DNA from: Deltaproteobacteria bacterium
Lineage (GTDB): Bacteria; Bacillota; Clostridia; Acetivibrionales; UBA4821
Assembly: GCA_050258375.1 (NCBI GenBank)
Contig: JBLMYQ010000068.1
Span: 27,913 to 91,912, forward strand
Length of the DNA stretch: 64,000 nucleotides
Direction of reading: 5' to 3'
In this document: in pieces, positions 1 through 64,000 of the stretch
How the letters are laid out: each line of letters starts with the position of its first letter
How positions within the stretch are numbered: position 1 is the stretch's first letter
Position numbers and translations under genes: made by a program
Notes under the pieces: generated by a model
Seen by the model: only the letters and a program-made list of their open reading frames with translations
What the model was told of the DNA's origin: nothing
Database searches by the model: none

Positions 1-402
1 TTTATATTTTTTTGTTTCATTCATTAAATATTGTGCCATTTCTTCCGGATCATATCCCTGCCCAAACTTGTTAAAAAGAGTCTTGAAGGTGCCTTTTGCA
101 TAATCCCTTGAACCAGACATGATATCCCAAAAGTTTTGAGCCGCAGAGGTTCCTATTTCTCCAAGCTTGTCCTGTGGAACTACCATCAATACCTTTAGTC
201 CCGGATTCTGATTTGTTATTGTTTTAATTGCTGCAAAAGCAGAAAAGCTTCCTCCGTAAATTATTATGTCATATGATTTTACAGATAGAATCGCTTGCTT
301 TTTATTATTCAGAATTTTGCCCGCAGGGCGGCTGCAGCTAAATATGCAGCTTATAATAAGCAAGCATACTAAAGCTGTTATGAATATATTTCTTCTTCTC
401 AC
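1..402 (-). CDS. Partial CDS (first 134 codons; 3' end lies beyond the left edge): predicted lipoprotein with an FAD/NAD(P)-binding oxidoreductase-type N-terminus
   Basis: Absent from the ORF track because it runs off the edge. Minus-strand translation from GTG at 402 gives VRRRNIFITALVCLLIISCIFSCSRPAG...SYDIIIYGGSFSAFAAIKT... SD AAGAGGTG (412-419) lies about 9 nt upstream. Hydrophobic signal segment with a lipobox-like LIISC, then a dinucleotide-binding-like IIIYGGSFSAFAAA motif. Confidence 0.55.
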   Translation of the reverse strand, partial: MRRRNIFITALVCLLIISCIFSCSRPAGKILNNKKQAILSVKSYDIIIYGGSFSAFAAIKTITNQNPGLKVLMVVPQDKLGEIGTSAAQNFWDIMSGSRDYAKGTFKTLFNKFGQGYDPEEMAQYLMNETKKYK

Positions 403-432
403 TATACTTATCACCTCTTATATATCAAAATT

Positions 433-456
433 CCCCCTCTTTTTTAAGAGAGGGGG
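433..456 (-). terminator. Hairpin directly downstream of the phosphohexomutase gene (possible intrinsic terminator or attenuator)
   Basis: Perfect 8-bp GC-rich stem ccccctct/agaggggg with an 8-nt loop, 13 nt after the stop at 469. On the minus strand it is followed by AATTTTGA, a short U-run, so strength is uncertain. Confidence 0.45.
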
Positions 457-468
457 CTAGGGGGTGAG

Positions 469-1875
469 TTATATCTCCAAGTCCTGCCTTATCTGCGCAT
501 GAATCTGGTCAATTTGTTCCATGCTGTTACCTTCTGCATAAATCCTGAATAGTGATTCAGTTCCTGACGCTCTTATTAATACCCAGCTTCCATCTTCCAT
601 TACAAACTTTTGTCCATCAATACTAATAGTATTAACAATCTTTTTACCGCCTATAGTTTCAGGCTTATATCTGCTTAAGTAACTCAACACCTTCTCTTTT
701 GCATGTGAAGAGCATTTTACATCAAGTCTCTTGCTGTAAAGATAACCTATTTCATTTTTCAAATCTTCCATAATTTCAGTAGGCGTTTTGCCTAATCGAG
801 CAACCATTTCTGCAATAAGCAAGCATGCTAGAATACCATCTTTTTCAGGAACATGCCCTTTGATGGATAATCCGCCTGATTCCTCTCCTCCTAAAAATGC
901 ATCCTTATTTATAAGGGCATCGGCAATGTATTTGAAGCCTACCGGGGTTTCGATAACTTGCATTCCAAACTTTTCTGCGAGTCTGTCAACCATATAGGTT
1001 GTAGCCACTGTACGTGCAACAGTTCCCGTCCAGCCTCTGGTTTTCATTAAATAATATTGCAGCAAGTATATAACCTGATTTGGGCTTATGTAATTTCCCT
1101 TACTATCTATTACTCCAAATCTATCTGCATCCCCATCGGTTGCAAGTCCCAAATCTGCTTTTTCCTGGTTCATTGCAGTAATAAGGTCTTTCATATTTGC
1201 CATAGTAGGTTCAGGCATTGAACCTCCGAAAAGTGGGTCTCTATAATTGTTTATAGCTTTAACCTTACACCCGAAGCTTTGAAGAATTTCAGATGCATAC
1301 CCTATTCCGGCCCCAAACATTGGATTACATATTACTGTTAAATTAGCTTTCTTGATTACTTCACCATTAACCAGTTGTGTAACTGCTTTTATATAATCCT
1401 CCTTCGGCTCACACAATCTAACCCATTCTTCACTGCCTCTTTCATTAATCTTCCCGCTGTCAATTACTATCTTGACATGCTCAAGAATTTTGTCGGTAAT
1501 TCCTTTGTGTGCAGGTCCACCGTACTCAGGAATGAATTTTATTCCGTTATGAATAGGCGGATTATGACTGGCAGTTATCATTATAGCCCCGCCAGCTTTA
1601 TAATTTACAACCGCAAAAGCGACAACCGGAGTAGGTGTAGCTTGATCTGTCAGCATAACCTTTATCCTGTTAGCAGTTAATATATTACTACATACCTTGG
1701 CAAATTCAGGGGAAAGAAATCTGTTATCATACCCTATTACTATACCTCTGTCTCCAAGGTGATTTTCATTAACATAGTTTGCAATTGCCTGCGCAACTAT
1801 TTTTACATTTGGAAAGGTAAAATCATCAGCCATGATGCCTCTCCAACCATCAGTCCCAAAAGAAATATTGTTCAT
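469..1875 (-). CDS. Phosphoglucomutase/phosphomannomutase (alpha-D-phosphohexomutase family)
   Basis: 468 aa. N-terminal FGTDGWRG, catalytic TASHNP phosphoserine loop, Mg-binding TDGDADR, sugar-binding GGEESGG. AGGAGG SD 6 nt upstream of the ATG. Confidence 0.9.
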   Translation of the reverse strand: MNNISFGTDGWRGIMADDFTFPNVKIVAQAIANYVNENHLGDRGIVIGYDNRFLSPEFAKVCSNILTANRIKVMLTDQATPTPVVAFAVVNYKAGGAIMITASHNPPIHNGIKFIPEYGGPAHKGITDKILEHVKIVIDSGKINERGSEEWVRLCEPKEDYIKAVTQLVNGEVIKKANLTVICNPMFGAGIGYASEILQSFGCKVKAINNYRDPLFGGSMPEPTMANMKDLITAMNQEKADLGLATDGDADRFGVIDSKGNYISPNQVIYLLQYYLMKTRGWTGTVARTVATTYMVDRLAEKFGMQVIETPVGFKYIADALINKDAFLGGEESGGLSIKGHVPEKDGILACLLIAEMVARLGKTPTEIMEDLKNEIGYLYSKRLDVKCSSHAKEKVLSYLSRYKPETIGGKKIVNTISIDGQKFVMEDGSWVLIRASGTESLFRIYAEGNSMEQIDQIHAQIRQDLEI

Positions 1876-1911
1876 TAGCTTCCTCCTGTTTAATTTAAAT
1901 TAATTTCCTTT

Positions 1912-2778
1912 TTAATCTTGAACAGTAGTTTTTAAATACTTTAAAAACTTTTCTCCTATATCCTCTCTCTGAAGTGCAAACTCAATGGTAGCCTGAAGAT
2001 AACCAAGCTTATCTCCAACGTCATATCTTTTTCCAATAAAATCATATGCATAAATCGCCTCATACCTTGCAAGTTCTTTTAATGCATCTGTTAACTGAAG
2101 CTCTCCCCCTGCACCCGGCTTGATTCTTTCAAGGCACTCAAAAATTTTCGGAGTCAATATATATCTCCCTAATATAGCAACATTAGAAGGAGCTTTATCT
2201 TTTTCAGGTTTTTCAATCAGATTTTTAACCTTGAAAACCTTATCCTCAATTTTATTGCATTCAACTATTCCATATCTGTCAACTTCGTTCCAGTCAACCA
2301 TCTGTACTCCAAGCACAGAAGTTTTGTATTCATTGTAAATATCCATTATTTGCCCAATACAAGGCTGCTCGGATTTTACTATATCATCCCCTAATAATAC
2401 TGCAAATGGCTCATTACCAACAAATGACCTGGCACAATAAATAGCATGCCCTAAACCCTTCGGTTCCTTTTGTCTTATGTAATGAATATCAACAAGATTT
2501 GAGACATCCTTAACAAGACTCAAAAGCTCATCTTTTCCGGATTTACGAAGCTCCATCTCAAGTTCGAGTGATTTATCAAAATGATCTTCAATAGACCGTT
2601 TATTTCTACCGGTAACAATTATAATATTTTCTATTCCTGCTTCAATAGCTTCTTCTACAATAAACTGTATTGTTGGTTTATCAACTATTGGAAGCATTTC
2701 TTTAGGTTGAGCCTTGGTCGCCGGCAAAAATCTGGTTCCCAATCCCGCCGCAGGAATAATGGCTTTTTTTACCTTCAA
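1912..2778 (-). CDS. galU: UTP--glucose-1-phosphate uridylyltransferase
   Basis: 288 aa. KAIIPAAGLGTRFLPATKAQPKEMLPIVDKPTIQ is the classic GalU/GtaB N-terminus. TTG start with GAGGTGA SD. Confidence 0.92.
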   Translation of the reverse strand: MKVKKAIIPAAGLGTRFLPATKAQPKEMLPIVDKPTIQFIVEEAIEAGIENIIIVTGRNKRSIEDHFDKSLELEMELRKSGKDELLSLVKDVSNLVDIHYIRQKEPKGLGHAIYCARSFVGNEPFAVLLGDDIVKSEQPCIGQIMDIYNEYKTSVLGVQMVDWNEVDRYGIVECNKIEDKVFKVKNLIEKPEKDKAPSNVAILGRYILTPKIFECLERIKPGAGGELQLTDALKELARYEAIYAYDFIGKRYDVGDKLGYLQATIEFALQREDIGEKFLKYLKTTVQD

Positions 2779-2924
2779 AATTTTTCACCTCAAAAATTAA
2801 TTGTAATCCCTGATATTTAGTTTCTCTTCTACCAAATTACTACTAAAAACCCAGAAACAAGCACATTGTACATATTATTTACTGCAAGATAGATTTTCAG
2901 CAAAATAATTATAACATATTCTGG

Positions 2925-2950
2925 TTATTGTTCAACGATTATTGTTCAAC
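2925..2950. repeat. Direct repeat, 2 x 12 nt (ttattgttcaac), 14-nt period
   Basis: ttattgttcaac at 2925-2936 and 2939-2950, separated by 'ga'. Lies in the intergenic region between the terminator and the galU promoter region. Confidence 0.6.
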
Positions 2951-2978
2951 AAAAAAGAACCTTTCTTTCGAAAGATTC
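2949..2978 (-). terminator. Rho-independent terminator after the priming transferase gene
   Basis: Stem gaacctttc/gaaagattc (9 bp, 1 mismatch), loop tttc, at 2957-2978. On the minus strand it is followed by TTTTTTGTTG. Starts 19 nt after the stop at 2997. Confidence 0.55.
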
Positions 2979-2996
2979 AAAATTCATATATCTTAA

Positions 2997-4364
2997 TCAA
3001 GTTCTTATATTTATTTCTGCCGGCAGTCTGCCTTCTTCCATACCTTGCAAACCTTCAGCCCCTTGACGCATAAATACAATATTCAAGGTCTGAAGGATTA
3101 TCTTAACATCGTATAATATCGAATAATTTCTAATATATAATAAATCATACCTGAGCTTATCCTCCGGCTCAGTTGTATATTTCCCTAAAACCTGGGCAAG
3201 CCCGGTGATTCCTGCCTTAACGTGTGTGCGGTATTCGTAGCCTGGTATTTCCTTCTTAAATTGCTCTACAAACACCGGTCTTTCGGGTCTTGGACCAACT
3301 ATACTCATTTCTCCAATAAGAACATTTATTAGCTGTGGTAATTCATCAATTCTGGTTTTTCTCAATATTTTACCAAACGGGGTTATCCTTTTATCATTTT
3401 CAGCTGAAAAAACTGGTCCTGTAACTTTCTCAGCATCATTCACCATTGACCTGAACTTGTATAATTTGAATGCTCTTCCCCCTCTTGTAATCCTTTCCTG
3501 AACATAGAAAACCGGACCTTTGGAGGTCAGCTTTATTATCAGAGCCGAAATCAACAAAACAGGAGATAAAACAATCAGTGCCGCAGCCGAAAATGCTACA
3601 TCAAAAACCCTCTTTATTATTTTTTGTACCGTAGAAAGCTTAAGCTGTTCTACTGCAAAAGCTGCTATATCAGCAAATTGCAACATTTGAGCTTTATAAA
3701 GCAATACTTCAGGCATACCCGGTATAATATATATGCCCTTTTCCTTATTCATACAGTATCTAATTATCTTATCCTTGATTTCATCAGGTACACTTGAACT
3801 AATAAAAACATCATCGCATATATCTATAAGCTCTAATACATTATTAATATCTGATACATAACAAATATGCTTAATATTAAGAAGCATATTTGAAGCCGGT
3901 GTTTTTATCTTATCTGCAATACTTTCAATATTATCACTTTCAGTACCGACAACTACTACCTGCCTTGTATCAAGTATATATTTCCTGTTCTCCCAAACAA
4001 AAATCCTCCAGGATATCAGAAAAACAACTTGCACAACAGGCGCAACAAGCAGTATACTTCTCGGGAATGAGAATCCCTGATTGATATAGGTTATTGCAAT
4101 TGTGGTTATACATAGAAGCATTACAGCAAGAATAATTGAGTATACAGTTTCATACAATGATTTTTTTAATGGCTTTAAAAGCCCATATAAATCAAAATAT
4201 AATATGGCGGCGATTGTAATAAACGGTATAATCTCTATATATGGACCCATATTGTACTTGGGAGGATTAAAATCAAACTTCATCATAAATGCAATATAGA
4301 ATCCCAAGTTTATTAGCAATATATCCACTAATACAACTACTACATTGAACACTTTACGTTTCAT
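2997..4364 (-). CDS. Polyprenyl-phosphate hexose-1-phosphate transferase (WbaP/WsaP-type priming 'bacterial sugar transferase')
   Basis: N-terminal TM helices plus a C-terminal sugar-transferase domain (KGPVFYVQERITRGG, FKLYKFRSM, DELPQLINVLIGEMSIVGPRPERP). I prefer the ATG at 4364 (MKRKVFNVV...; GAGG SD upstream) over the track's TTG at 4421. Confidence 0.85.
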   Translation of the reverse strand: MKRKVFNVVVVLVDILLINLGFYIAFMMKFDFNPPKYNMGPYIEIIPFITIAAILYFDLYGLLKPLKKSLYETVYSIILAVMLLCITTIAITYINQGFSFPRSILLVAPVVQVVFLISWRIFVWENRKYILDTRQVVVVGTESDNIESIADKIKTPASNMLLNIKHICYVSDINNVLELIDICDDVFISSSVPDEIKDKIIRYCMNKEKGIYIIPGMPEVLLYKAQMLQFADIAAFAVEQLKLSTVQKIIKRVFDVAFSAAALIVLSPVLLISALIIKLTSKGPVFYVQERITRGGRAFKLYKFRSMVNDAEKVTGPVFSAENDKRITPFGKILRKTRIDELPQLINVLIGEMSIVGPRPERPVFVEQFKKEIPGYEYRTHVKAGITGLAQVLGKYTTEPEDKLRYDLLYIRNYSILYDVKIILQTLNIVFMRQGAEGLQGMEEGRLPAEINIRT

Positions 4365-4473
4365 TATTATCAACCTCACAGACTGTTTACTCATATTAAA
4401 GCATAAAGCCGACTCCATCAATTATAGCCATTATATGAATATATGTAAATATAGATTATATGGAAACTCCAAC

Positions 4474-5313
4474 TTAATCCTTCGTAAGATATTCCTTTAA
4501 TGCCACATCCCAGTTTCTTAGCTTATATTTCATTCTCGCATTTCCTAATACCGAAAACCCGGGTCGTTTAGCAGGTCTGTTAAGCTTCATTGTATCAATA
4601 GGAATAACATTTGTTTTTATATTCTTAATCTCAAATATTTTACACGCAAGCTCATACCATGAACAATACCCAGAATTCGTAATATGATAAATTCCATACT
4701 CCTTAGTATTAAGCAAAGCTATTATTGCCATCGCCAGTTCAGATGCATAGGTAGGACATCCAATCTGATCATTAACCACCTCTATATTATCTTTTGTCTT
4801 TGAAAGCTCAAGCATGGTATGTACAAAGTTCTTGCCTTGACCGTACAGCCATGATGTTCTTACAATATAGAATTTTTTCAGAAGTGTTTTAACAATTTCC
4901 TCTCCGGCTAATTTGGATTTTCCATAAACATTCAATGGGTTAGGGGTATCAAATTCAAAGTACTCCTGCCCTTTGGTACCATCAAATACATAATCGGTAG
5001 AAATATGAACAAACGCACAATCCCATTTCAGGCACTCTCCTGCCAATAGCCCAACACCTTTTGCATTTATTTCATATGCTGCTTCCTCATTTGATTCACA
5101 GCCGTCAACATTAGTATATGCGGCACAATTTATAACAACATCCGGCTTAACATTCTCAAAGCACTCTTTTATTTGTTCTGAATTTGTTATATCAAGAGAT
5201 TTTTTATTAAACCCATAAATCTCAAAATTGCTTTTTATTCGTGCAAATTCCAATCCAGCTTTGACAAATTCCGTTCCAAGCTGCCCCTCTGCCCCCGTCA
5301 CTAAAATCCTCAT
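4474..5313 (-). CDS. rfbD: dTDP-4-dehydrorhamnose reductase
   Basis: 279 aa. MRILVTGAEGQLG Rossmann motif, STDYVFDG and YGKSK catalytic motif, RPxxS near the C-terminus. Confidence 0.9.
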   Translation of the reverse strand: MRILVTGAEGQLGTEFVKAGLEFARIKSNFEIYGFNKKSLDITNSEQIKECFENVKPDVVINCAAYTNVDGCESNEEAAYEINAKGVGLLAGECLKWDCAFVHISTDYVFDGTKGQEYFEFDTPNPLNVYGKSKLAGEEIVKTLLKKFYIVRTSWLYGQGKNFVHTMLELSKTKDNIEVVNDQIGCPTYASELAMAIIALLNTKEYGIYHITNSGYCSWYELACKIFEIKNIKTNVIPIDTMKLNRPAKRPGFSVLGNARMKYKLRNWDVALKEYLTKD

Positions 5314-5324
5314 ACAACACCCCT

Positions 5325-6209
5325 TTATCCTTTAGTTCCTACACTTCTCCCATCTCTTATTAAAACCTTTAATATTGCTGCCTGTTTTAAAAGCCATATT
5401 CCAAAATAAACAAAGAACTTTAAGATAGGATTAGTTTTTTTACTGTAATTTTTATTAAAAAATATTGCCATTGAATCATAAAAGGCTTTTGTAGCTTTCA
5501 TGCTCATATGCTTACTGCTTTGTCCTTTGAAGTGAGTTATTCTGGTATCCGGATAGTACATTATCTTCCAACCTTTTTGCTTTGCCCTGAAACAGAAATC
5601 TATATCCTCGGCATACATAAAATAATCTTCATCAAGACCTCCAATTTGCTCATAGACCTCTCTTCTGAAGGTCAAGAATGCACCTGAAACCGCATCCACT
5701 TCAGTTTCTTGATTTTCATCAATATACGAAAGATTGTATTTTGCCAATATTTTGCTTTTGGGGAATAATTTACCCAACCCAGACAGCTGAAAAAAAGCAA
5801 TTTTGGGTGTCGGAACACTCCTTCTGCAAGCTCTTTGTAAGGTGCCGTCAGGATTCTCCACTCTACACCCGGATACCCCTACATCAGAATGCTTATCCAT
5901 ATACTCAACCATTTTATCTAGTGTGGACTCAAAGACAATAGTATCAGGATTTAAAAGCAGCAAATATCTTCCTTTTGCCAGTTTCATTCCAATATTGTTG
6001 CCTTTTGAAAAGCCAGCGTTTTCTTTATTTTCATAGCCAATTACCTGGGGGAACTTTTCACTAAGCATTTCAATACAGCCATCTCCTGAGTTGTTGTCAA
6101 CAACAATAACCTCAAAGGAAATATTTTTTGTATTTTGGTATATTGATTTCACGCAAGCCTCAGTAAAATCTTTGGATTTAAAATTAACGATAATAATTGA
6201 AAGATCCAT
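5325..6209 (-). CDS. Glycosyltransferase family 2
   Basis: LSIIIVNFKS...VIVVDNNSGDG...LLLNPDT...EDIDFCFR motifs. Start moved to the ATG at 6209 (GGGAGGGA SD) rather than the TTG at 6221. Confidence 0.85.
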   Translation of the reverse strand: MDLSIIIVNFKSKDFTEACVKSIYQNTKNISFEVIVVDNNSGDGCIEMLSEKFPQVIGYENKENAGFSKGNNIGMKLAKGRYLLLLNPDTIVFESTLDKMVEYMDKHSDVGVSGCRVENPDGTLQRACRRSVPTPKIAFFQLSGLGKLFPKSKILAKYNLSYIDENQETEVDAVSGAFLTFRREVYEQIGGLDEDYFMYAEDIDFCFRAKQKGWKIMYYPDTRITHFKGQSSKHMSMKATKAFYDSMAIFFNKNYSKKTNPILKFFVYFGIWLLKQAAILKVLIRDGRSVGTKG

Positions 6210-6258
6210 TGTCCCTCCCAAAAGACTTATTTAGTGCACAATAAAGCTTTTATACAGT

Positions 6259-7329
6259 TCATCTATTTGAATACATTTTATTGTAATACTCTTTGTACTC
6301 TCCGTTTTTGATTTCTTCCCACCACTCCATATTATTCATATACCAATTTATTGTGCTTTCAATACCCTTTTCGAAACTCACTAAAGGCTTCCAGCCAATC
6401 TCTTTCATAGCTTTCTTAGGGTTCATGGCATATCTTTTATCATGCCCCGGTCTGTCCTTTATATATTTTATTAATTCTTCAGATTTGCCCAGATGCTGTA
6501 GTATTATTTTTACAATTTCTATATTCTTTCTCTCGTTATTACTCCCAAAATTATATACTTCTCCGGGTACTCCATTTTTTATGACAGCAATAAGACCCCT
6601 GCAGTGATCATCCACATGTATCCAATCACGAACATTCATTCCTTCTCCATAAACAGGAAGCGCTTTATCCTCAAGTGCATTCGAAATCATTAAGGGGATC
6701 AGCTTTTCCGGAAATTGATACGGTCCATAGTTATTTGAGCATCTGGTAATAATAACAGGCAATCCGTAAGTTCTAAAATATGCTTTCGCAAGCATATCGG
6801 CAGAAGCCTTACTCGCAGAATAAGGACTATTTGGCGCTAAAGGAGACTCTTCTGAAAAAAGCCCTTCTTCTCCTAATTCTCCATACACTTCATCAGTGGA
6901 AATCTGTATAAACTTGGCTGTTGGCTGTTGGCTATTAGCTGTTAGCATCCCGTGCTTCTTTGCAGCTTCAAGGAGGGTGAATGTACCCATAATGTTTGTA
7001 TCAAGGAATTCTTCGGGATTGTCAATACTGCGGTCAACGTGGGATTCTGCTGCAAAATTGATAACAATACCCGGATTATATTTTTTAAATATATCATCTA
7101 CAAGAACATTGTCTCGAATATCACCTTTTATAAAGGTGTAATCAGGATTGTCTTCAACATCCTTAAGGTTGTTTAAATTCCCTGCATATGTAAGAGCATC
7201 AAGATTAATTACTTTGTACTGCAGCTCTTCATTTAAAATCATTCTTATAAAGTTGCTGCCAATAAACCCTGCGCCACCGGTCACTAAGATGGCTATTGGC
7301 TGTTGGCTGTTAGCTGTTGTTTTTTTCAT
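6259..7329 (-). CDS. rfbB: dTDP-glucose 4,6-dehydratase carrying two in-frame TANSQQP(I/T)A insertions
   Basis: 356 aa. VTGGAGFIGSNF, STDEVYG, YSASKASADM catalytic motif. Strong SD GAGGGGGG 7 nt upstream of the ATG at 7329. Confidence 0.92.
   Translation of the reverse strand: MKKTTANSQQPIAILVTGGAGFIGSNFIRMILNEELQYKVINLDALTYAGNLNNLKDVEDNPDYTFIKGDIRDNVLVDDIFKKYNPGIVINFAAESHVDRSIDNPEEFLDTNIMGTFTLLEAAKKHGMLTANSQQPTAKFIQISTDEVYGELGEEGLFSEESPLAPNSPYSASKASADMLAKAYFRTYGLPVIITRCSNNYGPYQFPEKLIPLMISNALEDKALPVYGEGMNVRDWIHVDDHCRGLIAVIKNGVPGEVYNFGSNNERKNIEIVKIILQHLGKSEELIKYIKDRPGHDKRYAMNPKKAMKEIGWKPLVSFEKGIESTINWYMNNMEWWEEIKNGEYKEYYNKMYSNR
6916..6943. repeat. 28-nt block of four degenerate heptamers (GGCTGTT GGCTGTT GGCTATT AGCTGTT) inside rfbB
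   Basis: Read directly and cross-checked against the plus-strand track ORF 6896..7141 (..NLAVGCWLLAVS..). Encodes TANSQQPTA on the minus strand. Confidence 0.9.
7291..7318. repeat. Second copy of the 28-nt heptamer block (GGCTATT GGCTGTT GGCTGTT AGCTGTT) at the 5' end of rfbB
   Basis: 26/28 identical to 6916-6943 and exactly 375 nt (125 codons) away. Cross-checked against track ORF 7148..7336 (..MAIGCWLLAVV..). Encodes TANSQQPIA. Confidence 0.9.
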
Positions 7330-7342
7330 TTATTAACCCCCC

Positions 7343-7798
7343 TCATCTATTCCGGGTAGTCCAATCGAATCCAATAGAAGGGTCATTCCAATCAATCCTA
7401 TATTCGTCAGGATTTTTAGCATCATAAGATTCAGTAGTAAAATAAACAATTGTCGCAGGTGCATTCCCCAGCACTCTGTATCCATGTGCTACACCTACCG
7501 GAATATAAACGAGTATCGGATTATTTTCGCCCATATAGAGCACGTTGGTTTCACCTTTAGTTGGCGAATCTTCTCGAATATCATGCAAAACTACCTGTGC
7601 ATTTCCCGAAGGGAAAAACCATAAATCATCCTGCTTTTTGTGATAATGAAAAGCTTTTATTACTCCCGGATATGTTAATGAAGCTGAAGCTTGTCCAAAT
7701 TTTTTTAAGAGGTTGTCATCATCCCTAAGGATTTCCATGAAAAAACCTCTATCATCCGTATGCTTAACAAGCTTCTTTACTGCTACATCTTTAATCAT
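7343..7798 (-). CDS. rfbC: dTDP-4-dehydrorhamnose 3,5-epimerase (short cupin-type RmlC)
   Basis: 151 aa. DDRGFF...HYHKKQDDLWF...GVAHGY cupin motifs; sits between rfbA and rfbB. GGAGGG SD. Confidence 0.8.
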   Translation of the reverse strand: MIKDVAVKKLVKHTDDRGFFMEILRDDDNLLKKFGQASASLTYPGVIKAFHYHKKQDDLWFFPSGNAQVVLHDIREDSPTKGETNVLYMGENNPILVYIPVGVAHGYRVLGNAPATIVYFTTESYDAKNPDEYRIDWNDPSIGFDWTTRNR

Positions 7799-7827
7799 GA
7801 CTTTCCCTCCACTTTTTCAATTCTGAA

Positions 7828-8553
7828 CTAGCTGAAGCTTATCTGTATATCAGTTGCCAGTTCATTTGCCCTTACAAGTGATTCAAATGTGCCTGCATCA
7901 GTCCACCAACCGTCAAGAATGTCATACGTCATTGTTCCTCTTCTTATGTATTCATTGTTAACGTCAGTAATCTCCAATTCACCCCTACCAGAGGGTTTAA
8001 GCGTTTTTATTATATCAAAGACATCAGAATCATACATGTATATCCCTGTTACCACATGATTGCTTTTAGGATTTTTAGGCTTTTCTTCAACTGAAATAAT
8101 CTTATCTCCATCCAATTCCACTACGCCGAATCTTTCAGGATTGGTAACCGATTTAATAAGAATCTTTGCGCCTTTCCCCTGTTCTTCAAAGCTCTCTACA
8201 AACTCGGTAATATCTTTTCTGAAAATATTATCACCTAAAATAACAATACATTTATCATCTCCAACAAAATTTTCTGCCAGTCCAAGCGCTTGAGCAATAC
8301 CTCCTGCTTCATCCTGAACCTTATATGTAAAATTCATGCCAAATTCTCTTCCGCTCCCAAGTAGATTGACAATATCCCCCATATGCTCAAGCCCTGTAAC
8401 AATAAGTATTTCATTTATTCCCGCTTCCTTAAGCTTACTTATTGGATGATATATCATTGGATATTTTCCTACCGGAAGTAAATGCTTATTCGTTACTTTT
8501 GTCAATGGATATATCCTTGAGCCCGTTCCTCCTGCCAGTATTATTCCTTTCAT
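7828..8553 (-). CDS. rfbA: Glucose-1-phosphate thymidylyltransferase (short form)
   Basis: MKGIILAGGTGSRIYPLTKVTNKHLLPV... nucleotidyltransferase signature. Start set at the ATG at 8553 (AAAGGGA SD). The track's 42-codon N-terminal extension to 8679 lacks homology logic and would overlap the upstream gene. Confidence 0.88.
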   Translation of the reverse strand: MKGIILAGGTGSRIYPLTKVTNKHLLPVGKYPMIYHPISKLKEAGINEILIVTGLEHMGDIVNLLGSGREFGMNFTYKVQDEAGGIAQALGLAENFVGDDKCIVILGDNIFRKDITEFVESFEEQGKGAKILIKSVTNPERFGVVELDGDKIISVEEKPKNPKSNHVVTGIYMYDSDVFDIIKTLKPSGRGELEITDVNNEYIRRGTMTYDILDGWWTDAGTFESLVRANELATDIQISFS

Positions 8554-8599
8554 ATGAATATCCCTTTCATCTTTCTGCATATACGAACTTTTATACAAT

Positions 8600-8608
8600 A
8601 TTATAGCA
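8600..8608 (-). promoter_or_regulatory. Candidate extended -10 promoter element (TGCTATAAT) upstream of rfbA
   Basis: Minus-strand TGCTATAAT lies in the 122-nt gap, about 47 nt upstream of the rfbA ATG. No good -35, which is acceptable for TGn promoters. AT-rich background makes chance matches common. Confidence 0.35.
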
Positions 8609-8675
8609 TAATATGCCAAAGAAAATACTTTTGACAAAGAACTTTTTCCTGAAAGAATAAAAGCTCCGTGAATCT

Positions 8676-9620
8676 TCACAAAGCTTTATGAAGAGAAAAT
8701 ATAAATCCTAAATACCCAAAATTTCTTAATACTCCATTTTTTGTAAATCTATACTTGATAATTGTTCTTATTCTTGCAAGTCGAGACTGCTCTAAAAGGG
8801 TTGAGAATCTCTGTGCCGTTTTTCGCTCGCTCTCTTCCATTAAGCTGCCATATACCTCCTCTAAGGCTTTTGACTGCTTAAAAATATTGTAAAACAAATT
8901 TGTCATTTTATTTTTATTTTCAAATTTCTTTATAAAATATTTTAGTGAATATTTCTTAGCTCCTATTTCATTCCTGCCATGCTGTCTATACAAAATCGTA
9001 GGCTGCTTTACATAGCCTATTTTTCCTAAAGCTGAAGCTACAAGCGCCAGCCACCAGTCATGTATGATTGCCTCTTTTGAAAAGGGCATAACTAATTCCT
9101 TTAGCTTTTTATTTATCAAAACCGTGCAGCCGGTTACATTATTCTCTACCAGCATATAATTCAGACTCTGTCGCTCAGGATTCAGCTTTTGATACCTCCA
9201 TATTGAATCTGAAGAAACTTTGAGATTTTGATCTGCAACCTTCAAATCCGTATGAACAAGAATGGGCTTATCAAAGTACGCTTTCTCCATCTCAAGCATT
9301 TTTGCCAATGTAATTTCAATCTTATTATCAAGCCAGACATCATCCTGATCACAAAACATCATATACTCCGCATCAGAAAGCTCTAAAAGTCTTGCAAAGC
9401 TGAAGCATGCGCCCAAATGCTTGTCCTGGTCATTGATAAAAACAATTTTTTCGGGATACCTTTTTGAATATTCTTGAATTATCTCTATGGTAGCATCTAA
9501 AGACCCATCATCCCTAATGAGAAGGCGCCAATCCTGAAAGGTTTGCCCCAGAAGTGAATCCAGCTGCTCTCTAATAAATTTTTCACCATTGTAGGTTGAA
9601 AGAAGTATATCAATTTTCAT
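8676..9620 (-). CDS. Glycosyltransferase family 2 (rhamnosyltransferase-like)
   Basis: 314 aa. MKIDILLSTYNGEKFIREQLDSLLGQTF...LIRDDGS...FCDQDDVW is the typical GT2 pattern found next to rml genes. Confidence 0.8.
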   Translation of the reverse strand: MKIDILLSTYNGEKFIREQLDSLLGQTFQDWRLLIRDDGSLDATIEIIQEYSKRYPEKIVFINDQDKHLGACFSFARLLELSDAEYMMFCDQDDVWLDNKIEITLAKMLEMEKAYFDKPILVHTDLKVADQNLKVSSDSIWRYQKLNPERQSLNYMLVENNVTGCTVLINKKLKELVMPFSKEAIIHDWWLALVASALGKIGYVKQPTILYRQHGRNEIGAKKYSLKYFIKKFENKNKMTNLFYNIFKQSKALEEVYGSLMEESERKTAQRFSTLLEQSRLARIRTIIKYRFTKNGVLRNFGYLGFIFSLHKAL

Positions 9621-9652
9621 TTTCTTTTCCTTTAAATAATTCTATATTAAAT

Positions 9653-9681
9653 TTATATGTCAAAAAGCTATAAACGTCAAT
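9653..9681 (-). promoter_or_regulatory. Candidate sigma-A-type promoter (TTGACG-17 nt-TATAAA)
   Basis: On the minus strand, -35 TTGACG (9676-9681), a 17-nt spacer and -10 TATAAA (9653-9658), in the 98-nt gap upstream of the GT2 gene. Confidence 0.35.
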
Positions 9682-9718
9682 AAAAAAAGCATTTATCAAT
9701 AATAAAAATTCATCAGCA

Positions 9719-11878
9719 TTAACGTATAACAATATAAGGATTCAATATAACCACCCGATCTGCATTAGCATTTTTATCTTCATCATTTGAATAGCTAAAT
9801 CTAATTTTAGCATTACCTTGCAGATAATTTTCTTCTATCAATAAATTCATAACCTGTAGATTTTCTTTAGGGTATATATATTTTTTAAATACTCTTTTAG
9901 CTTCAACTCCATTTTCAATCTCAATATTGAGCCAGCATCCATCACTATTCCAGTTAGCCGATACAGGATGGAAGCCAACTACAGCACTCAATGATTGCTG
10001 TCTCTTTTCCGGTTCCAAATTAACTTCTATGCATTCTGTTTCACTTTTTAAAACATAAAATGAATTTATCTCATCACTTTTTTTAATGTTTAAAAGATAT
10101 AGCTTCTCATTTTTAGGCAAAAAGGCAGGCTTAATGATTAACAGCTTTTTTATCCTATATCCAAAATTATTAAGCTCATTTATAGTTTCCTCAAACTGAT
10201 CATATGAAGAAATGGTATAAATTTCTTTGTTCTTTATATTAGAATTTAAGAATGCATCAAAATCTTTTCCAATTCTTTCTTTATTGATAAGTCCATAGCT
10301 AATATCAAACATAGGTATATCATTCTTTAACATAGCTGCATATGCACAATTATGGTTTACAATTCCCCATGCATTAACATCCTTTAGCAAAGCATCTGTC
10401 TCTAATTCTTGCTTATCTTTTCCTATCATTAATAAATTTTGAGTTATCGAATTATAATTATTAGTCTCTGCTCTCCATGACCAATCAGTATTTCTAATTA
10501 TTATAAAATAATAGGCAAGAGAAATCTGCAATAAGAACAATATTGATATAACACACCCTGCCATTTTAAGCAAATTGTTTTTTTTATTAATTGTATTTGC
10601 AATTAGGATTGATAAAATAATTCCTGCCATTATTTCTTGAAATAAAGCATATCTTATATATCCCGTTGTAATTTCCCATGCAAAAATAGAAGAAATAAAA
10701 GCTATCAAAAGCAGTACAAAGCATTTATCTTTAAATTTCTTATTAAAAATTATAAATATAAAAGCAGCCGAAACAGAAAGTACAAAACACAAGCTTAGTC
10801 TTCCAGAATATGCAGATATCTCACTGAATTTATCAGGCTTGAAAAATACATATACACACCAGGTTAGGTACTCATACAAATTCTTTGGTCCCCATCTTAA
10901 ATCCTTAAAATTTTCCAATAAATAAAATGGAGATTTAAAAAATTCATTATAATAAGGAAAAACAGGATTTCCGGTACTCATATAGTTATAAATCAAATAT
11001 ATGCTTGAAGGAGCACTTATAATAAACAAGCACACAAGAACCACATTGGCATTTAATATTTTTTTATTTTTAATCAGATAAGTTAAATATATTATCAGCA
11101 GGATTGCTCCTATAGTTATACTTGTAAGCTTTAGCGCAATCGTAAAACCAAATAATAATGAAAAATAACAAAGATATTTTTTATTATAGCTATCAACAAA
11201 AAGAATAATTCTCAATAGTTCCAGCAAAAACGGAATAAATAACAAGTCAGTCATGTACGTTGATAAATTCATAAGTATATATTCAGTTGATATAACAGCA
11301 AAAGGAAGAAGGCTTGTTAAATACCTGCTAATATTAATTTTATTAAAAGCTGCATAATTTTTAATAATGCTCTGGATTTGCAGATATATGAGTACCAATA
11401 CCAAGGTATTAAGAACAGTGCCCGCCCTGTATCCTAAAATCATTCTAAAAACATAGAACATTCTATCTCCAAGAGGCAGCGCAAAAGTACCCGCACCACC
11501 CGGCAAAAAATTATCGCTAATACTATCGGAAAAATTATATTGCTGCACAAATATATGATAGTTAAGTGTATCAAAGGTTTTATCAGGCAAAGCAATTCTA
11601 AGGCAGGTTAAAACAATAATGACAGCTAAAACTGAAATGTCAAAATAGTTTAATTTAATATTTGTAATAATAAAAAATCTTCTAGCTGAAAAAATTATAA
11701 TTATCAAAAAAATTACAGGAAGCATAACTTCATTAATTACTATTGATTTAAAAGCATAATTAATAAAGCTTCCAACATCATTTAAAAAAACAAGAATTGT
11801 AAATACTAAATAAATAAAAAAATATAAATCAATATTAATTCTATTTTTCAACTCTGAATTTATTTTCAAACCAATCAA
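9719..11878 (-). CDS. Large polytopic membrane protein (about 14 predicted TM segments plus a ~250-aa C-terminal soluble domain); candidate GT-C glycosyltransferase, ligase or oligosaccharyltransferase
   Basis: 719 aa. Long hydrophobic runs through about aa 470, then a hydrophilic C-terminal domain. TTG start with GAAGGGA SD. Function inferred only from topology and context. Confidence 0.5.
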   Translation of the reverse strand: MIGLKINSELKNRINIDLYFFIYLVFTILVFLNDVGSFINYAFKSIVINEVMLPVIFLIIIIFSARRFFIITNIKLNYFDISVLAVIIVLTCLRIALPDKTFDTLNYHIFVQQYNFSDSISDNFLPGGAGTFALPLGDRMFYVFRMILGYRAGTVLNTLVLVLIYLQIQSIIKNYAAFNKINISRYLTSLLPFAVISTEYILMNLSTYMTDLLFIPFLLELLRIILFVDSYNKKYLCYFSLLFGFTIALKLTSITIGAILLIIYLTYLIKNKKILNANVVLVCLFIISAPSSIYLIYNYMSTGNPVFPYYNEFFKSPFYLLENFKDLRWGPKNLYEYLTWCVYVFFKPDKFSEISAYSGRLSLCFVLSVSAAFIFIIFNKKFKDKCFVLLLIAFISSIFAWEITTGYIRYALFQEIMAGIILSILIANTINKKNNLLKMAGCVISILFLLQISLAYYFIIIRNTDWSWRAETNNYNSITQNLLMIGKDKQELETDALLKDVNAWGIVNHNCAYAAMLKNDIPMFDISYGLINKERIGKDFDAFLNSNIKNKEIYTISSYDQFEETINELNNFGYRIKKLLIIKPAFLPKNEKLYLLNIKKSDEINSFYVLKSETECIEVNLEPEKRQQSLSAVVGFHPVSANWNSDGCWLNIEIENGVEAKRVFKKYIYPKENLQVMNLLIEENYLQGNAKIRFSYSNDEDKNANADRVVILNPYIVIR

Positions 11879-11937
11879 AATATCCCTTCATTTCTTACTT
11901 CTAAAAGAATGTTATTCCTTCTATATAACTTTTGTGA

Positions 11938-12471
11938 TTAATAATCATTTAATATTTGCGTTAAATTGCTGATAATCCTTGAGGCTCTAGAGCTTTCAAT
12001 ATGACTTGACCCTGACAAAAGAATATTTTCTTTTACCCCTGCATTAATACCGGCTTGAATATCGCTTTCTCTATCTCCAATAGAAATGGACTTTAATAAA
12101 TCAATATCAAAATCTTTTTGCGCCTCAAGAAACATGCCTGCTTTTGGTTTTCTGCATTCACAGCTTGCTTTATATCTTCCCAATCCAAACTCAGGATGAT
12201 GTGGGCAATAATAGACTTTACTAATATGGATACCACGGCTTTCAAACTGCTTTAGCATCCAGCTGCTAAGCTTGTGAAAATCTTCTTCGGTATAATAGCC
12301 TCTGCCTATTCCAGCCTGATTGGTAATTATTACCAGCAGATATTCTCGCTGCTGATAGTACTTAAGCACTTTAAAAATACCTTCAGCAAACTCAAAGTCC
12401 TCAATCTTGTGAACATAATTTTTTTCTTTATTTATTACTCCGTCCCTATCCAGGAAAACTGCTTTATTCAT
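11938..12471 (-). CDS. gmhB: D-glycero-D-manno-heptose 1,7-bisphosphate phosphatase (HAD-IIIA)
   Basis: 177 aa. [19 protein letters not shown], Zn-site C..H..C.CRKP, GDRESD. Confidence 0.85.
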
Positions 12472-13160
12472 ATGTGCCTCCCCAACTCCCTTTTTGCTTT
12501 TTCATAATCCTCCGGAATACCAATGTCTATAAAATATGTATTAGAAATATATGAGCCGAACTTTAATCGTTGCAGCTGATTTGGGAAAAAATCATTTTCA
12601 ATTGAAAATTTATCAGGCAAATCTAAATCATTGAATAAACAGGGGTTGGTTATATAAATCCCACCATTTATATAACCATATTTTTTATATTTCTTTTCAT
12701 TAAAATTAATAATTCTTTCACCAACCACTTCAACTGAGCCATATCTGTCAAAGTTCTTCATTGGTTTCAGAGCCAAACTAAAATCAGCCTGCATTTTTGA
12801 ATGCTGCTCAACAAAGCTCCTTATATCAATATTAAAAAAAGTATCACCATTGAGAATAATAACATCCTTCTCTTCAACATTTAGAACAGCCTTTTTTATA
12901 GCCCCTCCGGTTCCCAAAGGTTCATCTTCAATTGAATAAATAATTGAAATATCCTTATAATTTTTTTCAAAATATTCTTCTATTATTTCATGCTTATATC
13001 CGGCAGATAATATTACACGTCGTACTCCTTGCCTCCATAAATACTCAAATATATACCATAAAAATGGCTTTCCATTAATAGGTGCCATAGGCTTGGGAAT
13101 ATCTTGCACAATTTTCTTTAGCCTTGTTCCTAATCCGCCTGCCAATACAATTACTTCCAT
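12468..13160 (-). CDS. hddC: D-glycero-alpha-D-manno-heptose 1-phosphate guanylyltransferase (sugar nucleotidyltransferase)
   Basis: [33 protein letters not shown] signature. Start set at the ATG at 13160 (AAGGGA SD, 1 nt after the gmhA stop). ATGA overlap with gmhB. Confidence 0.8.
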
Positions 13161-13161
13161 T

Positions 13162-13746
13162 TTAGAATCCCTTACCAAATATTGCTTTTTCAATAACCGA
13201 ACATATTATATGACCTATAAGAATATGCGTTTCTTGAATTCTTGGTGTTTCCTCCGACTGGACCCTTATACAATAATCACACAGTTCCAGCATATTTCCC
13301 CCCGAGCTTCCTGTTAATCCTACCGTAACAATTTTTTTCTTTTTACATTCTTCCAAAGCCTTTATAATATTAGGCGAATTTCCGGAAGTAGAAATTCCTA
13401 TAAACATATCGCCTTCTATACCATACGCCTGAATTTGCCTTGCAAATATATTTTCATATCCATAGTCATTTCCAATAGCTGTCAGTATTGATGTGTTTGT
13501 TGTAAGCGCAATAGCCGGAAGGCCTTCCCTGTCGAAGTAGAATTTGTTTACAATTTCAGCAGCCATATGCTGGGCATCTCCAGCACTTCCTCCGTTCCCT
13601 GCAAGCAATATTTTTTTTCCGCTTTTATATACATTTACTGCTTCTTCACATATACTTTCTATCAATTTGCTAAAGGATTCATCCTTATGAATTATTTGTT
13701 TTATGTTTAAAGCCTCTTTAATCTGATAATTAATATAATCAAACAT
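13162..13746 (-). CDS. gmhA: Phosphoheptose isomerase (SIS domain)
   Basis: 194 aa. [31 protein letters not shown] motifs. Confidence 0.9.
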
Positions 13747-14773
13747 ATCTTGCCCTCCAACTTTGTGCCCCTTGCTTGGTAAAATGAAAGTTCACAACCT
13801 TTCCGCCCAGCTCATTTAATGCGTTTACTAATTCTAATTTTCTTACTGGCTCAACCATAAACATCATAAACCCTCCGCCGCCAGCACCCGAAACTTTTCC
13901 GGCATATGCGCCATTCTCCATAGCTATTTTAAAAACATTTTCTAAATTTTCATTGGTAATAGAAGCAGCCATTTTCTTTTTTGCTTCCCATGATTTCCCG
14001 AGATAACGAGAAAATTTGGAGATTTCTCCTTTTAGAATTGCTTCTTTCATAATTAAAGCATCTGCTTTTAATTCATGCATTGCTTCGATAGATTTTATAT
14101 TTTTCTCTTTAACATTGTTAGCTTGTTCCTCGATGATTTTTGCAGATTCTCTGGATACACCTGTATAGTACAATACCATTGCACTTTCCAGCTCGCTTAT
14201 AATCCATTCCTTAATTCTAAGCGGATTTACAACCACCCTGTCATTTTCATAAAATTCAATAAAATTAAAACCCCCAAAGGAAGCAGCATATTGATCCTGC
14301 TTCCCACCACTTAGCTTAACATCAATTCTTTCTATCTCATAAGCCAAATGGGCTATGTCATATTCTCCCAAAGGAAGATTCAATGCCTCCGTAAATGCCT
14401 TCAGTATTGCAACAACCATTGTAGAAGAAGAACCAAGCCCCGAGCCTGCAGGTGCATCAGAATATGTAGTAAGGTTAAGATATAAAGGCTTAGAATTATT
14501 AAATTGTTTTACTATTCTGTTATAAATCCCTTTATGCAGATTAAGAATTCCATCCAATTCAAAGAAAGCCTTACTTTCACTTTCAAAATATTCTTTTCTA
14601 TCAACAGCATTCAAAGAAACAATTCCAGTATCAGTAAGCTCTATAGTGCAATATGCATACATATCTATTGCTGCGTTAAGCACACATCCCCCAAAATCAT
14701 CACTATATGGGGAAACATCAGTCCCCCCTCCTGCCAAGCCTAATCTTAATGGAGCTCTAGCTCTAACAATCAA
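13739..14773 (-). CDS. hddA: D-glycero-alpha-D-manno-heptose 7-phosphate kinase (GHMP kinase)
   Basis: [15 protein letters not shown]-terminus, GHMP motif [11 protein letters not shown]-terminal GAGGGGF. I prefer the TTG at 14773 (GGGTGA SD 5 nt upstream) over the GTG at 14782. Confidence 0.8.
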
Positions 14774-14788
14774 TAAAATCACCCATTT

Positions 14789-17700
14789 CTAAGGTTTCAT
14801 ATCATTAATAATTACTTTCTTAACATATTCCTTTGAAAAGTTTTTTTGAATATAATCCAAGCATTTTAAAGAGAGCTCTTCAAGCAAACTAATATCATCA
14901 TATAGATTTATTACACTCTTAGCAAATCCGCAACTGCTATCTTCAATCATAAGTATCTCCTCAATATCCTGCAAACCTTCCGCACCTATCGCAGTAGTAA
15001 CAACAGGAACCTGATAATATATAGCCTCAACAATCTTCCCCTTAATACCTGCGCCATATCTTAAAGGAGCAATAACCAATCTGCATTTATCATAATATTC
15101 TTCAAGCTCTTCATCTGTAACATATCCCGTTACAATGACATTGTCAGATTTCAACTTTAGAATTTCCTGCGTAGGATTTGAACCAACAAAAAACACCTTT
15201 ATATCAGGAATATTTCTTGTAATATACGGAAATATATCTTTGATAAACCAAAGGGCAGCATCTATATTAGGTCTATGAGAAAATCCTCCTACAAATAGCA
15301 AATTGCGTTTTTGGTCAAATTGCATTTTTCTTTCGTATATATTCTCGAAAATATAGGCAGGAATTGCCTTTGCACATATATCCGGGAAAAGATTCTTGAT
15401 GTGATTAATTTCAACTTGAGATGGATAATAAATGATATCAGCTTTTTTTATTAGCTCATACTCAATTTTTTCCCACTTTTGAAAAGAGCGTAAAAGCCAT
15501 TCATCTTTTGACAACTCATACTCTCGTTTTTCTCTTAAAGAATGCAAATCGTGTCCATAATAAATGATTTTTGCCCTTAAATGTTTTTTTATAATATCTA
15601 TATATTTTATAGAAATATGTGGTCTATTTAGATATACATAATCAATTTTATCTGCGTTCTCTTTTATCCACTTTTCATAATTATCCCTGTACCATTCTCC
15701 ATAAAGCACTTCCACCCCCAAGCTCTGAAGTGTGCCAGTATATGGTTCATGATTACAAAAATTATCCCCAATGAATTTTACATTGAAGCCCATCTCCACG
15801 AACAGCTTTATATACTGGAAGGTGGTACGGCTTCCTGCATCTTTGTCATAATGAGGGACGTAGTGGTCAATAACCAAAACCGTTTTTTTATTCCGGCTTC
15901 TATCCCGTGCCCAAAATACATTTTCCCCATTTCCGAAATGTTCTTGTTCTAATATACCCTTCCACTTTTTAATAAATTTTTCTCTGTTCTTTTTTTGGTA
16001 AGCTTTAAGACCTTGGCTGGTATCTGTCCCATGTGATATTCCCTCAAAGTGTACTACAACTGATTTTGGTTGGTATATCACCTGGTATCCCTTTTTTCTC
16101 ACTTCAAAAGCTAAATCCGAATCATCATAATAGGCAGGAACATATCTCTCATCAAAGCCTCCTATTTCATCCCACAAGCTTTTCTTTATCAAAATGCTTG
16201 CTCCAGATATGTAATCTACTTCTTTAACGTAGCAATATTCAGGCTTTTGCGGATTTTCCATCCTTCCATAATTCCATCCCGAACCGTCTCTCCATATTAT
16301 TCCCCCGGCCTCCTGAAGCTTTCCATCAGGATATACAAGCTTAGAGCCAACCATACCTATTCTTTCATTGTTTTCTGTTAATTCAACAAGATGCTTTAAC
16401 CAATCCTTTTGAACATTGGTATCATTGTTTAATAATAATATGTATTTGCCTCTTGCTTTCACTGCCGCATTATTGCAATTCAGTATAAAGCCTTTATTTT
16501 CGCTGTTTCTTATTACAATAATATTTTCTACATAATCCGTAATATTTACTGTTTCATCAATTGATACATCATCTGCTATTAGTATTTCATATGCAATATC
16601 CTGCGTATTTTCAAAAATTGATCTGAGACATGAATATGTATATTCCCACTGATTGTAAACAGGAATAATTATTGATACCAGTGGATTTTCTTCTTTATTA
16701 AAAACCAATAGCTCTTTTTTCTTATCAGCCTTTTTAAATATTTGAATTTGAAGCTTTTTATTTAAAAAGGTTGTTGAATGATATTTTTCCAGTTTTCCTG
16801 CAAGACTTTCTTTTCTTTTTATATACCCTAAAAATTTTTTTATATTATCTGTATTAATACTTTTAAAGAATTTAATTGGATGTTTGACAGCTCCAAAAAA
16901 TATCTTAATAATTAATATGCGTGTACTATTAGGAGGCAACATGATAGTCTTTGCCCTATAATACCTTTTTACCATACCCCATGCTCTTGAATTCAAAATA
17001 ATATCAAGCTGCTTTTCTTTATTCATTAATTCCTGAATTTTTGCATTTTCTTCCTTTATATGTCTCTGGCTGCACTTTAGCTCCTCCGTAAGCTGTATAG
17101 CTACGTTTTTCTTTTCATCTATTACTCTTTCATACTGCTGAATTTTATCTGCTTTTTCATTTATTAATATTTCCTTTTCTTTTATGATTATTTCCTTTTC
17201 CTCAATCTCGTTGTCTTTTTCATATACCTTCTTTTCTATTTCTTCTGCCATTTCTATCTTTTCTTCTATAATCTTTTCTTTCTGCTCTATTACTAATTCA
17301 TTTTGCTCTATCTGCTCATACAACCCAATAGTTATGCGCTCAAGCTGCTTTAACCTAACAGCTTGTTCCTCAATCCTCTTACTTTTTAAGCTTAAATCAT
17401 TTTCAAGATTCGATACGGTTTCTGATAATTTCAAATAATCTTCTTTAATAACACAGATTTTTTTCTTGCCAAATACATATTCCTGAAAACTGCTTTCAAA
17501 GCCTTCGAAGACTTTAATCATTTCATCAGAAATTCCCGCATTTTCATAAATTTCCTTAATACTAATAAAATCTTTAAAATAATTTATATATTTTGCTGAA
17601 AAAATGTTTATGCTTCTAAATATAATAAAATCAAGTGGAATAGGGAAATCAAAAACCCATTCATAATCAATTATCCAATACCTATTTTTATTATCAATAA

Positions 17701-18166
17701 TAATATTATCAAATATCAAATCAATGTTAGCAGGTTCAATGCATAGAACATCCTCAAGCTCCAGTTCAGAACCAAATATTTCACAAAATCTTTTACAGGC
17801 TTTGAAGCTTTTTATCCTCTTCGCTCCCAGCCCTTTTACAAAATCCAGATATTTATTAAGCAGATTTAAAAACCCTATTTTATCTTTGACTATTACTGCT
17901 TCAGCCATTAATGCATCAAATGCTTTTCCTTGTATGTAATCAAAGATTATGTCATCATCCTTTAAGGTGGCAGGAGCGACTTGCACATTTTTGTAATTAT
18001 TCATAAGCAAGCTGTAGTTCAGATTCATTGACTTGATATGAGATACCGCTTCTGGCGTAAGTGCCTTCTTTTTTGCATAAAGCCTTTTATCTTCCTTAAA
18101 TATTGTGGTCTCTATTTGAAATTCAGGCAATCTTTCTCTATTATACTTTGAATATATTACTTCCAT
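14789..18166 (-). CDS. 1125-aa multidomain protein: kinase-like fold (aa 1-240), coiled coil (aa 245-390), GT2 (aa 495-715), GT4-like GT-B (aa 760-1125)
   Basis: Kinase-like catalytic-loop pattern NIDLIFDNIIID and IIDYEW (aa 147-170). About 145 aa of E/K/I/Q-rich heptad sequence. GT2 motifs VSIIIPVYN, ADDVSIDET, LLLNNDT, YYDDSDLAFE. GT-B C-terminus VGGFSHRPN...GAGIKGKIVEAIYYQVPVVTT. GGGGAGAG SD. Confidence 0.8.
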   Translation of the reverse strand: MEVIYSKYNRERLPEFQIETTIFKEDKRLYAKKKALTPEAVSHIKSMNLNYSLLMNNYKNVQVAPATLKDDDIIFDYIQGKAFDALMAEAVIVKDKIGFLNLLNKYLDFVKGLGAKRIKSFKACKRFCEIFGSELELEDVLCIEPANIDLIFDNIIIDNKNRYWIIDYEWVFDFPIPLDFIIFRSINIFSAKYINYFKDFISIKEIYENAGISDEMIKVFEGFESSFQEYVFGKKKICVIKEDYLKLSETVSNLENDLSLKSKRIEEQAVRLKQLERITIGLYEQIEQNELVIEQKEKIIEEKIEMAEEIEKKVYEKDNEIEEKEIIIKEKEILINEKADKIQQYERVIDEKKNVAIQLTEELKCSQRHIKEENAKIQELMNKEKQLDIILNSRAWGMVKRYYRAKTIMLPPNSTRILIIKIFFGAVKHPIKFFKSINTDNIKKFLGYIKRKESLAGKLEKYHSTTFLNKKLQIQIFKKADKKKELLVFNKEENPLVSIIIPVYNQWEYTYSCLRSIFENTQDIAYEILIADDVSIDETVNITDYVENIIVIRNSENKGFILNCNNAAVKARGKYILLLNNDTNVQKDWLKHLVELTENNERIGMVGSKLVYPDGKLQEAGGIIWRDGSGWNYGRMENPQKPEYCYVKEVDYISGASILIKKSLWDEIGGFDERYVPAYYDDSDLAFEVRKKGYQVIYQPKSVVVHFEGISHGTDTSQGLKAYQKKNREKFIKKWKGILEQEHFGNGENVFWARDRSRNKKTVLVIDHYVPHYDKDAGSRTTFQYIKLFVEMGFNVKFIGDNFCNHEPYTGTLQSLGVEVLYGEWYRDNYEKWIKENADKIDYVYLNRPHISIKYIDIIKKHLRAKIIYYGHDLHSLREKREYELSKDEWLLRSFQKWEKIEYELIKKADIIYYPSQVEINHIKNLFPDICAKAIPAYIFENIYERKMQFDQKRNLLFVGGFSHRPNIDAALWFIKDIFPYITRNIPDIKVFFVGSNPTQEILKLKSDNVIVTGYVTDEELEEYYDKCRLVIAPLRYGAGIKGKIVEAIYYQVPVVTTAIGAEGLQDIEEILMIEDSSCGFAKSVINLYDDISLLEELSLKCLDYIQKNFSKEYVKKVIINDMKP

Positions 18167-18286
18167 TAGCTCTCCCCGCTTCCCATCCTGACAATATAAT
18201 CACAATTTTTATATGACCAGGTATGATATATTCAGAACATTTTATGCATGCTCCTGCTTCTTAGTTACTAATGGAAAGTAGGTTAG

Positions 18287-18318
18287 AAAAATTAAAACCC
18301 CCGGAGCAAATCCAAGGG
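18287..18318 (-). terminator. Strand-specific rho-independent terminator after asnB-like gene 1
   Basis: Minus-strand RNA CCCUUGGA-UUUGC-UCCGGGGG (8 bp including 2 G.U) followed by UUUUAAUUUUU, 20 nt after the stop at 18338. On the plus strand the wobble positions become C.A mismatches. Confidence 0.55.
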
Positions 18319-18337
18319 TAATTAGAACAAAAATTTA

Positions 18338-27675: not shown

Positions 27676-28617
27676 TTATTTCTCTTCTACAGATTTTAAA
27701 TGTGTATAAGTTTGTGTAATTCCAAATTCTTTATACCATTCAATAGCATTTTTAACCCCAACTTCCAAAGGTGTGCTGGTCTTCCAGCCAAAATCCTTGT
27801 TTGTTCTTGAAGGGTCAAGTAGTATTGTATAAACATCATCTTCATTTCTAGGTCTTACTTCGACATCTTTTTCAAGCTTTATATTCAATGCTTTAATTGT
27901 TGCATCAAATAATTCCTTAATCGAATAATCTGAACCTGAAGAAATGTGATAAGCCCCAGTCCCATTTTTTCCGTATATTGCTTTAATTACTACCTCAACC
28001 AAATCGCTTACATATACAAAATCCCTTCTTGTGTCCATAACAAAGCATGGTTTGTCATTTGTAAGCCTATGATAAAAGGTTGGTAAAGGACCGCTCAGAT
28101 TTCTGGGACCATAGGCATTAGCCAATCTGAATGATACATATTGAAGTCCACTTAACTTAATATAATGCTCTGCTGTTGTTTTGCTTATTGCATAACTACT
28201 GCCTTCAAGCTTTATAGGATGATTTAATGTAATTGGCTGCTCTTCCGGTCTAAGACCATAACCCAATGCTGTCTGAAAATATATTAATTTTTTTATATTA
28301 ACTCTTTTTGATGCTTTTACAACATTTACTGTTCCAAGTTCATTTGTCAGGACATCTTCAACCCAGTTTTCAGGATCTTTATATGAAGCTGCTGCATGTA
28401 TAACAATTTCAGGTTGAAAATCTTTAAAGACTTCATTTACAAGATTAGGATCTGCTATTGTACCTTCAACTATCTTTAAATTCTCAGTTGGAGTAAGGTT
28501 ATCCCTTCTTCCAGTTGCATAATTATCTATTACTAACACTTCTTCACCCTTTTTTAGCAGTTCATCTGTAAGATGTGAACCAATAAATCCCGCACCACCT
28601 GTAATTAATACTTTCAT
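27676..28617 (-). CDS. NAD-dependent epimerase/dehydratase (extended SDR)
   Basis: 313 aa. ITGGAGFIGSHL, catalytic YAISK. Confidence 0.85.
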   Translation of the reverse strand: MKVLITGGAGFIGSHLTDELLKKGEEVLVIDNYATGRRDNLTPTENLKIVEGTIADPNLVNEVFKDFQPEIVIHAAASYKDPENWVEDVLTNELGTVNVVKASKRVNIKKLIYFQTALGYGLRPEEQPITLNHPIKLEGSSYAISKTTAEHYIKLSGLQYVSFRLANAYGPRNLSGPLPTFYHRLTNDKPCFVMDTRRDFVYVSDLVEVVIKAIYGKNGTGAYHISSGSDYSIKELFDATIKALNIKLEKDVEVRPRNEDDVYTILLDPSRTNKDFGWKTSTPLEVGVKNAIEWYKEFGITQTYTHLKSVEEK

Positions 28618-28633
28618 TTTAAATTACCTCCTG

Positions 28634-30538
28634 TTATTGTAATAGTTTTTTGTATTTATGCTCTTTATCATGGAATTCCTGTTGCCATAATTCTAAACAT
28701 AGTAATCCCCATATATTTCTTCCAAATTTTAATTCAGAATCGATTTTTTCCAATACAATTCTATTATTAATTATGTCCCTATTTAAAGACTTAGTTGTCG
28801 AAAATATGTCCCTTACATAATCCTTTGCTTCTCCTTTTAACCATTCACTTAATGGGACAGGAAAGCCCATCTTATCCTTTCTATTAAGAATCGCTGATGG
28901 CAAATATTCTTTCATGGCACTCTTCAAGCCATATTTCATATTACCATCCTTGAATTTCACATTTGATGGAATAGTAGCAACAAACTCTACCAATGGATGA
29001 TCAAGGAATGGTACTCTTGATTCCAAGCCATGTGCCATGCTTACCCTATCCTCAACCTGAAGTAACGCTGGTAGCAATGTCTTAAAATCAAAATGAGTCA
29101 TGCTGTCAAAGTATGATTCTTTTCCTACATTATCAGCTTTGAATATTGATTTAAATGTTTCATATGGAGAATATCCATCTAACATGTCCCAGTTAACTTC
29201 TTCTCCAAGTGAAGGCGCCCTGTTTATTAATTTAAAATATCTTTTGTCTAAATCTTCAAACATACCCTCTTTCCAAAACTCTTTAAGCATTGGCTTATAA
29301 TTCTTTAATGATGTCAAATTTGGTATAATTGATTCATAGGTAACAATAAAATTGCCTGAATTTGAAGTCCCATCAATAGCTGCTTTTATACACTGTTCAA
29401 AATAAGCAATTAAATATCTGGTATAGCCACCAAAAATCTCATCTCCACCTTGTCCACCAAGAACAACCTTTCTATATTTACTAGCAAGACTTGATACCAT
29501 ATATTGAGGAAAAGAACCAGGTCCTGCAACTGGATAATCCATATGATATATTACTTTGGAAATATTATCTATAAAATCTTTGACTGATATATCAATTTCA
29601 TGTAGTTCAAAATTTCTCCAATTTGCTAATTCTCTGGCATAATAACTTTCATCATATTCACTACTTATTGAAAATTTACCTGTAAATCCCTTGAAATCAT
29701 CTCCTGTATTTTTTGTAGCTAAAGAAGCAACAATACTTGAATCGATTCCACCACTAATATAAGCACCAACTGGCACATCACTACGCAAATGATAATTTAC
29801 TGAATCTAAAAGTAGTTGGTGAATTTTTTCCTCAAAATATTTAGCTGTGTGATCAAAGTCTAAATTATAATACACCTGCCAATAACGCTTAATTGATATT
29901 TTACCTTTATGTACTATAAGCTTATGGGCAGGAAGTAATTCATTAATACTTTTAAATAAGGTTTTTCCTGCAAGGCATAATTGAAAATATAAATAATCTT
30001 TTAATCCATTAAAGTCTGTTTCAATTTTTTCTACAAAAGGCAATAAAGCTTTAACTTCTGACGCAAATATTAAATTATTATCAATTACTGAGTAATAAAA
30101 AGGCTTTATTCCAAAACGATCTCTTGCACAAAATAATTTTTGATTTTTTTCATCCCATAATGAAAAGGCAAACATTCCTCTTAAATGATCGAGACAATCT
30201 TCTCCCCATTTTTCGTATGCACGTAAAATAACCTCAGTATCAGAATTTGTTTTAAATTTATTAACCCCAATTTCATTACGCAACTCAATATAGTTATATA
30301 TTTCACCATTAAATGATATGCAACTACCTAATTCATCTTCCATTGGTTGATGACCAGATTCAATATCAATAATACTTAACCTTCGATGAGCAAATCCTAC
30401 ATACTCACGACAATGATTCCAAATTCCCTCACCATCAGGACCTCTGTGCTTTTGTAAATAATTCATTACATCTAATTTTTTCTTTATGTTAGATATACGT
30501 TCATTCTTAAGGTTTATTAATCCTGCAATGCCACACAT
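28634..30538 (-). CDS. asnB: Asparagine synthetase B-type amidotransferase, paralog 2 (subfamily II)
   Basis: 634 aa. MCGIAG, AHRRLSIID, PP-loop SGGIDSS, GGQGGDEIFGGY, SMAHGLESRVPFLD. Confidence 0.85.
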   Translation of the reverse strand: MCGIAGLINLKNERISNIKKKLDVMNYLQKHRGPDGEGIWNHCREYVGFAHRRLSIIDIESGHQPMEDELGSCISFNGEIYNYIELRNEIGVNKFKTNSDTEVILRAYEKWGEDCLDHLRGMFAFSLWDEKNQKLFCARDRFGIKPFYYSVIDNNLIFASEVKALLPFVEKIETDFNGLKDYLYFQLCLAGKTLFKSINELLPAHKLIVHKGKISIKRYWQVYYNLDFDHTAKYFEEKIHQLLLDSVNYHLRSDVPVGAYISGGIDSSIVASLATKNTGDDFKGFTGKFSISSEYDESYYARELANWRNFELHEIDISVKDFIDNISKVIYHMDYPVAGPGSFPQYMVSSLASKYRKVVLGGQGGDEIFGGYTRYLIAYFEQCIKAAIDGTSNSGNFIVTYESIIPNLTSLKNYKPMLKEFWKEGMFEDLDKRYFKLINRAPSLGEEVNWDMLDGYSPYETFKSIFKADNVGKESYFDSMTHFDFKTLLPALLQVEDRVSMAHGLESRVPFLDHPLVEFVATIPSNVKFKDGNMKYGLKSAMKEYLPSAILNRKDKMGFPVPLSEWLKGEAKDYVRDIFSTTKSLNRDIINNRIVLEKIDSELKFGRNIWGLLCLELWQQEFHDKEHKYKKLLQ

Positions 30539-30562
30539 GCTTATCCCTCTCTTTTTCTAATG

Positions 30563-31867
30563 CTAGTCTCTTACAAGTATAATATTTTTAATAATTTTTT
30601 TTAAAATTGTATTTTTTTTAATCATTTTTCCTGCTTTACTGTTTAAAACCAATACACTAAATTTGATAAACTGCCAATTAATTATATCCCTAAAATATAA
30701 TTTGTAAAGGCTATAATAATGTTTAAGCCCTTTGAGACTATTATTTGAAGTAGATACTTTATTTATAACCTCCGATTCAAGTTCTTCTATAAATGCTTTA
30801 TAAGACCATTTATTTGAATCAACAATATCTTTATATGCAGTTTCTACAATATTTCTCATTTTTTTAGGTTGGGATAATATATCAAGAACCTCTTGAATGT
30901 TTGAGTAATCACTTTTAACAGGAACATAATGCTTCCAAGGAATTAGAATTCCATTATAATTTCCTTCGATTAAGAACTGACAGGTTTCTGTAATACAAGC
31001 TTCAAAGTGTCGCGGCGAAATACACGCTAGTCCTAAGTAATTATCTTCACAAGGAAAACAATTGGCCCTAGTTTCTTCAAATGTTGCTAAAGGATTTACA
31101 CTTATATATTTATCTACACTATTTTTTATATGCCCATCTTTATCTAGTACACTTGCTCCACCTTCAACTCCAAGAATGGCTTTACAACTTAATAGGAATT
31201 TAAACCATTCATCTCCTAGAAACACCTTTTTTTCTTCTAATGAAATATCAGTATTTAATCCATTTTGTTTTGCTATTTCACTAAAAGCATCTGCAATTTT
31301 TACTTTTTTCATGCCGTGCTCTCCAAGCCAATACTCAGTCTTCCAAGCACGATAGCCAATGTCTATATTTCTCTTAATACATCTTTTTTTTAGATTTTTT
31401 ATTCTTTTAATAGCCTTTTCATCTATATAACCAGTAAGAACTGTCATCATTTTAACATTTTCGAAATTAATCTTATCGTATATTTTATTCCAATCTTCTT
31501 TAAAAGCACAAGTTAATATATGTGATATTTTAACTTGGTTAAAGAAATCGTTAAGACTTTCTGTTTGATAAAACTCATCCTGTGGCATAGCAACTTTTAG
31601 GCAGTTTAAATTCTGAAGATATTGACATTTTTTTATAGCATCGCTAAAGCCATCAAGATTCCATCTTAACCCTAAAAATGATGTATGAAATATAATAACA
31701 TCTATATGTATTCCTTTTAACAATTTCTCTGGGAAACCAAATGCTATATTTAAATAAACTATCCTATTTTTTGAATAGTTTTTAAAACAAAACAAATGCG
31801 TTTTTATAGCATTCCTAAGAGGATAAACATCTCGTGCAAAATATACAACTAAAATTGTTTTTTTCAC
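30563..31867 (-). CDS. CgeB-like glycosyltransferase-domain protein (paralog of the C-terminal half of the 853-aa protein)
   Basis: 434 aa. GTG start with GGAGAGGA SD. ...AILGVEGGASV...ISPRHFEACITETCQFLIEGNYNGILIPWKHYVPVKSDYSNIQEVL aligns by eye with aa ~385-760 of 31971..34532. Confidence 0.6.
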   Translation of the reverse strand: MKKTILVVYFARDVYPLRNAIKTHLFCFKNYSKNRIVYLNIAFGFPEKLLKGIHIDVIIFHTSFLGLRWNLDGFSDAIKKCQYLQNLNCLKVAMPQDEFYQTESLNDFFNQVKISHILTCAFKEDWNKIYDKINFENVKMMTVLTGYIDEKAIKRIKNLKKRCIKRNIDIGYRAWKTEYWLGEHGMKKVKIADAFSEIAKQNGLNTDISLEEKKVFLGDEWFKFLLSCKAILGVEGGASVLDKDGHIKNSVDKYISVNPLATFEETRANCFPCEDNYLGLACISPRHFEACITETCQFLIEGNYNGILIPWKHYVPVKSDYSNIQEVLDILSQPKKMRNIVETAYKDIVDSNKWSYKAFIEELESEVINKVSTSNNSLKGLKHYYSLYKLYFRDIINWQFIKFSVLVLNSKAGKMIKKNTILKKIIKNIILVRD

Positions 31868-31970
31868 TATTATGTCCTCTCCATAAACAAATCCTAAAAT
31901 ATTTTAACTACTAATGTTCAATCACATAATGTAAATAATATGTATCATTTATTTTTGTTTTAAAAAAGCT

Positions 31971-34532
31971 TTACTTTCTTTCAGTATATAATTTATTTTT
32001 AATTTCTTTTGCTAAGCTAAATAGTGGTGGATATTTTTTTAATATACCCTTTAATTTTTGAATTATTTTAGTACCAACTCGTTTTATTTTAGTACCAACT
32101 CGTTTTATTTTAGCACCAACTCTTTTTATTTCGTTTTTCAAAGTAACTAAAAAAGCTCTACCACCTTTTACTAACTTTTTTAATTTGTTATTTTTCTTCA
32201 ATTTTGCTCTTAAACACTTCCATAATGAATCCGATTCTTTAATTTGTATTTGTATTTCTTTAACTACTACTTCCTTTATAGGTATTCCTGATTCTAATAA
32301 ATCTCTAACTGGCGCATCTAAAATTGCTTCATCAAAACTTTTCACGAAGCTCTCATAAGAGTATCTACCAGATTCTAATATATCTTCATATGCTCTATCT
32401 ACTAAAGCCTGCAAATAATTATCATCATTAACCTTTCTAAGAACTTCCTCTATATTACTGTAATCTTTCTTTAGTTCTATATAATGTTTTTCTGGTATTA
32501 ATATATTAGAATAAGAGCCTTCATATAATATTAAAGCCGTTTTTAGTGAAATCGATTCAAACATTTTAGGAGATATTTGGTTCATTATTACCTTGCCTTC
32601 ATGTTCAGACAAATAGTCTTTAAATATTTCATCATAGCTTACATTGGGTCTTTCTTCTAATTCTTTCTCAATATTTGCTCTAATAGTACCATAATCATCA
32701 AATACATTGGAGCCACTTTCTGTTCCTAAAGTCGCTTTACAACTTTCAAGAAAATCAACCCATCCATTTCCATATATTCTCTTTTCCTCCTCCCATTCAA
32801 TGTCACATGGGATTCCTCTATCTTCACATATCTTGCGCATTTTTTGCCCTATAAGCTTTTTTTCCTGTCCAAGATTACCATACCAATATGGCAATGGACG
32901 TCCACGATAACCAATTATAGTTTTTCGTTCTGATATGGGTTTTAATTTCTCAGATGTTTTTAGTCTTTTAGAAACAAAACCTGTTAAGGTAGGAATAAAT
33001 TTAACATATGGAAACCTAGACTTCTGATATACTACATCAATATACTTTTGTGGAACAACTGTAAAAACGATGTTTATTCCTAAAGTTTCAATCCATTGAC
33101 GCGCTTGTTCGGTATTTTCATATTCATCCTGTATATACAATACTTTTATTCCACTAAATTCTTTAAGCTCATTAGCATAAGATTCAGAAATGTGATTTTT
33201 CAAGCTCAATCTAACTGAATAATGAATAACAATAACATCAAAATTTGACAAGTTACATGTACATTCTGAACCATTACAAGCATTTTCAAAAAAAATATTG
33301 TTTACCGAGTAATTTGCAAAACTCTCAAGATGCTCTTTTATTGTTAGCACATGAATTGACCTTTTATCATATAAGATTAAAACATTTCTCCTGCATTGCG
33401 ATTTAATATCTTTCTTTTCATTACTTATTTCTTGTAAATTATTCATTAATAAAGAAAAACTATTATTATAATCTTTTTTCTTAGCTGCTAAAATTCGATT
33501 GTTAATTGAATCTTCATCATATCTACTTGCTGAAACCATCTTAATACCCTTTTTGAATTCATTAATATTTTTTGCGAAATAAAACAAATTGTTATACTGT
33601 TCTAATGCTAAAATTGGCACACTTATAACAGGTAGTCCACAGGAAAGATATTCGAAGGCCTTTAAAGGAAGAGAGTTTTCTATCATTTTCGTCTGTACAA
33701 ACGGCATAATAGCAACAGTAGCTTTTAATGCAATCTTTCTAACATCCTTAATATTCATCTCTCCAAAATACTTCACATTTTTATAACTTAAGAGCTTTTG
33801 CCAATCGTCTATATTTTGATCTGAACGACCGCAAAACCAGAATTCCCAATCATTCATTTTACTTATAAGCTGTTTTAATAATTTATAATCTAATCTATTG
33901 TTTATTCCTCCTTGGTAAAAAACAACTTTTCTTTTTACAGAATTAACTATTTTGTCAATCTCATATTGTTTAAGTCCCCAAAAATCAAAATCGCATCCAT
34001 TTGTTAGAACAATATTCTTCCCTTTATACCCACCATTTTCCTGATAGCTTTTTAGTACATTTTCAGATACAGCAACTAAAAGATCTATGCTAAGTAAGGA
34101 TTTTTTAATATTATTTTTTAGTATTTTTGTTGAAAGGTCATCTGTCGTAATCATAGAATAATAATCTTCTGTAGCATGATATACTTTTAAAGATGTGCAT
34201 ATTCTATTAATATAATCTGCAAATTGAGTATTATATACCCATAAAAGCGGATGTATATAACCTTTCTCTTTCAATGCCTTGTTTAATAAAGAGTTTTGCT
34301 TATTATCATAGATATTATAAACATGTAAGACTACAATGTTTTCAATTTTTGTATCCTCATATCTATAAATTTCTTCATTCAAATCAGGTTGTACAAAAAC
34401 TACAGGGATTTTTTTTGCCAATCTTGTTGCATAATGATAACGATTGCTTATAGGTTCTGTGAACCAATCAGACCACGTTAGCATCATAACGCAATCAAAA
34501 CTCTCCTTGATGTTTGAGAACTCACTTAACAT
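31971..34532 (-). CDS. Two-domain glycosyltransferase (N-terminal GT-B domain plus CgeB-like domain) with a basic heptad-repeat C-terminal tail
   Basis: 853 aa. GGAGG SD. C-terminal half ...ATLGTESGSNV...ISPKMFESISLKTALILYEGSYSNILIPEKHYIELKKDYSNIEEVL. Tail EIKRVGAKIKRVGTKIKRVGTKIIQKLKG. Confidence 0.65.
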   Translation of the reverse strand: MLSEFSNIKESFDCVMMLTWSDWFTEPISNRYHYATRLAKKIPVVFVQPDLNEEIYRYEDTKIENIVVLHVYNIYDNKQNSLLNKALKEKGYIHPLLWVYNTQFADYINRICTSLKVYHATEDYYSMITTDDLSTKILKNNIKKSLLSIDLLVAVSENVLKSYQENGGYKGKNIVLTNGCDFDFWGLKQYEIDKIVNSVKRKVVFYQGGINNRLDYKLLKQLISKMNDWEFWFCGRSDQNIDDWQKLLSYKNVKYFGEMNIKDVRKIALKATVAIMPFVQTKMIENSLPLKAFEYLSCGLPVISVPILALEQYNNLFYFAKNINEFKKGIKMVSASRYDEDSINNRILAAKKKDYNNSFSLLMNNLQEISNEKKDIKSQCRRNVLILYDKRSIHVLTIKEHLESFANYSVNNIFFENACNGSECTCNLSNFDVIVIHYSVRLSLKNHISESYANELKEFSGIKVLYIQDEYENTEQARQWIETLGINIVFTVVPQKYIDVVYQKSRFPYVKFIPTLTGFVSKRLKTSEKLKPISERKTIIGYRGRPLPYWYGNLGQEKKLIGQKMRKICEDRGIPCDIEWEEEKRIYGNGWVDFLESCKATLGTESGSNVFDDYGTIRANIEKELEERPNVSYDEIFKDYLSEHEGKVIMNQISPKMFESISLKTALILYEGSYSNILIPEKHYIELKKDYSNIEEVLRKVNDDNYLQALVDRAYEDILESGRYSYESFVKSFDEAILDAPVRDLLESGIPIKEVVVKEIQIQIKESDSLWKCLRAKLKKNNKLKKLVKGGRAFLVTLKNEIKRVGAKIKRVGTKIKRVGTKIIQKLKGILKKYPPLFSLAKEIKNKLYTERK
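32070..32132. repeat. Tandem repeat, 3 x 21 bp, in frame (encodes KIKRVG[T/A] x3)
   Basis: Units 32070-32090 and 32091-32111 are identical (agtaccaactcgttttatttt). Unit 32112-32132 differs at 3 positions. Confidence 0.9.
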
Positions 34533-36468
34533 TATATGCCTCCATCCATAAATAAAGATTTATCCATCTCCAGAATGTTGGATCTTGAATAGAATTCTTT
34601 TCTATTGCATCTTGATATACGAATGCTTTTTCTGGAAGAATAAACGACTTCATTTTTTCGTTTTCTAAAGCTTCTTTCATAAGAGATTTTAAAAACGTTT
34701 TTTGCCATGTCCGTTCCGGGGTAGCAAAACCAAGTTTAGATCTTCTTAATCTTATATTTTCTGGTATTAACCCTTTCATTCCAGTACGCATAACACTTTT
34801 TGTGCTACCGTTCCTAATCTTGTAATTCGACGGCAATGTAAATACAAATTCAGCGAGCCTATAATCCAAAAAGGGAACTCTACTTTCTACTGAATATGCC
34901 ATAGAATTTCGATCTTCGTAATGTAAAAGTGATTGAATATTTGTATGAAAAGTTAGCTGGTATAGAACATTATTCAACACTTCTTTATCATCAAAGTTTT
35001 TGATTTGAGAGTATTTAGGAAAAATTGCTTGTTCTTTAATATTATTTTCAAATTGGGGATTAACCCAATCAACTATAGGTGAATTTTTTTTGTTTTTAAC
35101 AAATCTGCTAACAAAAGCATTCATAGAAGGTGGTAATATATTAATCCAGTTCATCTCTGGATGAAACCGTATATAACATAATAATTCCCATATAAGTTTA
35201 GCGTGTTTGCTTTTAATATTTAATTCATTGAAATAATAATAAGCTAAAGGTACGTACCCTGCTAGAAGTTCATCTGCACCTTGTCCATCCAGCATTACTT
35301 TTATACCATGTTCATGAACAAGTTTAAAAACAGACCATTGAGCAAATATGCTTGTTGAACCAAAAGGTTCATCTTGATGCCAAACAATCTTTTTTATATC
35401 TTTTTTAAAATCTTCAGGTGTAGGTTCAATGAAACTAGCATTAACTCCTGTATGTTTTATTACCGATTGCATATATTTTAACTCATTAGCCTCTTTTTCT
35501 TGAAAATGTGAACTAAAAGTACGCTGAATATTGCTTTTGCCTTCGCCTTCTAGCATATCATGCATAATACATACTAGTGATGAGCTGTCCAATCCACCTG
35601 ACAAACAACTTCCTACCTCAACATCACTACGTAAATGTAATCTTACACTATCAGTTAGAAGCCTCCTAAACTCACTAGATGCATCTTCATAAGAGATATC
35701 GTTATTGATTTTTAAATCAGGCTTGTAATATTGGGTATTGGTTTTTTTTATTGTTTCAAAGTTTAAAATTAAGTTATTCCCAGGTTCCAGCTTAAAGATA
35801 TCAGCAAAAAATGTTTCTTCACAATATTCAACAGCCGAATACGCTAAGAATTCGTATACAGCACGTTCATTACATTTCGATTTGATGAAAGGGTACTGTA
35901 ATAATTGCTTTATCTCAGAACCAAAAGCAAAATGATTACCATCAGCATAATAATAAAACGGTTTTATCCCAAAGCGATCCCGAGAGCAAAACAATAATTT
36001 CTTTCTTAAGTCAGCTAACGCAAACGCCCACATTCCATTAAAATGCTCTACACATTTTTCTCCCCATTCTTCATAGGCATAAATTATTACTTCGGTATCA
36101 GCGTTAGAAATAAAAGAATAGCCTTTACATATAAGCTCATCCCGAATTTCTAAATAATTATATATCTCACCATTAAATGTAAGCCAAATAGTATGATCCT
36201 TATTAGCCATAGGCTGTCTACCTGAAGACGAAAGGTCTAATATAGCTAATCGTCTATGACCAAAAGCTAAATTGGCTTCAATATTATTAGAACTTAAAGG
36301 ATTTATGCTCTCATTAAAAAAAGATTCACTTTGAGAATTACAAGTATTAATAAGAACAATCCCTTCGCCATCAGGACCGCGGTATTTAATTATATTATTT
36401 GAATCAATAACATTCGATAAATATTTAGTTACTCCATTACTACAAAACAGGCCCGTAATGCCACACAT
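34522..36468 (-). CDS. asnB: Asparagine synthetase B-type amidotransferase, paralog 3 (subfamily I)
   Basis: Start set at the ATG at 36468, so the mature N-terminus is Cys (MCGITG; AAGGAGAA SD). GHRRLAILD, SGGLDSSS, QDEPFGSTSIFAQW, MLDGQGADE. Confidence 0.85.
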   Translation of the reverse strand: MCGITGLFCSNGVTKYLSNVIDSNNIIKYRGPDGEGIVLINTCNSQSESFFNESINPLSSNNIEANLAFGHRRLAILDLSSSGRQPMANKDHTIWLTFNGEIYNYLEIRDELICKGYSFISNADTEVIIYAYEEWGEKCVEHFNGMWAFALADLRKKLLFCSRDRFGIKPFYYYADGNHFAFGSEIKQLLQYPFIKSKCNERAVYEFLAYSAVEYCEETFFADIFKLEPGNNLILNFETIKKTNTQYYKPDLKINNDISYEDASSEFRRLLTDSVRLHLRSDVEVGSCLSGGLDSSSLVCIMHDMLEGEGKSNIQRTFSSHFQEKEANELKYMQSVIKHTGVNASFIEPTPEDFKKDIKKIVWHQDEPFGSTSIFAQWSVFKLVHEHGIKVMLDGQGADELLAGYVPLAYYYFNELNIKSKHAKLIWELLCYIRFHPEMNWINILPPSMNAFVSRFVKNKKNSPIVDWVNPQFENNIKEQAIFPKYSQIKNFDDKEVLNNVLYQLTFHTNIQSLLHYEDRNSMAYSVESRVPFLDYRLAEFVFTLPSNYKIRNGSTKSVMRTGMKGLIPENIRLRRSKLGFATPERTWQKTFLKSLMKEALENEKMKSFILPEKAFVYQDAIEKNSIQDPTFWRWINLYLWMEAYNVK

Positions 36469-36470
36469 AG

Positions 36471-37157
36471 TCAATTCTCCTTGCGCACGCTTCTAATTTT
36501 TTTTAAATATTGTTTAATATCAAATTTTCGTCTAAAACTATTTGGATTAACCAATTGACATTCCTTGTTATATGCCCATATATCCTTTAAATAGTTGTTT
36601 TGAAATTTCATAACTGAAAAAACAGCATGCTTATATTTTGGTTTATTGTTACAGTTTAAATGCATGTTCTCCGAGTGTTTAAAGATAATAAATTTATTTT
36701 CACCTTGCTTAATATCAAATCCGCATATATCGTTATCAGGATAATTTTTATTTGTTGCGAGTAAATATTCAACAGATGTCAACTTTTTGCAGCTAATTTC
36801 AAACAGGAATGCTTTATGTCCTATTTCCAATGTAGTTCCTTTAATAATTAAAGAAGTACTATCAAAGCTTATTAACGCGCCACTTGGTATGAAAAAGCAA
36901 ACATAAAAGATCTGATTATTGTATTTAATCTCAAATTCTAAATCATTATCCCCTTTTTTAAATGTAAAACTAGTTAAATCAAAAGAATAACTAAATTCTT
37001 TATCAGTTGGCAAAACTTCAAAAAATATTGATATCTCATTATTCAACAAAAACATATAACTATCATTTTCTTTATAGAATCGTCTGTTTTTTGTGGACTC
37101 TACCGACTTAATAAAATATTCTTGAAAATGTAAAAATTCATTTGAATCAGATACCAT
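36471..37157 (-). CDS. Hypothetical protein (no motif recognised)
   Basis: 228-aa ORF tightly packed between the GT gene and asnB paralog 3. No TM segments. Basic C-terminal tail (KKIRSVRKEN). Weak SD. Confidence 0.55.
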   Translation of the reverse strand: MVSDSNEFLHFQEYFIKSVESTKNRRFYKENDSYMFLLNNEISIFFEVLPTDKEFSYSFDLTSFTFKKGDNDLEFEIKYNNQIFYVCFFIPSGALISFDSTSLIIKGTTLEIGHKAFLFEISCKKLTSVEYLLATNKNYPDNDICGFDIKQGENKFIIFKHSENMHLNCNNKPKYKHAVFSVMKFQNNYLKDIWAYNKECQLVNPNSFRRKFDIKQYLKKIRSVRKEN

Positions 37158-37216
37158 ATCTTCGCCTTTCTGAAAGTAAAACTTAAATTCAGTATTATAA
37201 ATAGATTCCTTCTGCT

Positions 37217-38347
37217 CTAAATTCTTTTATATAATTTATCTAAGTATTCAGCAATTTTTGTATAGTGATGATACTCTTGTGCATACTGTCTTGATATTTT
37301 ACCAGTATCCTTCCACTTAGATTCATTATCTAGCAAATCTTTTATTACTGAATAAATGTTATCAATGTTTGCATTAATCACAGGATGCTTATGCGGTAAA
37401 ATAGCTTCAACTTCAGGGCGTATATATGTAACAACAGGCTTACCTATTGACATACATTCAACCGCAGTCGACCCATACCAGCCTGCCCTAAGCTGATCAA
37501 TTACAATGTCTGCCTGAGCCTGAAAATATTTTAAATCATTGCTTTCTATATTGTCAAAAAAAATGAACTCTACCTTATACCCTTCTGACTGCAATCTTTC
37601 TACCGCTTCTTTTATATATTGTGTTCCCTTAACATCCCCTCTAGTCTGGCTATTGCCAAAAGAGTGATATATTAATGTCTTTTCTGTTTTAGGAAGTCTA
37701 AATTCAGCAGGTATTTCATCATAACTTATGGGTTTCCATTCATTACAATCTATTGGATTATCTATCCATGTAATATTTTTATATGATGCTGCTAAATCGC
37801 CATTAGATAAATTCAAATCTGCTAATTCAAAAGCTTTTTGTATTAGTTCTTTTTTTTGAATAGATGTATTACAATCTCGCCTAACTGTTTCTTCACATTC
37901 ATTACACGCCGAATAAGGATAAACAATGTCTACTTGCTCTGTTCTTACATCACATCCCCACCAACTTATTACAACCTTTTTACCCATCTTCTTAAGATAT
38001 TTGATATCATCTAGTCTTTCCCACAAAGAATATATCGGATTTAATAATCCAAACCCACTATGAAAATGAAATATATCATAATTATCAATTGCATAAAGAA
38101 GGAATTCTATTTCTCTTGTTTTATCTACCTGCAAACCATTGGAGCCGTCAATTTGCAAATCAATATCACAGCCTCTTGCAAGCCACTTAAATGGAGCAAA
38201 ATCAAACACCATATAATCAGCATTATATCCCATCGAACGTAAGCCTTTGGCATATAAATATGGCTGATAAAGTGCAACAATTGGCGCTTGTAAAACTCTA
38301 GGCTTAGATATCTTCTTAATATGTATTGCAAAATCTTTTATAAACAT
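37217..38347 (-). CDS. Putative GT-B fold glycosyltransferase
   Basis: 376 aa. C-terminal ...LRAGWYGSTAVECMSIGKPVVTYI resembles the GT1/GT4 nucleotide-binding helix region. Overlaps the wzm stop, suggesting translational coupling. Confidence 0.5.
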   Translation of the reverse strand: MFIKDFAIHIKKISKPRVLQAPIVALYQPYLYAKGLRSMGYNADYMVFDFAPFKWLARGCDIDLQIDGSNGLQVDKTREIEFLLYAIDNYDIFHFHSGFGLLNPIYSLWERLDDIKYLKKMGKKVVISWWGCDVRTEQVDIVYPYSACNECEETVRRDCNTSIQKKELIQKAFELADLNLSNGDLAASYKNITWIDNPIDCNEWKPISYDEIPAEFRLPKTEKTLIYHSFGNSQTRGDVKGTQYIKEAVERLQSEGYKVEFIFFDNIESNDLKYFQAQADIVIDQLRAGWYGSTAVECMSIGKPVVTYIRPEVEAILPHKHPVINANIDNIYSVIKDLLDNESKWKDTGKISRQYAQEYHHYTKIAEYLDKLYKRI

Positions 38348-39126
38348 GATTGAAAATATCCTTTCAACTTTCTAAAAAATCTCAATCCAAATACCCAGAG
38401 AAATAAAGATATAAGTATAAGATAACCAACTCCCCAAAAATCAGGAGGATGCTTTCCTACAATTACTTGCCTGAAGGAATTTGCAATCTGGTATAAAGGA
38501 TTATAGAAGTTAATATTCCTTATTATTGGCGGCATCATTTCTAAGGGGTAAAATATTGGAGTAAAAAACACCAATATTAATAATACTGAAGATACAATTT
38601 GAAGTACATCTCGAACAAAAACATGAAGAGCAGATAAAAAAAATCCTACTCCTATCAAAAAGAACATTTGCAAAGGTATCAATAATATTAGCCAAAGTAT
38701 ATTCAGACTAAGTCCTGTTCCTTCAATAATCAAAAGTGGAACAAGTACCAAAAAACCAACTGCCATAGGAAATATACCCATTAAAGTTGAAGCCATTGGC
38801 AGCAATTCAACCTTAAATACTATATTTTTTACTAAAGCTGTTCCACTTACAACTGAAGATGTAGCTGTTAATATTCCCTCTGATATTGCCAACCAGGGTG
38901 CATAACCGCTTGTAAGCCAAATAACAAATGTTAAAGATTTATCACTTCCAGGCATTTTTGAATTAAATACAAACCCAAATACATATATATATATTCCAAA
39001 TAACAGAAGTGGATTAATTATTGACCATAGCATTCCAATTCTTGAGCCTAAATATTTATCCCTTACATACATTTTAAATAGATTTACTACTATTCTAAAA
39101 TCCTCTTTGTTAAAACCGAAAAACAT
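38338..39126 (-). CDS. wzm: ABC-2 type polysaccharide exporter permease
   Basis: Six hydrophobic segments; typical Wzm N-terminus ...YVRDKYLGSRIGMLWSIINPLL. Start set at the ATG at 39126 (AAGGGGA SD 6 nt upstream), 2 nt after the wzt stop. Confidence 0.85.
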   Translation of the reverse strand: MFFGFNKEDFRIVVNLFKMYVRDKYLGSRIGMLWSIINPLLLFGIYIYVFGFVFNSKMPGSDKSLTFVIWLTSGYAPWLAISEGILTATSSVVSGTALVKNIVFKVELLPMASTLMGIFPMAVGFLVLVPLLIIEGTGLSLNILWLILLIPLQMFFLIGVGFFLSALHVFVRDVLQIVSSVLLILVFFTPIFYPLEMMPPIIRNINFYNPLYQIANSFRQVIVGKHPPDFWGVGYLILISLFLWVFGLRFFRKLKGYFQSCL

Positions 39127-39128
39127 TT

Positions 39129-40352
39129 TTATTCCCCTTTTATCCATTCATATTTACAATAGTAATCTGGCTTTGAAGCATTAAATATAACAAGGTTAAC
39201 TACTTTTACTACCGTAGCCTCCTTAGCAACTGCTATTCCACTACTATCCAATACCTCACACAAAACTTCATAAACACCTTCACTGAATTTAATATCTCCT
39301 ACTTTTACATCGATATTTATCCTATTCCCTTTTAATATTGGAGGCAGCTTAGCTCCATCTTGAGATGCCAAGTTTTGCATTATTAATGTTCCGTCCATTT
39401 TTATTAGCGAAAGCCTAATATCCCACTCTAATAAATCATCCACTCCCTCTATCACAACATGAACCATTAATTCCTCATATAACTCAAAAATTGTTTTTTT
39501 CTGCATATCTGATGAGACTAAATAATAATCATTTATCTTTACAGCGCCCTTTAATTTGCTTGTTTCAACTCTAATGATAAGCTTATTATTTAGTTCTTCC
39601 TCTTCCTTTTTTTTAACCGATTCAATATAAGCCCTTGTAACAGAAAGAGAATCTCCATCCATGATAATCTTTCCTTTATCTAACCAAATAGTTCTATCTG
39701 CCATTGATGTGATAGTACCCATTGCATGGGATACAACAATTAGAATTTTTCCTTTTGAGCATAACTCTTGAATTTTTTTTGCAGATTTTAATGCAAAATC
39801 TGCATCACCAACCCCTAGAACCTCATCAATTATTAATATCTCAGGCTCAACGAAAGATAACATTGCAAATGACAACCTTGCCTTCATACCAGATGAATAT
39901 GTTCTAACAGGCTTATTAATATACTCTCCTATATCAGCAAATTCAATAATTTCATTTAAAAGTTTGTCCACTTCGCTTTTAGTCTTGCCATGCAGTTCTC
40001 CCTCAGTATAAATATTTTCTATACCAGTCAGTTCTTCTCTAATACCAACTCCAAGCGTCATTATGGCATTTATTTTTCCATTAATTTTTATATCACCGCT
40101 GCTTTGTTCAGCGAACCCGCCAATAAGGCTTAGCAGCGTAGACTTTCCAGCTCCATTCGGGCCAATAATCCCTACCCTTTCTCCTTCATTTATCTCAATA
40201 TTAATATTTTCTAATGCTATAAAATTATTAGCTTTATTCTCATTTGATATTGCAGTCTGCTTAAAAGTTTTAATATTTTTAATAACTGAGGATTTATTTA
40301 TGGCAAAAATTTTATAGACATCATTCATTTTTATAAATAATTTATCTGCCAT
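39129..40352 (-). CDS. wzt: Polysaccharide ABC exporter ATP-binding protein with a C-terminal Wzt_C-like glycan-binding domain (copy 2)
   Basis: 407 aa. Walker A GPNGAGKST, signature YSSGMKARLSFA, Walker B LIIDEVLGVGD, H-loop VSHA. About 150-aa C-terminal beta-rich domain with FSEGVYEVLCEV. Confidence 0.85.
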   Translation of the reverse strand: MADKLFIKMNDVYKIFAINKSSVIKNIKTFKQTAISNENKANNFIALENINIEINEGERVGIIGPNGAGKSTLLSLIGGFAEQSSGDIKINGKINAIMTLGVGIREELTGIENIYTEGELHGKTKSEVDKLLNEIIEFADIGEYINKPVRTYSSGMKARLSFAMLSFVEPEILIIDEVLGVGDADFALKSAKKIQELCSKGKILIVVSHAMGTITSMADRTIWLDKGKIIMDGDSLSVTRAYIESVKKKEEEELNNKLIIRVETSKLKGAVKINDYYLVSSDMQKKTIFELYEELMVHVVIEGVDDLLEWDIRLSLIKMDGTLIMQNLASQDGAKLPPILKGNRINIDVKVGDIKFSEGVYEVLCEVLDSSGIAVAKEATVVKVVNLVIFNASKPDYYCKYEWIKGE

Positions 40353-41488
40353 TTTAGCTCCTTTTTAATTAATTGTTTAGTCTTATTCTCACCCTCAACT
40401 TTGAGCTTAATTGCATTTCCATTTAACCATGTCAAAGCTTCATATCCCTTATCTACAGTTTTCTGACCTTCAACTAACGGTGAAGAAAGGAATAAACAAA
40501 GTAAATATTCTCCAGGTGCCAGATAAAAATCCTGGATAACTAATGATATATTATTAGTTTTAGGTTTATCTATTTCTATATTTTTACTTCCAGTCATTGC
40601 CAAAGACCATCCAATTCCTTCTATATGTCTTTCAATAGAGAAGGCTACTGAAAAGCGATTTTCTACACATTTTTTATGTTTTTTTACTTGAAACTTATAT
40701 ATTAATGGCTTTCCCGATGTTGCAAATGCGATATTTTCAGTCATTTCTTTCTTATTTAAAAAGGTTATCTCATCAGATTCTATAAAAGGTATATTTAAAT
40801 ATTTTTGAACCGCTTTATAGGTTTCACCTATATAATCTATACCTTGCTTTGAGAGAACAACAGTCCTTTTACACAATTTCATTAAAGATGTCCAATCATG
40901 AGACACGATAATTCCTGTTGCACCGGCTGACAAAAAAGAACGCAACCTATTCCATGCCTTACCTTGAAAGTATTCATCTCCTACAACTAAAAATTCATCA
41001 ACCAAAATAATTTTTGCAGGTATTGCAGTAGCTACCCCAAAAAGCAATTTCGCCTTCATTCCTGATGAATATGTTCTTATTGGCTCATGAAAGAAATCTC
41101 CTAATTCAGTAAACTCACAAACAGATTTTATTATGTTATTTAATCTTTCTCCTTTTAATCCTCTAAAGCGGAAATAATCTCTACAATAATTTTCTCCAGT
41201 GAGTTCCACGTTAAAGAAGGAACCCAATTCAAAAATGGAAACAATGTCCCCTTCGGTTATCAGTTTACCACTATCTTTATCATAAACTCCACCTATTAAC
41301 TTTAGTAAAGTTGATTTGCCTACTCCATTTTTGCCAATGATACCAAGCAGTTCACCAGCTTCAACCTCAAAAGAAATATCATTTAATATTAAAATCCTTT
41401 TTTGCTTTGTAGAAAGGATAGATCTTATTGTAGGTCTTTTATCATCTAGAAATGATTTATATACGTTTTCTAATTTAATTAGTCCTAT
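40331..41488 (-). CDS. wzt: Second Wzt-type ABC ATPase (copy 1) with a divergent C-terminal domain; no canonical start codon, ATA start proposed
   Basis: The track ORF starts at TTG 41227, downstream of the Walker A. The same frame is open to a TAG at 41504-41506 and encodes IGLIKLENVYKSF...GKNGVGKST (Walker A), then YSSGMKAKLLFG, ILVDEFLVVGD, VSHD. No ATG/GTG/TTG lies between 41503 and 41228. SD AGGAAGAGG ends 8 nt before the ATA at 41486-41488. Confidence 0.6.
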   Translation of the reverse strand: MGLIKLENVYKSFLDDKRPTIRSILSTKQKRILILNDISFEVEAGELLGIIGKNGVGKSTLLKLIGGVYDKDSGKLITEGDIVSIFELGSFFNVELTGENYCRDYFRFRGLKGERLNNIIKSVCEFTELGDFFHEPIRTYSSGMKAKLLFGVATAIPAKIILVDEFLVVGDEYFQGKAWNRLRSFLSAGATGIIVSHDWTSLMKLCKRTVVLSKQGIDYIGETYKAVQKYLNIPFIESDEITFLNKKEMTENIAFATSGKPLIYKFQVKKHKKCVENRFSVAFSIERHIEGIGWSLAMTGSKNIEIDKPKTNNISLVIQDFYLAPGEYLLCLFLSSPLVEGQKTVDKGYEALTWLNGNAIKLKVEGENKTKQLIKKELKWQINYL

Positions 41489-41594
41489 TTTACTCGCCTC
41501 TTCCTAACTTTGATAAGAAGAACTTGGCTTAACAAAGTTTTCTAGAATTTATATATAAACCCGAAATTATTCATATCACAATAGTGCCTCAACA

Positions 41595-41624
41595 ATTATA
41601 TTCTTACTTTCATAAACTTTGCAA
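41595..41624 (-). promoter_or_regulatory. Candidate sigma-A-type promoter (TTGCAA-18 nt-TATAAT) upstream of the wzt pair
   Basis: On the minus strand, -35 TTGCAA (41619-41624) and -10 TATAAT (41595-41600), in the 237-nt AT-rich gap between wbqC-like and wzt copy 1. Confidence 0.3.
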
Positions 41625-41725
41625 TATAATGTTATACTTTTTCCATTTTTTCTATTTTAAATAAATTAAATTCAGTTATAAATCAAATACATATTTTTAT
41701 TTATAAACTTTTATTATATTCCTAC

Positions 41726-42433
41726 TTACTTACATTTTAGTAAGTCCTTTGTATTTTGAAAGCCACAGTTAAAAAGCATATCAATTATTGATAAACCCGC
41801 AATAAAGTTCTCTGATTTTAATTGGGAATATACCGGATGGCAAAAATTCTGATAAATAAGTTTAATACCTGCCTCAGAAAACTTTTCATCCTCTTGATAA
41901 CCTGATGCACCATTTCCGCAGATATAGGAATCTCCCCCAACACTTTTTACTATCTCTATTAGTAAATCAGTCGATGTTATACTTTCAGATATATTTAATT
42001 CAGATTGTAAAACAAAAGAAGAATTTAAATTTAATCTATTACATATTTGATTTATATTTGCCATGTTATATTCAGCAAGAGAATTAAAATCTTTATTTAA
42101 TATGTGGTTATACCAATCAATCACTTGATTATAGTAAAAACTTTTCTTATAATTGTATTCAATTGTTTTAAATAGTTTTTGTCTCCAATTAATCGTATTA
42201 TCTATTTCAATATCTTTTATCAATTGTCTTCCATGCTCTCTAATAACGGGGCATCTTATCCAGTTTGGTTTCCCATTTATCATTAACTTAACCCGATTAG
42301 TCCAACTACTCATTGTATTACCGCTTTTGGGATAATCTATATTATCCATAAATACGAAAATATCTGCCTTAGAAATTTTATCAAAATAACCAAGCCAAGG
42401 AAAAAAATTAGGTTGGTGTATAGCTACTTTCAT
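41726..42433 (-). CDS. WbqC-family protein
   Basis: 235 aa. MKVAIHQPNFFPWLGYFDKI is the characteristic WbqC-like N-terminus. Confidence 0.8.
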   Translation of the reverse strand: MKVAIHQPNFFPWLGYFDKISKADIFVFMDNIDYPKSGNTMSSWTNRVKLMINGKPNWIRCPVIREHGRQLIKDIEIDNTINWRQKLFKTIEYNYKKSFYYNQVIDWYNHILNKDFNSLAEYNMANINQICNRLNLNSSFVLQSELNISESITSTDLLIEIVKSVGGDSYICGNGASGYQEDEKFSEAGIKLIYQNFCHPVYSQLKSENFIAGLSIIDMLFNCGFQNTKDLLKCK

Positions 42434-42986
42434 TTAGCAATTTCTCCTTTTCTTTAAACAACACTTCTATTTTAGTATCTGTAAAGTTATTAGCCATGAC
42501 AATTTGCTGTGAGTCTTTACTCACATAATCATCAAATTTTCTTTCTCTAGTAATAACATACTGGGAAAGCTCGTTGTGGGTTAAGGCTTTAAACCCTAGT
42601 TTTTTATATAACTTTTCTGCCCTAATATTGTCTTTCTCCAATTCTATAGTTGCTATCTCAATTTTTTTATTATTAAATTCTTTTAATTGCTCCGTCAGAA
42701 CCATTTCTCCCAAACCTTGTCTCTGGAACAAAGGATGAATCGCTACTCTTGATATGTGTGCCCATTTATCTTTGAACTCATAGGCAATACTGTATCCTGC
42801 TAATTCTCTATTCTTAAGCATTGCTAAACTTAATACAAATTTATTAGGTAGTTTATAGAGGAAAGCCTCTTCTGTCCATGCATTATGTGTATTTTCTTCC
42901 TTTAAAAATGCGTTATGATCAAGTTCAGCAAATTTTATAGAAGAAATTATTTTTAATGCACTTTCCATGCTAAGAAATTCTATCAA
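42408..42986 (-). CDS. GNAT-family N-acetyltransferase
   Basis: 192 aa. ...RVAIHPLFQRQGLGEMVL... acetyl-CoA binding motif (Q/RxxGxG). TTG start with GGAGGA SD. Confidence 0.75.
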   Translation of the reverse strand: MIEFLSMESALKIISSIKFAELDHNAFLKEENTHNAWTEEAFLYKLPNKFVLSLAMLKNRELAGYSIAYEFKDKWAHISRVAIHPLFQRQGLGEMVLTEQLKEFNNKKIEIATIELEKDNIRAEKLYKKLGFKALTHNELSQYVITRERKFDDYVSKDSQQIVMANNFTDTKIEVLFKEKEKLLNESSYTPT

Positions 42987-43019
42987 AATAAAAATCCTCC
43001 ATTATCGAAATATTGTATG

Positions 43020-43766
43020 TCATCTTATATTTTCTCTATTATTTTTCTCTAATACTTGATCATATTTAGCATGTGACTTTTCTGTTCTTCCGTCTATACA
43101 CCTTGAAATTCTATCTCGCGGGCTCATAACATCAGGAGTCCAGCACTCAGGATGTGTTAATACTTGCAGCCGTTCATCTTGAGCAAGCTCTAATATATCA
43201 CCTAACCGCTTATGTCTCCAATACCCATTCGAATCCGAGCAGTAACCAAACTTTTTCTTGAAATAATCTGAATATGTATTTATCATTCCTGCAATTTCTT
43301 CATTTCCAACCTTTGTCCAATCCTCGTTTATATCTGGATTATGAAAAGAGAATACTTTAATTTCTTTATTAAATACAGCTTCCAGAAATTCTTTTTCAAT
43401 TCTTAAGTATCTTTCTAATTCCAAAACATCTTTACTTTTTAAACAATAAAAAGAAGTATCAAAATGCAATCCTATTTCATGTCCCATATTAATAATATTT
43501 CTAATTAATTCTGAAACTTCTGATTCTAGGGCATTGTAATAATCATTATGTAAATGAATAAAAAATGTCGATTTAATTTTTTCTTCTAATTCTATACTGG
43601 CAAGTTTAAAGGCACGATGAACGGAAAAATCTATATCATGCCTCCATAATATGTTTTTCCCTTCTTTTCTATAATCCTCGAAACTTATAAAATTATAATT
43701 CTTTTTGGCTAATATTAAAATTTTCCGATAATTAGACTCAGTAAAATCTTCAAAATAATAGTTCAT
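43020..43766 (-). CDS. Polysaccharide deacetylase-like protein (divergent NodB/CE4 superfamily)
   Basis: 248 aa. WRHDIDFS (the TFDD-motif equivalent) and GHEIGLHFD (the HxxxH-motif equivalent). Confidence 0.55.
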   Translation of the reverse strand: MNYYFEDFTESNYRKILILAKKNYNFISFEDYRKEGKNILWRHDIDFSVHRAFKLASIELEEKIKSTFFIHLHNDYYNALESEVSELIRNIINMGHEIGLHFDTSFYCLKSKDVLELERYLRIEKEFLEAVFNKEIKVFSFHNPDINEDWTKVGNEEIAGMINTYSDYFKKKFGYCSDSNGYWRHKRLGDILELAQDERLQVLTHPECWTPDVMSPRDRISRCIDGRTEKSHAKYDQVLEKNNRENIR

Positions 43767-43812
43767 ACAAACGCTCTTACCTTTCGAGACATCTAATTTA
43801 TTCTTATTAGAA

Positions 43813-44673
43813 TTATTTTTTAGCTTTTAGTTTGTATCCCATAACATGTCCAATTCTATCAACATCTGGTATTATATTTGAAATTTGCCTAGCAATAGTA
43901 TTAATTTTTGCATCAAACATTGGTTTCTCTGGATATGTTAATAATGGATGTATAACCCTGCTTATTAAATAATACATACCGAAGAACTGAATCTTTTCTA
44001 TTTCAAACATGGGAGATAAAAATTCATTTAATTGTTTTTCATTAAATTTCAAAGAACCTGCGTTGTCTTTAGAAACAGTAGGTATTAAATCAAGTCCCAT
44101 TTTCTCTCGTATATAATTTAACCTTTCAAGACCATCTTCTGTTCCTTCTACCATTACATATATTCCGTCATCTTTTAACACCCTATAAACTTCTTTTATT
44201 GTATCATATTGCATCTCCCTGCTTGGAAGATTTAAGAGACACCGCTCACTTAGTACACAATCAAACATGTTATCTTCAAACGGTAATTTTCTTACATCTC
44301 CTTGAATAAACTCCGGTATACTTTTTAATTCTGTTCTAAATTTTTCAATTAATTTTTGTGCTCCTAATAACATATTTTCCGAAAAATCCATTCCTACGTA
44401 CTCTGATTCTATATGTCTAGCAAGAGAAATTAATGAGTAACCATTCCCACATCCAATATCTAAGACTTTCCCTGAATTCAAATTTTCTTTAATAAAATCA
44501 ATTTCTAGTTCTCTAAGATTAAAATCAGGGGATGTTGCATATATCTCATCAGTCTTTCTTTCTTGATAAATATTCTGAATAAAATCAACTTTTTGTTCCT
44601 CTTTTAATTTTTTATATTTTTCGACTACACTATGTTCTTCCATTTGTTTTTCAATATTTTTTTTATACTCCAT
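43813..44673 (-). CDS. Class I SAM-dependent methyltransferase
   Basis: VLDIGCGNGY motif I; later DCVLSERCL and GIYVMVE. Start set at the ATG at 44673 (GGAGG SD 5 nt upstream) rather than the overlapping 44748. Confidence 0.8.
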   Translation of the reverse strand: MEYKKNIEKQMEEHSVVEKYKKLKEEQKVDFIQNIYQERKTDEIYATSPDFNLRELEIDFIKENLNSGKVLDIGCGNGYSLISLARHIESEYVGMDFSENMLLGAQKLIEKFRTELKSIPEFIQGDVRKLPFEDNMFDCVLSERCLLNLPSREMQYDTIKEVYRVLKDDGIYVMVEGTEDGLERLNYIREKMGLDLIPTVSKDNAGSLKFNEKQLNEFLSPMFEIEKIQFFGMYYLISRVIHPLLTYPEKPMFDAKINTIARQISNIIPDVDRIGHVMGYKLKAKK

Positions 44674-44692
44674 TTCTGCCTCCAAAAATAAT

Positions 44693-45445
44693 TTAAACTT
44701 TAATATCACATATTTTTCTAAATTCCATTTTCCTTTTTTGTACCTCATTAATTAAATCTATTAAAAAATTTTTAGAACCGTAATCTTCAAAATTCCTATG
44801 TTTTTCTAACTTAAATTTATCTTTGTGTACATCTCTTGACTTCTCATATCTTTCACTTTTTTCTGTGTTTAGAAAAATATGAATTGGATGAAAATTAAAA
44901 ACCTTTAAACCCTCTTTGTCTAAAAATCGAGTTATATCCCAGTTAGTTTCAAGTCCTCTTTCAATTGCAAGATATTGTGCAGAATCCTCCCATTTGTATG
45001 GCACTCTTATTATTCCATTAAAGCTTCTATACGGCTTTAGGATAATTCCACTATACTCTGGTATAAATAAGTTCACTTCATGTGTTAAACCGTATTTTCC
45101 AAATACATCGATAATCCTTGAACTCTGAGTTAATGAATGTGATCTTACAGCTTTAGCATTCGGCACAATCATTTTTATTAATTCTATAATATCACTTGCA
45201 CTAATGCCATTAGTCTCGCCATCAATAAGATTATTAAAATTAGGATGTATTCCGAGTTCAATTAATTTATTTTCTTTCATTTTTTCTAAAATTGGAGAAT
45301 CATGAGTCACAAAAATTGTTGCCGGTACGTTCTTATCTTTTAATATTTCAAGGGTCTCATTTACAACATCATCACAAGCCCAATCTATATCAAAAGTTAA
45401 AAAAACCGCATTGTTATATTCTTCAAAATTCTTTTCGACGTTCAT
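44693..45445 (-). CDS. WbmS-like polysaccharide deacetylase family protein
   Basis: 250 aa. AVFLTFDIDWACDD...PATIFVTH...ELGIHPNF pattern. Confidence 0.55.
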   Translation of the reverse strand: MNVEKNFEEYNNAVFLTFDIDWACDDVVNETLEILKDKNVPATIFVTHDSPILEKMKENKLIELGIHPNFNNLIDGETNGISASDIIELIKMIVPNAKAVRSHSLTQSSRIIDVFGKYGLTHEVNLFIPEYSGIILKPYRSFNGIIRVPYKWEDSAQYLAIERGLETNWDITRFLDKEGLKVFNFHPIHIFLNTEKSERYEKSRDVHKDKFKLEKHRNFEDYGSKNFLIDLINEVQKRKMEFRKICDIKV

Positions 45446-45447
45446 GA

Positions 45448-46206
45448 TTATATCATATCCTCTTCATCTTTTAATTTGTCTGGTCGCCAAAGCTTAATAC
45501 ATACTTTTTGTCCTTCTACATAAAAAAACGCCGGATAGTCATTAGGATCACATGCTCTAATCTCATTATAAAGAGCTTTAAGAGGTTTGTTCCAATCAAT
45601 TTCAGAATCTTTTGGAGTCCTAATGTAATTGTATACACTAGCCTTATTCTCATTCTGGGGTAATGTCTTAAATTGGCCAGTTTTTAGCATTTGAATTGCC
45701 TTATATAGTAACCCTTGTTCTAGCTCTTGCACTTTTTTATAAACACTTTTTGTTGTATCAAATTTTGATAACTCGAACGCCTGCTGCAATAATATATCTC
45801 CTTTGTCCATTTCTCCTGTAATAAAATGGATTGTAACTCCACTTTGCTTCTCATCGTTAATTATTATATAGGGACCACTTCTGAATCCCCTATATTGTGG
45901 AAGAAGCGTTGGATGCACATTTATTGCATGTTTTGCTTTAGATATAATTTTTTCGCTAAGAATATAGGAAAATCCACATGAAATAAGTGTATCAAAATCT
46001 ATTTTTTCAAGTGTTGATTCAACATTATTTTTATCAACAGAAAAAATCGGAATACCGTATTCAGCTGCTGTTAGGATAACATTTTCAAATCTTCTATTTT
46101 TATCTGAAAGATATGGTGTTATTACTGCTACTACATTCTCTTTTTTTTCAAGTAAATACTTAAGTGCCTTTTCTCTTGCTCCTCCACTCATAAATACTAT
46201 TTTCAT
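45448..46206 (-). CDS. Formyltransferase (Fmt/PurN-like; probable sugar N-formyltransferase)
   Basis: 252 aa. INVHPTLLPQYRGFRS (HxSLLPxxRG motif) and a downstream D in GEMDKGDIL. Confidence 0.8.
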   Translation of the reverse strand: MKIVFMSGGAREKALKYLLEKKENVVAVITPYLSDKNRRFENVILTAAEYGIPIFSVDKNNVESTLEKIDFDTLISCGFSYILSEKIISKAKHAINVHPTLLPQYRGFRSGPYIIINDEKQSGVTIHFITGEMDKGDILLQQAFELSKFDTTKSVYKKVQELEQGLLYKAIQMLKTGQFKTLPQNENKASVYNYIRTPKDSEIDWNKPLKALYNEIRACDPNDYPAFFYVEGQKVCIKLWRPDKLKDEEDMI

Positions 46207-47252
46207 TTACTTAGCCTCCCAAATGGTAATACATAAAAAAATGGATACTCTTTCAATAGAGTTTCTTTAGATAAGTTCATTATTTTATCATTAAAAATTC
46301 TAGTATAATAAAAATATTCTCTATCCTGAGTTCCCCATCTTTTTTTGAAGTCATAGACCCCATTCTGAGAAGTCCATGTGCCTCCCCAATTCCACCATTC
46401 ATAACCTCTTCCTATAGCATCTTTCATAGCTTCAAAAATACATAAGCTTAATCCTTGCTTATTTCTATAGTCTTCCTCTATTACCGGAGTATAATATTCA
46501 ACTGTTTTGTTAAAGTAAAATACAAGTAATGCTGCTATTGGCTTATTTTCTAAGTACGCAGTATAAATTTTAAAGTCTTTTTCTCCATAAAACACCTGTG
46601 ATATCAATTCGAAAAAATTTTTCGGTTTTTCTATTCCACCAATTTTAAGCATATTATTTGAATGCACACTCATTAAAAATCTTAATATATCATCACTATA
46701 ATCAGAAGAAACCCTAACCTTTTCTTTCTTTGCTTTTCTAATAGTATTTCGTGTTTTATAATGATAAATATTAAATAAGTCGTTTTCGATTTCTTCAGTA
46801 TATGTAGGCAATTTAGTTAATTGTCCAACTCTATTATCTTTAAAAGTGAAACATACTTTTTCATCGTAAAAATTAATATTCTCCTCAAAAGGAGAAGTGA
46901 TTATTGTTGCTGAAACACAATTTTTCCCTTCAGCCAATGCATAAAAAGCATTTATTAGTTGTTCTTTAACTAATTCATTTCCTTCATATTCTATTACTCC
47001 TCCATTACTTCCATAAAAGGGTAATGAGTTTAGTACAGCTCCAAAATTCCCGTTATCTTTTAAAAAGGATGGTAATATCCCTAACACCTTATCATCTTCA
47101 TCTAATGCCATAAAATAATAATCTTTTGCTTCAAGAAGCTTCTTTAAAAGGATCCGATATTTATTAGATGCAAAAAGCATAGAATATGGACTTTGTATAA
47201 GATATTCTTCATATTTATCTACTAATTGATCATTAAGTAAAGCTATATGCAT
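46203..47252 (-). CDS. FemAB-like / Acetyltransf_6 (GNAT-fold) family protein
   Basis: 349 aa. Two-lobed GNAT-like pattern with C-terminal ...GYEWWNWGGT...GVYDFKKRWG, typical of FemAB-related acyl/aminoacyl transferases. Call by eye. Confidence 0.55.
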   Translation of the reverse strand: MHIALLNDQLVDKYEEYLIQSPYSMLFASNKYRILLKKLLEAKDYYFMALDEDDKVLGILPSFLKDNGNFGAVLNSLPFYGSNGGVIEYEGNELVKEQLINAFYALAEGKNCVSATIITSPFEENINFYDEKVCFTFKDNRVGQLTKLPTYTEEIENDLFNIYHYKTRNTIRKAKKEKVRVSSDYSDDILRFLMSVHSNNMLKIGGIEKPKNFFELISQVFYGEKDFKIYTAYLENKPIAALLVFYFNKTVEYYTPVIEEDYRNKQGLSLCIFEAMKDAIGRGYEWWNWGGTWTSQNGVYDFKKRWGTQDREYFYYTRIFNDKIMNLSKETLLKEYPFFYVLPFGRLSK

Positions 47253-48286
47253 TATAAACCCTCAGAATTATAAATATTATTAACGCTTTCAATGATAATC
47301 CCAATCTCATTTTCTTTTAATGAAGGATATATAGGTATTGAAATTGTCTCATTAAAAAGTTTAACAGCATTAGGAAATTGTTTATCATCTATTTCTAACA
47401 TACGATGTAGTAATTGATCGACACCTTTCCTGATTATCGTTCCCTGATCCTCGAACCTTCTTTGGACAGATATAAAATCATTAATTTTATCGCTTCTCAA
47501 AAGAAAACGAAAAAAAATAGTTTTATTCTTAATTTCATTAATATTATTGGTTAGATTATTAGGCAAATCACTTAGATATCTCTCAGCAATTTCCCTTCGA
47601 ATTTTTAAAAAATCGCTATACCTTTTAAGCTGGCTAATTCCTAATGCCGCTTGTAAATCTGTCAATCCTGAAATGACGCTATTGTTACTCAATTTTCTAA
47701 TTTTAGATTGTATTTCAGGCTTTTTTGCTATTACTGCCCCACCTTCTCCTGTCGTTAAGCATTTTGTTGAATGAAATGAAAAAAAGCCTATATCGCCAAA
47801 AGTTCCAACCTTTTTGCCTTTAAATTCTGTACCAAAAGCTTGACAGCAATCTTCAATTATATCTACACCAAGACTTAAAAAATCTTCAACATCTGCTGCT
47901 ATACCAAAAATGTGAACAACAATTATCGCTTTTGTTTTAGGTGATAACAAATGCATTACGTTTTCTTTCTCGACACACCAATTTTCACCTATATCACATA
48001 GAACTGCTTTAGCTCCTACGGATTTTACTGCTCTTAGAACAGACTCACACACATATGTTGGAACAATAACTTCATCTCCATTGCCGATTTCCAAGGCTTT
48101 TAGAGCTAATACCAATGCATACGTTCCATTGCCGCTAACTACAGAACTAGGGTAATTAAAATATTCAGCAATATTACTTTCAAATATCTTAACCAAATTG
48201 CCATTAGCAATCATTTTACTTCTTAAAACATTACTTATGTCTTCAATATCTTCATCAATAATAAATGGTTTTGAATGAGTAATCAT
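47252..48286 (-). CDS. DegT/DnrJ/EryC1/StrS-family PLP-dependent sugar aminotransferase
   Basis: 344 aa. ...FSFHSTKCLTTGEGGA (PLP-Lys motif) and N-terminal ...SGNGTYALVLALKAL. Confidence 0.85.
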   Translation of the reverse strand: MITHSKPFIIDEDIEDISNVLRSKMIANGNLVKIFESNIAEYFNYPSSVVSGNGTYALVLALKALEIGNGDEVIVPTYVCESVLRAVKSVGAKAVLCDIGENWCVEKENVMHLLSPKTKAIIVVHIFGIAADVEDFLSLGVDIIEDCCQAFGTEFKGKKVGTFGDIGFFSFHSTKCLTTGEGGAVIAKKPEIQSKIRKLSNNSVISGLTDLQAALGISQLKRYSDFLKIRREIAERYLSDLPNNLTNNINEIKNKTIFFRFLLRSDKINDFISVQRRFEDQGTIIRKGVDQLLHRMLEIDDKQFPNAVKLFNETISIPIYPSLKENEIGIIIESVNNIYNSEGL

Positions 48287-48290
48287 TTCA

Positions 48291-50174
48291 TCACCCTAAA
48301 ATAAATTTTTTACACCAAATTTCGAAGTTCAATAATGACCAAATAAGTAGTCTTCTATTTTGTTTGCCCTCTAAATGTTGATTTAACAATGTCTTAATTG
48401 CTGCAAAATCCATAAAATTATAAATGTTTGCATTCTTATCAAGTAGTATTCTTTTAATATATTCTATACTTTCTCCCCTAAACCATGATGCATCAGGCGC
48501 TGAAAACCCTTGTTTTTTACCCTCCGCAATTTCTGGGGGAATGAACTTGCTCATTGCTTCCCTAAACAAAAGCTTACCATCTTTTGTTTTATTGTAATAA
48601 TTTGTTGTTTTAGGTCCTGGATCATTTTCATTCAAACTTATGATTTCAGTTAAATTTTTAAGCTTAAATCTTGCTGGTACTTTCATAGCAAAATCAACAA
48701 GGTCATTATCTAAAAACGGCACTCTTGTTTCTAGACTATGTGCCATACTTAATTTATCTTCTATAATAAGTAATCCATGAAGAAACGTCTTAGATTCAAA
48801 GTATAATGAATGATTTACATAATCTTCAGGTCTTGTTAACTCATGAGCATACGTTTGAAATACGCTTTTAAATATATCTCTTGTAGAAACATGACTAATC
48901 TTTCTCCAAACAGGACTAAATACATCTGCTGTAATATCACTGGGAATTAATCTCTGCCAAAAATTATAGTAATTATCTATATAATCTTCAAAATTATCGT
49001 TAGATATTGCCGTATAATAGCGCCAAGGATATCCAGCGAATAATTCATCTCCACCAGTTCCAGACAATACAACCTTTACAAACTTGGATGCAAGCTGGGA
49101 AACATAATAATTAGGATAACTTTGTCCTACTCTTGGTTCCTCAACATGCAAAACCAAATTTGGCATTATTCTTTCCATATCTCCAGCCTTTAACACCATT
49201 TCATAGTGCTCCGTCTTAAATAAAGAAGACATATATTCAGCTTTTTGTCTTTCATCGAATCCTAATTCTAAGCCTGATGCTGAACTGAGATCAAATCCGC
49301 ATGTAAAGGATTTTATATATGGTAATTTACTTGCAGCGATTGCAGTAATAGAACCGGAATCAATACCTCCACTTAAATACGCACCTAATTCTACATCACT
49401 GACTAATTGCCTCTCAACCGCTTGCTTAAATAATCTCTGTAATTCTTCTATATATTCTTCCTTACTGGAATACATTTGATTTTCTTTAAAATCAAAATCC
49501 CAAAAATTTACTAAATTCAACTTGTTTGAATTGTTTTTAATATCAATCTTTGCATAATACCCAGCAGGGAATATGCTCACTCCTTGAAATAAAGTCTTTT
49601 CAGTAAAAATATTTTGAAAAGTAAAATATTCAAGCATACCCTCCAAATCTAAATTCTTTTTAAACTCTGGATGTTGAATTATAACTTTCTGTTCTGACCC
49701 AAAAATAAAACTATTTCCAATGAATGAATAATATAACGGTTTTACCCCATATCTATCTCGTGCTATAAAAAGTTCTTTAGTTTTACTATCCCAAATCACA
49801 AAACAAAACATCCCATTAAAATGTTTAACACAATCAACGCCCCACTGGACATACGAATACAAAATAACTTCTGTGTCTGTTGATGATTTAAATGAATATC
49901 CGATTTTCTCAAGCTCTTTTTTTAACTCTCTAAAGTTATATATTTCTCCATTATAGACAATTGCATACCTTTTGTCAGTTGTAAACATCGGTTGAATACC
50001 CATTTTTGACAAGTCAATTATTGCTAATCGTCTATGTCCTAAGCCTATATGCCCATCAACAAAAAAGCCTTCTCCGTCAGGTCCTCTATGCGCTATTGCT
50101 CTTGTCATTTTTTCTAGTATTTTTATTGAAACAGGCTCATAATTAAAATTAATAATTCCTGCAATACCACACAT
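48291..50174 (-). CDS. asnB: Asparagine synthetase B-type amidotransferase, paralog 4 (subfamily II)
   Basis: 627 aa. MCGIAG, GHRRLAIID, PP-loop SGGIDSG, GTGGDELFAGY, SMAHSLETRVPFLD. Confidence 0.85.
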   Translation of the reverse strand: MCGIAGIINFNYEPVSIKILEKMTRAIAHRGPDGEGFFVDGHIGLGHRRLAIIDLSKMGIQPMFTTDKRYAIVYNGEIYNFRELKKELEKIGYSFKSSTDTEVILYSYVQWGVDCVKHFNGMFCFVIWDSKTKELFIARDRYGVKPLYYSFIGNSFIFGSEQKVIIQHPEFKKNLDLEGMLEYFTFQNIFTEKTLFQGVSIFPAGYYAKIDIKNNSNKLNLVNFWDFDFKENQMYSSKEEYIEELQRLFKQAVERQLVSDVELGAYLSGGIDSGSITAIAASKLPYIKSFTCGFDLSSASGLELGFDERQKAEYMSSLFKTEHYEMVLKAGDMERIMPNLVLHVEEPRVGQSYPNYYVSQLASKFVKVVLSGTGGDELFAGYPWRYYTAISNDNFEDYIDNYYNFWQRLIPSDITADVFSPVWRKISHVSTRDIFKSVFQTYAHELTRPEDYVNHSLYFESKTFLHGLLIIEDKLSMAHSLETRVPFLDNDLVDFAMKVPARFKLKNLTEIISLNENDPGPKTTNYYNKTKDGKLLFREAMSKFIPPEIAEGKKQGFSAPDASWFRGESIEYIKRILLDKNANIYNFMDFAAIKTLLNQHLEGKQNRRLLIWSLLNFEIWCKKFILG

Positions 50175-50187
50175 TAATATGCTCCTT

Positions 50188-51402
50188 CTATAACATCAAT
50201 TTCAATTGATTTATAACATATTCTTGTTCAGTATCTGTCATATTTGCATAAAGTGGCAAAGTAATTGTTAACCTATCTGCTTTATACGAATTTATAAATT
50301 GATGATCTTTAAAAGCATATTTCTTTTTATAGTAATTCAGCATATGAACTGCATGGGTTCCCTGTCTTGTTGAAATTCCTTTTTCGTCTAACTTGTGCAT
50401 CAATTCATTCCTAAATTTTGAAGCTTCTTCAAAGTCTTTAATATTTAGTTTATCAGCATTTAATAAGCAAACATACGATTGATAACCATGTTCAAATTCG
50501 TTTGGAACAAATGGAGGAGTTAAATAATCTATATTAGTTAACTCCTTATCATATATTTCAGCTCTTTTTTTACGTTCATTAATAATCCAACTTGCTTTTT
50601 TCATTTGTTCATAACCAATTGCCCCTTGAATGTCCGTCATTCTATAGTTATAGCCTAAATAATTATACTCTGGAAGAAGATACCCCGAATGATTATGCCT
50701 TTGTAAATCGCTTATCTCTGCGCCATGATTTCTTAGCACATTAATGTTATTTGCATATTCTCCTGAATCAGTAGTAATCATTCCACCCTCGCCAGTTGTA
50801 ATCGCTTTTCTAGGATGCAAGCTATAACAAGCCATATTACCAAAGCTACCAATATGCTTTTCTTTTATCCTTCCTCCCAAGGCACAAGCTGCATCTTCAA
50901 TAACAGTAAGATTATAACGTTTGGCTATATTGTTTATCTCTATAATGTCAGCAGGCAAACCAAAAAGATGCACAGGCATTATTGCCTTTAATCTATTTCC
51001 CGTTAATTTGTTTTTAAAGAAACCTAAATTATCATCAAATGCATATTCATTATTTATTAAGCTTTCTACATTATTAATAGATATATTATATGTACGAATA
51101 TCAATATCGCAAAATACAGGCGTTGCACCAGTATACTCAATTGCATTAGCTGTAGCAATAAACGTAAAAGAGGGTACGATAACATCGTCCCCATTAGTAA
51201 TCCCTTCAATGGCTAAAGCAATATGCAAAGCTGTAGTACATGAAGTTACAGCTTTTGAATAATTGACACCTGTAAAATCCGAAAAAGCTTTTTCGAAATT
51301 TTCGACCATCAAGCCCTGAACAAGCCAGCCTGATTGCAATACTATTGAAACGGCTTGTATTTCCTGCTCATCAAAAATAGGTTTTGTTATAGGTATTTTC
51401 AT
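50188..51402 (-). CDS. DegT/DnrJ/EryC1/StrS-family PLP-dependent sugar aminotransferase
   Basis: 404 aa. ...YSLHPRKAITTGEGGM (PLP-Lys motif) and SCTTALHIALA. Confidence 0.85.
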   Translation of the reverse strand: MKIPITKPIFDEQEIQAVSIVLQSGWLVQGLMVENFEKAFSDFTGVNYSKAVTSCTTALHIALAIEGITNGDDVIVPSFTFIATANAIEYTGATPVFCDIDIRTYNISINNVESLINNEYAFDDNLGFFKNKLTGNRLKAIMPVHLFGLPADIIEINNIAKRYNLTVIEDAACALGGRIKEKHIGSFGNMACYSLHPRKAITTGEGGMITTDSGEYANNINVLRNHGAEISDLQRHNHSGYLLPEYNYLGYNYRMTDIQGAIGYEQMKKASWIINERKKRAEIYDKELTNIDYLTPPFVPNEFEHGYQSYVCLLNADKLNIKDFEEASKFRNELMHKLDEKGISTRQGTHAVHMLNYYKKKYAFKDHQFINSYKADRLTITLPLYANMTDTEQEYVINQLKLML

Positions 51403-52374
51403 CTATTTATACCTTTCTATATGTTTTTTTCTCCATTCAATTAACGTTTCAAGTCCCTCTTTTAATTCAATTTTAGCCTTGAAGCCTAAATCCTTTTCAG
51501 AATTCACAGTACTTCCTATTCTGTTCGTTACAAAGGTTTGCCCAGCAGGTTCATATTGTATTTTTAAATCAGAGCCTGTTATTTCTAAAACCATTTCACA
51601 CAATTCTTTTATTGTTGTTTTTTTGCCCATTCCAACATTATAGAACTTATCTGTAGCATCTGATTTCAACGCACAAACATTTGCTCTTCCAACATCTGAA
51701 ACATATATAAAGTCATAAGCCTGTGAACCATCCCCATAAACAATTGGAGGTAAGCCCTGATCGATTCTATCAAGAATCTTCATTATAACTGCAACATAAG
51801 TGCCTTTATAATCCTGCCTAGCTCCATAAACATTCATATACCTTAATCCTGTATAATTAAGCTTATATCTTTCATAAAAGGCACGGCACATATGCTCTCC
51901 AGCAATTTTTGTTGCTCCATAAAATGTTCTATTATTATATGGATGATCTTCTGTCATTGGAATTTCAACTGCATCACCATAAACTGAAGCAGAGGAAGAA
52001 TATACAAGCTTTTTGATATTATTATTTGCACAAGCCTCAAGTACATTAAATGTTCCTCTTATATTAACATCAAAAGCAGCTCTTGGGTATTCATAACATT
52101 GAAGTAACCAAAGTGCTGCCAAGTGAAAAACATAATCTTTTCCTTTAATTGCTGAATTAAGTATATCAGTTTGTGTTATATCTCCGCCAACCTCATAAAT
52201 TTTCACTCTAGGATCTTTTAATGCAGCTTCAAGATTATTTTTGGTTCCTCTACAAAAATTATCATAAATAACAATCTCTTCAACGTCTTCTTTAATAAGC
52301 TCTTCAACTACATGTGAACCAATTAATCCTGCACCACCTATTACTAAAACCTTACCACCTTTGATATCCGGCAT
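51403..52374 (-). CDS. NAD-dependent epimerase/dehydratase (extended SDR)
   Basis: 323 aa. VIGGAGLIGSHV, catalytic YGATK. Confidence 0.85.
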   Translation of the reverse strand: MPDIKGGKVLVIGGAGLIGSHVVEELIKEDVEEIVIYDNFCRGTKNNLEAALKDPRVKIYEVGGDITQTDILNSAIKGKDYVFHLAALWLLQCYEYPRAAFDVNIRGTFNVLEACANNNIKKLVYSSSASVYGDAVEIPMTEDHPYNNRTFYGATKIAGEHMCRAFYERYKLNYTGLRYMNVYGARQDYKGTYVAVIMKILDRIDQGLPPIVYGDGSQAYDFIYVSDVGRANVCALKSDATDKFYNVGMGKKTTIKELCEMVLEITGSDLKIQYEPAGQTFVTNRIGSTVNSEKDLGFKAKIELKEGLETLIEWRKKHIERYK

Positions 52375-52401
52375 ATTTATACCTCTCTATTTTAATCCTC
52401 T

Positions 52402-53712
52402 TTATAATACTTCAATATTATTTCTTGCTTCAACCTTCTTCATTGCATTCTTAGTATCAAAAACCATTTTCGAATTCTTCTGTACAAATTCATAATCTAC
52501 AGTTGAATGTGCAGTTGTAACTACTACCAAGTCCATACTCCTTAGCATTTCCTTGCTAAACTCGCAGCCTTCGTACCTCTTCCCTTTATACTTAAACTTC
52601 GTAACATACGGATCATAATATGATACAATGCTTCCTTCTTTTGAAAAATTATCTATCAGCTTTAGTGCCGGGCTTTCTCTATAATCATCTATATCCTGCT
52701 TATATGCAATACCTAATATTAAAATCTTTGAATCCTTTAAAGGCTTGCCAAATCTGTTCAATATTCTTGATGACCTTTCAACTACATACTGCGGCATATA
52801 ATTATTAATTTCTCCTGATATCTCAATCAACCTTGTATGATAATCATACTCTCTTGCCTTCCATGTAAGATAATATGGATCCAGAGGAATACAATGTCCT
52901 CCAATACCGGGTCCTGGATAAAAAGCCTGAAATCCGTAAGGCTTGGTCTTTGCAGCCTCAATTACTTCCCAAACATTTATTCCCATCTTATCACATATTA
53001 TAGCCATTTCATTTGCCAAACCAATATTGATATTTCTATAGGTATTCTCGAGTATCTTTTCCATTTCAGCAACTTCAGGGCTGGAAACCTGAAAAATATC
53101 ACTTTCTAATATACTTCCATAAAGTGCAGCTGCCAGCTCGGTACTATCTTTTCCGATTCCTCCAACCACCTTCGGTGTATTTTTTGTTTTAAAATAAGCA
53201 TTACCGGGGTCAACTCTTTCAGGGGAAAAAGCAAGATAAAAATCCTTTTCACATTGAAGACCCGAAATCTTTTCAATTATAGGCTTCACAAGCTCCCTTG
53301 TCGTGCCCGGGTAAGTAGTGCTTTCAAGTACTACCAGCATACCTGCATGCATGTGCTTTGCAATTTCTTCGGCTGAAGCTTTTACATAGCTAATATCAGG
53401 CTGTTGGTAAGCATCAAGAGGGGTTGGCACACAAATTGCGACACAGTCAACCTCTTTAATTAATGAATAATCAACTGTAGCTTTTAACAGTCCATCCTTG
53501 ATAACCATTTGAAGGTCTTTATCAACTATATCACCAATATAATTATGACCTTCGTTAACCATGTTCACTCTTTCTGCCTGCACATCAAATCCAATAACCT
53601 TATAGCCAGCCTTTGCCTTTTCTACTGCAAGTGGAAGACCAACATAACCCAGTCCTACAACTCCTACAACAGCTGTTTTCTCATTAATCTTCTTTAATAG
53701 AGTCTGTTTCAT
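52402..53712 (-). CDS. Nucleotide-sugar 6-dehydrogenase (WbpA-like UDP-N-acetyl-D-glucosamine dehydrogenase)
   Basis: VVGLGYVGLPLA, catalytic GPGIGGHCIPLDP. Start set at the ATG at 53712 (GGAGGA SD). First gene of the WbpA/B/D/E-like set in biochemical order. Confidence 0.8.
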   Translation of the reverse strand: MKQTLLKKINEKTAVVGVVGLGYVGLPLAVEKAKAGYKVIGFDVQAERVNMVNEGHNYIGDIVDKDLQMVIKDGLLKATVDYSLIKEVDCVAICVPTPLDAYQQPDISYVKASAEEIAKHMHAGMLVVLESTTYPGTTRELVKPIIEKISGLQCEKDFYLAFSPERVDPGNAYFKTKNTPKVVGGIGKDSTELAAALYGSILESDIFQVSSPEVAEMEKILENTYRNINIGLANEMAIICDKMGINVWEVIEAAKTKPYGFQAFYPGPGIGGHCIPLDPYYLTWKAREYDYHTRLIEISGEINNYMPQYVVERSSRILNRFGKPLKDSKILILGIAYKQDIDDYRESPALKLIDNFSKEGSIVSYYDPYVTKFKYKGKRYEGCEFSKEMLRSMDLVVVTTAHSTVDYEFVQKNSKMVFDTKNAMKKVEARNNIEVL

Positions 53713-53727
53713 AAAATCCTCCAAACA

Positions 53728-54801
53728 TTATATGTCAAACGGTATAGTTACTATTTTCCCTTCTCTGGATGATTTATATACGGCAAGTATAAGCTCAAGT
53801 GCTTTTCTTCCGCTTCTGCCATCAGTTATAGGCTTTGCATTGTTCTTTAAAACATCTATAACATTTTCATAATAAGCAGCGTGCCCCAACCCATAAATAT
53901 TAGGCGGCTCATAATTTGAACTTTTTATTAAATTATCATCTTCATTTTCCTGCTCGAAATTCCATTCTTCTATATGATTAAGTGCAACCCCGCCAATCCT
54001 TGCAGTCCCTTTTTCACCTATTACAGTTATACTTCCTTCAAGATTTTTGGGGTATGTAAGCATGGTAACATTTATATTTCCTACAGCACCATTTCTAAAT
54101 TTCATTACTGCAGAGCCGGTATCTTCAGCTTCAATCTTTCTGGCTAAGGTTGTTGTAATTGCAGAAACGCTTTCAACCGGACCACCAATCCATTCCAATA
54201 AATCTATATAGTGACTAGCCTGATTCATGAAGGCTCCGCCATCAAACTCCCATGTTCCTCTCCAGCTTGCATCATCATAATATGCTTGTGGTCTTGTCCA
54301 CAATACATTGGCAAGAATCATGTATATCCTACCGAATCTATTATTATCAACTGCTTTCTTTAATAATTGCATTGTTGAATTCAACCTATTTTGTTTCACT
54401 ACAAATAATTTTACTTTTTCCTGATCGCATACCTTTATCAACTCATCAGCAAGCTTAAGATTAGTTGCCATAGGCTTTTCAGATAATATATTAACCCCTT
54501 TTCTGGCTGCTTTTATTCCATGTTCGGGATGAAGACCACTTGGTGTACAAATTGAAACAATATCAAGCTTTTCGTTCTCAAGCATATTGTCTATATCAGT
54601 ATAAATTTTGGGTTTTTCTGCTTTGATACCTTTTTGAGCCAGATGTTGAATATATTCATTTGCCTTTTGTTCAGCTTTTTCTTTCATAATATCACAGACA
54701 GCAGTTATTTCCGCGTCGTTATTCAATTCAGCAAGAGCTTCTACATGCTTATATGAAATTCTTCCACAGCCAATTATTCCAAATCTGATTTTTCTAGACA
54801 T
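53728..54801 (-). CDS. Gfo/Idh/MocA-family oxidoreductase (WbpB-like 3-dehydrogenase)
   Basis: 357 aa. RFGIIGCGRIS N-terminus, ...LSEKPMA... Confidence 0.8.
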   Translation of the reverse strand: MSRKIRFGIIGCGRISYKHVEALAELNNDAEITAVCDIMKEKAEQKANEYIQHLAQKGIKAEKPKIYTDIDNMLENEKLDIVSICTPSGLHPEHGIKAARKGVNILSEKPMATNLKLADELIKVCDQEKVKLFVVKQNRLNSTMQLLKKAVDNNRFGRIYMILANVLWTRPQAYYDDASWRGTWEFDGGAFMNQASHYIDLLEWIGGPVESVSAITTTLARKIEAEDTGSAVMKFRNGAVGNINVTMLTYPKNLEGSITVIGEKGTARIGGVALNHIEEWNFEQENEDDNLIKSSNYEPPNIYGLGHAAYYENVIDVLKNNAKPITDGRSGRKALELILAVYKSSREGKIVTIPFDI

Positions 54802-54862
54802 TTTATTCTCCTTAATCTGCTAACTCCCTACCTATTCTCCCCTCACAATTGAAGGTGGGAAG

Positions 54863-55441
54863 TTAATCTGCGCATTTTACAAAATTATCTTCTAATACAT
54901 ATTTTTCATCACATGCATAGCAAGTATATTCCTGTGTGCTTGCAAAATCAAGTTTTTCTCCGCATTTGCATACCCAGCCTTTTACTCTTGCCGGATTCCC
55001 AACAACAAGCGCAAAATCAGGAATATTTTTTGTGACTACGGCTCCAGCCCCTATAAATGCATATTTTCCTATATCATGGCCGCATACGATAGTTGCATTT
55101 GCTCCAACCGAAGCTCCTTTTTTTACAATAGTTTTTTTATACTCATTTCTTCTATTAACATGACTTCTTGGGTTTATAACATTGGTAAAAACACATGAAG
55201 GTCCAAGAAATACATCATCTTCACAAATAACACCTGTATAAACAGAAACATTATTTTGTATCTTAACATTATTACCAAGAATAACCTCTGAAGATATTAC
55301 AACATTTTGCCCTATATTGCAATTTTCTCCTATTTTTGAATTACTCATTACATGAGAAAAATGCCATATTTTTGTTCCTTTTCCGATTTGACACGGCTCA
55401 TCAACATAGCTTGACTCGTGCACGAAGTATTCTTTCTCCAT
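54863..55441 (-). CDS. Left-handed beta-helix N-acetyltransferase (WbpD-like)
   Basis: 192 aa. Hexapeptide repeats ([36 protein letters not shown]). Confidence 0.8.
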
Positions 55442-55513
55442 ACTATCATCATCCCTCTTGTTTAATATAAATACCCTACCGAACTTATGATATATATACT
55501 CTTGATTTTAATT

Positions 55514-56629
55514 TTACATTTTACACTTGTTTGAAAATTCCCTAACCTTCTCTATTACATAATCCTGCTCTTCTATGGTCATCTCCGGCGATATCGGAAG
55601 CGATATAACCTTATTACATGCCTCTTCTGCATTAGGCATATCTCCATTTTTATAGCCAAGCTCTTTGAAGGCTTCCTGCAAATGCAACGGCACCGGATAA
55701 TAAACGCTGGTCCCTATCTCATTATCCTTCAAGAATTTAGCCAATTCATCCCTTTTTTCGACTTCAATTGTATATTGGTGATAAACATGATACTGCTTAT
55801 AATCCTTAGCTTCTTCCGGAGTCTTTACTATGTCAGCAAGGTACTTATTGTATCTATATGCATGATTTCTTCTTTTTTGGTTCCAATCAGACAAATACTT
55901 ACTCTTAACATTTAATATGGCTGCCTGGATTTCATCCAATCTGCTGTTGTACCCTATAATACTATGATGATATTTCACATTTGAACCATGCTGCCTTAAA
56001 AGTCTGATATTTTCATTCAGACTTTCATCATCTGTTACAATCATTCCTCCATCGCCATATCCACCAAGATTTTTTGTGGGAAAGAATGAAAAGCACCCTG
56101 CATCTCCAAAGCTTGAAACCTTCTTGCCTTCAAACTCGGAACCGATTGCCTGACATGAATCCTCAACTACATGCAAATTATATTTTTTTGCTATATCCAT
56201 TATTCTCTTCATATTGCATGCCTGTCCGAAAAGGTGAACGGGAATAATAGCTTTTGTGTTTTTCGTGATTTTTTCTTCTATTCTATCTGCATCTATTAGA
56301 TAAGTGCCTCTTTCTATATCAACGAATACAGGAACAGCTCCGAGCTTTGCAATAACCTCTGCAGAAGCAAAAAATGTAAAAGGAGTTGTTATTACTTCAT
56401 CTCCCGCACCGATATTCAAGGCTTTAAGGGTAAGCTCCAATGCATCAGTTCCATTAGCAACCCCTATTCCAAACTTGACATTACACAGCTTTGAAATGTT
56501 TTCTTCTATTTTTTTGACCTGTGGTCCTAAGATAAACTGGCATTTCTCCAGAACCTCAATTATACTTTCATTGATTTCTTCCTTCATATTTATATACTGA
56601 CTTTTCAAATCCAATATCGGTACTCTCAT
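55514..56629 (-). CDS. DegT-family aminotransferase (WbpE-like)
   Basis: 371 aa. ...FSFFPTKNLGGYGDGGM (PLP-Lys motif), NGTDALELTLKAL. Confidence 0.85.
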   Translation of the reverse strand: MRVPILDLKSQYINMKEEINESIIEVLEKCQFILGPQVKKIEENISKLCNVKFGIGVANGTDALELTLKALNIGAGDEVITTPFTFFASAEVIAKLGAVPVFVDIERGTYLIDADRIEEKITKNTKAIIPVHLFGQACNMKRIMDIAKKYNLHVVEDSCQAIGSEFEGKKVSSFGDAGCFSFFPTKNLGGYGDGGMIVTDDESLNENIRLLRQHGSNVKYHHSIIGYNSRLDEIQAAILNVKSKYLSDWNQKRRNHAYRYNKYLADIVKTPEEAKDYKQYHVYHQYTIEVEKRDELAKFLKDNEIGTSVYYPVPLHLQEAFKELGYKNGDMPNAEEACNKVISLPISPEMTIEEQDYVIEKVREFSNKCKM

Positions 56630-56677
56630 ATTTTTCCTCCATTATACAAACACTTTCTATATTTTAAAACAATATTC

Positions 56678-57658
56678 TTACCTTTTCAACTTTTCAAAAT
56701 AATACTTTATATAAAGAAGCTTTTTCCCTAGAAGTCCATACAATAAAAATTTCATTATATTTTTAAAGCTTAATACTCCAATCCTGCATATATTATTTCC
56801 CAATATCATTCTTATTCTTTTATATAGTTTTTCCTCCAAAATCAAATTATTCATTGAATTGCTGAATTTTAGAATCTTAATATATTTTTCTTTTTTATTT
56901 TTGTCATTTTCATTTTTAATTATGAAATTCTCAAATTCATTATAATAATTGAGTGTTCTTGCCGTTAACCTTAATTGTTTTTCGACCAAAAGCTTTATAT
57001 TTTTATTATTATATGAAGCATTATCATTATTTGCGTGCTGTCTGTATTTAATAAGCTTTTGACTCGTGGGTACTATTTTGCCGTAATAACAAGCCACAAA
57101 TGCTATCCACCAATCCTCAAACAACAGCTTTTCTGGAATCGGAAAAATTTTTTCTTTTATTCTTCCATCAAATAAGATTGTACCCCCTGAAACATAATTT
57201 TGCTGAAGCAGGCTTTCAATATCAACCTTTTTATAAGGCTTAATTTCTGTTTGAGCCCAGAACGAATCTGCTAACTTATTCAGACCCGCATCAACAATCT
57301 CCATGTCTCCGAATATTAAAGCAGCATCATTTTTTTTGATTAAATCTACTTGTGCTTGAATTCTGTAAGGAAAACAAATATCATCTGCAGCATGTATTGC
57401 TACATAATTTCCTGCTGCTTTTTCCATTCCCTTATTTATTGCGTTTACTTTACCCATGTGAGGCAAATCAATAAGAATTATATTATTGTAAGCTTTTACA
57501 AGCTTATCAATTTCATTTTTTGAATCATCACCAGAGCCATCATTTACAACAATAATTTCAATATTACTGTACGTCTGGTCAATGCAGCTTTGAATTGACT
57601 CAGCAATATATTTCCCGGCATTATAAACAGGTATGACTATGCTAACCAAAGCTTCCAT
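56678..57658 (-). CDS. Glycosyltransferase family 2 (first gene of the locus)
   Basis: VSIVIPVYNAGKYI...VNDGSGDDS...HAADDI motifs. Start set at the ATG at 57658 (AGGTGA SD 5 nt upstream) rather than the GTG at 57667, which lies inside the SD. Confidence 0.85.
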   Translation of the reverse strand: MEALVSIVIPVYNAGKYIAESIQSCIDQTYSNIEIIVVNDGSGDDSKNEIDKLVKAYNNIILIDLPHMGKVNAINKGMEKAAGNYVAIHAADDICFPYRIQAQVDLIKKNDAALIFGDMEIVDAGLNKLADSFWAQTEIKPYKKVDIESLLQQNYVSGGTILFDGRIKEKIFPIPEKLLFEDWWIAFVACYYGKIVPTSQKLIKYRQHANNDNASYNNKNIKLLVEKQLRLTARTLNYYNEFENFIIKNENDKNKKEKYIKILKFSNSMNNLILEEKLYKRIRMILGNNICRIGVLSFKNIMKFLLYGLLGKKLLYIKYYFEKLKR

Positions 57659-57704
57659 ATCATTCACCTATATGTATAAAAAGGTATTATTATTATCTTA
57701 AAGC

Positions 57705-57733
57705 ATTTTATACTATTTCCTCTCACTATACAA
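57705..57733 (-). promoter_or_regulatory. Candidate sigma-A-type promoter (TTGTAT-17 nt-TAAAAT) proximal to the first GT2 gene
   Basis: On the minus strand, -35 TTGTAT (57728-57733) and -10 TAAAAT (57705-57710). Modest match in an AT-rich context. Confidence 0.3.
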
Positions 57734-57734
57734 G

Positions 57735-58085
57735 GCTTTACTCTGCACCTTCTCCCTATAGCCCTCACCCATCTATCTTCCCTCCGTAGTCGTCAATGGG
57801 GGCATTCCCCCGCATTGCGGATGCTGTGCATCCTGTCTCCCCCTTCTGAAGAAGGGCTGACGTAGAAATTGCTCACGGGCAGGCGAGGGAAGGAAAAGAA
57901 AGTTCTTTGGAGATTTTACAGGAGAAGGGAACAAACAAGGTAAAGTCTTTAATAAATTCGGGACGAAAAGTAGTTTTTCATAGGAAAACCTTCATAGAAA
58001 TTACTATTCGCTCCCTGTCAGGGAGGCTAGGAGGGTCTGGATTTGGAATTATTTGTATTCATGCATTTGCCCCTGACTCTGCACT
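57735..58085 (-). promoter_or_regulatory. GC-rich, multi-hairpin ~350-nt non-coding region upstream of the glycan locus (candidate structured leader or ncRNA, class unknown)
   Basis: Local hairpins: 57798-57811 (ggggg-catt-ccccc), 57819-57833 (ggatgc-tgt-gcatcc), 57841-57856 (cccttc-tgaa-gaaggg), 58011-58025 (ctccc-tgtca-gggag). Long-range complements: 57748-57755 with 57921-57928; 57777-57784 or 57762-57769 with 57882-57892. No convincing ORF. Strand assignment is tentative. Confidence 0.4.
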
Positions 58086-58087
58086 GA

Positions 58088-58120
58088 CAAAAAGAAAAAG
58101 AGCCTATAAAAAGGCCCTTT
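58088..58120 (-). terminator. Rho-independent terminator after the DUF3794/LysM gene
   Basis: Minus-strand AAAGGGCC-UUUUUAUA-GGCUCUUU (8 bp, one G.U) followed by UUCUUUUU. Begins 21 nt after the stop at 58141. Confidence 0.6.
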
Positions 58121-58140
58121 TGACTATTTAAAAATTCTTC

Positions 58141-59721
58141 TTATTGCCTAACGTATACCTTTTTAGCAGGCTTCTTTGGTATTATTATCAACTGCCCTAT
58201 CGCAAGCTGGTCGGGATTTGCAATATTATTTATTCTTATCAGCTCCTGAAGTGATACATTAAACTTCTTTCCGATTTTCCAAAGTGTGTCTCCAGGTTGA
58301 ACAAAATATACTATTATGCTTGGCTTTAACCCAAAGACTCCTTCATCTGGCTCTATTCCTTCTGCCTTGTTAATTATATTAAGCTTGGAATTTTTGTAGA
58401 GCTTTATTTGTGTTTTTAATACAATCCTTACATCTACATTCCCATCAGGTTCAAGATTGTACCCGCAAGAAACTGTTTCAACATTAACTTTATACATCAT
58501 TTCCGGCTCAGCTTCTTTTATATCCATTGAATTCATAAAAGGAATTTCATATTTATATGACGAAGGAGTCTTCATCTCGCCTGACGAATACAAGAACCTT
58601 ACTTCCACCGCTCCATTTATTGTTACTTTTCCATGCTGAACCTTTACATCTATAACAATCGGCTTGCATGTCATGCCATTTATCTTTTTTACTTCTGATT
58701 TTTCCGGAAGCTGAACTTTATCCTTAAGCACCAGCTCATTTTCTGCTTCAGCAGCTATTTGATTTGCATAGAGCTCTTTTCGTTCCATATCAATCATATA
58801 ATCCGGACTGTACATGTCAACAATCATTTGTTTTTGCTCTTTTACAAAAGCTCTCGCATTCAGTTCAACCGCAGCTTTAAATCTTAATATTCTAAGCTCG
58901 CCTTCAGTATCTTCTTCAGCAATTGCAGACAGGTCACCGACGACTGCATCCACATCACAAAAAGCATTTTCATCAACACCTGGAATATCCATGAACTGAG
59001 TAAACGGGAAAGTATATTCTACGGTTTCTATGCTTCTATCCTCATCCTCACCTGAATAAAGTGCTCTGACATTTACTTCGCCCTTAACTATTACCTTATT
59101 GTCTGAAACCTTTATCTCCCTGGAAATACTTGCCTCAGCTGATAAAACTTCAAAAACAGATGGCATGGCTTCCGGTATATCAACTTCCTCTTTAATTGTA
59201 AACCTATCTGAGCATTCGCCGATAAACTGACATATTTCGAATTCTTCTTTTTGTTTTTGAATATTATCTTCATCAAGAGTATCAACAATCACTTCTGCTT
59301 CAACTCTTTCATTTATTACTACCCCTAACTGAGCAATAGCCTCAACAACTATTTTCCTTTCATTAAGTATTTCATATTCGGAGTTTAGTATTATTCCATC
59401 AACATCAGCCGTCATACCCTGTTTTGCGCCATCAATTTCTAATGGCTCCTTGAATGGTACACTTGCATTAAGCGCTCTTATAGGTCTATCCTCATCCTTG
59501 GCAAGATATATAATGTTGAAGTTGACCACCCCGCCAAGAACCACCTTATCTGTAAGTACCTCTCTCTCGTTAACCATAACATTGCTGTCAATGCTTAAAA
59601 CACCAAGTAAATCAGCCTTTGCATCCGGAATTATCAAATCTCCCTGCACTGAGAATTGCAGAGATTCCTCTCCAACTACCCTTTTTATTCTTAAAGGCTC
59701 CCTGACTAACTCTATAGCCAT
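58141..59721 (-). CDS. DUF3794-repeat protein with a C-terminal LysM domain
   Basis: C-terminal YFVQPGDTLWKIGKKFNVSLQELIRINNIANPDQLAIGQLIIIP is a LysM domain. Repeated beta-rich modules upstream. Start set at the ATG at 59721 (GGGAGGGA SD 8 nt upstream). Confidence 0.75.
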   Translation of the reverse strand: MAIELVREPLRIKRVVGEESLQFSVQGDLIIPDAKADLLGVLSIDSNVMVNEREVLTDKVVLGGVVNFNIIYLAKDEDRPIRALNASVPFKEPLEIDGAKQGMTADVDGIILNSEYEILNERKIVVEAIAQLGVVINERVEAEVIVDTLDEDNIQKQKEEFEICQFIGECSDRFTIKEEVDIPEAMPSVFEVLSAEASISREIKVSDNKVIVKGEVNVRALYSGEDEDRSIETVEYTFPFTQFMDIPGVDENAFCDVDAVVGDLSAIAEEDTEGELRILRFKAAVELNARAFVKEQKQMIVDMYSPDYMIDMERKELYANQIAAEAENELVLKDKVQLPEKSEVKKINGMTCKPIVIDVKVQHGKVTINGAVEVRFLYSSGEMKTPSSYKYEIPFMNSMDIKEAEPEMMYKVNVETVSCGYNLEPDGNVDVRIVLKTQIKLYKNSKLNIINKAEGIEPDEGVFGLKPSIIVYFVQPGDTLWKIGKKFNVSLQELIRINNIANPDQLAIGQLIIIPKKPAKKVYVRQ

Positions 59722-59822
59722 ATTCAAAATCCCTCCCGCTTTAAAATGTTAATAATAAAAAAATTACTGTAAGCTAATTTATATATATTGCTTGTTTCAA
59801 AAAAATAGAACTACTTTGTTTC

Positions 59823-60791
59823 TTATTCCTTAATTTGAACTCCTTTATAATAATAGCCAAGTATATCCTTATAATTGCAGCCCTTCTGCGCCAAAGCATC
59901 AGCCCCGCATTGACTCAATCCTACTCCATGCCCGAATCCTTTTACTTTGAACAATATTTTCCCTTTTTTATCCTCAATTAAGAAATTAGTAGATTTGAGA
60001 TTAAATATGCTTCTTATATCAGTACCACTGAATGTTTTGTTTCCAATATTGATATTTTTAACTCTTCCTCCTCCTGTATAGCTCACAATCTTTATGCTTT
60101 GGAATACTTTTTGAGAATCCACTTTAAAATCTGCACTAAACTTATTCAGCCTTTGGACAAATTCCTCAGCAGAAAACTCCACTTCTGAAAAATAGCCTGA
60201 AGAACCTTCTTCACCCGGACTTTTTACAGCTCTAAGGTAAGGAACAGCTACTCCATTCCATGCATCCTCGGAGTTTTCCGTTTCTCCTCCGCTGTTTGCA
60301 TGAAAAACAGGATTTGCAATTTCGTTTTCATAGTAAACCATTTTCCCGGCAGTACTTTTAACAGCCCAGGAAATCCTATCCCAGTAGTCTCTGGCTTTTG
60401 AAGCAGGCCATTTAGCAAGTACTTCCTCCTTACTTATCCATGCCTGACAGTGAGCAGAGTCCGTGCAGATATCAGCACCTTTGTGCTCGGGGAGATTGCT
60501 GCCTCCAGATACAGCCTTTTTATAAGCATAGGTTCTTGCTGCAACAGCCTGAGCCTTTAACGCTTCTACATGATAAGAAGCCGGCATTTCTGCTGCGACA
60601 ACCCCCTTTATATACTCTTCAAAATCAATCTTCTCAACCTTTTTTGTCAAATGAAAATAAACCTTTATCCGATTATCCTTTAATCCATCAGTATAATCCT
60701 TTTTGAATCCTCCACAGCCTTTAATAATTAACAAAGGTATCAGAATGGCAATAATAATTATAAAAATCAGGTAATAACCAATCTCTCTCAT
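59823..60791 (-). CDS. spoIID: Stage II sporulation protein D (SpoIID/LytB domain)
   Basis: 322 aa. N-terminal TM anchor, VVAAEMP...EALKAQAVAARTYA, FHANSGGETE, GFGHGVGLSQCGA. Confidence 0.88.
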   Translation of the reverse strand: MREIGYYLIFIIIIAILIPLLIIKGCGGFKKDYTDGLKDNRIKVYFHLTKKVEKIDFEEYIKGVVAAEMPASYHVEALKAQAVAARTYAYKKAVSGGSNLPEHKGADICTDSAHCQAWISKEEVLAKWPASKARDYWDRISWAVKSTAGKMVYYENEIANPVFHANSGGETENSEDAWNGVAVPYLRAVKSPGEEGSSGYFSEVEFSAEEFVQRLNKFSADFKVDSQKVFQSIKIVSYTGGGRVKNINIGNKTFSGTDIRSIFNLKSTNFLIEDKKGKILFKVKGFGHGVGLSQCGADALAQKGCNYKDILGYYYKGVQIKE

Positions 60792-60847
60792 ACCTCACCC
60801 CCTAGTCCCCTTTGCTCTTTTATTTATATTCGGCTAAAGAAAAACAA

Positions 60848-60900
60848 AGTACACAAAAAACCCTTCGGATATCAATTTTCCGAAGGGCTTTTTGTGTACT
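60848..60900 (-). terminator. Long-stem (22 bp, 1 mismatch) terminator hairpin after the SLH-protein gene
   Basis: agtacacaaaaaacccttcgga / tccgaagggctttttgtgtact with a 9-nt loop. Core CCCTTCGGA/TCCGAAGGG flanked by A/T runs on both sides, so potentially bidirectional. Starts 3 nt after the stop at 60903. Confidence 0.7.
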
Positions 60901-60902
60901 CC

Positions 60903-62924
60903 TTATTTCATATTGAATATTTTATATATTACCACTGCAGCCTCAGCTCTTGTTGCATAATTCAGCGGCTTGAACATGTTATCAATATTGCCTTTTATTA
61001 CACCATACTTCACAGCAGCAGCAATTCCTTCCCGCGCATAATCTGATATATTATTATTATCTCTGAAGGTTATCTTTGCATCCTTTGATGCCGCTGCCTT
61101 CTTGTATTTCTTTAGCACCTTGCCTATCATAACAGCCATATCCTGCCTGGATATACTTTCGTCCGGAGCAAATTTGCCTGCGCTCTTTCCGGCAATTATC
61201 CCTTGCTCGACAGCTGAAGCAACAGCCTTGTAATACCACGCCTTTTTACTTACATCTTTGAATGTTAATGATTTGCTGCTGTCTTGTATCTTAAATAATT
61301 TTACAAGTAAAGCTGCGAACTCAGCTCTGGTAATTTTATCTCCAGGACAGTATGTATTTTCACCCTTCCCCTTTATTATTTCTTTTGCCGCCATAGACTC
61401 AATATACGTCTTAGCCCATTGATACTTTGCTAAATCATTGAACACTACATTGTTTACTTTAACATAGTATTTGCTTAAATGGGTTGTAGTAAAAGTAACC
61501 GTTCCTGTTGCAGAATCGTAAATACCCTGCATGTTTTCCGGAACACCATTTTCGTTCAAATAATATACCGTAATATTTTCAGCATTTTCTCCGGGCTTTA
61601 ATGTATATGAAACTGTGATTTGAAGTCCCTGCGCAAAGCTTCTTATACTGGTTTTTCCGCTGCTTGTTACTGCAGTTATATTAAAATCATATACCGGGCT
61701 GTCACCAACCACAGCTTTTTGCTCAGGGGTTAATTCTGTTTCTTTATTAACAAGCTTTGCATTAACCTCTACCGAAGCAGCACCGGCAGCCTGCAATGCT
61801 GAAGAAGGAATCGTAATTTCTGCTACTGAAGTTGCTAACTCAATCATATCAATGTTCTTATTCACAGCTTCATTTATAATTGATGAAGGAACATTGACAT
61901 TTGTCTCAGATATGTCTTTAGGACCCTCAACAGTAATTAACAGTTTGGTTTCAAGATTCGAATTTTCTACGTCAGCCTTTTTCGATAGCTCCTCAATACT
62001 CTTAAGAACATCATTTACCTGATCATTTGACATATTAACATTACCATTTGCATCAGCATTTACATTTGTTTCTGCTGTAATTATATCCTCCGCAGCAGAG
62101 GAATCTTCTGCCGCAGGAGGCTTAGGAGGATTAGGTATTTCTGGTTGATGGTTTTCATGTCCTGATTCCCTTGCATTTAAGCCCCGATATAAACGCTTAG
62201 TACTGCTCGAATTACAATTAAAAAGAAATGTCTCAAATTTTATTCTTTCCTCTGCTGTTCCAACTGAATTAAGCAGCTCGGTATAGCCTACAAGAACAAG
62301 ATTCAAGCTGGCAAACTTTACTCCTGTAATGGTTTGAATTGTCTTGTCCAAACGTTCAAGAATAGCATCTCCTCCAACCATATCCCCACTGATAACCTCT
62401 GTCAGGTTCATAGTTCCTTCAGCAGCATTTTTATCAGTGAATATCGGATCCAATCCGGTTATATCCTGCATAAGAACCAGCGCTGAGACAAGATTTTCAA
62501 GGCTTCCAACATTGGCTGCAATCTTATTCTTGATTGAGTCAAAGCTTCCTGCTGTATACTGCACAGTCTGTTTGCCAGCAATAAGGTGATTAACTACTTG
62601 ATTTTGAATTACTGAGCCGCAATCAGCAAAAATGTCAAGTGCAGTCTCTACATCAGCTTTAGAAATTTTTACACCCGGGAACTTGTTCTTTAACTCCTGC
62701 GCCTTTGCCGGCACAAGAGTTGAATCACTCATAAGCGGATTAAGTATATTATCCCTTATCCACTCCCTGTCGGCTTTATTTAAACTCTGAACATTCTGGA
62801 TGAATTCAATAACAGGCAGTCCGGTAAACACTGCATTGCTCTCCGGCACTGGAATAGCTGAAAATATAAGCAAATAAATCAACATCATGCAGATTACTTT
62901 CTTTAACCTTCTATTTAAAAGCAT
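60903..62924 (-). CDS. Secreted SLH-domain cell-wall-anchored protein
   Basis: 673 aa. Signal peptide (LIYLLIFSAIPVPESNA), Pro/Ala/Glu linker, and three C-terminal S-layer homology repeats (FNDLAKYQWAKTYIESMA.., FKDVSKKAWYYKAVASAVEQGII.., FRDNNNISDYAREGIAAAVKYGVI..). GGAGG SD. Confidence 0.85.
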   Translation of the reverse strand: MLLNRRLKKVICMMLIYLLIFSAIPVPESNAVFTGLPVIEFIQNVQSLNKADREWIRDNILNPLMSDSTLVPAKAQELKNKFPGVKISKADVETALDIFADCGSVIQNQVVNHLIAGKQTVQYTAGSFDSIKNKIAANVGSLENLVSALVLMQDITGLDPIFTDKNAAEGTMNLTEVISGDMVGGDAILERLDKTIQTITGVKFASLNLVLVGYTELLNSVGTAEERIKFETFLFNCNSSSTKRLYRGLNARESGHENHQPEIPNPPKPPAAEDSSAAEDIITAETNVNADANGNVNMSNDQVNDVLKSIEELSKKADVENSNLETKLLITVEGPKDISETNVNVPSSIINEAVNKNIDMIELATSVAEITIPSSALQAAGAASVEVNAKLVNKETELTPEQKAVVGDSPVYDFNITAVTSSGKTSIRSFAQGLQITVSYTLKPGENAENITVYYLNENGVPENMQGIYDSATGTVTFTTTHLSKYYVKVNNVVFNDLAKYQWAKTYIESMAAKEIIKGKGENTYCPGDKITRAEFAALLVKLFKIQDSSKSLTFKDVSKKAWYYKAVASAVEQGIIAGKSAGKFAPDESISRQDMAVMIGKVLKKYKKAAASKDAKITFRDNNNISDYAREGIAAAVKYGVIKGNIDNMFKPLNYATRAEAAVVIYKIFNMK

Positions 62925-62993
62925 TTTTTACCTCCATTAATATAATTTCCTATCTTTTTAAGTACTTAAAATTATTTTTGATATATAAATACC

Positions 62994-64000
62994 TTAAGCC
63001 GGCTGTAAAAACACTTCAGATTTAGGTGCTTCGATATTTTGCCCTTGTCCCAGGCAATAATAAGAAAATCCTAACTCACTTAGCTTTTCACCATCAATTA
63101 CATTTCTTAAATCCAGCACATTTTTTGTCCTCATGAGCGGATACAATTTTCCAAAGTTTGTTTTGTTGAAGCTGTCGTGATTAACAGCCATAACAATAAG
63201 GTCGCTTCCCGAGAACATATCATACTCACTTTTACATAAATACTTAAAGCTCTTAATATATGGATCCATTATTCTAATATCATAACCGCCGTCCTTTTCC
63301 AGCAAATTAATCATGTCTATTATCGGACTTTCGCGGATATCGTCAACATTAGGCTTATAAGTTATTCCCATTATTGAAATGACCTTTTTTTCTGCCTTTT
63401 TACCGACAGCTAATATAGCTTTAATTTTATCAAATACATGATGCGGCATAGAATCATTCAATTCTCTGGAACTCTTTATCAGCCTTGCCGTATCAGGGAA
63501 AGATTCAACCAGAAACCATGGGTCTACAGCAATACAATGTCCTCCAACGCCCGGTCCGGGATTATGTATGTTAACTCTTGGATGCTTATTTGCAAGATTT
63601 ATTACCTCCCACACACTTATACTGCTTTTCTCACAAACCTTTGCAAGCTCATTGGCAAATGCAATATTGACATCTCTAAACGTATTTTCAACCAGCTTTG
63701 TCATTTCAGCAGTGGTTGCATCTGTAAGGAATATTTCGCCCCTAACAAAAATCTTATACAAATCTCTAACCATTTCGGTCGATTTTCTGTTGATTCCGCC
63801 GATAATCCTGTTGTTTTCCATCATCTCAATAAGAATTTTCCCCGGAAGAACCCTTTCAGGCGAATGTGCAACAAAAAGCTCTGTTCCTATTTTCAATCCG
63901 CTTTTCTTGAGAATTGGAACCAATATGTTTTCTACTGTACCAGGAGGTGATGTTGATTCAAGAATAACAATATTCCCTTTTCTCAGATAGGGAATAATTG
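62994..64000 (-). CDS. UDP-N-acetyl-D-mannosamine dehydrogenase-like nucleotide-sugar dehydrogenase (WecC/Cap5O type), 5' end beyond the right edge
   Basis: The frame stays open from the track's TTG (63923) to the window edge: ..IIPYLRKGNIVILESTSPPGTVENILVPILKK.., then SPERVLPG, ENTFRDVNIAFANE, GPGVGGHCIAVDPWF. The N-terminal Rossmann domain lies outside the window. Confidence 0.85.
   Translation of the reverse strand, partial: IIPYLRKGNIVILESTSPPGTVENILVPILKKSGLKIGTELFVAHSPERVLPGKILIEMMENNRIIGGINRKSTEMVRDLYKIFVRGEIFLTDATTAEMTKLVENTFRDVNIAFANELAKVCEKSSISVWEVINLANKHPRVNIHNPGPGVGGHCIAVDPWFLVESFPDTARLIKSSRELNDSMPHHVFDKIKAILAVGKKAEKKVISIMGITYKPNVDDIRESPIIDMINLLEKDGGYDIRIMDPYIKSFKYLCKSEYDMFSGSDLIVMAVNHDSFNKTNFGKLYPLMRTKNVLDLRNVIDGEKLSELGFSYYCLGQGQNIEAPKSEVFLQPA

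What the first reader, a model, noticed from the sequence alone, without database searches (positions are those of the whole stretch)
2997..57658. One-directional ~55-kb glycan super-locus: two transcription units that each lack an essential function encoded only in the other
Sequence: about 45 consecutive minus-strand genes, with tiny gaps or overlapping stop/start codons, all encode sugar-nucleotide synthesis, glycosyl transfer, tailoring or export. The only convincing internal intrinsic terminator is at 18287-18318. That gives an upstream ~39-kb unit (57658 to 18338) and a downstream ~15-kb unit (18166 to 2997, terminator at 2949-2978). The only polyprenyl-phosphate priming transferase (2997-4364) is in the downstream unit. 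The only exporter (wzm plus two wzt) is in the upstream unit. No Wzx/Wzy-like gene is evident.

Inference: the locus makes either one composite glycan (primer, Rha/heptose domain, diamino-uronamide domain, cap) or two polymers sharing primer and exporter. The adjacent SLH protein suggests an S-layer glycan or a secondary cell-wall polymer in a Gram-positive spore former.
Basis: partly seen in the sequence, partly recalled or inferred. Interest (0 to 1): 0.6.

Follow-up and report, generated by a model that had tools for sequence, protein, structure and literature searches.

The report
Two fused cell-surface glycan gene modules
This 55-kb run of same-strand genes joins two sugar-polymer assembly modules that occur separately in other bacteria; it is a large but recognisable surface-glycan locus, and only half of the claimed mutual dependence holds up.

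Summary
Forty-seven consecutive minus-strand genes (57658-2997) are almost all glycan-related. Terminator-like hairpins lie at 18319-18297 and 2978-2957. The window has one phosphoglycosyl transferase, one Wzm and two Wzt, and no Wzx, Wzy or WecA-type gene.

The downstream unit is a known module type: rmlABCD, GDP-heptose genes, a kinase/coiled-coil/GT2/GT1 terminator-polymerase, a GT-C enzyme and the priming transferase. In 9 of 10 related loci this module has its own wzm-wzt just upstream of the big transferase. That pair is missing here, so reliance on an exporter encoded elsewhere is real.

The upstream unit (diacetamido-uronic acid genes, four AsnB amidotransferases, wztA-wztB-wzm) is also a separate, conserved module. 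In four other contigs it carries the same tandem Wzt pair and no priming transferase within 10 kb. Both Wzt are therefore native to it, and its missing primer is normal rather than evidence of dependence.

No ligase (Wzy_C or LCP) is in the window either. Two separate polymers are more likely than one composite.

It is a new member of a known kind, of modest interest. The conserved two-Wzt transporter, with an ATA start on wztA here, is the most unusual feature.

The parts
57668..58140 (-). 473-nt non-coding leader/promoter region between the sipL terminator (58121-58096) and the first glycan gene
   Evidence: Folds with z = -2.4. No Rfam family and no credible ORF.
56678..57658 (-). U01, GT2 glycosyltransferase, first gene of the upstream unit
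   Evidence: Pfam PF00535. ATG at 57658 with an AGGTGA ribosome-binding site.
52402..56629 (-). U02-U05: DegT aminotransferase, hexapeptide N-acetyltransferase, GFO/MocA 3-dehydrogenase-like enzyme and UDP-HexNAc 6-dehydrogenase (a WbpE/D/B/A-like set)
   Evidence: TIGR03026 is above its cut-off. The other three match at family level only.
41726..52374 (-). U06-U16: SDR epimerase, DegT, AsnB1 amidotransferase, DegT, FemAB/GNAT, formyltransferase, WbmS-like deacetylase, methyltransferase, deacetylase-like unknown, GNAT and WbqC (tailoring and cap-sugar genes)
   Evidence: Collinear with L017.
41489..41725 (-). 237-nt AT-rich gap with a promoter-like site (TTGCAA-18-TATAAT, 41624-41595) and no hairpin
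40331..41488 (-). wztA: ABC ATPase plus a distinct C-terminal Wzt_C-like domain. It has an ATA in place of the start Met.
   Evidence: The sequence is identical in an independent Logan contig.
39129..40352 (-). wztB: ABC ATPase plus a second, unrelated C-terminal Wzt_C-like domain
   Evidence: Its best PDB matches are Aquifex Wzt 6an5/8dku.
38338..39147 (-). wzm: ABC-2 permease
23415..38347 (-). U20-U30: GT1, unknown 228 aa, AsnB2, 853-aa GT1, unknown 434 aa, AsnB3, two SDR epimerases, unknown 278 aa (N-terminal TM helix), WecB-type 2-epimerase and GT4
   Evidence: AsnB2 / GT of about 800 aa / AsnB3 is collinear in L017 and L018.
20270..23356 (-). U31-U33: DAO+BFD flavoprotein, Pyr_redox_2 and DUF1667 (a glycerol-3-phosphate or 2-hydroxyglutarate oxidoreductase-like trio). 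Their role in the glycan is unknown.
   Evidence: GC is 0.38, against about 0.30 in the neighbours.
18338..20218 (-). U34, AsnB4 amidotransferase, last gene of the upstream unit
18287..18319 (-). intrinsic-terminator-like hairpin plus U-tract
14789..18166 (-). D01, 1125 aa: kinase-fold terminator (aa 1-232), long helix (251-391), GT2 (about 495-712) and GT1/GT4 (about 897-1111)
11938..14782 (-). D02-D05: HddA, GmhA, HddC and GmhB (GDP-D-glycero-alpha-D-manno-heptose pathway)
9719..11878 (-). D06: DUF8201 polytopic membrane protein with a GT-C fold and a C-terminal beta-sandwich
4474..9620 (-). D07-D12: GT2, RmlA, RmlC, RmlB, GT2 (C-terminal hydrophobic segment) and RmlD
   Evidence: The D07 homologue lies between rmlA and wzm in L020, L021 and L024.
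4421..4449 (-). near-consensus sigma-70-like promoter (TTTACA-17-TATAAT) in the rmlD-PGT gap
2997..4364 (-). D13: polyprenyl-phosphate hexose-1-phosphate transferase (WbaP/WsaP type)
   Evidence: PF02397 and TIGR03025, 397 bits, above the cut-off. It has several N-terminal hydrophobic (TM-like) segments.
2949..2978 (-). intrinsic-terminator-like hairpin plus U-tract ending the locus
   Evidence: z = -3.25 for the surrounding 101 nt

Best explanation
The region is a mosaic of two ABC-transporter-dependent glycan assembly modules that occur separately in other bacteria. It most likely makes two different lipid-linked polymers rather than one.

Module D (18166-2997):
- The WbaP/WsaP-type transferase primes undecaprenyl phosphate, and GT2 enzymes add a rhamnose adaptor.
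- The 1125-aa enzyme polymerises a Rha/heptose repeat with its GT2 and GT1 modules.
- Its N-terminal kinase, held at a distance by a coiled coil, caps the chain, probably with phosphate.
- After export, the GT-C enzyme D06 probably decorates the chain.
- D has lost the wzm-wzt pair that normally sits directly upstream of its polymerase, so it must use a transporter encoded elsewhere. The nearest candidate is the upstream Wzm/WztA/WztB.

Module U (57658-18338):
- It makes UDP-2,3-diacetamido-uronic acids, amidates them with four AsnB paralogues, builds a tailored cap sugar and polymerises the chain.
- It exports through its own conserved wztA-wztB-wzm transporter.
- Like its relatives it carries no priming transferase. 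It is probably primed either by an unlinked WecA/TagO-type enzyme or by D13.

Shown here: gene content, folds, synteny and the separate occurrence of the two modules.
Inferred: sugar identities, the phosphate cap, which transporter serves D, which primer serves U, and the final acceptor.
For: - Gene families.
- In L003, L004/5, L009, L010, L011, L013, L020, L021 and L024, wzm-wzt sits just upstream of the D01 homologue and the heptose genes follow it. No U-type genes accompany them.
- U-type collinear clusters with the tandem wztA-wztB-wzm occur in JGI 3300075153, L017, L018 and L019. None has D genes or a Bac_transf gene within 10 kb either side.
- WztB's C-terminal domain aligns with its U-type counterparts in L017 and L019 (340 of 407 aligned; residues 65-407). 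D-type Wzt proteins match only its ATPase domain.
- The D01 N-terminus has invariant K33, D149, N154 and D167. It has an APH/choline-kinase fold and a 140-residue helix. This matches the terminator-ruler-polymerase format of K. pneumoniae O7 ORF6 and O12 WbbB (PMC11231755) and of WsaE (PMC2943079).
- D06 has a GT-C fold. Its homologue in L004 sits next to a GT2 and GtrA.
- GC3 is 0.19-0.23 in the U core, against 0.27-0.35 in D and 0.31-0.35 in the flanks.
- A near-consensus promoter lies in front of D13.
Against: - Only 64 kb of the genome is visible. A second transporter or priming enzyme elsewhere cannot be excluded.
- Wzt proteins that carry a CBM are usually specific for their own cap (PMC11231755). 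Export of the D polymer by the U transporter is therefore not a given.
- One relative (L022) also lacks an upstream wzm-wzt.
- wztA has no canonical start codon.
- Most NCBIfam hits are below the curated cut-offs, so sugar identities are family-level inferences.
- No GtrB/GtrA partner for D06 is present in the window.
- The terminator and promoters are consensus matches only.
Confidence: 0.6

Rival explanations
1. One glycan is primed by D13, extended with the Rha/heptose domain by module D, then extended with the diamino-uronamide domain and cap by module U. It is exported once through Wzm/WztA/WztB.
For: - There is a single primer and a single exporter in 64 kb.
- All genes are co-directional with tiny gaps.
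- Two-domain O-antigens with an adaptor and a cap are known in ABC-dependent systems (own knowledge).
Against: - D01 keeps an apparently active terminator kinase and a coiled-coil ruler. A phosphate-capped chain is not a substrate for further Leloir extension.
- The two modules occur apart in all 13 comparison loci.
- Codon composition differs between the modules.
- A terminator lies between them.
Confidence: 0.12
2. The two modules are merely neighbours in a glycan island. D uses another Wzm/Wzt encoded outside the window, and U is primed by an unlinked WecA/TagO-type enzyme. Neither depends on the other.
For: - U-type clusters elsewhere have no nearby priming transferase.
- ABC-dependent O-antigen clusters are classically primed by an unlinked WecA (PMC2943079).
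- CBM specificity argues against cross-export (PMC11231755).
- Further glycan genes continue beyond the window end at 62994-64000.
- The ligase must be elsewhere in any case.
Against: - In 9 of 10 relatives the D-type transporter is immediately adjacent to the polymerase. An unlinked copy would be unusual.
- The locus is tightly co-oriented.
Confidence: 0.25
3. Part of the locus is decaying. Module D is a non-functional remnant that lost its exporter, and/or wztA is a pseudogene that lost its start codon.
For: - The cognate wzm-wzt is missing.
- ATA stands where 17 homologues have Met.
Against: - All 13 D genes and wztA have intact full-length reading frames, and catalytic and invariant residues are retained.
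- A strong Shine-Dalgarno sequence lies 8 nt before the ATA.
- The same sequence appears in independent assemblies.
Confidence: 0.08

Closest known systems
S-layer glycosylation (slg) gene clusters of Geobacillus stearothermophilus NRS 2004/3a, Paenibacillus alvei and Aneurinibacillus thermoaerophilus (review PMC2943079)
   Same: - One-directional, tightly packed and low in GC.
- rmlABCD are present.
- A WbaP-type primer (WsaP) is combined with a Wzm/Wzt exporter.
- There is a large multi-module terminator-polymerase comparable to WsaE.
- Asparagine-synthase homologues are present (WsfA).
- GDP-heptose genes are present, as in A. thermoaerophilus DSM 10155 (own knowledge).
- An SLH-bearing protein gene lies nearby.
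   Different: - wzm-wzt is not adjacent to the polymerase.
- There is no Wzy_C-type O-oligosaccharyltransferase (WsaB/WsfB) in the window.
- The terminator is a kinase, without the methyltransferase module.
- The locus is two to three times larger, because a second module is fused to it.
Klebsiella pneumoniae O7 ORF6, O12 WbbB and E. coli O9a WbdD terminator-ruler systems (PMC11231755, PMC3482155)
   Same: - Terminator domain, coiled-coil ruler and two polymerising GT modules are combined in one protein.
- Export is by a Wzt whose C-terminal CBM reads the cap.
   Different: - The terminator here is kinase-only. Relatives L004, L009, L011 and L013 carry a methyltransferase as well.
- The host is Gram-positive-like.
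- The cognate CBM-Wzt is absent from its usual place.
Bordetella wbm O-antigen locus (PMC2615507) and the Pseudomonas aeruginosa WbpA/B/E/D/I pathway (the Wbp pathway from own knowledge)
   Same: - It has a 2,3-diacetamido-2,3-dideoxy-uronic acid gene set.
- It has several glutamine-dependent amidotransferases, as with WbmC, WbmI and WbmZ.
- It has a WbmS-like deacetylase, a formyltransferase and wzm/wzt.
   Different: - It has four AsnB paralogues.
- It has two tandem Wzt genes.
- The host is Firmicute-like.
- The sugar configuration is unknown.
Three-component extracytoplasmic glycosylation: GtrA/GtrB/GtrC and the GT136 systems (PMC11127046)
   Same: - D06 is a GT-C enzyme with a C-terminal CBM-like domain.
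- Its L004 homologue sits beside a GT2 and a GtrA.
   Different: - No GtrB-type synthase or flippase is recognisable in this window.
- The family is DUF8201, which is uncharacterised.

Membership tests
ABC-transporter-dependent (Wzm/Wzt) polysaccharide pathway | ABC-2 permease Wzm plus Wzt ATPase | tested here: met
   PF01061 and PF00005. The top NCBIfam hit is the galactan/O-antigen Wzt model. PDB 6an5/8dku match at E = 3e-54.
ABC-transporter-dependent (Wzm/Wzt) polysaccharide pathway | Wzt C-terminal carbohydrate-binding module that reads a chain cap | tested here: inconclusive
   Both C-terminal domains hit PF14524 only below the gathering score (E = 3e-5 and 4e-4). No binding data exist.
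ABC-transporter-dependent (Wzm/Wzt) polysaccharide pathway | No Wzx flippase or Wzy polymerase; a cytoplasmic processive polymerase with a terminator | tested here: met
   No such Pfam or NCBIfam hit in any ORF. The D01 architecture is described.
slg (S-layer glycosylation) cluster | wzm-wzt immediately upstream of the repeat-unit glycosyltransferases | tested here: not met
   About 20 kb and 15 genes separate wzm from D01. The feature is met in 9 of 10 relatives.
slg (S-layer glycosylation) cluster | Wzy_C-type O-oligosaccharyl:protein transferase (WsaB/WsfB) | tested here: not met
   There is no PF04932 hit in the window. L003 has one upstream of its module.
slg (S-layer glycosylation) cluster | WbaP/WsaP-type initiating transferase and rmlABCD | tested here: met
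slg (S-layer glycosylation) cluster | The glycan is attached to an S-layer protein | not testable with these tools
   An SLH protein gene lies at 60903-62924, but nothing shows it to be glycosylated.
WbdD / O7-ORF6 type chain terminators | Kinase-fold domain with catalytic Lys, Asp, Asn and Asp residues | tested here: met
   K33, D149, N154 and D167 are invariant in 43 sequences. Foldseek matches APH(3'), LicA and Rio kinases at probability 1.0.
WbdD / O7-ORF6 type chain terminators | Methyltransferase module paired with the kinase | tested here: not met
   There is no methyltransferase hit in D01. One is present in L004 and in many homologues.
WbdD / O7-ORF6 type chain terminators | Coiled-coil ruler | tested here: met
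   Predicted continuous helix 251-391. SMC/Rad50-like hits at 235-389. The oligomeric state was not tested.
WbpA/B/E/D diacetamido-uronic acid pathway | 6-dehydrogenase, 3-dehydrogenase, 3-aminotransferase and 3-N-acetyltransferase, adjacent to each other | tested here: inconclusive
   All four families are adjacent at 52402-56629. Only the dehydrogenase passes a curated cut-off, and that is a subfamily model.
Gtr-type three-component glycosylation | GT-C transferase | tested here: met
   The model has pLDDT 88. Its top matches are EmbA/B/C, ArnT, ALG3 and AglB.
Gtr-type three-component glycosylation | GtrB-like polyprenyl-phosphate sugar synthase and GtrA-like flippase in the locus | tested here: not met
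   D07 and D11 are not similar to the L004 partner GT2. There is no PF04138 hit.

The most novel reading that the evidence does not exclude
The conserved tandem wztA-wztB-wzm encodes a Wzm transporter with two different ATPase subunits carrying two different cap-binding domains. This would be a heteromeric form of what is otherwise regarded as a homodimeric O-antigen exporter. In this genome it would let one channel export two differently capped polymers, which would explain how module D could lose its own wzm-wzt. The ATA start on wztA would then tune subunit ratios.
Probability: 0.2. Interest if true: 0.65.

Novelty: new member of a known kind. Interest (0 to 1): 0.33.

Why it matters
The locus shows how surface-glycan loci are assembled from portable modules, and that a module can persist after losing its dedicated exporter.

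If the shared-exporter reading were proven, it would bear on how strictly the Wzt cap-binding domains gate export. That question matters for glycoengineering.

Three by-products are usable leads for glycobiology annotation. DUF8201 has a GT-C fold. D01 is a terminator-polymerase with a kinase but no methyltransferase. The two-Wzt transporter module is conserved across several contigs.

Otherwise this is an ordinary, if unusually large, polysaccharide locus.

Tried and rejected
- Wzy or O-antigen-ligase identity for the 719-aa membrane protein: rejected. The fold is GT-C, not Wzy_C.
- A truncated pseudogene at the window end (62994-63923): rejected. The frame simply runs off the window.
- wztA as a stand-alone CBM protein (the ORF caller's 298-aa product): rejected. 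The ABC domain continues upstream in frame.
- The second Wzt as a recruit for the downstream unit: rejected. The tandem pair is conserved without module D.
- D07 or D11 as the GtrB-like partner of D06: no support.
- Rfam search of the whole window and of the 473-nt leader: nothing at gathering threshold, and only chance-level hits otherwise.
- Sequence searches of U23, U24 and U30 against PDB: uninformative.
- Attempts to reach the rest of the 96-kb source contig through exact-protein look-ups returned only short Logan contigs or nothing. Genome-wide uniqueness of the primer and exporter could therefore not be tested.
- Literature searches for tandem Wzt genes found no description of this arrangement.

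Full report
**Observation**

The window contains 53 ORFs of 100 aa or more with family support, all on the minus strand. The few plus-strand ORFs are embedded antisense in these genes.

Forty-seven consecutive genes run from 57658 to 2997. Gaps range from -56 to +103 nt, with two exceptions: 237 nt (41489-41725) and 171 nt (18167-18337).

The consensus scan finds its best internal terminator-like site at 18319-18297, a 9-bp stem with 5 G-C pairs followed by UUUAAUUUUU. Comparable sites lie at 2978-2957 and, after sipL, at 58121-58096. Folding confirms these hairpins and shows none in the 237-nt gap.

Pfam and NCBIfam scans identify one Bac_transf/TIGR03025 priming transferase, one ABC-2 permease and two Wzt-like ATPases. 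No Wzx, Wzy, Wzy_C, LCP or MraY/WecA family member is present. The ATG starts it gave at 57658 and 4364 are better supported than the longer ORF-caller starts.

**Corrections to the observation**

- wztA is mis-called by ORF logic as a 298-aa protein. Its ABC domain continues upstream in frame to a stop codon at 41505-41503, with no ATG, GTG or TTG in between.
- Seventeen full-length homologues start with Met exactly where the window has ATA (41488-41486), 8 nt after GGAAGAGG. An independent Logan assembly has the same bases.
- Three genes (23356-20270) form a flavoprotein/DUF1667 trio resembling glycerol-3-phosphate or 2-hydroxyglutarate oxidoreductases. They are not obviously glycan enzymes.
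- The 719-aa polytopic protein at 9719-11878 (DUF8201) gave a confident model (pLDDT 88). Its best structural matches are the GT-C enzymes EmbA/B/C, ArnT, ALG3, AglB and Pmt4.
- Promoter-like sites lie in the 237-nt gap before wztA, and at 11 of 12 consensus positions at 4449-4421 directly before the priming transferase. Two transcription units is therefore a minimum.

**The downstream unit (D)**

Its content is:
- a 1125-aa multi-domain enzyme;
- HddA, GmhA, HddC and GmhB;
- the GT-C protein;
- GT2, RmlA, RmlC, RmlB, GT2 and RmlD;
- the priming transferase.

The big enzyme's first 232 residues belong to a family with invariant Lys33, Asp149, Asn154 and Asp167, often fused to a methyltransferase. 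The model is an aminoglycoside/choline-kinase fold followed by a 140-residue helix. GT2 and GT1 modules follow.

This terminator-ruler-polymerase format is described for K. pneumoniae O7 ORF6, WbbB and WbdD (PMC11231755, PMC3482155) and for Geobacillus WsaE (PMC2943079). Here the methyltransferase is missing, so the cap is probably a phosphate. That is an inference.

**Comparison of the downstream unit**

Homologues of the big enzyme share 49-58% identity over about 790 residues. They were found in metagenomic contigs and in genomes of Desulfoscipio, two Paenibacillus species and a Clostridiales MAG.

In nine of ten loci with enough upstream sequence, a wzm-wzt pair lies just upstream of the big enzyme and the heptose genes follow it. 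The exception, L022, starts after housekeeping genes. None of these loci carries the upstream-unit genes.

The published slg rule says the same: wzm and wzt lie immediately upstream of the repeat-unit transferases (PMC2943079). The window breaks this rule. Lack of an exporter in D is thus a derived and meaningful feature.

**The upstream unit (U)**

It encodes:
- a WbpE/D/B/A-like set;
- three more DegT or SDR enzymes;
- four AsnB-type amidotransferases;
- FemAB/GNAT, formyltransferase, WbmS-like deacetylase, methyltransferase and WbqC;
- several GT1/GT4 enzymes;
- wztA-wztB-wzm.

This parallels the Bordetella wbm locus, which makes a diacetamido-uronic acid/uronamide polymer, has three amidotransferases and uses wzm/wzt (PMC2615507).

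WztA belongs to a tight family with 38-71% identity over its full length. In all four other contexts examined, wztA is followed by a 404-411-aa WztB-like gene and then wzm. In two of them this is followed by AsnB, a GT of about 800 aa, and AsnB, collinear with the window.

WztA and WztB share 35% identity in the ATPase domain only. Each has a different weak Wzt_C-like C-terminal domain. WztB's C-terminal domain aligns with its counterparts in L017 and L019. Wzt proteins of D-type loci match only its ATPase domain.

None of the four U-type contexts has a Bac_transf gene within 10 kb on either side.

**What this means for the interpretation**

The two units are separately occurring modules joined here. 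A codon-composition difference is consistent with that: GC3 is about 0.2 in the U core and about 0.3 in D and the flanks.

The claim that D depends on an exporter encoded outside itself is supported. The U transporter is the nearest candidate. However, CBM-bearing Wzt proteins are normally cap-specific (PMC11231755), and both Wzt here are native to U.

The claim that U depends on D's primer is not supported by comparison. This module type normally has no linked primer, as with WecA-primed O-antigen clusters (PMC2943079). The independent promoter-like site before the primer gene is compatible with shared use but does not show it.

A ligase or oligosaccharyltransferase is also absent, so the locus is not a closed system.

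The composite-glycan alternative is disfavoured because D01 keeps its own terminator. Whether the product is an S-layer glycan, a secondary cell-wall polymer or both cannot be decided. SpoIID, SipL and an SLH protein support a spore-forming Firmicute, even though the source MAG is labelled 'Deltaproteobacteria bacterium'.

**Limits**

The rest of the genome could not be reached. Genome-wide uniqueness of the primer and exporter is therefore untested. Sugar identities rest on family-level matches, mostly below curated cut-offs. Promoters and terminators are pattern matches whose totals are near the shuffle expectation.

**Verdict**

This is a large new member of a known kind of locus. Overall interest is modest. 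The conserved two-Wzt transporter, which I could not find described in the searchable literature, is the feature most worth following up.

Noticed in passing
window 41486-41488 (wztA start): ATA stands where all 17 aligned homologues have the initiator Met. A strong Shine-Dalgarno sequence lies 8 nt upstream, and an independent Logan assembly has the same bases. This is either a rare ATA start or a recent start-codon loss.
   Followed up: partly
window 38338-41488; L017 10001-13151; L018 10001-13102; L019 10001-13205; JGI 3300075153 contig: The tandem wztA-wztB-wzm, two different ATPases with different C-terminal domains and overlapping genes, is conserved in 4 of 4 other contexts. It persists down to 38% identity. 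This suggests a transporter with two different ATPase subunits. I found no description of it in the searchable literature.
   Followed up: partly
window 9719-11878: DUF8201 (PF26626) is predicted with high confidence to be a GT-C glycosyltransferase with a C-terminal CBM-like beta-sandwich. Its homologues all lie in glycan clusters, one of them next to a GT2 and GtrA.
   Followed up: yes
window 20270-23356: A DAO+BFD flavoprotein, a Pyr_redox_2 protein and a DUF1667 protein sit inside the glycan operon. Their GC (0.38) is like the flanks rather than the neighbouring genes (about 0.30). Their role is unexplained.
   Followed up: no
window 57668-58140: A 473-nt non-coding leader precedes the first glycan gene. 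It is relatively GC-rich, folds better than shuffled sequence (z = -2.4) and has no Rfam match. It could be a regulatory or antitermination leader for the long operon.
   Followed up: partly
window 4421-4449: The best sigma-70-like match in the first 20 kb (TTTACA-17-TATAAT) lies in the 52-nt gap before the priming transferase. This implies the gene may have its own promoter.
   Followed up: partly
whole window; source record: One window protein is identical to an NCBI MAG protein (locus tag ACM3KR_09810) labelled 'Deltaproteobacteria bacterium'. Yet the window carries SpoIID, SipL and SLH genes. The closest relatives found for the big glycosyltransferase and its neighbouring genes are Clostridiales, Desulfoscipio and Paenibacillus. 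The taxonomic label looks wrong.
   Followed up: partly
window 30563-31867; L018 8958-9974 and 17508-18602; L019 8708-9916 and 15809-16990: An unknown 434-aa protein, with only a weak POGLUT1/GT90-like hit, recurs, often twice, beside the two-Wzt transporter in other loci. It may be a conserved partner enzyme.
   Followed up: no
window 62994-64000: A UDP-ManNAc-dehydrogenase-like gene runs off the window end, upstream of the SLH gene. Glycan genes therefore continue beyond the window.
   Followed up: partly
window 23415-52374 versus the rest: Third-position GC is 0.19-0.23 in the core of the upstream unit, 0.27-0.35 in the downstream unit and 0.31-0.35 in the flanking housekeeping genes. This is consistent with separate acquisition.
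   Followed up: partly
L022 1-11815: A homologue of the big terminator-polymerase lies directly after enolase, an Omp85-family gene and other housekeeping genes, in what looks like a Gram-negative contig. No wzm-wzt lies upstream.
   Followed up: partly

Follow-up and report, generated by a model that had tools for sequence, protein, structure and literature searches.

The locus described here raises a simple question: why should one Wzm permease be encoded together with two different Wzt ATPases? Wzm/Wzt exporters are the model for the recognition of a finished polysaccharide and its threading through a membrane channel, and Wzt_C domains bind the cap at the non-reducing end of an exported glycan. 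To our knowledge, every system characterised so far has a single wzt gene whose product homodimerises, and the studied examples, all symmetric homodimers, nonetheless behave asymmetrically in structures. In the window, i.e. the whole stretch of 64,000 nucleotides analysed, a profile search of all open reading frames found two Wzt-type NBDs and one Wzm in total, the single permease of the initial annotation being the sole Wzm profile match.

On the minus strand, wzt1 (copy 1), wzt2 (copy 2) and wzm form one overlapping or abutting unit (Table 1). The overlap between the two ATPase genes, together with the AAGGAG preceding the second, suggests translational coupling; the overlap is also 22 nt in the related loci L002 and L005 and in a JGI contig, and 4 nt in L004 and L087. 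The product of wzt2 is identical to NCBI MGE5329810.1, and for wzm ATG 39126 (262 aa), preceded by AAGGGGA, is a likelier start than the alternative ATG 39147 (269 aa).

Table 1. Position of the transporter genes, their domains and the adjoining features in the window.
Feature	Position	Strand	Basis or detail
GT1-like gene, 376 aa, overlapping the wzm end	37217..38347	-	weak Glycos_transf_1 match
wzm, ABC-2 permease, 262 aa	38338..39126	-	gene call; ABC2_membrane 3.6e-10
wzt2 (copy 2), Wzt-type ATPase nearer canonical Wzt/TagH, 407 aa	39129..40352	-	ABC_tran, NCBIfam
wzt2 C-terminal beta-sandwich (CTD2), aa 265-407	39132..39557	-	alignment, profile, AlphaFold2
wzt2 NBD, aa 1-234, and long hinge/linker helix, aa 235-264	39558..40352	-	family alignment, AlphaFold2
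Overlap of wzt1 end and wzt2 ATG, 22 nt, AAGGAG just 5'	40331..40352	-	sequence
wzt1 (copy 1), Wzt-type ATPase of a rare divergent subfamily, 385 aa	40331..41488	-	ATA 41488-41486 to TAA 40333-40331
wzt1 C-terminal beta-sandwich (CTD1), aa 236-385	40334..40783	-	AlphaFold2, profile alignment
wzt1 NBD and short hinge helix, aa 1-235	40784..41488	-	motifs, family alignment, profile, AlphaFold2
Shine-Dalgarno-like AGGAAGAGG, 8 nt upstream of the wzt1 ATA	41497..41505	-	sequence
wbqC-like gene, just upstream of wzt1	41726..42433	-	PF08889 6e-65

Each copy is a complete ATPase of the Wzt type and carries a beta-sandwich domain resembling Wzt_C. The tandem ATPases had been described as having complete ABC motifs, and all the motifs quoted are present in the translations: GKNGVGKST, YSSGMKAKLLFG, ILVDEFLVVGD, VSHD and LAPGEYLLCLFL in copy 1, and GPNGAGKST, YSSGMKARLSFA, LIIDEVLGVGD, VSHA and FSEGVYEVLCEV in copy 2. 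In the wzt1 NBD, the Walker A motif (41335-41309), FELG at the Q-loop position, the YSSGM signature, the VDE Walker B, the VVGD D-loop and the SHD H-loop all fall on invariant columns of the family alignment A1, and Walker A, the Walker B Asp-Glu, the H-loop His and YSSGM are invariant in both family alignments. The Pfam model ABC_tran matches copy 1 at 1.7e-17 and copy 2 at 1.9e-22. The sole non-NBD Pfam domain match in either copy is Wzt_C (PF14524), with 21.5 and 18.3 bits respectively, both below the gathering score of 30.4; some orthologues of each copy have a precomputed PF14524 match. The C-terminal domains of Escherichia coli O9a and Raoultella terrigena O12 Wzt (PF14524) share the beta-sandwich fold family with both copies, which differ from them in falling short of that gathering score and, as regards CTD1, in belonging to a small subfamily of its own.

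The closest known counterpart is the WzmWzt O-antigen exporter of Aquifex aeolicus (7K2T, 8DKU), which has in common with both copies an NBD with YSSGM, a tyrosine in the hinge helix and a C-terminal jelly-roll, and with the window system the LAPG.Y strand of Wzt and an ABC-2 Wzm partner. Family profiles match the full-length A. aeolicus protein (8dku/7k2t) at 2.6e-66 for copy 1 and 8e-80 for copy 2, and the alignments enter its CBD as far as residues 361 and 352. In AlphaFold2 models (pLDDT 86.7 and 81.6), the C-terminal domain of each copy spans about 125-150 residues and is rich in beta structure, as the initial annotation had proposed; the best PDB fold match of both models is the full-length chain 8dku_A (E 7e-31 over 417 columns for copy 1; E 1.1e-34 over 416 columns for copy 2). 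There are also differences. A. aeolicus has one wzt and a homodimer, whereas the window has two paralogues, their NBDs 35% identical over 237 residues, with one wzm; the gene order is wzt-wzt-wzm instead of wzm-wzt; and the cap-binding Asn313 and His350 are replaced by Ser at both aligned positions in copy 1, a change to be expected with a different cap and uninformative on binding.

The two C-terminal domains are only remotely alike, though not unrelated. The extensions had been called dissimilar, and this stands as far as BLASTP is concerned, which found no similarity between the C-terminal parts of the two copies; it does not stand at the level of profiles, given that CTD1 and CTD2 align weakly (hhalign probability 31%, E 5e-4, 78 columns, 13% identity) and that both family profiles align into the same A. 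aeolicus CBD. CTD1 has a conserved FSIERHIEGIGWSL loop, the LAPGEYLLCLFL strand and a conserved tail, KxLKWxI; in the model, its strands (241-365) have a pLDDT of about 90 and its final 8 residues fall below 50. It represents a small and rare subfamily: a search of 1.84e9 proteins with its profile gave 120 cluster representatives in all, and across phyla its mean identity to the window copy is 45%, with loop and tail kept. CTD2 combines FSEGVYEVLCEV with the conserved tail SKPDYYCKY. The hinge helix is long in copy 2, with a conserved EEEEL, and short in copy 1; the N-terminal insert of copy 2 (residues 20-40, at low confidence) is longer, and the conserved C-terminal tail of copy 1 is disordered in the monomer model. 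The hinge tyrosine is kept in both (Y230 in copy 1, Y242 in copy 2).

A survey for the wzt-wzt-wzm arrangement, suggested in the initial annotation, drew on a co-occurrence sample of 12 loci, found by look-ups from either family, and in 11 of them a copy-1-type gene directly adjoins a copy-2-type gene and one wzm, with two co-conserved wzt paralogues per wzm in place of the canonical one. Every member of the copy-1 family with enough contig is flanked in this way (the JGI contig, L002/L003, L004, L005/L006, L087, L088, L089 and L092), and look-ups from distant members of the copy-2 family also gave an upstream second ATPase in L090 and in L091, from the cultured cyanobacterium Cuspidothrix, where the upstream protein has CTD1. 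Indirect indications come from 15 further matches to copies 1 and 2 that agree in the length of the longest contig. The paired loci range from 30 to 62% in GC content, their wzm products are 39-56% identical to that of the window, stop and start codons usually overlap, and the order wzt1-wzt2-wzm is constant except in L004. No singleton of either clade occurred among the loci examined. A background was provided by a genome-contig scan with the copy-1 family alignment and generic NBD peptide patterns: among the matches listed, 79 of 80 Wzt loci have just one wzt, which follows wzm, and no copy-1 orthologue is among the 80 loci listed by the generic-pattern scan. In an NJ tree of 124 NBDs both families are monophyletic (21/21 for copy 1, 22/22 for copy 2), and the copy 1 NBD is as distant from copy 2 (0.718) as from generic Wzt (0.717). 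The two families diverge in step (r 0.88 for NBDs and 0.84 for CTDs), a correlation explained by shared ancestry and expected for any two genes per genome, and as such not evidence of contact between Wzt1 and Wzt2.

The duplication behind wzt1 and wzt2 is thus old. Since the trio recurs in very different organisms and neighbourhoods, the doubling is a feature fixed long ago and not an adaptation to this gene cluster; the earlier proposal that the two ATPases supply two specificities matched to the two biosynthetic units of this genome finds no support in the recurrence in 11 of 12 unlike loci. Given the same recurrence in distant bacteria, the trio is probably a glycan exporter whose two motor subunits differ. 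The reading towards which we lean, on comparative grounds, is that wzt1-wzt2-wzm encodes one Wzm/Wzt (type V) exporter, Wzm2-Wzt1-Wzt2, with an ancient pair of unlike Wzt proteins as its motors in place of the canonical Wzm2-Wzt2. A heterodimeric NBD pair was the second option named in the initial annotation.

Even the canonical homodimer is asymmetric in its working. CBDs dimerise through C-terminal strand exchange, and in A. aeolicus the dimer, with one 'active' and one 'inactive' CBD in cryo-EM, is docked on one NBD only and binds one O-antigen chain (PMC9445017). In the proposed heterodimer, the NBDs of Wzt1 and Wzt2 would together form the ATP sandwich, and CTD1 and CTD2 would pair below them, probably through swapped conserved C-terminal tails, into a hetero-CBD that may recognise the lipid-linked polymer once it is complete and capped, and control its passage into the Wzm channel. 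The disorder of the CTD1 tail in the monomer model is as expected for a strand donated to a partner. The two-gene form would fix the asymmetry of the canonical homodimer into two specialised subunits. Precedents for a non-identical NBD pair exist in EcfA/EcfA' and OppD/OppF, each with two unlike NBD genes that are co-transcribed and co-conserved, and in RbsA-RbsC2 a homodimeric permease is served by two NBDs fused in one chain; the EcfA-A' heterodimer 4hlu is among the fold matches of copy 1. These systems are, however, importers of other ABC types, without glycan-binding C-terminal domains. A degenerate ATP site, sought in both copies as a hallmark of heterodimers, was found in neither. These intact consensus motifs count against the heterodimer, as do the ATA start of wzt1 (see below), the exception L093, where a distant copy-1-like gene is separated from the next ABC ATPase by an APS-kinase gene, and the lack of any fused Wzt1-Wzt2 protein among the 120 CTD1 matches, the long ones being repetitive proteins in which only short stretches aligned.

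With all catalytic motifs and the hinge tyrosine kept, Wzt1 and Wzt2 could in principle each homodimerise, and separate Wzt1 and Wzt2 dimers might each dock on Wzm2, their C-terminal domains selecting two caps or glycan forms. This arrangement is unlikely, though it deserves real weight: each copy has its own CBD-like domain and its own C-terminal tail besides a complete set of ATPase motifs, the two domains are very different, and several sugar pathways (rhamnose, GDP-heptose, diacetamido-uronic acids) are encoded in the window. Moreover, CBDs are able to work in trans, and the hinge tyrosine contacts the glycan in A. aeolicus (PMC9445017), so that its presence in both subunits would allow for two specificities even within a heterodimer. 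On the other hand, the unit is kept in very different neighbourhoods, some with no more than a single obvious pathway in their flanks, and loss or exchange of one copy, which should be common among independent motors, has left no singleton in the loci examined. Overlapping, coupled genes are also typical of subunits made in a fixed ratio, and a domain tracking variable caps would not usually be as well conserved across phyla as CTD1. Strict co-occurrence, fixed order, gene overlap and co-divergence favour the heterodimer over two specificities, as far as genomic comparison can indicate.

A further explanation is that copy 1 is dying or silent in this genome, its start lost by a change from ATG to ATA, the transporter running effectively on Wzt2 alone. 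Between the upstream TAG (41506-41504) and TTG 41227, which lies past Walker A, the frame has no ATG, GTG or TTG, so a full-length product needs ATA 41488-41486; the automatic gene caller gives only a 292-aa fragment without the P-loop. In model bacteria ATA initiates translation very weakly, and if it is as weak here, a 1:1 ratio of Wzt1 to Wzt2 would be hard to reach. The spacer 5' of wzt1 is also long, 237 nt against about 20-40 nt in orthologous loci. Against this, the frame is intact over 385 codons in DNA of 31% GC, 40 of 40 invariant family positions are kept, and the base is the same in two assemblies. A strong Shine-Dalgarno sequence stands 8 nt before the ATA, orthologues have their Met start exactly at the homologous position, and in L005 GGTTGAGG lies at the same spacing before a start codon that is itself TTG. 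NCBI annotates the protein from ATA (MGE5329811.1, 385 aa, N-terminus MGLIKLENV), and translation table 11 lists ATA among initiation codons. Silencing is accordingly rather improbable, and the initial annotation's own caveat, that copy 1 might be untranslated, finds no backing in a well-spaced ribosome-binding site and an undamaged frame; Wzt1 would be translated here from a weak ATA start. The spacer also contains TTGCAA-18-TATAAT, which is not claimed as a promoter, since matches in a promoter/terminator scan were no more frequent than in shuffled sequence.

Lastly, a recent local tandem duplication without special meaning, suggested by adjacent genes on the same strand with the same domain plan, is hardly credible and was rejected, given NBDs only 35% identical, barely alignable CTDs, nearer relatives of each copy in other phyla than in its neighbour, reciprocal monophyly and a widely conserved pair.

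As for the cargo, the window encodes a WbpA/B/D/E-like pathway, Asn-synthase-like amidotransferases, a WbmS-like domain and a formyltransferase, and the neighbouring genes suggest a polymer with a high content of 2,3-diacetamido-uronic acids or amides, whose terminal residue may be modified by the products of upstream WbqC, GNAT, formyltransferase, methyltransferase and FemAB-like genes. WbqC lies beside the two-ATPase transporter in 6 of 10 loci with enough flank. The GT1-like gene recurs near the transporter in five of eight related loci (tblastn identity 60% in L090 and 26-33% in L091, L005, L089 and L002). The window resembles the Bordetella wbm locus in its WbpA/B/D/E-like, Asn-synthase-like, WbmS-like and formyltransferase content; wbm directs a 2,3-diacetamido-uronic acid/amide polymer that carries a modified terminal residue and is exported by Wzm/Wzt, and has a single wzm and wzt instead of a pair (PMC2615507). 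It is quite possible, though put forward tentatively, that Wzt1 and Wzt2 are an obligate natural heterodimer in which asymmetry of the A. aeolicus type is genetically fixed, with a hetero-CBD whose single composite site would suit a complex terminal sugar bearing several modifications, and that they define a distinct cross-phylum exporter class tied to diacetamido-uronamide polymers.

In the full-text literature, which leaves subscription-only work such as a 2010 review of glycoconjugate ABC transporters outside reach, no description of a heteromeric Wzt was found; the one trace is a passing remark on 'two wzt' in Massilia violaceinigra (PMC9834719). A conserved two-subunit form would make each ATP site, hinge and glycan-binding domain separately mutable, which is impossible in a homodimer, and would allow the cap-sensing half to be told from the transport-driving half. 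The combination of wzt1-wzt2-wzm with WbqC and Asn-synthase-like genes could also serve as a module for annotating glycan clusters in many uncultured bacteria and in cyanobacteria.

The TagGH/TarGH exporters share the NBD family with the window copies (NCBIfam TagH 1e-35 to 1e-55). Wzt/RfbE and TagH are the best NCBIfam models for both copies, far below the equivalog cut-offs (TagH NF010066, cut-off 320: 120 and 168 bits for copies 1 and 2; TagH NF010065, cut-off 538: 126 and 187 bits), and the best PDB matches comprise A. aeolicus Wzt, mycobacterial Wzt and TagH/TarH. Unlike the window copies, the solved TarH and Staphylococcus aureus TagH chains (264-270 aa) are without a C-terminal domain; Bacillus subtilis TagH (527 aa, integrative model 9a4o_B) has a longer C-terminal region. 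These transporters are homodimeric, in contrast to the proposed Wzt1/Wzt2 pair. Wall teichoic acid exporters are typical of organisms with sporulation and SLH genes, and the organism of the window has both kinds of gene.

Both copies of the doubled ATPase are real Wzt proteins. Profile searching across all ORFs of the window returned exactly two Wzt-type nucleotide-binding domains (NBDs) and one Wzm, bearing out the initial annotation in its single wzm, and Pfam scans of the tested ORFs gave no second ABC2_membrane match. All the ABC motifs it had listed were found in copy 1 (wzt1) and copy 2 (wzt2), and form invariant columns in each family's alignment. Both proteins match ABC_tran and, weakly and under the Pfam cut-off, Wzt_C. 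The family profiles match full-length A. aeolicus Wzt (PDB 8dku, 7k2t) at 2.6e-66 (copy 1) and 8e-80 (copy 2), in alignments that extend past the hinge helix, enter the carbohydrate-binding domain (CBD) and place the L.(P/E)G.Y.L pattern, noted earlier in both C-terminal domains, on LNLAPGKYTLTV of that protein. AlphaFold2 models (pLDDT 86.7 for copy 1, 81.6 for copy 2) each consist of an NBD followed by a beta-sandwich, and in the PDB their folds best match the full-length Wzt chains of A. aeolicus, with 400-417 columns aligned. The NBDs share 35% identity; the C-terminal domains, CTD1 and CTD2, are divergent as claimed, and hhalign makes them remote relatives (probability 31%, E 5e-4, 13% identity) instead of wholly dissimilar.

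Every gene of the window is encoded on the minus strand (see table). The copy-1 frame is open from 41503 to 40334 and its first ATG, GTG or TTG is a TTG at 41227, past the P-loop; another gene caller reported a 292-aa fragment without that motif. The starting methionine of 20/20 copy-1 orthologues (33-71% identity) aligns exactly with an ATA codon at 41488-41486, where the orthologues have ATG or TTG. AGGAAGAGG stands 8 nt 5' of this codon (window 41486-41505, minus strand), and the TTG-started orthologue of locus L005 is preceded by GGTTGAGG at the same distance. NCBI protein MGE5329811.1 (385 aa, N-terminus MGLIKLENV) is annotated from the ATA, and an independent Logan assembly is identical to the window over 13,169 bp, this codon included; wzt1 was therefore delimited from the ATA. 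For wzm, the most likely start is ATG 39126, two bases past the wzt2 stop, which would give 262 aa and match the orthologues. The AT-rich spacer between wbqC and wzt1 (41489-41725) measures 237 nt, against some 20-40 nt in orthologous loci, and contains a TTGCAA-18-TATAAT (41624-41595) that may be an internal promoter; such matches are no commoner here than in shuffled sequence.

Features of the transporter and surrounding glycan cluster
Feature	Position	Strand	Remark
rmlABCD and GDP-heptose-type genes (SIS isomerase, GHMP kinase, NTP transferase, HAD phosphatase)	4474-14782	minus	
Asn-synthase-like glutamine amidotransferases, four paralogues	18338-20218, 28634-30538, 34522-36474, 48291-50174	minus	
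Weakly GT1-like gene	37217-38347	minus	376 aa; overlaps wzm end
wzt2	40352-39129	minus	22-nt overlap with wzt1
wzt1	41488-40331	minus	ATA start
DegT, FemAB-like, formyltransferase, WbmS-like, methyltransferase, GNAT and WbqC genes			directly upstream of wzt1
pgm, galU, Bac_transf initiating transferase			in glycan cluster
Large multi-domain glycosyltransferases			in glycan cluster
WbpA/B/D/E-like set for 2,3-diacetamido-uronic acids			in glycan cluster
SipL (SPOCS + LysM), SpoIID, protein with three SLH domains	58141-62924	minus	right end of window

The wzt-wzt-wzm run recurs in other genomes. A search with the copy-1 sequence gave about 31 clusters spanning the full length (35-71% identity), the remaining matches covering the NBD only, and each full-length protein that could be placed on a contig is followed by a copy-2-type ATPase and then wzm. 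This is the order in a JGI metagenome contig and in the loci of other genomes labelled L002/L003, L005/L006, L087, L088, L089 and L092; in L004 the paired ATPases are kept and wzm comes first. Two loci reached from distant copy-2-family members carry a CTD1-type domain (L091, Cuspidothrix issatschenkoi) or a copy-1-like tail (L090) in the upstream ATPase, and comparison of the two match lists showed 15 further copy-1 and copy-2 matches agreeing in the size of their longest contig. The stop/start overlap of wzt1 and wzt2 is 22 nt in the window, L002, L005 and the JGI contig, and 4 nt in L004 and L087. The paired loci range from 30 to 62% GC, and source names of the matches include Planctomycetota and Cyanobacteria. 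The one partial exception is L093, where an APS-kinase gene comes after a distant copy-1-like gene and a further ABC NBD then begins at the contig end; this order (465-3019) may point to a sulfated glycan and to a less tightly arranged version of the pair. By comparison, 79/80 generic Wzt loci listed from reference genomes have a single wzt, usually in the order wzm-wzt. Judged from sequence, wzt1 and wzt2 form a pair of long standing that has been conserved as a unit. A doubling of a different kind, in which the copy-1 family is not involved, was seen in a Pyrinomonadaceae MAG (L035), where 1.6 kb separates two copy-2-like wzt genes (5392-7092 and 8690-9967) next to a single wzm.

A neighbour-joining tree built from 124 NBDs recovers the copy-1 (21/21) and copy-2 (22/22) families each as monophyletic; copy 1 is equally far from copy 2 and generic Wzt, and copy 2 lies nearer to the latter. 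Out of 1.84 billion proteins, the CTD1 profile picked only 120 cluster representatives, the full-length matches being nearly all of about 380-400 aa with CTD1 at the C-terminus. The full-text literature searched, with much of the older literature out of reach, describes neither a transporter with two Wzt proteins nor one with a heteromeric Wzt; 'two wzt' are mentioned in passing for Massilia violaceinigra in a genomics paper (PMC9834719). The parts themselves, ordinary Wzt, Wzm and Wzt_C-like domains, are known, and the new element is the co-conserved pair of unlike Wzt proteins with its small, distinct copy-1 subfamily.

Strict co-occurrence, fixed order and overlapping frames are what would be expected of two subunits of one complex. 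The reading with the best support, somewhat favoured overall, is a Wzm2-Wzt1-Wzt2 transporter that carries a hetero-CBD. Isolated Wzt CBDs dimerise by swapping C-terminal strands, and in the full-length transporter of A. aeolicus the dimeric CBD rests on one NBD only; one CBD is 'active' and the other 'inactive', and there is a single O-antigen site, whose pocket is completed by Val380 of the neighbouring protomer and hinge-helix Tyr233 (PMC9445017). As this homodimeric CBD dimer is already asymmetric, a hetero-Wzt complex could evolve from such an arrangement. Copies 1 and 2 differ precisely in the hinge, tail and docking regions highlighted by that structure. In the models, the hinge helix of copy 1 is short and the hinge/linker helix of copy 2 long (235-264), with a longer N-terminal insert in copy 2; the conserved C-terminal tails read KxLKWxI in the copy-1 family and SKPDYYCKY in the copy-2 family. 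The monomer model leaves the copy-1 tail disordered, as would be expected if its strand packed on a partner. Within CTD1, the element conserved best, FSIERHIEGIGWS, lines up with A. aeolicus loop 302-308, which docks the CBD on the NBD (PMC9445017), and the hinge tyrosine is kept in both families (Y230 in copy 1, Y242 in copy 2). A degenerate ATP site was found in neither copy, nor any fused Wzt1-Wzt2 form among the CTD1 matches. We infer the mixed complex and do not regard it as established; two alternative homodimers, of Wzt1 or Wzt2, sharing the Wzm are a serious rival to which we give perhaps half the credence. The proposal that the two ATPases match two biosynthetic units of this genome finds no support, as the same pair occurs beside quite different neighbours elsewhere and the doubling therefore belongs to the transporter, not to this cluster.

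A single long glycan cluster occupies the window. Its rhamnose and heptose genes are reminiscent of the rhamnose/heptose S-layer glycan clusters of Aneurinibacillus; a 719-aa ORF among them (9719-11878, minus strand, 27% GC DNA) has no Pfam match. The four Asn-synthase-like paralogues suggest that several uronic acids of the product are amidated or that it bears amidino groups, and among paired loci with enough flank such genes occur in 8/10 and WbqC in 6/10. In gene content, the cluster resembles the Bordetella wbm system, whose O-antigen is a polymer of diacetamido-uronic acid or its amide that ends in a modified residue, but for which single wzm and wzt components are described (PMC2615507), in contrast to the paired wzt here. 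Going by gene content, the genes upstream of wzt1 would plausibly produce the cap at the chain end, to be read by the C-terminal domains.

The SipL, SpoIID and SLH-domain proteins mark the organism as an endospore former with SLH-anchored wall proteins. The label 'MAG: Deltaproteobacteria bacterium' on the identical NCBI proteins MGE5329810.1 and MGE5329811.1, or the binning of the MAG, looks wrong, the markers being those of an endospore-forming Firmicute. A wall polymer, an S-layer glycan and, should the organism be a diderm Firmicute, an O-antigen are all candidates for the exported glycan.

The GT1-like gene recurs near the two-ATPase transporter in 5/8 related loci, at 60% identity in L090 and at 26-33% in the four others, and may for this reason be a fourth member of the module. 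Inside the glycan cluster, a trio of a DAO + BFD [2Fe-2S] oxidoreductase, a Pyr_redox_2 protein and DUF1667 (20270-23356, minus strand) is like an anaerobic glycerol-3-phosphate dehydrogenase set and may supply a glycerol-derived substituent. An 853-aa TuaH-like glycosyltransferase ends in tandem basic heptads, KIKRVGA, KIKRVGT and KIKRVGT (31971-32100, minus strand), which may form a membrane- or polymer-binding tail.

Follow-up and report, generated by a model that had tools for sequence, protein, structure and literature searches.

What is a GC-rich, hairpin-rich stretch of non-coding DNA doing between a sporulation gene and a long glycan gene cluster? The stretch of DNA that we analyzed (64,000 nt; hereafter the window) is otherwise AT-rich, and a sequence-only reading had proposed that the segment is a regulatory leader of the cluster, either riboswitch-like or of the processive-antitermination kind, with an independent non-coding RNA or a repeat-element remnant as fallbacks. 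We put the probability at about 70% that positions 57748-58075 are a MITE-like insertion, non-coding and non-autonomous, lying between the terminator of sipL and the promoter of the glycan cluster. The repeat family to which the segment belongs is GC-rich, occurs in uncultured Bacillota/Clostridia, was unclassified before and appears undescribed.

The host interval of the segment is 482 nt long and separates two minus-strand genes. One is sipL (58141-59727), a SipL/SpoVID-type sporulation gene with Pfam SipL and LysM matches; the source lineage is spore-forming and poorly sampled. The other is the first glycosyltransferase gene (GT2) of the glycan cluster (ORF 56678-57667, minus strand), with a likely ATG at 57658 preceded by AGGTGA. 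By Pfam, the scanned ORFs of the window (at least 120 aa) include sugar-nucleotide enzymes, glycosyltransferases, four AsnB-like amidotransferases and a Wzm/Wzt exporter. In relatives with a 67–79% identical SipL, sipL is followed by an H+-PPase gene and not by the glycan cluster, and no similarity to the segment was found at their loci.

The description of a GC-rich non-coding stretch in AT-rich surroundings, made from the letters alone, is borne out for this interval between sipL and GT2. G+C at 57768-57887 reaches 58.3%, the highest value among the 120-nt stretches of the 64 kb, for which the mean is 33.1% (sd 6.1%) and the runner-up stands at 51.7%. The only ORFs in the segment encode 53 and 74 aa and are non-conserved. 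A phmmer search with a 72-aa open frame hit nothing but a tandem-repeat protein that is unrelated, exact look-ups for the products of three ORFs were negative, and no second copy of the segment was found elsewhere in the 64 kb.

All four hairpins that the sequence-only reading had described are present, at the coordinates it gave: GGGGGCATTCCCCC (57798-57811), GGATGCTGTGCATCC (57819-57833, GGATGC TGT GCATCC; H2), CCCTTCTGAAGAAGGG (57841-57856, CCCTTC TGAA GAAGGG; H3) and CTCCCTGTCAGGGAG (58011-58025). A longer version of the GGGGG/CCCCC hairpin, H1, occupies 57794-57817 (CAAT GGGGG CATT CCCCC gc ATTG). Both long-range 8-bp complements are likewise exact, namely an outer closing helix of the 5' arm CCTTCTCC (57748-57755) with GGAGAAGG (57921-57928), and a second closing helix of CTTCCCTC (57777-57784) with GAGGGAAG (57885-57892). 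The arms GCCCCTTCTCCTT/AAGGAGAAGGGGC of a related copy described below (L022) are homologous to the outer closing helix. The competing GTCAGGG/CCCTGAC pairing is real, with its coordinates corrected by 2–3 nt to plus-strand positions 58017-58023 and 58071-58077. Some alternative pairings, e.g. CCCUCGCC with GGUGAGGG, are indeed G.U on the minus strand only, and the hairpins within the region lack a following U-tract, again as first described; the sole terminator-like site of the region is the sipL terminator (58121-58096).

Folding of 57725-57955 gave −82.2 kcal/mol for the minus strand (z −3.26, reached by 0 of 200 shuffles) and −76.2 kcal/mol for the plus strand (z −2.52, reached by 4 of 200), with z values of −2.55 and −2.27 on the two strands when the entire intergenic region was folded. 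The structure signal of the segment is thus moderate yet real, and nearly symmetric between strands. Across the related copies, the minimum free energy favors the plus strand in some and the minus strand in others, the two being approximately equal, which is expected of DNA palindromy and not of a strand-specific RNA. The helices, including the mutually exclusive ones, are accounted for in the same way, because a palindromic element with complementary arms yields them on either strand.

We compared the two edges of the interval with related loci. The intrinsic terminator of sipL (58096-58121, minus strand) is no part of the element, and its counterpart in the closest sipL relative (L014) aligns with it. 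At the other edge, a likely promoter of the glycan cluster occupies 57705-57733 on the minus strand, with a −35 TTGTAT at 57733-57728, a 17-nt spacer and a −10 TAAAAT at 57710-57705. It falls within a 51-nt block (57742-57691) that is identical at 39 of 51 positions to a block upstream of a 60%-identical GT2 gene in a relative (L010). There, the block begins ∼25 nt after the terminator of another gene and must therefore hold the promoter of that GT2 gene. This conservation supports the candidate proximal promoter that had been picked out at these positions.

Between the sipL terminator and the promoter block, nothing aligns to either L014 or L010. The equivalent terminator–promoter interval of L010 lacks the segment, and when 57748-58083 is excised in silico, the remaining interval becomes collinear with that of L010. 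Judged from these alignments, the segment is a non-conserved filling between terminator and promoter, which would place it outside the 5' UTR that starts from that promoter, because the conserved −35/−10 block (57733-57705) is nearer to the gene than the end of the element at 57748.

Homologous copies of the segment do exist, and they lie elsewhere. The sequence-only reading had pointed to conserved copies upstream of similar loci as a check on a leader, and to multiple copies as a sign of a repeat element. What we found is a family core, corresponding to 57763-57889 of the window (plus strand, as alignment orientation only), with 13 copies on 12 other contigs. These match the window at 75–90% identity by blastn and with nhmmer E-values from 1e-8 to 1e-28, and they come from uncultured Bacillota contigs whose MAGs have a GC content of 33–45%. 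A covariance model scored the 14 copies at 60–92 bits (88.6 bits for the window core), values that are circular because the same copies formed the training set; applied to 238 kb, including the rest of the window, it found no further copy. Such occurrence at many loci supports the fallback reading as a repeat element.

The copies were recovered by two scans. A 20-mer of the H1 hairpin, run against a metagenome collection, returned L017, L018 and L019, the last with two copies within 13 kb, and a degenerate pattern run against a genome collection added nine contigs (L022, L027 and L029-L035). L022, L029 and L031 belong to one MAG and L030, L034 and L035 to another, with L027, L032 and L033 besides; MAG149 (JBLNBO01) and OH_PFB_209 (JAEZXR01) each carry copies on three contigs. 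Seven other matches to the pattern (L020, L021, L023-L026 and L028) were rejected as chance matches in high-GC DNA. The left-end 22-mer CTTCTCCCTATAGCCCTCACCC had no match in the genome and metagenome contig collections, neither of which contains the source species, and searches of plasmid, phage and viral collections gave only two short matches at chance level (E 0.03 and 0.7).

All copies are intergenic and their neighbors are unrelated. Copies follow the T-box terminator in the leader of ileS, or separate gap from pgk, mcsB from a ClpC-sized ORF, holA from the gene of an M16 peptidase, or 2-hydroxyacyl-CoA dehydratase genes from each other; DUF5711 and MBOAT genes are among the further neighbors. 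Relative to the flanking genes, eight copies are in sense and five in antisense orientation (the window copy included), with one undetermined. Relatives with a similar GT2 gene (L010 and L011) are without the element. Essential operons such as gap-pgk and ctsR-clpC accommodate a copy in both orientations, and the element is therefore probably not a transcription terminator.

Each end of the window copy was set by evidence of its own. Three Logan contigs (SRR24085898, -899 and -900) encoding an identical GT2 protein all end at 57777, and their downstream ends differ from one another. Logan contigs are built at k = 31 and contain each 31-mer once per accession. A unique flank therefore enters a repeat by k − 1 = 30 nt, and the common stop at 57777 sets the repeat boundary at 57748, with CCTTCTCCCTATAGCCCTCACCCATCTATC (57748-57777) as the 30-nt overlap between these contigs and the element. 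Homology to the left arms of other copies fixes the same end. The evidence for multiple copies in the source genome itself is indirect and consists of this identical k = 31 break in three samples.

At the right, the boundary is given by a direct repeat. A putative 8-bp target-site duplication, ACTCTGCA, occurs at 57740-57747 and again at 58076-58083, and the ninth base, the C at 57748, is repeated too (57740-57748 and 58076-58084). At least one 9-nt direct repeat arises in 32% of shuffles of this interval, so that by chance alone such a repeat is not rare; it gains weight because it coincides with the independently defined assembly boundary. Taken together, assembly break and homology on the left and the direct repeat on the right delimit a GC-rich, hairpin-rich, non-coding MITE-like element copy of 328 bp at 57748-58075, to which no strand is assigned. 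No terminal inverted repeat rises above chance at either end of the window copy; only an internal, degenerate one is present (57752-57766 versus 58023-58037). Toward its right end lies a separate module (58000-58044, plus strand; nhmmer E 3.5e-11) of the form TTCGCTCCC-TGTC-AGGGAGGCTAGGAGGGTC, a hairpin followed by a G-rich tail. The two L019 copies (L019a and L019b) and L017 share this module, and there the tail pairs with a C-rich left end; L001 carries the right module on its own.

Terminal structure is clearer in the sister copies, which measure ∼213–285 bp (family elements overall span 210–330 nt). The three OH_PFB_209 copies can be aligned over ∼213 nt only, a length whose limits are marked by the 17-nt inverted repeat CTTCGATTCGTAATTTG; z values for the terminal inverted repeats of these copies were 7.1 and 4.7. 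Clear terminal inverted repeats were seen in L030 and L034 (17 nt), L033 (17 nt), L022 (13 nt) and L019a, where the repeat is long and imperfect and has AAATAGGG and AAATAGAG directly outside it, matching at 7 of 8 positions. Flanking duplications occur at identical offsets in L030 (AGGAATAA) and L035 ((G)TTTAAATA). The flanking direct repeats are thus 8–9 bp long in the window copy, L030, L035 and L019a, and their sequence differs from copy to copy; L034 and L017 showed no clean target-site duplication. Between subfamilies, the termini are unrelated.

Conservation is concentrated in the middle. A two-hairpin core of ∼65 nt is 85–100% identical across at least six MAGs or metagenome bins, and the arms around it diverge. 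Within this core, the GGGGG/CCCCC stem of H1 and its CATT loop are invariant in all 14 copies, and the GGATG/CATCC stem of H2 is invariant as well, with a loop that ranges from 3 to ∼30 nt. H3 is kept in ∼8 of 14 copies and lost, broken or replaced in 5–8 of 14, 68% of its helix cells being paired. A covariation check on the conserved helices, suggested when the segment was first described, came out negative: the 14 related sequences, a set of low power, show none, with 74–118 of 500 shuffles reaching the observed values and H1 and H2 never varying. Neither covariation nor strand preference gives evidence of selection on an RNA fold.

Several single-side helix changes give G.U pairs on the plus strand. 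These affect H3 (L030, L032 and L035), the closing pair of H2 (L034 and L035), and alignment columns 41-77 in L022 and 39-80 in the window subfamily. The H3 loops read GGAA or UGAA on the plus strand, and a T6 run follows the closing stem in L031. One copy, L032, has a consensus sigma-70 promoter (TTGACA-17-TAAGAT) 35–65 nt upstream of the core; given this promoter, some copies are probably transcribed.

The mobile-repeat reading rests on the occurrence of copies at unrelated loci in both orientations, the discrete ends, the 8–9-bp flanking repeats, the terminal inverted repeats of sister subfamilies, and the position upstream of the promoter. We propose that the element inserted into a short spacer between the sipL terminator and the glycan-cluster promoter, and that the insertion would have duplicated 8 bp of target (ACTCTGCA); the predicted junction of the empty site is TTTTTGTCAGTGCAGAGTAAAGCCTTGTAT. 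In this family, a conserved two-hairpin core would be framed by left and right arms that are complementary to each other, an arrangement that would not constitute an expression platform. Movement may have depended on a DDE-type transposase supplied in trans, as suggested by the fixed 8–9-bp duplications and the inverted repeats. The window copy most likely affects the regulation of the cluster little or not at all, and would act at most as a spacer or as a stable structure in sipL read-through RNA.

Several other explanations have to be weighed against such an insertion. A cis-regulatory leader of the glycan cluster on the minus strand, whether a riboswitch-like aptamer or an EAR/LoaP-type antitermination element, would suit the long co-directional gene cluster directly downstream, the minus-strand fold (z −3.26) and the pairings that are G.U on that strand alone. 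The segment nevertheless lies upstream of the promoter block conserved with L010, and Rfam 15 at gathering score gave no match in the 64 kb or in 12 loci with copies, a search that covered EAR/epsC, T-box, c-di-GMP, group II intron domains, HEARO, known ribozymes and riboswitches. With the threshold relaxed to E ≤ 10 on 57500-58300 and on the sister copy L030, the only match inside the element was RAGATH-33 at a chance-level 14.8 bits, other weak matches falling on the sipL terminator. A Pfam scan of every listed ORF of at least 120 aa in the window, except three plus-strand ORFs overlapping larger genes, found no NusG/KOW domain of the kind expected for a LoaP/UpxY-type paralog, which speaks against processive antitermination together with the lack of an EAR/epsC match. 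Homologues flank unrelated genes with orientations split 8 versus 5, L010 and L011 have a similar GT2 gene and no element, the helices show no covariation, and the segment offers neither a terminator nor a platform for sequestering a ribosome-binding site. The leader reading is already largely refuted, and we consider it very improbable. A false lead is thereby set aside: no riboswitch or antitermination leader can be identified for the glycan cluster here, and the conserved TTGTAT-17-TAAAAT block is its likely promoter. Three further candidates were also rejected. ARAGORN finds no tRNA or tmRNA in the window of which the segment could be a remnant. An invertible promoter switch is at odds with a break at the outer and not the inner edge of the inverted repeat 57777-57784/57885-57892, and with the copies elsewhere. 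Group IIC introns insert after terminators and were considered for that reason, but the element is too short for one and is matched by none of the domain V/VI or D1-D4 models.

A multi-copy family of structured small RNAs, in which the core would be transcribed from the plus strand and the copies would be paralogous, possibly mobile RNA genes, is unlikely, though the likeliest of the alternatives to an insertion. It would fit a core that stays 85–100% identical in at least six MAGs while the arms diverge, helix changes that yield G.U pairs on the plus strand, GGAA or UGAA loops in H3, the sigma-70 promoter upstream of the core in L032 and the T6 run after the closing stem in L031. Promoter and terminator are not consistently present across copies, however, the minimum free energy favors neither strand consistently, and no Rfam family matches; 74–118 of 500 shuffles reach the observed covariation while H1 and H2 never vary, and DNA transposition is what the 8-bp target duplications and the terminal inverted repeats suggest. 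The same duplications and repeats weigh against REP/REPIN-like sequences, i.e. palindromic units spread by a domesticated RAYT (IS200/IS605-type) and acting as mRNA-stabilizing or operon-internal structures. Such units measure 20–40 nt, against 210–330 nt here, and RAYT/HUH transposition makes no such duplications; moreover, no RAYT gene is found among the immediate neighbors of the copies, and GTAG precedes H1 in only 3 of 14. We regard this origin as quite improbable, even though the copies are intergenic, often within operons and tolerated in both orientations, and display GC-rich hairpins, a GTAG just 5' of H1 (window, L019a and L017) and modular arms, with a solo right module in L001. Least probable of all is that the segment is a scar or an assembly artefact, that is, GC-rich filler from a rearrangement that joined the cluster to sipL, or a chimeric metagenome join. 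The H+-PPase gene that takes the place of this cluster after sipL in relatives, and the short-read contigs that break inside the segment, could be read in this way; yet many other contigs contain members of the family between intact, unrelated flanks, the spoIID and GT2 proteins of the window recur in identical form in the same Logan samples, and the flanks carry a matching 8–9-bp direct repeat.

Within known systems, the nearest parallels to the proposed insertion are MITEs. In general, MITEs are short, non-coding and multi-copy, with inverted-repeat ends and target duplications, and they are typically AT-rich with conserved termini (PMC10969869). Like the prokaryotic examples (Correia of Neisseria, QMITE1/2 of Coxiella and bcr1 of the Bacillus cereus group), the family described here is shorter than 500 bp, lacks an ORF, and is intergenic and multi-copy in either orientation. 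It further resembles them in the terminal inverted repeats of most subfamilies, in the 8–9-bp target duplications and in the very stable stem-loops that its transcripts would form. It differs in having ∼58% GC in hosts of 33–45% GC, in contrast to AT-rich MITEs, in a middle far more conserved than the termini, these being entirely different from one subfamily to the next, and in a window copy without a clear terminal inverted repeat.

Other interspersed repeats share part of this architecture. BOX, RUP and SPRITE of Streptococcus pneumoniae and the ERIC/REP-type elements are also modular, with a left arm, a core and an optional right module and with complementary outer modules, and they also lie between genes and inside operons, where such elements could affect mRNA stability or termination. 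In contrast to the family here, they offer no sequence similarity or Rfam match to it; clear 8-bp duplications and hosts that are Clostridia-like MAGs set the present family apart. With riboswitches and the EAR/epsC and LoaP leaders, the resemblance is superficial only and consists of a GC-rich multi-helix region beside a long Firmicute polysaccharide cluster, from which the segment departs in lying upstream of a promoter and in lacking a family match, a NusG paralog, a gene or orientation association and covariation.

The case has some bearing beyond this locus. A GC-rich island that folds well within an AT-rich genome need not be a functional RNA but can be a mobile repeat, and the contig breaks of k-mer assemblies can help to delimit such repeats. 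For these uncultured Clostridia, the family is a nuisance source of assembly breaks; for the study of bacterial repeats, it is of modest interest.

The far better conservation of the core relative to the ends, and its GC richness in AT-rich hosts, leave room for the core being a functional module. A somewhat speculative possibility, which we rate as a small chance, is that the core, TCAWW-GGGGGCATTCCCCC-..-GGATG-loop-CATCC-TGTCWCCCCC, is such a module carried by several otherwise unrelated small mobile elements. It may be a structured RNA or a single-stranded DNA signal for a dedicated recombinase or host factor, or a mobile, ribozyme- or guide-like non-coding RNA. If true, this would account for a middle that, unlike the termini, stays conserved across MAGs of 33–45% GC, and would make the core a bacterial counterpart of the central domains of CORE-SINEs. 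The CORE-SINEs and V-SINEs of eukaryotes are retroposons with variable-length duplications, in which a conserved central domain is common to families that differ at their ends. The likeness to the present family, a strongly conserved center shared by families with different ends, is one of analogy only, and the fixed 8–9-bp duplications and inverted-repeat ends seen here indicate cut-and-paste or replicative DNA transposition instead.

Several copies of the hairpin-rich, MITE-like element lie within leaders or operons of host genes. On contig L018 (2722-3425), a genuine T-box leader (139 bits) ends in a terminator, and a family copy stands between that terminator and the ileS start codon, so that expression of ileS needs read-through transcripts that cross the element. 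Further copies, found in both orientations, interrupt conserved operons on three other contigs: between gap and pgk (L031, 4407-4828), between mcsB and a ClpC-sized gene (L035, 4333-4755), and between the activator and the D-component of a 2-hydroxyacyl-CoA dehydratase (L033, 4886-5114). These positions imply that the element does not block transcription.

On L019, an ORF (95-1165) lies upstream of one copy (1143-1428) and overlaps its inverted-repeat arms at the 3' end, so that the last codons and stop codon of this ORF seem to be supplied by the insertion. The modules of the family may also occur independently, as a hairpin with a G-rich tail (CGCCCC-ATTTTA-GGGGGG-GTAGGGGGGT), similar to the right module (nhmmer E 6e-6), stands alone between two polysaccharide genes in L001/L002 (5595-5633) and L003 (2403-2441).

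A 51-nt block at 57691-57742 of the window (minus strand) matches 537-588 of L010, a contig without the element, at 39 of 51 positions and contains TTGTAT-17-TAAAAT; the homologous GT2 genes downstream share only 60% identity. This block is probably the promoter of the glycan cluster and perhaps its operator as well.

Positions 1-57658 form a single minus-strand cell-envelope glycan region, comprising rhamnose genes (4474-8679), a heptose pathway (11938-14782), GlpA/B/C-like genes (20270-23356), a Wzm/Wzt exporter (38338-41227), WbpA/B/D/E-like genes for a 2,3-diacetamido uronic acid (52402-56629) and four AsnB-like amidotransferases (18338, 28634, 34522, and 48291). Two stretches, 10-12 kb and 24-50 kb, are lower in G+C (27-32%) than the ends of the window (36-38%), which suggests that the central part was horizontally exchanged. 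The cluster is tightly packed except for 498 nt lacking a long ORF (41228-41725), which could hold an internal promoter or other small feature.

In all relatives with SipL 67-77% identical (L001, L004, L006, and L016), an H+-pyrophosphatase gene follows sipL, with their glycan genes placed upstream of the SLH-spoIID-sipL block, whereas the window carries its glycan cluster after sipL. Judged by this gene order, the sipL-glycan locus is rearranged in the window's lineage. The closest sipL relative is represented by two independently assembled contigs, L014 and L015, and both end at one and the same base, 184 nt past sipL (2111 and 1887, respectively); a promoter-like CTTGAA-17-TAGAAT precedes this shared end, which may mark a further repeat boundary.

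NCBI records of the identical SipL and GT2 proteins carry the label of a 'Deltaproteobacteria bacterium' MAG. Because the window contig encodes the sporulation genes sipL (58141-59727) and spoIID together with an SLH-domain protein, this label, or the binning, is probably wrong. Equal caution may be warranted for MAG149, labelled 'Ignavibacteriales', which has 35% GC and three element copies.
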